NCBI GenBank assembly: GCA_029934555.1
Contig: JAOZMA010000001.1
Coordinates: 2,259 to 26,258, forward strand
Length of the DNA: 24,000 nucleotides
Origin: Acidimicrobiia bacterium
GTDB lineage: Bacteria; Actinomycetota; Acidimicrobiia; Spongiisociales; UBA5794
Direction of reading: 5' to 3'
Positions 1-24,000 of this stretch are shown piece by piece (the first letter of the stretch is position 1; each line of letters begins with the position of its first letter). The notes beneath the pieces are model-generated. The model worked only from the letters and a program-made list of their open reading frames with translations. It did no database searches and had not been told where the DNA came from. The translations under genes were made by a program, and so were the position numbers.

Positions 1-483
1 ATCGATGAGGTGCTCGAGATGATGCTTGCGTTCGTCGCATCGACCGATCCTCAGTCTGACGAGGCATTCGCGAAGGCGGGATACCTCACGGAACGGGCGA
101 TCGCTGCGACGAGACTCCTCGAAGAGTCAGAGCGTATCGCCATGGACGCACTGATCGTGGAGGAGACGATCCACGTCGTCGGCCCGATCGAACGGTGGAG
201 ACCGCTCGTCGAGCGGTACTTCTCTCCGGATCGTGTCGAGGAGGCGCTGTCGATCATCGACTGCGAATCGAACGGCGACCCCAACGCCCGCAACCCGCGC
301 AGCAGTGCCGCCGGTCTCTTCCAGTTTCTCGATCGAACGTGGTCCCATTCCTCGGAACAGGCCGGATTCGAAGGGGAGTCGCCGCTCTCGCCGGAGGCCA
401 ATATTGCTGCGGCTGCATGGCTCGTTGAGTACTCGCTCGGTGTTGGTGACTCACCGTGGGCGCACTGGACGTGCCGGCCGTGA
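1..483 (+). CDS. Lytic transglycosylase (SLT-like) domain protein, C-terminal part; 5' end probably outside the window
   Basis: Frame 1 is open from nt 1, with no stop before the listed start at 10. No signal peptide follows that start. The C-terminal half carries the transglycosylase block SIIDCESNGDPNARNP...AAGLFQFLDRTW. Stop at 481-483. Confidence 0.7.
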   Translation: MDEVLEMMLAFVASTDPQSDEAFAKAGYLTERAIAATRLLEESERIAMDALIVEETIHVVGPIERWRPLVERYFSPDRVEEALSIIDCESNGDPNARNPRSSAAGLFQFLDRTWSHSSEQAGFEGESPLSPEANIAAAAWLVEYSLGVGDSPWAHWTCRP

Positions 484-538
484 CGCGTCTTCGAAGCAGG
501 GCGACCCTCGTCGTCACCGATCTCTCGGGTTGGTGTGT

Positions 539-2089
539 CTACAACGGGATGTTGCCGTGTTTCCTCGGCGGGGTTGCTTCCCTCTTGTTACGCAGCATCT
601 CGAGGGCGCGGATCAAGCGGGGCCTCGTCTCGCGTGCCTCGATGACGTCGTCGATGTAGCCACGTGCGGCGGCAACGTACGGGTTGTTGAATCGGTCCTC
701 ATAGTCTTCGATCAGACGGAGGCTCTCGGCTTCGACGTCGTCAGCTTCTCGCAGCTCCCGTCGGTGGATGATGTTCACGGCTCCCTTGGCTCCCATCACC
801 GCGATCTCCGCCGTTGGCCAGGCGAATGCGATGTCGGCCCCGATCGACCGAGCGTTCATGACGAGGAACGCTCCGCCGTAGGCCTTGCGGGTGATCACCG
901 TAACTCGCGGCACGGTCGCCTCTGAGAACGCGTACAGGAGCTTCGCTCCGTGACGGATGATCCCCGCGTGTTCTTGTCCGACGCCGGGAAGGAAACCCGG
1001 CACGTCGACGAGCGTCACGAGCGGGATGTTGAACGCGTCGCAGAAACGAACGAAACGCGCACCCTTGGACGATGCGTCAATGTCGAGTGTTCCTGCGAGG
1101 GCCGCCGGTTGGTTCCCGACGATACCGACCGTGTATCCGTCGAGCCGTGCGAACCCGATGATCAGATTCGGGGCGAAGTGCTCGTGCACCTCGTAGAACT
1201 CGCCATCGTCAGCTATCGACTGGACGACCTCGACCATGTCGTACGGCTGGTTCGGGGAATCCGGGATGATAGTAGTGAGCAGTTCGTCCATCCGATCGGG
1301 ACGATCGAGCGGCGTGAAGAACGGAGCAACCTCCATGTTGTTCTGCGGCAGGAACGACAGCAGATAGCGGATCTCTTCCATTGCCGATCGGTCATCGGGA
1401 ACGACGAAGTGGGTGACGCCCGAGCGAGTCGCGTGAGCGTGGGCCCCTCCCAGCTCTTCCATTGTGACGTCTTCACCCGTCACCGTCTTGATGACCTCGG
1501 GTCCGGTGATGAATAGATGAGCCGTCTCTTCGACCTGGAAGACGAAGTCGGTGATCGCCGGTGAGTAGACGGCGCCACCGGCACACGGTCCCATGATGAC
1601 TGAGATCTGGGGGATCACTCCCGATGCGCGAACGTTCCGTTCGAAGATCCGGCCGTAACCGTGGAGCGCTGCGACGCCCTCCTGGATCCTGGCACCGCCC
1701 GAATCCTTGATCCCGATGATCGGCGCGCCGTTCTCCATCGCGAGGTCCATCACCTTGCAGATCTTGTCGGCGACCGCCGCACCGAGACTCCCGCCGTATG
1801 TGGTGAAGTCCTCCGCGTAGACGAACACCGTCCGCCCATCGACCTTGCCGTATCCGGTAACGACTGCATCGCCGAGCGGCCGGTTCTCTTCGACGCCGAA
1901 GCCGGACGCGTGATGCTTCGCGAACATGTCGAGTTCCTGGAACGTGTCCTTGTCGAGGAGCAGGTCGACGCGTTCCCTGGCGCAGAGCTTCCCAAGGTCG
2001 TGCTGGCGATCGACCGCGCGCTGATTCGTCGGAGCGATGGCGTCCTCGCGCAGGGCTCGTAGCTTCTTGATGCGGTCTTCGGTGCTCAC
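539..2089 (-). CDS. pccB: Acyl-CoA carboxylase carboxyltransferase (beta) subunit, propionyl-CoA carboxylase beta / AccD5 type
   Basis: Track ORF 539..2179. The body is a typical carboxyltransferase (DSGGARIQEGV, MGPCAGGAVYSPA, two CT halves). I place the start at GTG 2089 (V31 of the track ORF), which has GGGAGAG immediately upstream. This start removes the overlap with divergent birA. Substrate specificity cannot be read from sequence. Confidence 0.9.
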   Translation of the reverse strand: MSTEDRIKKLRALREDAIAPTNQRAVDRQHDLGKLCARERVDLLLDKDTFQELDMFAKHHASGFGVEENRPLGDAVVTGYGKVDGRTVFVYAEDFTTYGGSLGAAVADKICKVMDLAMENGAPIIGIKDSGGARIQEGVAALHGYGRIFERNVRASGVIPQISVIMGPCAGGAVYSPAITDFVFQVEETAHLFITGPEVIKTVTGEDVTMEELGGAHAHATRSGVTHFVVPDDRSAMEEIRYLLSFLPQNNMEVAPFFTPLDRPDRMDELLTTIIPDSPNQPYDMVEVVQSIADDGEFYEVHEHFAPNLIIGFARLDGYTVGIVGNQPAALAGTLDIDASSKGARFVRFCDAFNIPLVTLVDVPGFLPGVGQEHAGIIRHGAKLLYAFSEATVPRVTVITRKAYGGAFLVMNARSIGADIAFAWPTAEIAVMGAKGAVNIIHRRELREADDVEAESLRLIEDYEDRFNNPYVAAARGYIDDVIEARETRPRLIRALEMLRNKREATPPRKHGNIPL

Positions 2090-2132
2090 GGCTCTCCCGT
2101 TAGTCTCAGGTTCTGACCATCGAGGTGGATGA

Positions 2133-2846
2133 TTGGCTACACGATACGCAGTTGTCGAACTCGAGTTGGCGGAATCCACACAGGATGAAGCTCGGGAACG
2201 CTACCAACGGTCCGATCCCGTCCTCGTGATCGCGGATCACCAAACGGCTGGGAGAGGCCGTCTCGGACGGGACTGGATCGAACCCGATCGCGCCGTATTC
2301 ACATCTCTGGCCTTCGAACCTGCCTGGCCGATCGAGGCCTGGAGTCTGATCCCGCTGGCGGCGGGTCTGGCTGCGAGGTCGGCCATAGAGAGACTGAGCG
2401 GGATCAACGTGGCCCTGCGCTGGCCCAACGACCTGATGATCGGCGAGGGGAAGATCGGGGGATTGCTCGCCGAGTCCGCCGACGGGGTGGCGATCGTCGG
2501 TTGTGGGATCAATCTGTTGTGGATGGATCCGGTCGCGGAAGCCGGGGCGTTGTATGAGACCGACCCGGATCCGGGGATCGCCCGGGAGCTCGCCGTCGCC
2601 TGGGCCGATCAACTTCTGGACCACATGGCGTGCGGCCCCGATGGTTGGGGCATCGACGGATACCGGGAGGCATGCGTCACGATCGGCCGATCGGTTTCAT
2701 ACCCCGGCGGCTCGGGGACCGCGGTCGCCGTTCTCGACGACGGATCGCTGTCGGTCGAGACGACGGGCGGGATGATCACCGTGCACAGCGGGGAAGTACG
2801 GCTCCACGGCCGGGCTACCCTCCCGACGGATCCGAGGAGGATTTGA
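2133..2846 (+). CDS. birA: Biotin--[acetyl-CoA-carboxylase] ligase, short form without N-terminal DNA-binding domain
   Basis: TTG start at 2133 preceded by GAGGTGGA. Contains the biotin-protein-ligase signature HQTAGRGRLGRDW. Divergent from a biotin-dependent carboxylase gene, as for birA/accD5 in mycobacteria. Confidence 0.8.
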   Translation: MATRYAVVELELAESTQDEARERYQRSDPVLVIADHQTAGRGRLGRDWIEPDRAVFTSLAFEPAWPIEAWSLIPLAAGLAARSAIERLSGINVALRWPNDLMIGEGKIGGLLAESADGVAIVGCGINLLWMDPVAEAGALYETDPDPGIARELAVAWADQLLDHMACGPDGWGIDGYREACVTIGRSVSYPGGSGTAVAVLDDGSLSVETTGGMITVHSGEVRLHGRATLPTDPRRI

Positions 2847-3784
2847 TGGGCATCTCGAAAGCGGTCGTAACCGGCGGAGCCGGCTTCATCGGATCGAACC
2901 TCGTGAACCGGCTTGTCGACGAGGGCACCGAGGTGCTCGTCATCGACGATCTCTCGACCGGGATGCTCTCCCGTCTCTCATCCGCTCGCGCTCTCGGAGG
3001 CGTTCACTTTCATCAGATCGATGTCAGGGCGCCGGAGCTGCGTGATGCGTTCATCGCCTTCGCTCCCGAGGTCGTATTCCATCTCGCCGCCCAGATCGAC
3101 GTGCGTGCGTCGGTTGCCGATCCGGTGACGGATGCATCGATCAACGTGCTCGGCACGATCAATGTGCTGCTCGCCGCCAGGGACGCAGGCGTCGATCGTG
3201 TGGTGTTCTCATCGTCCGGTGGGGCCACGTTCGGTGACACGACGACGATTCCGACACCCGAGACCGTCACCAGGAGACCCGACTCGCCGTACGGCGTCTC
3301 GAAGAAGATCGTCGATGACTACCTGGACTACTTTCGGAGAACCGCCGCCCTCGACTACGTATCCCTCGGGTTCGCAAACGTCTACGGACCGGGTCAGGAC
3401 CCGGCAGGGGAGGCCGGTGTCGTTGCAATTTTCTCCGGCGATCTCCTGTCCGGACGAACATCGACGATCTACGGCGACGGGCTTCAGACTCGTGACTATG
3501 TCTTCGTCGAAGACGTCACCGACGCTTGCTGGCGTGCGGCGCTCCAGGGCGGAGGCCGCTACTTGAACATCGGGACCTCGGTGGAGACCACCGTCGTCGA
3601 CCTGTACGACAAGATGGCCAGGATCGTCGGGTCCTCGGTGCGGCCCAATCACGCTGCACCTCGAGCAGGGGAGCAGCGCCGGTCGGCCCTCGACGCTTCG
3701 GAGGCCAGGGAGACCCTCGGATGGGAGCCGTGGACGAGCCTCGATGACGGTCTCGCCCAGACCATCGACTGGTTCAGAAAGTAG
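2846..3784 (+). CDS. NAD-dependent epimerase/dehydratase (UDP-glucose 4-epimerase-like)
   Basis: Start at internal ATG 2846 (M73 of track ORF 2630..3784), preceded by GAGGAGGA. It overlaps the birA stop by 1 nt (TGATG). Rossmann motif VTGGAGFIGSNL and catalytic YxxxK (SPYGVSKK). The upstream 72 codons are Arg-rich junk lying inside birA. Confidence 0.85.
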   Translation: MGISKAVVTGGAGFIGSNLVNRLVDEGTEVLVIDDLSTGMLSRLSSARALGGVHFHQIDVRAPELRDAFIAFAPEVVFHLAAQIDVRASVADPVTDASINVLGTINVLLAARDAGVDRVVFSSSGGATFGDTTTIPTPETVTRRPDSPYGVSKKIVDDYLDYFRRTAALDYVSLGFANVYGPGQDPAGEAGVVAIFSGDLLSGRTSTIYGDGLQTRDYVFVEDVTDACWRAALQGGGRYLNIGTSVETTVVDLYDKMARIVGSSVRPNHAAPRAGEQRRSALDASEARETLGWEPWTSLDDGLAQTIDWFRK

Positions 3785-3793
3785 GAGCGGAGA

Positions 3794-3849
3794 GCTAACA
3801 GCTCACAGCTCCTAGCCGACAGCTCACAGCTCACAGCCAACAGCCAGGA
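3794..3849. repeat. Tandem heptamer array, 8 units (GCTAACA GCTCACA GCTCCTA GCCGACA GCTCACA GCTCACA GCCAACA GCCAGGA)
   Basis: Read directly from the sequence. It begins 10 nt after the epimerase TAG (3782-3784). In cyclic register the core is ACAGC. Confidence 0.9.
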
Positions 3850-4424
3850 AGGCGTTGGCGTTCGAGGCCCACGAGCAACAATCCTCGCTGTCCGCTGTCC
3901 GCTGTCCGCTGTCCGCTGTCTGCTGTCTGCTGTCTGCTGTCTGCTGTCTGCTGTCTGCTGTCTGCTGTCCGCTCCAAGTCTTCGACCGTCTTCGGCCGGT
4001 CTTCCTTCAACAGCTTCGACAGTGCCCTGTCGGTGAGGATCCTGCCATTCGTCCGGCATCCCGGGCAGCAGTTGGTCTCTCGAACTCCGGGAACGATCCG
4101 CTGGATCGGCACCTCGCACTTCGGACACGGCTGTCCGAACTTGCCGTGCACGGCCATGTCCGGGTGGAACGCGGTGACCTTCGTCGGGAAACCATCACCC
4201 GTCTCGGCTATCCGAATTCCGGTCCATTCTGCGAGCGTGTCACCCGTCGCTTCGAAGAGATGCTCGGCCTCTTCGGCGTGTGCCGCTCGCGACCGAGGCG
4301 TCGATCGGCGGATCATAGGTACGGAGCACCGAGACGCTGCGAACCCGAACCCCGGTCAACATCTCACCAACGACCCGCGTTCGAAGAGCGTGGAGATAGC
4401 CTCGATCTCAGGAAGTCCAGGCAT
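3831..4424 (-). pseudogene. Fpg/Nei-family DNA glycosylase remnant (N-terminal catalytic peptide + in-frame TGA + C-terminal zinc-finger part; central domains missing)
   Basis: The minus frame from ATG 4424 reads MPGLPEIEAISTLFERGSLVRC, resembling the Fpg N-terminus MPELPEVE. An in-frame TGA follows at 4358-4356. After 13 more codons comes the track ORF (4316..3831), which holds the Fpg/Nei zinc finger and tail: [14 protein letters not shown]...[22 protein letters not shown]. About 145 codons run from the ATG to that tail, versus roughly 270 in full-length family members. The ORF then runs on through the heptamer array. Confidence 0.55.
3887..3970. repeat. Tandem heptamer array, 12 units (GCTGTCC x4, GCTGTCT x7, GCTGTCC x1)
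   Basis: Read directly; 84 bp of strict 7-nt periodicity. The core GCTGT is the reverse complement of the ACAGC core of the 3794-3849 array, so the two arrays are quasi-inverted (5 of 7 positions per unit can pair). On the minus strand it is translated as (TADSRQQ)2(TADSGQR)2 at the tail of the Fpg-like ORF. Confidence 0.95.
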
Positions 4425-4439
4425 GCCAAAGTCGCCGGA

Positions 4440-4527
4440 CTCCAGTCGCCAGTCCCCAGTCCGAGATACGCACCGGCCTTCCGCTGCGGGCCCTTTTTCC
4501 CTTGCGTCTGGTGACTGGGGACTGGTG
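4440..4527. repeat. Inverted heptamer arrays (CTCCAGT CGCCAGT CCCCAGT ... TCTGGTG ACTGGGG ACTGGTG) forming a long stem-loop; possible terminator of cofE
   Basis: Left array 4440-4460, right array 4507-4527. A perfect 13-bp stem pairs CCAGTCCCCAGTC (4449-4461) with GACTGGGGACTGG (4513-4525). An inner 5-bp helix pairs ACGCA (4467-4471) with TGCGT (4503-4507). The right array ends 2 nt from the cofE stop (4530-4532, minus strand). No U-tract follows on the minus strand. Confidence 0.7.
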
Positions 4528-4529
4528 TC

Positions 4530-5225
4530 TCATCGGAACATGTCTTCTTCTGGGGGTCTTACTAGATCGGTTGCTCGTCCTTCACCTGTCAGATCGAGGC
4601 CGCGGACGACGGCTGCGGGGATCTGGTCGGACTTGCCCATGACGAGGTCTGCCGCCGCTGCGATCTCATCGACGATCGCGATCTCGGTGACGTTCATCGT
4701 GCGTCCCCGGGCATCCGTCTCACCGCGCAGATCGAGGATCGCCGGGAGCCCTGAGACACCGATAGCGACGTCGACGAGGCCGCGCCGCCACGGGCGGCCG
4801 AAGGTGTCTGTGATCACGACGGCGATCGAGGCGCCCAACGCACGTTCGATACGAAGCCGGATCCGATGCGCCGACCGGTCGGGGTCGACGGGGAGGAGGA
4901 CAGCCCATCCGTCTTCCACATTGGAACGATCGACCCCGGCATTAGCACAGATGAACCCGTGCTCGGTCTGTGCGATGAGAAGATCGCCGCGGCGTCTCAG
5001 AATCGATCGAGCTTCCCGTTCGGCGAGTTCCCGGTAGGCACGATCATCGGCAGCTTGCTCGATCCGGCCTTCGGCCTTGGAGACCACCTTGTGAGTGATG
5101 ACCACGATGTCGCGATCGGTCAGCGTGATCTTCGAGGTCGCGAGGCCGTCGACGATGAGCGCCGCAAGATCGTCGCCGGGGGCAACCTCGGGTATCCCGA
5201 CAATCGGGTGGAGCTCGATGCTCAT
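4530..5225 (-). CDS. cofE: Coenzyme F420-0:L-glutamate ligase (CofE domain only)
   Basis: Motifs THKVVSKAEGR, ICANAGVDRSN, ITDTFGRPWRRG. I prefer ATG 5225 (MSIELHP...), which overlaps the cofD stop as ATGA. The track start at 5246 is the alternative. Confidence 0.85.
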   Translation of the reverse strand: MSIELHPIVGIPEVAPGDDLAALIVDGLATSKITLTDRDIVVITHKVVSKAEGRIEQAADDRAYRELAEREARSILRRRGDLLIAQTEHGFICANAGVDRSNVEDGWAVLLPVDPDRSAHRIRLRIERALGASIAVVITDTFGRPWRRGLVDVAIGVSGLPAILDLRGETDARGRTMNVTEIAIVDEIAAAADLVMGKSDQIPAAVVRGLDLTGEGRATDLVRPPEEDMFR

Positions 5226-6184
5226 GTGAAGGTCTCCTGGAACCACTCGGCGAATCTTCGGGCCCCATCCGGGGAGCCAAGTCGGGTGTCGGTGGCGTGG
5301 ATCATGACGGATGCTGACAGTTTCTCTGCGTCTCTCGCGTCTCCGATGTCGATGACAAGATCGGAGATGAGACCCTCGTACGCTGCGAGTATGCCTGCGT
5401 TCCCTGCAGGGAATCCGAGAGACCTCATCACTCGATCGGCCGGCCCCTTGAGCGCCTTGCCTCCGAAGAGGGGGCTGATCGCTACGACGCGTTCCTTCTC
5501 GACGACGGCCTGTCGAATCTCAGGGACGGCGATGATCGGTCCGATCGATAGAGGCGGATTCGACGGGGCGATCACGACGAGATCCGCGGCAGCGATGGCC
5601 TCGAGAACTCCGGCGGCGGGCTTGGCGTGTTCGGCACCGGCGTACTCGACTTCGACGACATGGTCACGGTGTCCGCGCTCGACGAAGTACTCCTGAAACG
5701 GGAGCCATGTTCCGTCCGAGATCCGAACCCTGGTGCGGAGCCGATCATCGGTCGCAGGCAAGATCCGTGTTCCAACGCCGAGCGCAGACCGAATCCGCTC
5801 GATGACCTCCGAGAGTTTGTGCCCAGACTGCAGCATCCGCGTTCGCAGCAGGCAGGTCGCCAGGTCACGATCACCGAGCCGGAAGGTGGTATCGGCACCG
5901 AGCCTCTCGAGTTGATCCATCACGGAGAACGAGTCCTCGCCGATGCCCCAGCCGTGTGGCCCCTCGATACCGGCAAGCGTGTAGAGAACGGTGTCGAGGT
6001 CGGCGGACACATGGACACCGTGGACCAGTTCATCATCGCCCACGTTGCCGACAACGACGAGGTGGTCGTCGGCAAACACGTGTGTGAGGGACCTGGCACC
6101 GCGTGCTCCGCCGACTCCGCCGGTCAACACAACGGCGAAAGGATTGGAATATGTCGTCTTAGGTCCTTGAATGGTCTCGTTCAT
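5222..6184 (-). CDS. cofD: 2-phospho-L-lactate transferase (LPPG:FO transferase)
   Basis: Start at ATG 6184 (M135 of track ORF 5222..6586), preceded by GGAGA. The N-terminus VVLTGGVGGARG is typical of CofD. The upstream 134 codons are Ser/Arg/Thr-rich and lie antisense to the glycosyltransferase gene. Confidence 0.85.
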   Translation of the reverse strand: MNETIQGPKTTYSNPFAVVLTGGVGGARGARSLTHVFADDHLVVVGNVGDDELVHGVHVSADLDTVLYTLAGIEGPHGWGIGEDSFSVMDQLERLGADTTFRLGDRDLATCLLRTRMLQSGHKLSEVIERIRSALGVGTRILPATDDRLRTRVRISDGTWLPFQEYFVERGHRDHVVEVEYAGAEHAKPAAGVLEAIAAADLVVIAPSNPPLSIGPIIAVPEIRQAVVEKERVVAISPLFGGKALKGPADRVMRSLGFPAGNAGILAAYEGLISDLVIDIGDARDAEKLSASVMIHATDTRLGSPDGARRFAEWFQETFT

Positions 6185-8975
6185 GTCATCTCCGGAGGGC
6201 GCACGCCCAGTATCAATCGCGGCCGTGATCATCGCTCGACGCGATGCCGATCTGCCAGCGACCATCGAATCGGTCCGTCGCCAAGTGTACGAAACACAGC
6301 GGATCATCGTGGTCGGTGGTGACAAGGACGCGCGCCGGGTCGCTTCTGACAACGGTGTCGAGTGGATAACGAGTGTCGCCGGCGTGATAGAGACCTGTGG
6401 CGACGTCACCCATATGTGGTTCGTCCTGGACGGAGTACGCGCTCGGCCGGACGCTCTCGGTGCGCTGGTTCGTGGCCAGGCACGCCTTGATGCCTCGGTG
6501 GCCGGATCAAAGATCCTCGATGAAAAGAACCCCGACCGGTTGCTCTCTGTCGGATACGCGACCGACGTATTCGAGACGCCGTACACGGGATTCGACGAGG
6601 ATGAACTCGACCAAGGTCAGTACGACGTTGTTCGCGATGTTGCTGCCGTCGGTGGGCAGTCGACACTCATGCGAATGGACCTTGCCCGGGGCCTCGGCGG
6701 TCCGGACACTGCGATGGCGCCGGTTGCGGCAGCCGTCGACTTCTGCCAGAGAGCACGTCTCCGGGGCGCACGCGTCGTGGCGATTCCCTCATCAGAGGTG
6801 CTGGCCCACAACGACCATGACGAACTCGATCGATGGAGTGAGCGCGCCGGACGCATCCGGGCCATGATCAAGGTCTACGGGCCACTGACGCTGTTCTGGG
6901 CACTCCCGATGGCCTTTCTCTCCGGTTTCGCTCAGTCCTTCCTGTCGCTCTTCCTGGGACGTTGGCGGTTCTTCGAGTGGATCCGGGCGTGGCTGTGGAA
7001 CCTGGTGAAACTGCCGAACACGCTCCATGAGCGTCACGCCGCGCGAAAGGGGCGAGTCGTCGGTGACGCCGAGCTCTTCAGATATCAGATCAGCGGTTCC
7101 GTCGCCCTCAAATCCGTTGTAACGGAGTTGTCAGATCGGATCCGACGGAGGCTCCCGGGAGAAGACCAGTTCTCGGTCGAGGCAGTCGGCGAAGAGCTCA
7201 GACGGCCATCGTTCATCGTTGGAGCGGTCGCGCTGCTGTTCGTTCTTCTCGCTACCCGAAGCATCTGGTCCGTTGGTTTGCCGGCGATCGGGTTCAGCCT
7301 GCCGTTCCCGGATTCGGGGCCCGGAGCCATTTCGGCGTATGCCGGGGGTTGGAACCCGGCGGGTCTTGGATCCGTAGAACCGCTCCGACCGTTCATCGCC
7401 CTCGCGGGTCTGATCCAAACCATCCTCTTCGACAATCGACGTCTCGCCGAGTACATCTTGACCGTAGGGTCGTGGCTCGTCGGGATATGGGGCGTCGTCC
7501 GCCTGCTGCGCACCTGGAGCATCCGTGCGGTCGCCGGGACCCTCGCGGGGATCGTGTACGTCGCCGGCCCCGCCGCACAGGCAGTGGCCCAAGAGACGGC
7601 GGTTGGGGTCGCCATCGTCATCGGACTGATCCCCTGGTCCATGCGATTTGCTCTCGCTCCTTTCCCGGCCTCGTGGGGTGCGAGAGTCGGACGAATCACG
7701 GCCGTCGCGATCCTCGCCGGCCTCGCTGCGATGCTCGCACCGCTCACGCTCGCGATCCCGGTAGCCGCTTTGCTCATATGGGCCCTCCTCAACTTCACCG
7801 ACGGCACCTTGTGGCGAGCGTTCGGTATCTCGCTTGGGGGAGCTGTCCTCGCTGTTCCACTGCTCTTTCCCTGGCTGGGAACCGCAGATCTGTATCGCTT
7901 CGTCACCGACGGCGAGGCCTACTGGTCGCTTCCGATCGTCACCGCCGTCATCGTTGTGATCGCCGCGGCGGCCGTGCTCGTGGCAGCGCCGCCCCGGCTC
8001 GCCCTGATCGCCGCTTGGGGCGCCGTGCTGGCTGCGGTGGGGACGTTCCTTGCCCGATCCGCAGGATTCGGCTCGGGCAGAGAGATCGAGGCCGCAGGGA
8101 TCGCGGTCGTCTCGCTGGGGGTGGGACTCATCGTCGGTCCGTCCTTCGAAGCGATCACGCGTGTTCGTGAAGTAGGCGGGTGGCGGCGCATCGTTAGTGG
8201 AATCGCGGTCGCGGCATCGGTCTTCCTCGTTGCGACCGCCGTCGTCACGGTTCTTGGTGGTCGCGCCGGCTATCCGAGCGATGAATACCGGGAAGCATTC
8301 ACCTTTTCGGCTGCACGGCCGGGTGATCCGACGGCATCGAGGATCCTCGTCCTCGGAGCACCAGGCAATCTTCCCGGTGATGACAGGACCGTCGGCGGAG
8401 CGGCGTATCGTCTTGTTTCTGCGCCGATGCCGGAGTCGTGGGAGACGCACTTGCACACGGCGAGAATCGGCGATGATGCGCTCTCCGACACGCTGGAATC
8501 GATCATCGATGGAGAGACGAAACGCGCTGGTGAGCTGCTTGCTCCGTTCGGCGTTCGGTGGATCGTCATCCTCGGCGAGACCGAGATGGACCCGTTCGCC
8601 GAAGCGTGGAGGACCATCTTCATAGGTCAACTCGACCTGGTGCCCCTCGGTGGGGGACTCGCCAACACAACGTTCGAGAACGAAGCCGAGAACGCTGTTC
8701 GCGCTGTCAGCGCCGAGGGCACGCCGTGGACGCGTGCCGGAACCGGTTATCAGGGGACACGGGAATTCGGGATCGGCCTCGAAGTGAGAGAGAACGCAAA
8801 CGATCGTTGGGGCCCGGGTGACTGGGAGCAGATTGGATGGGCGAACGGGGTAACGGCGGCAACCGGCACGGTTGGATTCGAACCTATCAACAGTCGTCAA
8901 TCGCAAGCCATCGCCGCCGCCGTGTGGCTCGTCGCCCTCACCGGCGTCGCATGGGGCGGGAGGAGATTCGGATGA
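6171..8975 (+). CDS. Large membrane glycosyltransferase: N-terminal GT2-like domain + polytopic membrane region + C-terminal soluble domain
   Basis: 934-aa ORF. The N-terminal ~230 aa has a GT2-like layout (VSIAAVIIARRDAD...TIESVRRQ...WFVLDG). Many hydrophobic helices follow between roughly aa 240-700, then a soluble C-terminal region. The start is uncertain (ATG 6171 or 6183). Either start overlaps the divergent cofD start codon. Confidence 0.8.
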   Translation: MVSFMSSPEGARPVSIAAVIIARRDADLPATIESVRRQVYETQRIIVVGGDKDARRVASDNGVEWITSVAGVIETCGDVTHMWFVLDGVRARPDALGALVRGQARLDASVAGSKILDEKNPDRLLSVGYATDVFETPYTGFDEDELDQGQYDVVRDVAAVGGQSTLMRMDLARGLGGPDTAMAPVAAAVDFCQRARLRGARVVAIPSSEVLAHNDHDELDRWSERAGRIRAMIKVYGPLTLFWALPMAFLSGFAQSFLSLFLGRWRFFEWIRAWLWNLVKLPNTLHERHAARKGRVVGDAELFRYQISGSVALKSVVTELSDRIRRRLPGEDQFSVEAVGEELRRPSFIVGAVALLFVLLATRSIWSVGLPAIGFSLPFPDSGPGAISAYAGGWNPAGLGSVEPLRPFIALAGLIQTILFDNRRLAEYILTVGSWLVGIWGVVRLLRTWSIRAVAGTLAGIVYVAGPAAQAVAQETAVGVAIVIGLIPWSMRFALAPFPASWGARVGRITAVAILAGLAAMLAPLTLAIPVAALLIWALLNFTDGTLWRAFGISLGGAVLAVPLLFPWLGTADLYRFVTDGEAYWSLPIVTAVIVVIAAAAVLVAAPPRLALIAAWGAVLAAVGTFLARSAGFGSGREIEAAGIAVVSLGVGLIVGPSFEAITRVREVGGWRRIVSGIAVAASVFLVATAVVTVLGGRAGYPSDEYREAFTFSAARPGDPTASRILVLGAPGNLPGDDRTVGGAAYRLVSAPMPESWETHLHTARIGDDALSDTLESIIDGETKRAGELLAPFGVRWIVILGETEMDPFAEAWRTIFIGQLDLVPLGGGLANTTFENEAENAVRAVSAEGTPWTRAGTGYQGTREFGIGLEVRENANDRWGPGDWEQIGWANGVTAATGTVGFEPINSRQSQAIAAAVWLVALTGVAWGGRRFG

Positions 8976-10450
8976 GACTGGTCATCGCAGCCATCGTCGT
9001 GGCCGCCGTGGGAGCATTCGCGCTTGTACAGACTGAACCCGTTGCGGAGCGCCCGCCAGATTTCGGTGTGCCACCCGCCGAGACGGTCGGTGCGAGTGGC
9101 GACCCGAGCGCCTGGTACTGCCCGTGGGTTGTCTCCGGCGCTCTACGGGATTCGACGTTCAATCTGGGATCGATGATGGATGTCAACGCCACGATCACAC
9201 TCCCGAACCCGAATCCAACTGAAGATCCGAGCATCAACGAGACACGGCTCCGGGGACCGGGGGCCAGGAGCATCGATGCCGGCGACATCGTCCGCAGAGG
9301 TACGGCGCCCGGTGTCGTGGAGTTCGATGACGGGCCAGCAGTCGCGACGACGGTGATGTGGTCAGAAGAGATCTTGACCGGCGACAGGTGCGTCGCTTCG
9401 GTCCCGAAGGAGTGGCACCTCGTCGGTGGCATCACGGCTGAGGGTTTCACCCTTGAGCTCCAGCTGTTCAATCCGTTCGCAGAGAGTGCCAAGGTCACCA
9501 TCGAGGCGATCACTGAGTTCGGCAGGTCGCCGTTGGCAGGGTTCGAGAGCTTCGATGTCCCCGGAAGGTCGTGGGTCACGGAGGATCTCTCCCGCGTCAT
9601 CCCATTCCTCGACATGGCCACGTTCACCGTGACATCCGAGAGCGGGATCGTCATTCCCAGCCTCATCCTCAACAATGAGAACGACGAGGCATCCTGGCCG
9701 GGAACCGGGCAATCAACGATCTGGGACTTCCCTGTGACAAGTCTCCCCGGGTTGGAACCGACACTTGTGATCTCGAACACCGGCAGCGTCGGGGCCACGG
9801 TTGCGATCGACCTCTTCACACCCGACGGCCCGATTCTCGACGCCGACGGCAGGATCGTGGCGCCGCTCGAACCGTTGCGAATCCACCTGGCAGATCTGGC
9901 GGAGCCGCCCTTCGCCGTGCGTGTGCGATCGAACGCTCCGATCGGGGCGATCATCCAGGCGGCACCGGAGGGCACGTTCCCGAGAACCGACATCCTGCCG
10001 CCGGAGGAAGAGGTTGGCGACGAGTCCACGGACGAAGATGCGCCAGACGATGAAGCGACGGACGAAGACACTGCCGATACGACCGGGGATGAGGAATCCG
10101 AAGAGCCGGTCGTCTATGACGGACTGGCAGCGATGCCGGGGAACACGGATCCGCTCGAACGCTGGCTGGTCCCCGGCCTTGGAGTCGTGCCGGGTGCGGA
10201 GACTTCGATCTGGATACTCAACCCATCCGATGAGAGGGCGACCGTGACCGTGAGTCCCCTCGGTGTCTCTGCCGTCAGTTCCGAGAAGATCGTGATCCCC
10301 GCAGGTCGGTACGTGGAGATCCCCATGCCTTCTCTCTCCGAGTCGGGAAACTCAGGGATGCTCATCGATGCGAGCCTGCCGGTCTCCGTCGCTGTGTCGA
10401 TCGCCGGACCTCAGGGTGTGGCGTTCATCGGCGGTGTCGGAGTCGGATGA
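8972..10450 (+). CDS. Exported/anchored protein of unknown function, DUF5719-like by position and architecture
   Basis: ATG 8972 (M46 of the track ORF) is preceded by GGAGGAG and overlaps the upstream stop as ATGA. N-terminal signal/anchor MRLVIAAIVVAAVGAFALV. Acidic low-complexity insert EEEVGDESTDEDAPDDEATDEDTADTTGDEESEE. The family name is from memory and unverified. Confidence 0.75.
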   Translation: MRLVIAAIVVAAVGAFALVQTEPVAERPPDFGVPPAETVGASGDPSAWYCPWVVSGALRDSTFNLGSMMDVNATITLPNPNPTEDPSINETRLRGPGARSIDAGDIVRRGTAPGVVEFDDGPAVATTVMWSEEILTGDRCVASVPKEWHLVGGITAEGFTLELQLFNPFAESAKVTIEAITEFGRSPLAGFESFDVPGRSWVTEDLSRVIPFLDMATFTVTSESGIVIPSLILNNENDEASWPGTGQSTIWDFPVTSLPGLEPTLVISNTGSVGATVAIDLFTPDGPILDADGRIVAPLEPLRIHLADLAEPPFAVRVRSNAPIGAIIQAAPEGTFPRTDILPPEEEVGDESTDEDAPDDEATDEDTADTTGDEESEEPVVYDGLAAMPGNTDPLERWLVPGLGVVPGAETSIWILNPSDERATVTVSPLGVSAVSSEKIVIPAGRYVEIPMPSLSESGNSGMLIDASLPVSVAVSIAGPQGVAFIGGVGVG

Positions 10451-10464
10451 CCACCCCGAAATGC

Positions 10465-10493
10465 TTGGTCCGTGTCCTTCCGAGCCCTAAATT
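10465..10493 (+). promoter_or_regulatory. Candidate promoter for the DUF3499 gene (-35 TTGGTC, 17-nt spacer, -10 TAAATT)
   Basis: TTGGTC at 10465-10470 and TAAATT at 10488-10493. The ATG at 10503 is only 9 nt downstream, so the leader would be very short or absent. Pattern match only. Confidence 0.3.
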
Positions 10494-10502
10494 TACGCGG
10501 CC

Positions 10503-10718
10503 ATGACCTGCGTACGCTGCTCCTCAAACTCCACCTCGTGCCTCACCTACGCATACGATCGTCGTGAGGCGTGGTTGGTCGACAGCGAGGGTTCTGTCCT
10601 ACCCGGTACTCGATACCCGCTCTGCACGACCCACGCCGATCGAGTGACGCCACCACTCGGGTGGATTCTCCACGATCGCAGATCCCAGCCGACATTGTTC
10701 GCTCCGGGTCCGGCGTAG
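10503..10718 (+). CDS. DUF3499-family small protein
   Basis: 71 aa with N-terminal Cys cluster CVRCSSNSTSC. The segment YPLCTTHADRVTPPLGWILHDRR matches the DUF3499 pattern (LC..HA...P.GW..D.R) as I recall it. It sits in the conserved position next to the GT/DUF5719 pair. Confidence 0.7.
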   Translation: MTCVRCSSNSTSCLTYAYDRREAWLVDSEGSVLPGTRYPLCTTHADRVTPPLGWILHDRRSQPTLFAPGPA

Positions 10719-10726
10719 GCCGCGGG

Positions 10727-11008
10727 GTGTCGATCGACAGGGACGTTCTCGAGGCCGTGAGAGAGATGGACGAGCATGAACTGCGTCGGCTCTACATCCT
10801 CGTCAAGGCTCGCCTCGAAGGGCGCGGTGTTGATCTGCCGGGATCGGGCCCCGAGGTCAAGCTGCGGAAACAGATGGTGAGATGCGGGAAAGAGAGCTGC
10901 ACCCGCTGTCCCCACGGCCCCTACTGGTACGCCTACTGGAACGAAGACGGAAAGCGTCGATCCCGCTACCTAGGGAAGATGGAAGACCTACCGGAAGCGA
11001 TTGGCTGA
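10727..11008 (+). CDS. Small zinc-ribbon protein (helical N-terminus + CGKESCTRCPHGPYWYAYW...GKRRSRYLGK), DUF6788-like
   Basis: This is the downstream part of track ORF 10571..11008; the earlier part overlaps the DUF3499 gene. In-frame start candidates are GTG 10727, GTG 10757 (GAGG 2 nt upstream) and ATG 10766. The C..C..C-HGPYWY-W-GK-Y.G block is a motif I recall from DUF6788-type proteins (unverified). Confidence 0.5.
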   Translation: MSIDRDVLEAVREMDEHELRRLYILVKARLEGRGVDLPGSGPEVKLRKQMVRCGKESCTRCPHGPYWYAYWNEDGKRRSRYLGKMEDLPEAIG

Positions 11009-11100
11009 AGTCGCCAGTCGCCATCTACCAGCAAGAACCCGAAGCCTGGTCGGATACCGACGATCGAGTACGGAGTACGGAGTACGGAATACTGGCTACT
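11009..11100. repeat. Heptamer-periodic intergenic tract: AGTCGCC x2 (11009-11022) ... GAGTACG x3, GAATACT, GGCTACT (11066-11100)
   Basis: Read directly. The first unit starts 1 nt after the TGA at 11006-11008. AGTCGCCAGTC also occurs in the 4440-4460 array. A small hairpin GTCGG-ATA-CCGAC lies between the two blocks. Confidence 0.75.
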
Positions 11101-11123
11101 CTTCCCCTCATGGAAGGTAGAAC

Positions 11124-11309
11124 ATGAGTGACGGGCTTCGTTGCAGCACATGCGGTCAGAACACGGTGATCGAGATCGAGCTCAAGCTTCCGGATGGATC
11201 CGAAGTGGTGTTCTGTTCGTGTCACCGGTGCGAATCGAAGTGGTGGGATCGTGACGGCGAGCAGCTTGACCTGGACGCACTCGTCGATGTGGCACGCCGC
11301 GAACTGTAG
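11124..11309 (+). CDS. Small zinc-ribbon protein, unknown function
   Basis: 61 aa. ATG preceded by GGAAGG with a 6-nt spacer. Cys pattern CSTC...CSCHRC. Codon usage is like its neighbours. Confidence 0.55.
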   Translation: MSDGLRCSTCGQNTVIEIELKLPDGSEVVFCSCHRCESKWWDRDGEQLDLDALVDVARREL

Positions 11310-11348
11310 GTCCCGACAGACCGCCACACCGTCACTAGCCTTTCGGCC

Positions 11349-13547
11349 GTGACCACTCCGCCCGCACCCGTCGTTATGGAGCCTGCTCTCGAACCTTCTG
11401 AGGCCGAGGGAACGGGCGCCGTACCGACCTGGTTGATCATCCTCCTCGTTGCGGCACCGACAGTGCTCATCCTGCTCATCATGTCGGGGATACTCGGAGT
11501 TATCGGGTCCGGATCACTGATTCGGTTCCCACAGATCCTCGTCGCCAACACCCCGACCGGCGGTGACATGGGTGCGCACGTGCTCCTGCCACAGGTTCTG
11601 AAGGACGTGCTCCTGCCATCCGGCCGGCTCTTCGGATGGTCCGACACCTGGTATGCGGGGTTCCCCGCCCTCTACTTCTACTTCCCGATTCCGGCACTCG
11701 TAACTGTCGTCCTCGACGTGTTCCTCCCATACGGTGTCGCGTTCAAGCTCGTGACGATCGTCGGGTTGGTGGCACTACCGGCAGCGACCTACGCGTTCCT
11801 GCGTCTCCTCGCCTTCTCGCGCCCGGTGGCGGCGATCGCTGCGCTGACCGGGTCGATGTTCGTGTTCATGGAGAGCTTCTCCATCTTCGGCGCCAACATC
11901 AAATCGACGCTGGCCGGGGAATTCTCCTTCTCGTGGTCCTTCGCTCTATCGATCATCTATCTGGGAATCGTTACTCGTGATACCCGTGTCGGGAGTCGGT
12001 TTGGCCCATGGGCCGGGATCATTCTCGCGTTGACGGCGATGACGCACATCGTCACGACGATGATCGTGGTCGTTGTCTCGGTGTCGCTCTTGTTCAGAAG
12101 GAACGGGCCGAGAACGGTGATCTCATCGTGGGTCGTTGGCTTCGCGATCACAGCGTTCTGGACCCTGCCGCTCGGTATCCGGGTGTTCCAGGGCATGACA
12201 ACCGACATGGGATGGGCGCCCGTCACCAACATCGTCGGCGATACGAACCCGGGTTCCCCGTTCCCGGGTGAGTTCATTCCCATCCTCGTACTTGGACTCA
12301 TCGGGATGGTATGGACGATGCTGCGGCGTGACGACGTGATGGTGCTGACGTGGCTCACGCTGCTGCCACTCGCGGGCTACTTCATCCTTCCGAAGATCGG
12401 CATCACCGCCTTGTACAACGCCCGACTTCTTCCGTACTGGTACTTCGGCATGTACGTGTTCGCGGGAATCGCACTCGGGTTGGCGGTCCTCGAGATCTCC
12501 CGGCGTGTTCCTCTGCGGCGAACCGTGCTCATCGGCGCCTCGTTGGGCGTAGGGTTCGTCGTCCTCACCGCAACCATGCTCTCGGTCCACGACGTGCCCG
12601 GCTGGGTCAAGTGGAACTTCGAGGGATACGAGGGGAAGGCCGACTACCACGAGTACCAGGCACTGATGGAGACGGTGGACGTCCTGCCGCCGGGCCGGAT
12701 CATGTGGGAAGCGAACTCCGAGATGAACAAGTATGGGACGCCGATGGCGCTGATGCTCTTCCCATATTGGAGTGAGGGCCACCCGTCCATGGAGGGGTTG
12801 TTCTTCGAGTCATCGCTCACCACACCGTTCCACTTCTTGAACGCGTCCGAAGTCAGCGAACGACCATCGAATCCCGTGCGCGGACTCGACTATCGCGGGT
12901 TCAACATGGAGCGAGGGATCACTCATCTCGCTGTGTACAACGTCGACTACTACGTGAGTTTCACCGAGAAGGGCGCGTCAGAAGCCCGGATGGCAGGTCT
13001 CGTCGAAGTAGGCGTCGCACCGCCCTGGACGGTCTTCGCTCTCCCCGACTCCGATCTCGTGGACGTTGCAACCATGCGGCCGGCCGTTTGGGACGGCGGG
13101 GGCGACTTCCTCGATCCGTCGCTCGAGTGGTACGACGATGTCGATCACCTGGACAACTGGCTTGTTGAGACCGGACCGGAGGAGTGGCTTCGAATCGACT
13201 CCGTCGAGGATCGTCTGAAGACGGTGATGCCGTACGCCGGGTCGGGCGTCGTAACCGACATCGTGCAAGAGAACGGTCGGATCTCGTTTACGACGACAGC
13301 CGTCGGCGTTCCGCACCTCGTCAAAGAGTCCTACTTCCCGAACTGGAAGGCGGACGGCGCCGAAGGACCGTATCGCGCCGCGCCGTCGCTGATGGTGGTC
13401 GTTCCGACGGACGAACACGTCGTGCTTGAGTTCACGAACACGTCTGCCGAGAACTTGGGTATGACCCTCACGCTGATCGCTCTCGCAGGACTGGCGGCAT
13501 ACGCGTACCGTCGGCACAAGCTTCGTTCCCACAGGGTCGACGCATGA
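11349..13547 (+). CDS. Polytopic membrane protein with GT-C-like / YfhO-like architecture (putative extracytoplasmic glycosyltransferase)
   Basis: 732 aa. Many hydrophobic helices in the first ~430 aa, with an early GGDMGAH loop. A ~280-aa soluble domain follows, then a final TM anchor (LTLIALAGLAAYAY). The start is uncertain (GTG 11349 or ATG 11376). The stop overlaps the GtrA-like start as ATGA. Confidence 0.7.
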   Translation: MTTPPAPVVMEPALEPSEAEGTGAVPTWLIILLVAAPTVLILLIMSGILGVIGSGSLIRFPQILVANTPTGGDMGAHVLLPQVLKDVLLPSGRLFGWSDTWYAGFPALYFYFPIPALVTVVLDVFLPYGVAFKLVTIVGLVALPAATYAFLRLLAFSRPVAAIAALTGSMFVFMESFSIFGANIKSTLAGEFSFSWSFALSIIYLGIVTRDTRVGSRFGPWAGIILALTAMTHIVTTMIVVVVSVSLLFRRNGPRTVISSWVVGFAITAFWTLPLGIRVFQGMTTDMGWAPVTNIVGDTNPGSPFPGEFIPILVLGLIGMVWTMLRRDDVMVLTWLTLLPLAGYFILPKIGITALYNARLLPYWYFGMYVFAGIALGLAVLEISRRVPLRRTVLIGASLGVGFVVLTATMLSVHDVPGWVKWNFEGYEGKADYHEYQALMETVDVLPPGRIMWEANSEMNKYGTPMALMLFPYWSEGHPSMEGLFFESSLTTPFHFLNASEVSERPSNPVRGLDYRGFNMERGITHLAVYNVDYYVSFTEKGASEARMAGLVEVGVAPPWTVFALPDSDLVDVATMRPAVWDGGGDFLDPSLEWYDDVDHLDNWLVETGPEEWLRIDSVEDRLKTVMPYAGSGVVTDIVQENGRISFTTTAVGVPHLVKESYFPNWKADGAEGPYRAAPSLMVVVPTDEHVVLEFTNTSAENLGMTLTLIALAGLAAYAYRRHKLRSHRVDA

Positions 13548-14002
13548 AGCGCTACCTGGCCAGCTTCATGACCAAAGAGGCCTTCGAGCAGTTCGTCAAG
13601 GTCGGACTCGTTGGCATCGCCAACACGATCGTCTCGTTCGCCCTTTTCAACGTCTTCCTCTGGATGGGGTGGTGGTCGGTGATCGCCGTGAGTGTCGCAT
13701 TCGCTCTCACGACCTTCATGTCGTATCTCCTGAACCGAACCTGGACCTTCGAGATCAAAGACGGAAAGGTCTCAGGAGGAGAGACGGCGCGTTTCTACAT
13801 GGTGAACCTCGCCGCATGGGCCGGCACCGCCGGCACGATGTGGTTCGCCGAGGCGATGTTCGGGCCGTTGTCGAAGATCGCTGCGAACGGCGTGTATCTG
13901 ACCACGTCGATCGTGATCCTCCTTCCGAAGTTCGCGTCCTATCGCGACATCGTGTTCGGGAAGGCGATCAAGGAACAGGAGATCACCCCATCTGACGCGT
14001 GA
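13544..14002 (+). CDS. GtrA-family small membrane protein (putative polyprenol-phosphate-sugar translocation component)
   Basis: 152 aa with four hydrophobic helices. N-terminal FVKVGLVGIANTIVSFALFN and the NRTWTF motif are characteristic of GtrA-like proteins (PF04138). Confidence 0.8.
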   Translation: MKRYLASFMTKEAFEQFVKVGLVGIANTIVSFALFNVFLWMGWWSVIAVSVAFALTTFMSYLLNRTWTFEIKDGKVSGGETARFYMVNLAAWAGTAGTMWFAEAMFGPLSKIAANGVYLTTSIVILLPKFASYRDIVFGKAIKEQEITPSDA

Positions 14003-14020
14003 TGCGCCGGATCTCCAGGC

Positions 14021-14722
14021 CTACAGGCTTCTCCGGATCCGCCACACGCCGTTGAGCGTGCGGGGTACCCGCTTGGCAAGACTGCTCTTCGTCTCGCGTT
14101 TCTCTTCGACGACGGCGGGCACCTCGGCGATCCGGTATCCAGCACGCTCCGCCCGGACGACGAGTTCTGTGTCGAAGAGATCCTGGGTCGAGATGACTTC
14201 CGCTGCGATGTGATCGACGACCTCCCGGCGGATCGCCTTCATGCCGTGTGTATCCGAGACGCCGGATGACAGCACGAAACGCAGCACCTGGTTGAACGTC
14301 CACGTTGCGAACCGACGAGTGTTGCCGCGGCGGTCATCTGCGCCCTCCACCCGCTTCGACGCAAGGACCAGGTCGGCATCCTCACCGATCGAGATAACCG
14401 AGCGGAGGAAGTCGGCGGAGAAATAGTCGATGTCGAAATTCACGACCCACTCACCGTCGGTCGAAAGGAACCCTTCGCGCATGGCCGCCCCGTAGTCGGG
14501 GGTGGGGAGTTCGAGGAGAGAGAGGCCGGGATACCGACCGATGAGTTCACGGACTGCTTGCGCCGTGCCGTCGGTAGAGCCGTTCTCGGCGACAAGCACG
14601 GTGATGGACGCCGGGACGTCGGCGATCTCCTCGAAGAGCTCTGCGAGCGCGCCGGGAAGGTAGTCGGCCTCATTGTGAACGGGGATCACGATCGAGAGGG
14701 TTGTCGGTGCGTCGGGTGCCAT
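14021..14722 (-). CDS. GT2 glycosyltransferase, polyprenol-phosphate sugar synthase-like (GtrB/Ppm1/CsbB type, soluble form)
   Basis: Start at ATG 14722 (M33 of the track ORF). Motifs LSIVIPVHNEADYL, ENGSTDGT and FDIDYF (DxD-like). No C-terminal TM segment. Convergent with the GtrA-like gene across an 18-nt gap. Confidence 0.8.
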   Translation of the reverse strand: MAPDAPTTLSIVIPVHNEADYLPGALAELFEEIADVPASITVLVAENGSTDGTAQAVRELIGRYPGLSLLELPTPDYGAAMREGFLSTDGEWVVNFDIDYFSADFLRSVISIGEDADLVLASKRVEGADDRRGNTRRFATWTFNQVLRFVLSSGVSDTHGMKAIRREVVDHIAAEVISTQDLFDTELVVRAERAGYRIAEVPAVVEEKRETKSSLAKRVPRTLNGVWRIRRSL

Positions 14723-14782
14723 GTCGGCGGTGAGTGTAGGAAGGGATCGGAGACAGGGGCCCGGCCCATCCCGATTCGACCG

Positions 14783-14796
14783 TACAATCCCAATCA
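14783..14796 (+). promoter_or_regulatory. -10 box TACAAT placed 7 nt before the phosphomannomutase ATG; probable leaderless mRNA start
   Basis: TACAAT lies at 14783-14788 and the ATG at 14796. There is no Shine-Dalgarno sequence between them. This geometry is typical of leaderless actinobacterial transcripts. No convincing -35 element. Confidence 0.4.
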
Positions 14797-16133
14797 TGGA
14801 TCTCGACACCATCTTCAAGGCGTACGACGTACGCGGCCTCTACCCGACTCAGATCGACGAGGAGGCGGCTCGACGGATCGGGTACGGTTTCGGCACCTTT
14901 GCCGCTGCCGATCGGATCGCTGTCGGCCGGGATTGTCGGGCCTCGTCGCCGGCGATCGTGGCTGCTCTCATCGAAGGGATCACTGCCACGGGAACCGACG
15001 TTGTCGACATAGGCGAGATCACGACCGATGGCCTCTACTTCGCGTCAGGATCGATGGATCTCCCCGGCGTGGTCGTGACCGCATCTCACAATCCTCCCGA
15101 GTACAACGGGCTGAAGTTCTGTCTGGCCGGCGCTGCGCCGGTCGGTGAGGACACGGGGTTGTCTGAGATCAAGCGGATCGCCGCATCGGATCACGAAGCG
15201 CAGGATGACCGGGGTTCGGTCGAGGTCGTCGACATCCTCGACGGATACGTCGATCATCTCTTCGGAGTCGTCGACGTAGCGGTGTTCTCGGATCTGACCG
15301 TTGCGGCAGATGGGGGGAACGGGATGGCCGGTATCGCCCTGCCGTCGGTCTTCGATCGGCTGCCGGCCAGACTCATCGGCCTCTACCTCGAGCCGGACGG
15401 AGCATTCCCGAATCACCCGGCCGACCCCCTCAGGCCCGAGAACCTCGTCGACCTCCTGGCCCTGATGGCCGAGACCAAGCCGGATCTCGGCGTGGCGTTC
15501 GACGGTGACGCCGACCGGGCTTTCTTCATCGACGACGAGGGCGTTCCATTGCCGGGAAGCACGACGACTGCGATCATCGGCGACTGGTTCCTCAAAGGTG
15601 AGCCAGGAGCGTCGATCGTGCACAACCTCATCTGTTCGAAGGCAGTCCCCGAGAGGGTCAGCGAGGCCGGAGGCGTTCCGGTGCGGACGAGAGTCGGGCA
15701 CTCCTTCATCAAGCAAGTCATGAAGGAGACCGGCGCCGTGTTCGGTGGAGAGCACTCCGGTCACTACTACTTCCGCGACAACTACCGCGCCGACTCGGGG
15801 ATCCTCGCGATGCTCGTCCTGATGCAGGTGATGTCCGAGGACGGACGCCCGCTCTCCGAACTCCGCATCGACTACGAGCCGTACGTCGGTTCGGGGGAGA
15901 TCAACTACGACGTTGCAGACCAGGCCGGGGCTACCGCCGCCGTGGCCGCCGCATACAGCGATGCCCGGATCGACTACCTCGATGGCCTGACCGTCGATCT
16001 TGGCGATCGGTGGTTCAACCTTCGACCGTCGAACACCGAGCCGAAGCTCAGACTCAACGCAGAAGCCCCAAACGCTGCCGCTGTGGACGAACTCGTCGCA
16101 GCGGTGGCATCGATCATCGAGGAGGGACCGTGA
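14796..16133 (+). CDS. manB: Phosphomannomutase/phosphoglucomutase
   Basis: Start at ATG 14796 (M26 of the track ORF; MDLDTIFKAYDVRG is the typical N-terminus). Active-site loop TASHNPPEYNG, metal loop FDGDADR, and GEHSGHYYF. Confidence 0.9.
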   Translation: MDLDTIFKAYDVRGLYPTQIDEEAARRIGYGFGTFAAADRIAVGRDCRASSPAIVAALIEGITATGTDVVDIGEITTDGLYFASGSMDLPGVVVTASHNPPEYNGLKFCLAGAAPVGEDTGLSEIKRIAASDHEAQDDRGSVEVVDILDGYVDHLFGVVDVAVFSDLTVAADGGNGMAGIALPSVFDRLPARLIGLYLEPDGAFPNHPADPLRPENLVDLLALMAETKPDLGVAFDGDADRAFFIDDEGVPLPGSTTTAIIGDWFLKGEPGASIVHNLICSKAVPERVSEAGGVPVRTRVGHSFIKQVMKETGAVFGGEHSGHYYFRDNYRADSGILAMLVLMQVMSEDGRPLSELRIDYEPYVGSGEINYDVADQAGATAAVAAAYSDARIDYLDGLTVDLGDRWFNLRPSNTEPKLRLNAEAPNAAAVDELVAAVASIIEEGP

Positions 16134-16312
16134 CCGACCATCTGATCGACCCGGCGTTGCTGGAGATCATGCAATGCCCGTCTTGCACCGGAACGCTCGT
16201 CGAGCGGCCCGAGCCGCCGGCACTCATCTGTTCGGAATGCGGACTCCAGTACCCGGTCCAAGACGGCATTCCCGTCATGCTGATCGACGAAGCCACGCCT
16301 TCCGACCAATGA
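16130..16312 (+). CDS. Trm112-family small zinc-ribbon protein
   Basis: GTG 16130 is preceded by GGAGGGA and overlaps the manB stop as GTGA. 60 aa with LLEIMQCPSC...CSECGLQYPVQDGIPVMLIDEA. Confidence 0.8.
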   Translation: MTDHLIDPALLEIMQCPSCTGTLVERPEPPALICSECGLQYPVQDGIPVMLIDEATPSDQ

Positions 16313-17301
16313 CCATGTTCGATGACATCATGAGCTTGCCGCAGCAACTGCGATGGGGGATCGGCCACGACGTCGCTCCGATACGCTCCGACGGGCCGAT
16401 CGTGCTCCTCGGCATGGGAGGGTCTGCAATGGCGGCCACCATCGGAACCCTCGCATCCACACCACGCGCCCCCATGGTCGTACACCGTGGCTACGGGCTT
16501 CCCCCATGGGCAGCAGAGAGCGGAGCCGCGGTCCTCGCCGTGTCGTACAGCGGGAACACCGAAGAAGTGCTCTCCGGTGTGGATCAGGCGATCTCAGAAG
16601 GCCTCGAAATCTCCGCGATCGCCTCCGGTGGCCGACTCGGTGAGATCGCACGAGAACGTGATCTGCCGTACGTGGAGGTTCCCGGAGGTCTCCAACCCCG
16701 TGCAGGCGTTGGATACCAAACCGCGGCTGTGGCCGCCATGCTCGGCGCCGCCGGTCAGATCTCCAACGCCGACGCTGCACTGGCCGAAGCCGCAGACGTC
16801 GTCGATCGCCTTCTCGACGGCGGCAAAGGCGGCGCCGTGAACCTCGGCCGTGACCTCGCCGCCGGCCTCGAGGATCGAACGGCCGTCATCTACGGCGGGC
16901 TTGGAATCGGTTCAACCGCGGCCTACCGGTGGAAGACACAGATCAACGAGAACGCCAAGGTCCCTGCCTTCTCAGGAGCCGTTCCAGAGATGAACCACAA
17001 CGAACTCGAAGGATGGCAACCCGGCTCGAGTGACGGCTTCGGCGTCATCTACCTCAGGGACGCCGCAGATCATCCGAGTGTTGCCCGTCGGTTGGATCTC
17101 TCAGGGACGGTTCTGTCGGGGAAGGTCCGCCGCGTCGGTGACGTTCTCTCGACCGGAGACGGTCCACTTGCCCGGTTCTTCAGTCTTGCCGTCGTCGGCG
17201 ACGTCGCATCCGTAGCGATGGCGGAGACGGCAGGCGTCGATCCGACACCGGTCGAGACACTTGAGGCTTTCAAGACGATGCTTGCGAAAGGAACATCATG
17301 A
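16309..17301 (+). CDS. SIS-domain bifunctional phosphoglucose/phosphomannose isomerase family protein
   Basis: ATG 16309 (M104 of the track ORF) overlaps the Trm112-like stop as ATGA. Motifs LLGMGGSAMAA, VSYSGNTEE and NHNELEG. It occupies the manA-equivalent position of the actinobacterial block. Confidence 0.75.
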   Translation: MTMFDDIMSLPQQLRWGIGHDVAPIRSDGPIVLLGMGGSAMAATIGTLASTPRAPMVVHRGYGLPPWAAESGAAVLAVSYSGNTEEVLSGVDQAISEGLEISAIASGGRLGEIARERDLPYVEVPGGLQPRAGVGYQTAAVAAMLGAAGQISNADAALAEAADVVDRLLDGGKGGAVNLGRDLAAGLEDRTAVIYGGLGIGSTAAYRWKTQINENAKVPAFSGAVPEMNHNELEGWQPGSSDGFGVIYLRDAADHPSVARRLDLSGTVLSGKVRRVGDVLSTGDGPLARFFSLAVVGDVASVAMAETAGVDPTPVETLEAFKTMLAKGTS

Positions 17302-18545
17302 ATTATGACATTGCTGATCCGGGGTTGGCTTCTGAGGGTCATCGGAGGATCGCGTGGGCGGATCGGCGGATGCCGGTTCTTGCTGTGATTCGGGAGCGGT
17401 TCGAGGCTGACAAGCCGTTGGATGGTGTGCGGGTCGCGGCGTGTATGCATGTGACGTCTGAGACGGCGGTGTTGATGTACGCGTTGCGTGCCGGTGGTGC
17501 GTCGGTTGTGTTGTGTGCGTCGAATCCGTTGTCGACTCAGGATGATGTGGCTGCGGCGCTCGTTGAGGACGGTATCCCGGTGTATGCGGTGCGTGGCGAG
17601 GATTCGGATACGTTCTACGAGCACATCAACGCGATTCTGGATACGGAGCCGCATCTGGTGTTCGATGACGGGGCGGATACGACGACGGTGTTGCATCGGG
17701 AGCGGAAGGATCAGGCGATCCTTGGTGGTTTGGAGGAGACAACAACCGGGGTGTTGCGCCTGAGGGCGATGGCTGCGAATGGCGTGTTGCGGTATCCGGT
17801 GGTTGCGGTGAACGATTCCGCGACGAAGCATCTGTTCGACAATCGTCACGGCACGGGCCAGTCGTCTCTTGATGGGATCCTGCGGGCGTCGAATATCCTG
17901 TTCGCGGGTCGTACGGTGGTTGTTGCGGGGTTCGGTGACTGTGGTTGGGGTGTTGCTCGTCGGGCAGCCGGTTTGGGTGCGAGTGTGGTCGTGATCGAGG
18001 TCGATCCGATCCGGGCGCTGTCTGCTGCGATGGAGGGGTATCGGGTGATGACGGCTGCTGAGGCTGCTCCTGTTGGTGACGTGTTCATCACGGTGACTGG
18101 AGACATCCACATCTTCCGGCCCGAGCATTTCGTCGTGATGAAGGACAACGTGATCCTGGCGAACGCCGGGCACTTCGATGTGGAGCTCGATCTGAAGGGT
18201 CTTCGGGAGATGGCGGTCGCGAGCCGTGAGATCCGTGAGAATCTCGTCGAGTTCGAACTCGCCGACGGACGACGGATCATCGTCGTTGCTGAAGGTCGGC
18301 TTGTAAACCTGTCTGCGGCGGAGGGTCATCCTGCTGATGTGATGGACATGTCGTTCGCCGATCAGGCGCTCGCAGCGGAATGGCTCATCGACGTCGGTGA
18401 CGATCTCGCACCCGACGTGTACGTGCTGCCACACGAACTCGACGAATCCGTCGCCAGACTCAAACTCGAATCGATGGGCGCCTCACTAGAGACCCTGACA
18501 GAAGAACAAGCCAAATACCTCGAGTCCTGGGAAGAAGGAACGTAG
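17298..18545 (+). CDS. ahcY: Adenosylhomocysteinase
   Basis: 415 aa. ATG overlaps the upstream stop as ATGA. Motifs CNPLSTQD-like (CASNPLSTQDDVAAAL), ETTTGV, NDSATKHLFDNRHGTGQS, NAD loop AGFGDCGWG, and GHFDVE. Confidence 0.95.
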   Translation: MNYDIADPGLASEGHRRIAWADRRMPVLAVIRERFEADKPLDGVRVAACMHVTSETAVLMYALRAGGASVVLCASNPLSTQDDVAAALVEDGIPVYAVRGEDSDTFYEHINAILDTEPHLVFDDGADTTTVLHRERKDQAILGGLEETTTGVLRLRAMAANGVLRYPVVAVNDSATKHLFDNRHGTGQSSLDGILRASNILFAGRTVVVAGFGDCGWGVARRAAGLGASVVVIEVDPIRALSAAMEGYRVMTAAEAAPVGDVFITVTGDIHIFRPEHFVVMKDNVILANAGHFDVELDLKGLREMAVASREIRENLVEFELADGRRIIVVAEGRLVNLSAAEGHPADVMDMSFADQALAAEWLIDVGDDLAPDVYVLPHELDESVARLKLESMGASLETLTEEQAKYLESWEEGT

Positions 18546-18546
18546 A

Positions 18547-18626
18547 AGAGCTGCCAGCTACCAGCCGCCAGCTTCCGAAGTCGGACTGGCAGCTGGTAGC
18601 TGGGCGCTGGTAGCTCTCTTTCTGTC
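18547..18626 (+). terminator. Long imperfect hairpin built from inverted heptamer units (GCTGCCA GCTACCA GCCGCCA GCTTCCG / CTGGCAG CTGGTAG CTGGGCG CTGGTAG), followed by a pyrimidine/T-rich tract
   Basis: Starts 2-5 nt after the ahcY TAG (18543-18545). Segment 18557-18578 pairs with 18581-18600, with one mismatch and one bulge. Alternative registers exist because both arms are tandem arrays. It is followed by CTCTCTTTCTGTC. Confidence 0.5.
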
Positions 18627-18651
18627 CCACCCTTGCCGTACGGTCGAGAGC

Positions 18652-19371
18652 ATGTTCTGCCTCTCCTGCACCATGCCTTGTTCCGGGTCGCTCTGTGAGC
18701 GGTGCCGACTTGAACTGCGGCCGGCGCCGGAAGTATCGGTTGGCCCGGGTCTGATCGGTGTGGCCGGTTTCGCCCATGAAGGACCCGCCCGTCGCCTCGT
18801 TCATGCACTGAAGTACCGGGCCGTTTTCGCTGCGGCGGTACCGCTCGCTGATGCGATAGCGGAGAGGATCCCCGGGTCGGCAACCGCTCTCGTCCCCGTG
18901 CCGAGGGCCAGGCTTCGAGCGTTTCGCCACGGCATCGATCCGGCGGCCGTTCTCGCCGATGAGCTCTCACTGCGAACCGGCCTCCCCGTCATCGATGCGA
19001 TTCGACCGAGGCTGTGGTGGCGCCGGCACGCCGGTCGAAGGCGCGACGAGCGCTCATCTGTTCCTTTCACACCAACCGGCGTGCTCGTTCCGAAGGACGC
19101 TGCGCTTGTCGACGATGTACTGACAACGGGAGCGACGGCCCGCGCTGCGGCTGCCGCACTTGAGGGTCTTCCGACTCTTGTCCTGGTGGCTACTTGCGCG
19201 AGTAAGATGAAGCCAGGAGAGAGTCCCTATGGAGGTGCGGTGACGGTTCAACCGCTCAGCGGTCCGGCCGATAGAAGCACCCTCCGCGCCCGAACGAACA
19301 AAGCAGGTCGATTCAACGCGTCCTCGAGACGTTCGGTGGGGCAGAGTCGCAATCGAGAGGAGTACGAGTGA
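18652..19371 (+). CDS. ComF-family phosphoribosyltransferase-like protein
   Basis: N-terminal Cys-rich finger (CLSC...CERC) and PRPP loop LVDDVLTTGATA. About 55 extra C-terminal residues after the PRT fold run up to the hpf start (GTGA overlap). Confidence 0.75.
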   Translation: MFCLSCTMPCSGSLCERCRLELRPAPEVSVGPGLIGVAGFAHEGPARRLVHALKYRAVFAAAVPLADAIAERIPGSATALVPVPRARLRAFRHGIDPAAVLADELSLRTGLPVIDAIRPRLWWRRHAGRRRDERSSVPFTPTGVLVPKDAALVDDVLTTGATARAAAAALEGLPTLVLVATCASKMKPGESPYGGAVTVQPLSGPADRSTLRARTNKAGRFNASSRRSVGQSRNREEYE

Positions 19372-19916
19372 ACGTTCGGATCCACGGGCGGAACACCGAG
19401 ATCGCAGACGATGTCCGCGATCTCGCTCATGAGAAGGTCGAGCATGCATCGAGGATCTTCGACGACGTGACGAGTGTCGACGTCGAGTTCTCCGAGAATG
19501 GCAACCCGAGGCAGACCGACGGCAGATATCGCGTCGAGATCACCTCGAACGCCGCCGGCCAGATCGTTCGCGTCGAGTCGGATGCGTTCGATGCCAGGGC
19601 GGCGCTCGACACCGCGTCCGACAAGTACGAACGTCAGCTTCGCAGACTCAAAGAGCGGCTCATCCAACGTTCCCGCAAGGGCAGCCACAAAGACCTCAAC
19701 CCGGCCGTCGACCCGGTCGATGACCTACATGACCGGGACGCTGTCATCGTGAAGCGGAAGCGATTCGCGATGCGGCCCATGTCGGTCGAGGAAGCTGTAT
19801 TGCAGATGGAGATGCTCGGACACGACTTCTTCGTTTTCCTCGACGCAGACACAGGCAGACAGTCGGTGCTCTACTACCGGCGGGATGGCGATCTCGGGAT
19901 GATCGAACCGGAGTAA
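19368..19916 (+). CDS. hpf: Ribosome hibernation promoting factor (long HPF/RaiA type)
   Basis: GTG start preceded by GAGAGGAG. N-terminal RaiA fold (MNVRIHGRNTEI...YRVEI) and C-terminal dimerisation domain (MSVEEAVLQMEMLGHDFFVFLD...VLYYRRDGDLGMIEP). Confidence 0.9.
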   Translation: MNVRIHGRNTEIADDVRDLAHEKVEHASRIFDDVTSVDVEFSENGNPRQTDGRYRVEITSNAAGQIVRVESDAFDARAALDTASDKYERQLRRLKERLIQRSRKGSHKDLNPAVDPVDDLHDRDAVIVKRKRFAMRPMSVEEAVLQMEMLGHDFFVFLDADTGRQSVLYYRRDGDLGMIEPE

Positions 19917-19940
19917 GCCAGGCTGGAGTGTTGAGCCGAG

Positions 19941-20591
19941 ATGAGAAGATTGATTGTTGTCGACGATGTTCCACTCTTTCGAGCAGGGCTTGCCTCAGCG
20001 CTGAGAGATGCTGGATTCGAGGTTGTCGCCGAGTCGGGTGACGCCGAAGGCGCCGTCACCGCTGCTGAGGAGCATCAGCCGGATCTGGTCCTGCTCGACA
20101 TCCTGATGCCGGGTATCTCTGGTCTCGAAGTCGTCGAGAAGATCAGCGCCGTCGCTCCTGGAGCACAGGTGATCATGCTCACGGCAAGCGAGTCGGAAGA
20201 GGATCTGCTCGTCGGAGTCAAGGCAGGCGTTCGGGGTTACGTCACGAAGGACGCCCCGTTCGATGCTCTGGTCGCGGCCCTCGACGCTGTTGAGGGTGGT
20301 GGAGCTGCCGTATCGCCGAACATGGCCGGAAAGCTCCTCGACGTGACCCGTCAGCTCCTGCGTCACCAGGAGCTTCTGCAGTCGAGGAAGCCGGTGTTGA
20401 CCGGACGGGAACTCGAGGTTCTCCAACTCGTTGCACAAGGACAGACGAGCCGCGAGATCGGCGTTCTTCTGTTCATCTCCGAGAACACCGTGAAGAACCA
20501 CATCAGGAACATCCTCGACAAGCTAGGCCTCCACTCAAGAAACGAAGCAGTGCTGTACGCCGTGCGCGAGGACCTGATCAGTATCTCTTGA
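19941..20591 (+). CDS. NarL/LuxR-family two-component response regulator (no adjacent kinase)
   Basis: Receiver domain (VVDDVPL, DLVLLDILMPG, LTASE, KAGVRGYVTKD) and LuxR HTH (LTGRELEVLQLVAQGQTSREIG...SENTVKNHIRNILDKLG). Confidence 0.9.
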   Translation: MRRLIVVDDVPLFRAGLASALRDAGFEVVAESGDAEGAVTAAEEHQPDLVLLDILMPGISGLEVVEKISAVAPGAQVIMLTASESEEDLLVGVKAGVRGYVTKDAPFDALVAALDAVEGGGAAVSPNMAGKLLDVTRQLLRHQELLQSRKPVLTGRELEVLQLVAQGQTSREIGVLLFISENTVKNHIRNILDKLGLHSRNEAVLYAVREDLISIS

Positions 20592-20631
20592 GTAGATCAG
20601 TAGATCAGTAGATCAGTAGATCAGTAGATCA
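20592..20631. repeat. Perfect tandem octamer array (GTAGATCA) x5
   Basis: Read directly. It starts 1 nt after the regulator TGA (20589-20591). Every unit contains GATC. Confidence 0.97.
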
Positions 20632-20653
20632 GACTGCCCGACAGCTCGGTGTT

Positions 20654-21007
20654 TCACGATCGAACTCGACGCCTGAGTCCCGAGAGCATCCGCATGATCT
20701 CGGCCAACTCAACGAGGTAGCGGTCGGCGGTGTTTCCGTGTAGTTGTCCTAGAGCCTTCGCCAGGATCAGGTGGTTCTCAACCTCCGCCGCTGATCCGAT
20801 TGCGATTGTCAGGAATCTGCGGAATTCCTTCACCGACTCGCGTCCTGCGCCCTCGGCGATGTTCGCCGGGACCGACTCCGCCGCCCGCGTGAGTTGATCC
20901 CCGAGACCGAAGCGATGGCGACCTTGGAACATGTCGACTTCACCGTGAATGCTGATAGCCAGTTGGTGCGATCGTTGCCAGACGGTCAGTCTCTTGAAGT
21001 CTCTCAT
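20654..21007 (-). CDS. Four-helix-bundle protein (23S rRNA intervening-sequence protein / Avd family, TIGR02436 / PF05635 type)
   Basis: 117 aa. FKRLTVWQRSHQLAISIH...LGDQLTRAAESVPANIAEGAGRES.KEFRRFLTIAIGSAAEVENHLILA matches the family pattern (W-Q, Q..RAa.S...NIAEG, f..fL.iA.GS..E). It is the only gene between the inverted octamer arrays and is antisense to both flanking genes. Confidence 0.8.
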   Translation of the reverse strand: MRDFKRLTVWQRSHQLAISIHGEVDMFQGRHRFGLGDQLTRAAESVPANIAEGAGRESVKEFRRFLTIAIGSAAEVENHLILAKALGQLHGNTADRYLVELAEIMRMLSGLRRRVRS

Positions 21008-21060
21008 TCCCCAGTCGTACCAAAGGTCAGGACCAGTTGATAGACCTCTGACTGCCGTGC

Positions 21061-21084
21061 TGATCTACTGATCTACTGATCTAC
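21061..21084. repeat. Perfect tandem octamer array (TGATCTAC) x3, exact reverse complement of the 20592-20631 unit
   Basis: Read directly. It ends 50 nt upstream of the secA ATG and is bracketed by the 9-nt direct repeat ACTGCCGTG (21051-21059 and 21083-21091). Confidence 0.97.
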
Positions 21085-21133
21085 TGCCGTGAGGCCCCCA
21101 ACAAACTGCATACGCCCCGTAGTATTCGGCTCC

Positions 21134-23785
<2,652 letters not shown>

Positions 23786-23805
23786 GTACGGGTATGCTCG
23801 GCTCT

Positions 23806-24000
23806 ATGAAACTCAAGAGCACCGCCGTCAAAGCCGCAGGGATCGCGAACTCATTTCTCTCGTCGTTGGGTGGCCCCCTCGAAGGCCTCGCGATGGCGTC
23901 GTCGTTCGAGCCCTCCTTGATGCCCCGAACCTCGATTCAACAGGGAATCATGATGGGCCTCGCCGGTCTCACCGCTCGAAGCCTTACGGCGATCGCTGAA
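23806..24000 (+). CDS. Hypothetical (probably membrane-associated) protein, 5' part; continues beyond the window
   Basis: ATG 23806 opens a frame-1 reading frame with no stop to the window end (65 codons: MKLKSTAVKAAGIANSFLSSLGGPLEGLAMASSFEPSLMPRTSIQQGIMMGLAGL...). Codon usage is like its neighbours. It is not in the supplied track. The overlapping track ORF 23346..23999 is Arg/Ser-rich junk. Confidence 0.35.
   Translation, partial: MKLKSTAVKAAGIANSFLSSLGGPLEGLAMASSFEPSLMPRTSIQQGIMMGLAGLTARSLTAIAE

Follow-up and report, generated by a model that had tools for sequence, protein, structure and literature searches.

The window analyzed here, 24,000 nucleotides of contig JAOZMA010000001.1, comes from an uncultured lineage of Acidimicrobiia that is common in the metagenomes sampled. 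It carries tandem arrays of short units at five loci, A to E (Table 1). The coordinates of these arrays in the first-pass annotation are right by Tandem Repeats Finder and direct reading, and so is their closeness to stop codons. Array A1 starts 9-10 nt past the epimerase stop codon (3782-3784), hairpin C starts 4-5 nt past the ahcY TAG, E1 starts 1 nt past the stop of a DUF6788-like gene, and the distance is 0-2 nt at B (cofE) and 0-1 nt at D. Several observations made at the same time were also borne out: CCCCAGT occurs verbatim in array B, AGTCGCC units are present at both B and E, a CAGY core unites the units as a family, and the gaps after the DUF5719, hpf and secA genes of the window are array-free according to Tandem Repeats Finder. 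Read on the minus strand, A2 is the C-terminal extension of a small Zn-ribbon protein that matches the Fpg-type zinc finger only below threshold (E = 0.02); in this strain the gene's own stop codon is gone and the frame continues for 47 codons through A2. A 9-nt direct repeat, ACTGCCGTG, brackets D2, and D2 only.

Table 1. Repeat arrays, hairpins and associated genes in the window.
Feature	Position	Strand	Description	Basis
Array A1	3793-3846 (to 3849)	+	about 7 units AGCTNAC/AGCCNAC, 5' arm	Tandem Repeats Finder, sequence, unit layout
Small Zn-ribbon protein gene	3831..4316	-	conserved part 4316-3975	
Array A2	3887-3973	+	(GCTGTCC)4 (GCTGTCT)7 GCTGTCC, 12.4 units, 3' arm	Tandem Repeats Finder, sequence
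Array B1	4430-4461	+	units AGTCGCC/AGTCCCC	Tandem Repeats Finder, sequence
Hairpin B	4444-4530		adjoins cofE stop codon 4530-4532 (- strand)	
Array B2	4507-4530	+	GGTGACT GGGGACT GG, inverted partner of B1	
Array E1	11009-11023	+	AGTCGCC x2.1	Tandem Repeats Finder, sequence
Array E2	11066-11092	+	(GAGTACG)x3.9; with degenerate partner TACTGGCTACT to 11100	
Hairpin C	18549-18615	+	arrays 18549-18573 and 18586-18615, 12-nt loop	
Hairpin C arms			5' AGCTGCC AGCTACC AGCCGCC AGCT; 3' CTGGCAG CTGGTAG CTGGGCG CTGGTAG	
Array D1	20591-20632	+	(AGTAGATC)x5.2; overlaps response-regulator TGA; cassette 5' arm	
PF05635 gene	20654..21007	-	117 aa, in loop between D1 and D2	
Array D2	21060-21086 (feature 21051..21091)	+	(CTGATCTA)x3.4, cassette 3' arm	

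Placement and folding of the arrays

After merging, the window holds 10 arrays covering 388 nt, 9 of them intergenic, compared with a mean of 2.2 arrays and 45 nt (maximum 6) in 100 dinucleotide-preserving shuffles of the window. The supposed enrichment at gene 3' ends is also real when tested on related metagenome contigs totalling about 600 kb: of 164 array elements, 61% adjoin the stop of an ORF of 100 codons or more, compared with 10.8% of random positions, and with the ORF threshold raised to 200 codons the values are 39% and 3.5%. The median offset between stop and array is 1 nt, and 47% of arrays extend over the stop codon. Convergent ORFs flank 15 of 39 hairpins, and 19 others come after a single ORF. 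This placement is equally compatible with a process that targets 3' ends and with selection that spares arrays where they are tolerated.

The description of the arrays as usually inverted pairs needs some qualification. Most of them do pair into very stable hairpins, and C and B are clean examples with dG of -52 kcal/mol each (z = -6.1 for C and -3.3 for B), but E1 and E2 are not complementary (z = -0.2) and A1 and A2 pair partially, at 5/7 positions per unit only. Locus D had been regarded as another 3'-end hairpin pair; D1 and D2 are 100% complementary over 27 nt, their arms lie 427-435 nt apart, and together they actually form the stem of a cassette with a PF05635 gene inside. In total we found 54 inverted pairs besides many unpaired arrays, and the mean folding energy over 39 hairpins is about -50 kcal/mol. 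The arms are often unequal in unit and copy number, and AGTAGCGC arms are found opposite AGTAGATC-type arms. The pairs have a fixed handedness, with the CAGY arm 5' and the RCTG arm 3' in 44 pairs and the reverse in 4. Neither the direction of transcription nor that of replication can explain this handedness, which has appeared as a regularity across phyla.

Variation among strains and relation to known repeats

Across species of the clade the same gene junctions are occupied by arrays, with different units. A strain 99.3% identical to the window shows 173 differences from it, 121 of them in three array loci. Within the population, at about 99% identity, whole units change and sometimes a whole hairpin is replaced; single-unit changes were found in the arrays of other populations. 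The copy number of E1 is 2.1 here and 3.3 in conspecific strains, that of E2 is 3.9 here and 2.9 in one conspecific strain, and other strains have anywhere from 3.2 to 11.4 units in D1 while D2 is invariant at 3.4. At locus C, conspecific strains have an octamer hairpin (CAGTAGAT/ACTGATCT) instead. The ahcY 3' end bears a different repeat-built hairpin in each close relative, an ordinary hairpin in relative L140 and none in relative L143, and GGATTCTGTCCCACC, downstream of the ahcY-end hairpin, is conserved among relatives. Stem length had been suggested to vary by slippage, and the whole-unit steps between near-identical strains are what slippage predicts. Two gene ends have been overwritten by arrays, that of the Zn-ribbon gene (a gain of 47 codons) and that of a response-regulator gene in strain L001 (a loss of 12). 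The density of period-7/8 arrays is 2.0 per 10 kb in relatives of at least 80% identity, 0.66 at 45-70% and 0.16 at 40% or below.

Heptameric STRR sequences have been known since 1990 from Calothrix and Nostoc, and their named units are CCCCAGT (STRR1), CAACAGT and TTGGTCA. The arrays described here belong to this known class of STRR-type heptameric intergenic repeats, now in a new phylum. The resemblance to cyanobacterial STRRs had been recognized correctly, with no equivalent known for high-GC actinobacterial-type genomes. The architecture is, however, already described outside cyanobacteria, in high-GC Xanthomonas, where GGGAATC heptamer arrays lie 0-50 bp from stop codons, singly or in inverted pairs, constant in place but not in length or sequence (Rehm et al. 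2015, PMC4692102). According to the same study, the heptameric intergenic unit of Nostoc PCC 7120 is GGGGA(C/T)T, and heptameric SSRs are about 90% intergenic and sometimes overlap the upstream stop codon (PMC4692102). Tandem 7-nt units, closeness to the stop codon, occurrence singly or in convergent inverted pairs, and a position held between relatives while length and sequence vary are common to all of these repeats. AGTCCCC of array B corresponds to STRR1 (CCCCAGT) and is the reverse complement of Nostoc GGGGACT; of the named STRR units, CCCCAGT/AGTCCCC occurs in array B and in L139, and most units differ from the named ones, with the CAGY core alone in common. In the stretch of Nostoc plasmid compared, the purine-rich arm is 5' in 4/4 close pairs and in the pair that encloses a PF05635 gene. 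The repeats described here differ in their host (Actinomycetota, class Acidimicrobiia), in having octamers beside heptamers, in having many unrelated units per genome and not one or three, and in the documented replacement of whole hairpin alleles inside one population. Acidimicrobiia are a third, unrelated lineage with this architecture after cyanobacteria and Xanthomonas, and one in which population-level data catch the arrays changing.

Two other groups of repeats do not accommodate the arrays. G-quadruplex formation, as proposed for Xanthomonas and Nostoc (PMC4692102), is inapplicable because most units lack a G-run: CCCC/GGGG occurs in array B alone, and AGTAGATC, AGCTGCC, GAGTACG and GCTGTCT have no run of at least three G or C. 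REP/BIME elements and MITEs are likewise short, palindromic and intergenic, enriched after gene ends and often found as inverted pairs. However, the units here are tandem and vary among the loci of a single genome, so that an element-level or genome-wide consensus like that of REPs and MITEs does not exist. In the elements examined, neither the target-site duplication and terminal inverted repeats of a MITE nor a RAYT, the transposase that goes with the conserved GTAG-type head of REPs, was seen, and no transposase of another kind.

A possible role at transcript ends

We favor, with moderate confidence and from sequence comparison, the view that the arrays are STRR-type hairpins that act as RNA 3'-end or processing structures and evolve by slippage. 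In the transcript the hairpins would serve as 3'-end structures. RNA polymerase may halt or pause at them despite the lack of a U-tract, and/or their double-stranded stems may be processed by an RNase III-type enzyme and shield the transcript from 3' exonucleases. Slipped-strand mispairing would lengthen, shorten and homogenize the arrays, with selection keeping only enough pairing. Locus D is a special case, in which the arms serve as the stem of an IVS-like cassette with the PF05635 gene in its loop.

One feature of intrinsic terminators, a stable hairpin directly 3' of the gene, is present at the arrays. Such terminators likewise consist of a stable G+C-containing hairpin past the stop codon that is often common to convergent genes, and in L140 the ordinary hairpin occupies the site of the repeat-built hairpins of other relatives. 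The array stems differ from them in having 20-90 nt per arm at about -50 kcal/mol, in being built of tandem units and in being hypervariable. A T/U-tract is not present directly behind the array stems, whose tails, such as CTCTCTTTCTGT, are weakly T-rich. Canonical terminators with a hairpin and a T-tract number 7 in the window where 8.6 are expected, and none coincides with an array. Hairpin terminators that lack a U-tract have been reported for Actinobacteria and are common there. Sense and antisense transcripts fold equally well (10 against 9), and therefore a G.U signature of RNA-level selection is not seen. For the handedness, one idea is that a pyrimidine-rich 3' arm would produce a weak RNA:DNA hybrid; otherwise, the fixed handedness is without explanation in the model of 3'-end structures.

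Some properties of the arrays sit uneasily with a 3'-end role: the stems are far longer than a terminator requires, the arms are unequal (for example, the 3.2-11.4 units of D1 stand opposite the fixed 3.4 of D2), and gene ends are sometimes overwritten. The same properties are central to an explanation that we consider unlikely, namely that the arrays are neutral or selfish microsatellites without host function, which are produced by a lineage-specific tendency to slippage, survive only in tolerated short spacers past stops and acquire their hairpin form by templated copying between arms. It is consistent with stems that average about -50 kcal/mol, far above functional need, with arms that differ in length and sometimes in unit, with arrays that reach the stop codon and in 47% of cases run over it, with the two overwritten gene ends, with the symmetry of sense and antisense, and with the patchy distribution of arrays among Acidimicrobiia. 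However, neutral slippage is not expected to give a handedness of 44 to 4, and inverted pairing is the rule and not the exception. Moreover, the junctions stay occupied across species despite the replacement of sequence, an ordinary hairpin takes the equivalent spot in one relative (L140), and some gaps of similar size, such as that after the DUF5719 gene, are array-free.

The locus D cassette and PF05635 genes

The protein encoded at locus D belongs to PF05635 (23S rRNA intervening-sequence protein, a four-helix bundle; Pfam E = 3.5e-32) and matches PDB 2GSC with E = 2e-17. Its gene lies between the response-regulator gene and secA, both protein-coding; the window has no Rfam match, and the cassette is not inside a 23S rRNA. 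Relatives have diverged PF05635 genes at this junction (35-75% identity, in either orientation), and the gene diverges much faster than its neighbors. Both arms, with different units, flank the gene in L141, L186, L210 and L215, while L139 has the upstream arm alone, followed by an N-gap. This site allows the cassette to be inverted and exchanged. The 23S rRNA intervening sequences (IVS) of Leptospira and Coxiella carry an S23p/PF05635 ORF and are excised by RNase III, and that of Coxiella has 2-3 tandem GACAGAT heptamers, variable in number, at the RNase III site (PMC4990558). Locus D has the same PF05635 ORF in the loop of an inverted-repeat stem, but it sits between protein-coding genes and not in rRNA. 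For the ORF-less hairpins of the other loci, no counterpart was found in the IVS literature.

In 12 of 17 independent contexts a PF05635 gene lies between inverted 7-8-nt arrays. These contexts span Acidimicrobiia, Anaerolineae, Nostocales, Picosynechococcus, Geminocystis and the 23S rRNA of Azospirillum, a true IVS with inverted heptamer arrays as its stem, and they include MAGs labelled Acidobacteria and Alphaproteobacteria; among the phyla and classes represented are Actinomycetota, Cyanobacteria, Chloroflexota and Proteobacteria (Alphaproteobacteria). The PF05635 gene is the sole gene enclosed by arrays in the 50 kb of Nostoc plasmid examined. Elsewhere PF05635 genes split normally adjacent pairs (cas6/cas4, cas10/cmr3, RNR beta/alpha and ABC permease/ATPase), and in Xanthomonas a GGGAATC array lies over the start codon of XCC0516 (PDB 2GSC). 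All of these observations, together with the fast divergence and flips of orientation at locus D and the recurrence of the handedness in Acidimicrobiia and the other contexts examined, would fit a mobile IVS-like family, which we nevertheless regard as improbable. The repeat-built stem would be its cis element, PF05635 cassettes its full-length members and ORF-less hairpins its non-autonomous ones, with units recognized or laid down in fixed polarity by a PF05635 pentamer or an unseen enzyme. Against this, PF05635 is a small four-helix bundle that lacks a catalytic domain, the elements examined showed neither a transposase nor a reverse transcriptase nor any target-site duplication, and units vary by locus within a genome without an element-wide consensus. 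One homologue, that of L214, has no arrays, L142 and L186 (which differ in cassette presence) show no simple filled/empty relation, and the viral contigs of IMG/VR do not contain the octamer array.

The handedness and the locus D cassette go beyond the first-pass annotation, and the handedness and the link to PF05635 are regularities across phyla that make the old STRR question testable. Tentatively, and with little confidence, we suggest that STRR-type arrays and PF05635 proteins are two halves of one multi-phylum system, the units of which are laid down by a polar process. IVS-like cassettes, and the ORF-less forms derived from them at gene ends, would have the arrays as their cis stems, and the PF05635 protein would act in trans by binding some five tandem units; PDB 2GSC contains five chains, which we read as a pentamer. 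A dedicated polar process, and not plain slippage, would lay the units. One candidate process would extend the 3' ends at either side of a break on a template. This would directly yield palindromes of X followed by reverse-complement X with a fixed handedness, arms that are neither equal nor identical, and junction loops that are short and variable. If arrays and PF05635 are functionally linked, then the problems of STRRs, rRNA IVS and a very large orphan protein family could be addressed together.

It is scarcely credible that the arrays are artefacts of assembling or sequencing metagenomes. Contig ends do often fall inside arrays, and N-gaps interrupt two scaffolds at locus E, so that the copy numbers of the longest arrays could be under-called, but independent assemblies (JGI, NCBI and ENA samples) recover the same arrays at the same places, also on contigs of 300-600 kb (L141, L142, L186), and differ by whole-unit steps or coherent allele replacement between identical flanks. 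Since metagenome assemblies break at the arrays and gene ends are altered by them, the annotation of such genomes is affected.

Arrays in the window and their position relative to stop codons

Using Tandem Repeats Finder (TRF), we confirmed a period of 7 or 8 nt for the arrays at all five loci (A to E) named in the first-pass annotation, and direct reading of the sequence bore out the units and stop-codon distances given there. The 24-kb window holds 10 merged arrays with a total length of 388 nt, compared with, on average, 2.2 arrays spanning 45 nt (maximum 6 arrays) in 100 dinucleotide-preserving shuffles of the window. A stricter first detector returned 4 arrays only, and TRF was used instead. 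The units are contiguous and without spacers, which rules out a CRISPR identity, and no Rfam family matched in a search of the window. The gene map is based on Pfam matches; one conserved 934-aa ORF, between cofD and the DUF5719 gene, is without such a match. The sole coding array is a period-21 repeat of 2.3 copies, which is in frame, is kept in every strain and has no relation to the intergenic arrays.

Period-7/8 arrays and neighboring features (window coordinates).
Feature	Position	Strand	Remarks
A1	3793-3846		Between epimerase gene (stop codon 3782-3784) and small minus-strand gene
Zn-ribbon repeat tail	3831-3974	minus	Translated from array A2
A2	3887-3973		Between epimerase gene and small minus-strand gene
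Zn-ribbon gene	3975-4316	minus	Between epimerase gene and cofE
B1	4430-4461		TRF
Terminator-like element	4475-4502	plus	In hairpin B loop
B2	4507-4530		Partner of B1; adjoins cofE stop
934-aa ORF	6171-8975
DUF6788-like gene	10571-11008		Directly upstream of locus E
E1	11009-11023		Starts 1 nt past a TGA
E2	11066-11092		TRF
Period-21 repeat	15227-15275		Phosphomannomutase gene
Hairpin C	18549-18615		Begins 4 nt past ahcY TAG
TGTCCCACC	18623-18631		Upstream of 239-aa gene
D1	20591-20632		Overlaps response-regulator TGA
ACTGCCCG	20633-20640		Directly after D1
PF05635 gene	20654-21007	minus	Between D1 and D2
ACTGCCGTG	21051-21059, 21083-21091		9-nt direct repeat bracketing D2
D2	21060-21086		TRF
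CCCGTAGTATTCGG	21116-21129		Upstream of secA

The arrays had been described as usually forming inverted pairs. This is true of B and C, which are clean hairpins (-52 kcal/mol each; z = -3.3 and -6.1, respectively), and in part of A; E1 and E2 are not mutual partners.

Adjacency to stop codons was scored independently of gene calls, as a long stop-to-stop ORF ending within ~15 nt of an array boundary; this ORF-length test was substituted for a GC3-based gene finder, which was discarded as too noisy. ORFs of at least 100 codons end at 61% of 164 array elements vs 10.8% of random positions, and ORFs of at least 200 codons at 39% vs 3.5%, which upholds the proposed enrichment at gene 3' ends. With TRF boundaries, stop codon and array are separated by a median of 1 nt, and the two overlap for 47% of arrays. 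A non-redundant set of 39 hairpins comprises 15 situated between convergent ORFs, 19 downstream of a single ORF and 5 with no ORF before them.

The hairpins also have a handedness. In 54 inverted pairs, the ..CAGY.. arm (units starting AG) is 5' in 44 and the ..RCTG.. arm is 5' in 4, these four exceptions being mostly scoring ambiguities. Purine content shows a weaker form of the same bias (0.59 in the left arm and 0.41 in the right; 34 vs 11, p = 8e-4). Because the palindrome is identical on both strands, the handedness is not set by the direction of transcription or replication. Opposing arms often consist of different units with only a 5-6-nt common core (e.g. AGTAGCGC and the complement of AGTAGATC), they differ in length, and sense and antisense RNAs fold equally well; therefore, we conclude that pairing is only loosely maintained. 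The hairpin set showed no G.U strand asymmetry of the kind that would indicate selection at the RNA level (10 vs 9).

Turnover of units and spread among relatives

In close relatives, a hairpin begins at the ahcY stop codon, and its unit differs from one relative to the next. The unit is AGCTNCC in the window and in L137 (L-numbers denote compared loci or contigs from other strains, species or metagenomes), CAGTAGAT in conspecific strains, GAGTAGCG in L141 and L138, AGTCGGT in L139 and GTCACCA in L142. The exceptions are L140, which has an ordinary, non-repetitive hairpin, and L143, which has no element. Directly downstream of the hairpin, GGATTCTGTCCCACC is conserved in all compared loci. Additionally, TGTCCCACC and CCCGTAGTATTCGG are conserved across relatives while the adjoining array DNA changes; both are probably elements of a promoter or 5' UTR and set how far outward the variable zone extends.

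An alignment of the window with a 99.3%-identical strain has 173 differing columns, 121 of them within three array loci. In that strain E1 has 3.3 units vs 2.1 in the window, D1 has grown to 11.4 units, and hairpin C is wholly replaced between identical flanks, with the stop codon swapped as well (TAG vs TGA). Across strains the unit count of D1 varies between 3.2 and 11.4, and D2 is invariant; other populations differ by single-unit steps or local restructuring, so that the variation in unit count expected from slippage is indeed present among close relatives. The extreme case of D1, with 11.4 units, is L001 (13243-13333; window 20550-20632), where the array takes the place of 41 nt at the end of the response-regulator gene. 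The encoded protein has 204 aa vs 216, its last 12 codons are gone, and the array supplies a TAG in every frame. Import of the ahcY hairpin allele from a divergent species was rejected, since the flanks differ from those of conspecific strains by a few SNPs only; the closest SNPs that separate the window from a strain with the other C allele are 230 nt away on the upstream side and 300 nt away on the downstream side. Within the species, both alleles are segregating, and each type has a counterpart in another species.

The arrays also encroach on coding sequence at locus A. In the window, no stop codon remains at the end of the small Zn-ribbon gene, whose frame continues for 47 codons through A2 and yields a repeat tail. 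In the 30 relatives whose alignment extends to the C-terminus, the protein always ends at most 14 residues from the conserved ..EDLE-type end (0-4 residues in 28). The gene is bounded on both sides by repeat hairpins, is inverted in three relatives (L135, L138, L141) and is absent from two (L136, L137); hairpin-hairpin recombination may flip or delete it.

Exact-protein look-ups retrieved contigs 99.2-99.9% identical to the window from several independent metagenome assemblies; the look-up with the window SecA gave no match, the called start codon probably being different. A 732-aa membrane protein query (one genome per GTDB species) gave 77 syntenic loci, labeled nearly all as Acidimicrobiia or Actinomycetota, with a few probably mis-binned. 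The density of period-7/8 arrays is 2.0 per 10 kb in relatives at least 80% identical to the query, 0.66 per 10 kb and patchy at 45-70% identity, and 0.16 per 10 kb at 40% or less (Microthrixaceae, Ilumatobacteraceae and others), where the only common repeats are coding-type ones of 6 and 9 nt. In JGI metagenomes, a scan for (CAGTAGAT)x3 found at least 120 loci; among the matches listed, ~95 have the same G+C (0.60-0.65), and their flanks hold many further 7-8-nt arrays with dozens of different units. As these loci were chosen by a perfect (CAGTAGAT)x3, they are biased for judging the relative age of inner and outer units. The arrays belong to a lineage-wide family of repeat-built hairpins that abut stop codons with fixed handedness and keep their position while whole units turn over rapidly.

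Contigs bearing exact (CAGTAGAT)x3 arrays include some with a G+C of 0.33-0.53, hence from quite different organisms (L016, L020, L033, L037, L044, L056, L057, L062, L070, L074, L078, L080, L089, L097, L102, L121, L123); L016 has 7 octamer/heptamer arrays within 5.8 kb. No octamer array was found on phages in IMG/VR. Contig ends and scaffold gaps often fall exactly at arrays (L002, L003, L006, L010, L012, L013 and others), with N-runs at locus E in L002 and L003, at locus C in L137 and at locus D in L139; short-read assemblies are broken by the arrays, and copy numbers of long arrays may be under-called.

PF05635 genes enclosed by inverted arrays

The 427 nt separating D1 and D2 contain a gene for a 117-aa protein of PF05635, the 23S rRNA intervening-sequence (IVS) protein family (Pfam E = 3.5e-32). 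The inverted arrays reported at locus D are the stem of a cassette around this gene rather than a terminator pair, and the anatomy of the stem is the same as in rRNA intervening sequences. PF05635 genes at the same response-regulator/secA junction in other species share 35-75% identity, compared with 80-90% for neighboring genes, and occur in either orientation. Wherever both flanks are visible, the two arms have changed jointly: they are TAGCCGAG / ACTCGGCT in L141, AGTCGCC / ACTGGCG in L186 and AGCAGTAG / CTGATCTA in L210; both are also present in L215, and L139 has the upstream arm only, followed by an N-gap. The junction lacks a cassette in some relatives; a simple filled/empty-site relation (L142 vs L186) was not seen, because the units differ. 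The 9-nt direct repeat around D2, and the similar ACTGCCCG after D1, could be degenerate outer units or an insertion-made duplication. The DUF6788-like gene at locus E is, like the PF05635 gene, small, fast-evolving and located at an array-rich junction (52-63% identity in relatives vs 80-93% for neighboring genes). The Zn-ribbon gene was rejected as a second gene in a loop, as it sits between two separate hairpins with the wrong arm order.

We then considered PF05635 homologs elsewhere, counting as clear those with AG-type units in the upstream array and CT-type units in the downstream one. Of 17 independent contexts, 12 are clear, 4 partial and 1 negative.

Arrays flanking PF05635 genes in other contexts.
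Locus	Host or position	Arrays
L211-213	Between FKBP gene and ABC transporter	AGTACCA / TACTTGC, 4-9 units by sample
L216, L235	Between macB and EF-G gene	AGCTNNC, CAGCTCT types / AGCTGAG, GCTGATA types
L217-221	Upstream of radC	CAGCTTC x9.7 / AGCTGGA x4.4
L222	Anaerolineae, GC 0.55	CAGTTAC type / TAACTGG type
L236-237	Alphaproteobacterial MAG, between ABC permease and ATPase	CAGCCAA / AAAGCTG
L226	Anabaena sp. 90, between cas6 and cas4	AGGTGAC type / CTGTCAC x4.3
L227	Nostoc edaphicum, between RNR beta and alpha	AGTAGGG x7.9 / TCCCTAC x4.9
L229	Nostoc sp. C052	AGGGAAC x3.9 / CTGTTCC x7.4
L230	N. punctiforme	TCAGGAG x4.6 / CTGACTC x3.4
L232	Picosynechococcus, between cas10 and cmr3	Octamers AGGAGATA / ATCTCCTA
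L233	Geminocystis	AAAAGGG type / CTTTTCC x5.3
L228	Azospirillum lipoferum, within 23S rRNA gene: true IVS (Rfam LSU)	GAGGACG / GTCTTCT
	Pseudanabaena	Atypical: direct, not inverted
	Calothrix PCC 7716	Atypical: arm order reversed
	Nostoc PCC 7120 gamma plasmid	Atypical: one-sided, beside IS element
L139		Atypical: one-sided, then N-gap
L214		No arrays

The cassettes separate operon genes that are normally adjacent (L224, L226, L227, L232, L236), namely cas6/cas4 (two cyanobacteria), cas10/cmr3, ribonucleotide reductase beta/alpha and ABC permease/ATPase. In a 50-kb stretch of the N. edaphicum plasmid, which holds 20 arrays and 48 annotated genes, the PF05635 gene alone is enclosed by a matched inverted pair. 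PLSDB lists 27 plasmids with a homolog, ~23 of them cyanobacterial. The only PDB relative is 2GSC, XCC0516 of Xanthomonas campestris, whose gene adjoins bccP; repeat #15 overlaps the XCC0516 start codon and is 6 nt from bccP (supplement, PMC4692102). The Coxiella 23S IVS has 2-3 strain-variable GACAGAT heptamers at the RNase III site that closely precedes the S23p ORF (PMC4990558). We found no paper in the literature searched that states the association of PF05635 with arrays in general.

Relation to known repeats and possible roles

The first-pass annotation was correct in its observation and partly right in its interpretation. The architecture, which it took to be possibly undescribed in high-GC actinobacterial-type genomes, is of a known but unexplained kind, now found in a new phylum. 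Rehm et al. (2015; PMC4692102) described arrays of GGGAATC in Xanthomonas and of GGGGA(C/T)T in Nostoc PCC 7120 that are ~90% intergenic and lie mostly 0-50 bp from the upstream stop codon, sometimes overlapping it; ~70 Xanthomonas arrays form convergent inverted pairs. The same paper cites the short tandemly repeated repetitive (STRR) heptamers of Calothrix and an earlier report of heptamer-SSR over-representation in many bacteria. Compared with the Xanthomonas and Nostoc arrays, the Acidimicrobiia host, the octamers and the many units per genome are new here; we found no report of such arrays in Actinomycetota, within an incomplete coverage of the literature.

It seems probable, if only by a little, that in the transcript the hairpins serve as 3'-end structures, through termination or pausing that requires no U-tract and/or through RNase III-type processing and protection, and that they change by slipped-strand mispairing. 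Several features count against such a role: a search of the window for canonical terminators did not flag the arrays, strand asymmetry is absent, arms are unequal, stems are extravagantly long, and coding sequence is encroached upon, as in the Zn-ribbon gene. Because of these same five points, two other explanations stay alive. The arrays could be neutral or selfish, which we regard as unlikely; that arrays and PF05635 genes form one mobile, IVS-like system is slightly less likely. An assembly artefact can be excluded for practical purposes as the source of the arrays.

The interest of the 3'-end hairpins rests on two regularities that hold across phyla, rather than on the window alone: their handedness and the presence of PF05635 genes in their loops. 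Both could be tested cheaply, across whole genomes as well as at the bench.

Near the arrays, a single terminator looks canonical (GGCCTTCCGCTGCGGGCC and then CTTTTTCCCT); it is situated in the hairpin B loop, and both neighboring genes are on the other strand.

Follow-up and report, generated by a model that had tools for sequence, protein, structure and literature searches.

How does a small gene for a four-helix-bundle (4HB) protein come to lie between two exactly complementary octamer arrays, in the interval that separates a response regulator gene from secA? This question is raised by the stretch of Acidimicrobiia DNA analyzed here (24,000 nucleotides in its entirety, referred to as the window). 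An earlier note on this DNA had read the arrangement as a stem-loop cassette resembling the intervening sequences (IVSs) of 23S rRNA, placed in an mRNA intergenic region. Comparisons with near-identical strains, with orthologues, with unrelated 4HB loci and with copies in rRNA lead us to consider it probable that positions 20592-21084 constitute a repeat-bounded 4HB cassette, that is, an IVS-type element located between protein genes.

Organization of the regulator-secA interval

The coordinates of the interval are collected in Table 1. The TGA stop codon of the regulator occupies 20589-20591 and the left array begins at the next base; the regulator itself is host context and lies outside the cassette. 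When read on the strand of the 4HB gene, the left array is the 3' array of the gene, (TGATCTAC)x5, and the right array is its 5' array, (GTAGATCA)x3. The distance between the two arrays is 429 nt, and the secA ATG at 21134 lies 50 positions past the end of the right array. Here the start of secA is the ATG used in the gene calls of relatives (883 aa), the mechanical ORF list beginning at GTG 21089. The array positions, the gap and the distance to secA given in the earlier note are all borne out by the sequence and by TRF, which assigns period 8 and 100% matches to both arrays, with 5.2 copies on the left and 3.4 on the right. The two-unit 16-mer has six matches in the window, all of them in the two arrays, where 0.00 are expected (100 shuffles). 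Since five units face three, the arms can pair in three registers of at least 24 bp, as had been claimed, and perfect complementarity even reaches 27 nt in two registers. The single opposite-strand gene that the note placed between the arrays is likewise found in the ORF list, in which the 117-aa minus-strand ORF is the only one of at least 60 aa that fills the inter-array interval.

Table 1. Positions of the features in and around the cassette (window coordinates)
Feature	Position	Strand	Basis or remark
Response regulator, NarL/LuxR-type, 216 aa	19941-20591	+	Response_reg E 1.4e-26, GerE E 6.1e-21 (Pfam)
Left terminal array (GTAGATCA)x5	20592-20631	+	TRF, 16-mer count
Spacer, 22 nt, left array to 4HB stop codon	20632-20653		Poorly conserved (orthologue comparison)
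4HB gene, 117 aa	20654-21007	-	PF05635 / TIGR02436 match
4HB leader, 53 nt	21008-21060	-	Conserved among orthologues
Right terminal array (TGATCTAC)x3	21061-21084	+	Exact reverse complement of left units
8-bp direct repeat CTGCCGTG	21052-21059 and 21084-21091	+	Read from sequence, compared with orthologues
-10-like hexamer TAGTAT	21120-21125	+	8 nt upstream of secA ATG; host context

The direct repeat CTGCCGTG encloses exactly three CTGATCTA units, and its inner copy is present only in the lineage of the window according to the orthologue comparison. No target-site duplication surrounds the element as a whole, the sole direct repeat being this one, which flanks the right array alone. Domain searches of the large ORFs of the window returned no transposase, recombinase, invertase or reverse transcriptase nearby, and PADLOC, PHROGs and a phage collection gave nothing for this locus. 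The neighbours of the cassette are protein genes and the cassette is situated outside rRNA (Rfam, Pfam), with zero Rfam matches anywhere in the window.

At least four other array sites occur in the window (3793-3973, 4430-4530, 11009-11092 and 18549-18615). The inverted pairs among them have loops of 14 nt (18549-18608) and 51 nt (4444-4530), in keeping with the few to about 51 nt that had been noted before. AGTCCCC units are also present in the window; they are a rotation of the cyanobacterial STRR1 heptamer CCCCAGT.

Inverted arrays accompany 4HB genes across the family

Array bracketing is the usual architecture of the 4HB family and no peculiarity of this locus. Among 80 unrelated 4HB loci sampled from metagenome contigs (37-50% identity), 73 had usable flanks, and inverted flanks with z>=5 were found at 47 of these 73 loci as opposed to 0 of 96 control intervals, which were shifted intervals within the same loci and mostly coding sequence (Mann-Whitney p=1e-16). 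The concern that these controls were mostly coding is partly answered by the density of TRF arrays, which is 0.70 per kb more than 300 nt away from the ORF and rises to 4.5 per kb in the nearest 200 nt. The arms have period 7 in 43-45 of the 48 scored loci and period 8 in 2-3. Typically, the 5' array ends upstream of the 4HB start codon (median 41 nt) and the 3' array begins just past the stop codon (median 7 nt), which it often overlaps. About one third of the sampled 4HB genes have no detectable inverted flanks, and some loci have direct or mixed arrays (L184, L187). The repeat units also follow the proteins, in that closer 4HB proteins have closer units (rho -0.21, permutation p=0.001). The same pattern is seen on annotated cyanobacterial plasmids, with one copy situated between cas6 and cas4. 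The core of the earlier reading, an IVS-like cassette outside rRNA, is thus supported by comparative evidence, while the idea that it is special to this locus does not stand. None of the results that the note had named as refuting its reading was obtained.

The 4HB paralogues at other sites, which the note had singled out for inspection, are bracketed by arrays as well. For example, this applies to the paralogue that follows a tRNA-synthetase-family gene (Pfam tRNA-synt_1b; L098/L099) and to the one found at another site in L100/L101. P0006, located after the tRNA-synt_1b gene, has GTAGAGCA/GTAGCCAA units upstream and a downstream array (TGATCTAC)x7, reduced to x4 in L099, that begins within its stop codon, and P0008, located between an FKBP gene and an ABC-transporter gene, has AGTAYCA and TACTTGC heptamers.

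Several observations would fit an autonomous element, in which the 4HB protein acts in trans to create, copy or recombine arrays and the array-only hairpins are gene-less, MITE-like derivatives. The units of array-only sites resemble those of the cassette at the same locus, as if in a common "dialect" (mean unit distance 1.72 vs 2.97, p=3e-7), and the hairpin after the AdoHcyase gene in the clade of the window uses the same GTAG-octamer family as the cassette. Array hairpins have been replaced whole between strains that are 99.2% identical, and the direct repeat around the right array has the length of one array unit (8 bp). However, the 4HB protein has no catalytic domain, and the shared dialect could be explained equally well by gene conversion among arrays or by a slippage bias of the host. 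We therefore regard an autonomous element of this kind as unlikely. To our knowledge, the 4HB family has no biochemical activity described beyond the role of Avd as a reverse-transcriptase partner.

A further alternative is coincidence: the hairpins would be all-purpose terminators or insulators, and a small gene that has nothing to do with them would by chance lie between two half-hairpins. The other array sites of the window could be cited in its favour, as could the array-only hairpin that one distant relative (L019) has in the same interval. Nevertheless, the contrast between 4HB genes and control intervals in the survey, the bracketed paralogues, the occurrence of the same build inside rRNA, and the joint replacement of arrays and gene between cassette types (see below) all argue against it. 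A coincidence of independent host features is largely refuted, and we hold it to be very improbable.

Copies inside ribosomal RNA

The helix 45 IVS in the 23S rRNA of Coxiella burnetii (S23p) encodes a protein of the same family, and its ORF is enclosed by terminal inverted repeats. Leptospira also has an ORF-containing 23S rRNA IVS. One of the 80 metagenome loci (L181) has its 4HB ORF inside LSU rRNA, aligned to the helix-45 region, and a 4HB ORF is likewise found inside LSU rRNA in Azospirillum lipoferum (L186, a plasmid/chromid match). In both cases the ORF has the same sense as the rRNA and lies between inverted arrays of GGGGCGA or GAGGACG units. The stem at the ends of the Coxiella IVS measures 28 bp and is cut internally by RNase III, and this IVS has 2-3 GACAGAT heptamers whose number varies among strains (PMC4990558). 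All three rRNA copies have short tandem repeats at their ends, heptamer-like in L181 and L186, as does the window cassette, and the total size is about 430-500 nt. The likeness to 23S IVSs proposed in the earlier note is upheld by this common array-ORF-array build; judged by it, rRNA IVSs and dispersed 4HB cassettes are the same kind of object, of which rRNA copies form a small minority in the survey sample.

There are also differences. The window cassette is situated outside rRNA helix 25/45 and so falls outside the definition of a 23S IVS. Its orientation is opposite to that of the neighbouring genes and its repeat unit is an octamer, whereas the arrays of 23S IVS ORFs are of the heptamer type. 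Its ORF is under purifying selection, whereas the Coxiella IVS ORF is reported as decaying. Finally, excision by RNase III is a feature of the rRNA copies that would extend to the window cassette by analogy.

Cassettes are exchanged at the regulator-secA site

The relatives of the window carry two types of cassette at this site. In type A, the 4HB gene is opposite to secA and the units are GTAGATCA (the window and L015); in type B, it is co-directional with secA and the units are GTAGCCGA/GTAGCGGA (L102, L103, L188 and L189). The proteins of the two types share 62-68% identity, and the regulator is 88-96% identical among relatives with either type. Cassette type does not track host phylogeny. 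For instance, L015 (type A) and L102 and L188 (type B) have SecA proteins that are 97-98% identical and regulator and HPF proteins that are 95-97% identical; their 4HB proteins are only 64-65% identical and encoded in opposite orientation. The SecA of L015 is only 87-88% identical to those of the window and L011. Breakpoints were mapped in one A/B pair aligned as DNA (L015 vs L102), in which the two sequences are ~97% identical as far as the end of the first left-array unit, lose this identity there and regain it directly behind the right array, 50 nt upstream of the secA ATG. The left array of L015 is chimeric, with one GTAGCCGA unit followed by GTAGATCA units.

Given the mismatch between cassette type and host tree, the breakpoints inside the arrays and the chimeric array of L015, the array-gene-array block behaves as a module exchanged at its arrays. 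The suggestion that the gene may have been mobilized together with the hairpin gains support from this exchange of whole blocks between near-identical backbones. The same comparison shows the arrays to be the terminal repeats of the cassette, in which the unit type differs by cassette lineage and the two arms always match each other. An appearance of "mobility" could also result from homologous recombination acting on an allelic polymorphism of long standing.

More distant relatives (SecA identity 60-73%) provide sites that lack the gene. In L021 and L022 the regulator-secA spacer is empty and measures ~60 nt. The interval of L019 is also without a gene and contains a hairpin made of arrays alone, with AGCTCAC/AGCTTTC heptamers as units and a loop of ~85 nt. 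Both the empty site and the array-only hairpin that the note had proposed to look for are therefore found. In L020, hpf lies directly before secA, an order mentioned in the note for mycobacteria and seen in many other Actinobacteria, Gordonia included.

The presence of both 4HB orientations at the same site in close relatives, together with perfect inverted repeats of 24-40 bp, might point to an invertible switch in which recombination between the arrays flips the 430-bp loop and thereby toggles 4HB transcription or read-through into secA. The opposite orientations, however, belong to different genes with different units, and in-situ inversion as the source of the two orientations is ruled out, because the A and B proteins are only 62-68% identical. 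In addition, a single orientation is found in all 10 listed contigs with the exact protein and in every type-A relative fetched, and there is no invertase gene nearby. We consider such a switch highly improbable.

Array variation among strains and orthologues

The exact 4HB protein of the window is encoded on at least 17 metagenome contigs. In spanning contigs that are at least 99% identical to the window, the left array has 3, 5, 5, 7 or 11 units, and the right array has three units in 10 of 10 near-identical contigs. The 11-unit left array (L001) coincides with the loss of the last 12 codons of the regulator. Several of the fetched contigs terminate inside the left array.

The orthologues (L011-L017), whose proteins are 84, 76 and 75% identical, are found at the same position and on the same strand. 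In every one of them, GTAGATCA-type units directly follow the stop codon of the regulator and TGATCTAC-type units precede secA. Their left-array units are GTAGATCA/GTGGATCA; their right arrays have 2-5 units, among which the degenerate forms TGGTCTAC, TGACCTAC and TGCTCTAC occur. The synonymous divergence of these orthologues is ~0.8-1.5, at which distance the arrays are kept while the trailer and the outer spacers have diverged. The 53-nt leader is ~80% conserved over ~45 nt (assessed by eye) and the 22-nt trailer is not. The arrays are a property of the 4HB gene and not of the site.

The spread of left-array lengths among such close strains, and the truncated regulator next to the longest array, might be read as phase variation, with array copy number setting how strongly the regulator, the 4HB gene or secA is expressed. 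Against this, the arrays are located outside ORFs and putative core promoters, the array next to secA is the invariant one, and the association of arrays with 4HB genes throughout the family would be left unexplained. Hence, we give phase variation hardly any credence as an explanation of this locus.

The encoded protein

The note had proposed an HMM search of the 117-aa protein, and it gives full-length matches at E values of about 1e-32. PF05635 is matched over profile positions 1-106 of 106 (E 3.5e-32, 111.2 bits, cut-off 33.8) and TIGR02436 with E 4.7e-33 (113.7 bits, cut-off 24). The closest solved structure is 2GSC, XCC0516 (E 2e-17 with the single sequence, 1e-25 with the profile), which is a pentamer. 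This is a very large family, in which 16,956 clusters at 50% identity match the 4HB protein of the window. An RxxxSxxxNxxE core has been reported for PF05635 / TIGR02436 proteins (PMC3936711), and this motif is present here as R41, S45, N49 and E52, the last three of which are invariant in 31 homologues. Comparison with the orthologues gives a dN/dS of 0.06-0.18, on the basis of which the 4HB protein is judged to be under purifying selection and hence functional.

PF05635 proteins are related to Avd of diversity-generating retroelements (CDD cd16375; PMC10053308), and Avd belongs to the same four-helix-bundle superfamily, but the reading of the gene as a DGR accessory protein is refuted for this locus: there is no reverse transcriptase in the large ORFs of the 24-kb window or in the gene calls of relatives, there are no phage matches, and the PDB profile search with the 4HB protein finds 2GSC and 2RLD and does not retrieve Avd.

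RNA folding and transcription

Folding of the plus- and minus-strand RNAs, another check proposed in the note, forms the array stem on both strands, with 27-28 bp closing a domain of ~430 nt in the MFE as well as the centroid structure (z -4.8 and -4.9). Over 48 cassettes, stem mismatches comprise 63 that are G.U-compatible and 54 that are A.C (p=0.46), with no strand preference. The lack of a G.U preference means that there is no comparative signal for RNA-level selection on a particular strand. The arrays may also act as DNA, for example in recombination or protein binding. Two candidate signals were rejected. A-to-G variants favouring the plus strand, an impression gained from L011, are not general over the 48 cassettes, and the polarity that the arrays show with respect to the gene is uninformative, since the two strands of an inverted repeat have identical readings.

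The array stem is not an intrinsic terminator. The terminator scan gives 0 sites in 20300-21400, neither arm is followed by a T-run, and the loop measures 429 nt. A scan for the sigma-70 consensus yields no match in the cassette region. On the 4HB strand, TGGTACGAC (plus-strand positions 21014-21022) is located 6 nt upstream of the 4HB ATG and is conserved in orthologues; it may represent a putative extended -10 element of a leaderless 4HB promoter inside the loop. If 4HB transcription began within the 53-nt leader, the resulting mRNA would contain just one of the two arms.

A TANNNT-like hexamer is found 6-9 nt before the secA ATG both in relatives with a cassette (L011, L015, L016 and L102) and in those without one (L019, L020, L021 and L022, the last with CATAAT). 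By this comparison, secA is probably served by a promoter of its own, which would lie downstream of the right array and may be leaderless, in which case the coupling of the cassette to secA expression envisaged in the note would be unnecessary.

Proposed explanation

In the explanation that we propose, the repeat-bounded 4HB cassette opens with a 5' tandem array and a leader of ~50 nt; the 4HB ORF comes next, and behind it lie a short trailer and the array of reverse-complement units. The unit is an octamer here and a heptamer in most relatives. Changes in array length would arise by slippage. Any RNA spanning both arms would form a perfect duplex of 24-27 bp; at this locus, such an RNA would be produced by read-through from the hpf-regulator operon, because there is no terminator after the regulator. 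The duplex would have a length suited to RNase III, which would be expected to cut it by analogy with the array stems of rRNA IVSs, and the cut would separate, and thus insulate, the cassette from the transcripts of its neighbours. The 4HB protein, which belongs to the family of XCC0516 (2GSC) and is related to Avd, is likely to bind nucleic acid, perhaps that of the arrays, and would in this way serve the maintenance or exchange of the cassette.

Relation to known systems and implications

Parts of this picture are already known, namely the heptamers in the Coxiella IVS and the inverted heptamer pairs in Xanthomonas and Geobacter. The convergent GGGAATC pairs of Xanthomonas and the paired hepta- and octanucleotide sites of Geobacter are intergenic arrays of 7-8 nt, often inverted (PMC4692102, PMC2700814). 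The arrays of the window resemble these and the STRR repeats in being 7-8 nt, intergenic and strain-variable in length, and in the absence of an explained function. The STRR type has tandem units of 7 nt, as do 43-45 of the 48 scored cassettes of the survey, while the unit is 8 nt here; intergenic position, inverted pairing and variable length agree. By contrast, those reports make no link to 4HB genes, whereas the arrays of the window bracket a gene and are exchanged with it. Our search of the literature, which was incomplete, found no statement of a general link between 4HB genes and arrays or of block exchange.

Integron cassettes and MITE/REP elements are similar in being small modules bounded by hairpin repeats and replaceable at a fixed site, with gene-less hairpin relatives scattered in the genome. 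Unlike these systems, the cassette lacks both an integrase and a transposase and shows no similarity to attC or REP sequences. Its repeats are tandem arrays and not unique terminal inverted repeats, and no duplication surrounds the whole element.

More broadly, it is conceivable, though rather doubtful at present, that a 4HB gene with inverted arrays of 7-8 nt represents a very widespread and hitherto unrecognized class of selfish cassette, whose protein would bind, copy or recombine the arrays. In such a scheme, the heptamer hairpins that have long lacked an explanation (STRR, GGGAATC pairs and the "global regulator sites" of Geobacter) would be gene-less derivatives, and 23S IVSs would be the ~1% of copies that landed in rRNA.

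Genomes that are near-identical in other respects exchange the module whose borders these repeats mark, and the repeats carry a practical warning, as such arrays break short-read assemblies. The cassette may offer a reason why 4HB genes sit, apparently harmlessly, in operons, for example in cas and restriction-modification loci. It is tempting to speculate that the likeness of the flanking arrays to CRISPR repeats may have led to 4HB genes being counted as CRISPR-associated. Two old puzzles, the function of the 4HB family (since the early 1990s) and the intergenic heptamer arrays, are physically linked, and this link holds both inside and outside rRNA. With it, the vague annotation "four helix bundle protein" becomes a testable element with defined ends.

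Array-only hairpins and possible exchange of their arms

Hairpins made of inverted arrays without a gene differ in unit between close strains. The hairpin 3' of the AdoHcyase gene in the window (18543-18623) is built of AGCTGCC/AGCTACC heptamers. In L001, a metagenome contig (JGI 3300005098) 99.2% identical to the window, the same site (about 8300-8390, reverse strand) carries GTAG-type octamers, which also form the hairpin in L011, L015 and L016, relatives with the orthologous cassette. A longer, GTAGCGGA-type array pair occupies the site in L102, where the four-helix-bundle (4HB) cassette is co-directional with secA. The stop codon falls within the swapped segment, and is TAG in the window but TGA in the others. 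This difference between close strains indicates that array-only hairpins, too, are replaced as whole modules.

At 11009-11092, unlike units (AGTCGCC x2 and GAGTACG x4) lie on either side of a 42-nt spacer; in L001 the AGTCGCC count is three, as compared with two and a variant in the window. A mixed pair is also found 3' of smpB on the close-strain contigs L003 and L004, where a CAGTCCC array is followed by a CTGATCTA array. Such mixed pairs may reflect the shuffling of arms from one hairpin to another.

Four arrays also lie within a 745-nt interval (3793-4530) running from an epimerase gene to an F420-ligase gene (table). The first two of these, when compared, display no mutual complementarity, and the reading frame of the ORF continues into the (GCTGTCY) array.

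Features of the interval between the epimerase and F420-ligase genes
Feature	Position	Strand	Remark
AGCTCAC/AGCCAAC units	3793-3846		epimerase/F420-ligase interval
(GCTGTCY)x12	3887-3973		epimerase/F420-ligase interval
AGTCGCC/AGTCCCC hairpin	4430-4530		51-nt loop; epimerase/F420-ligase interval
ORF, 113 aa	3978-4316	minus	weak, sub-threshold zf-FPG_IleRS match (E 0.019)

Arrays flanking the 4HB gene

In the right array, exactly three CTGATCTA units are enclosed by the copies of an 8-bp direct repeat, CTGCCGTG (21052-21059 and 21084-21091), whose inner copy (21052-21059) is missing in the orthologues. The repeat looks like a unit-length duplication from the laying down or rebuilding of this array.

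The left array of L001 has 11 units, and its regulator lacks the last 12 codons (VLYAVREDLISIS), the new stop being a TAG inside the array (204 aa vs 216 aa); these codons have either been truly deleted or been lost through misassembly at the repeat. Several independent short-read contigs from close strains (L002-L010) terminate in or next to the left array, showing that such repeats fragment assemblies and that array copy numbers from draft genomes are lower bounds.

Gene order and sequences upstream of secA and the 4HB gene

Among loci L018-L097, hpf lies directly 5' of secA in many Actinobacteria (e.g., Gordonia, Cutibacterium and Bifidobacterium), and a NarL-type regulator between the two is limited to the Acidimicrobiia group of the window and a few others. 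A -10-like hexamer (TAGTAT, TATCAT, TATGCT, TAGGAT or CATAAT) precedes the secA ATG by 6-9 nt in the window (21120-21136) and in all the relatives compared (L011, L015, L016, L102 and L019-L022, the last four without a 4HB cassette at the site), which suggests that the secA mRNA of this lineage is leaderless.

Just 5' of the 4HB start codon lies a GGTAYGAC motif, both in the window (21008-21025, minus strand) and in L098 and L100 (paralogues at other sites) and L102, L188 and L189 (co-directional cassettes). Several 4HB homologues have the motif in frame, so that translation adds (M/V)YD at the N-terminus; the window gene has no in-frame start codon ahead of it.

A 4HB gene in a cas locus

On Pseudanabaena galeata plasmid pPg_01 (L187), a 4HB gene is flanked by cas6 and cas4, with ~17 AAAAGCT units upstream and ~10 AAAAGCC units downstream. 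'CRISPR association' scores have been published for the 4HB family (PMC3936711, PMC10910872), and arrays such as these may contribute to them.
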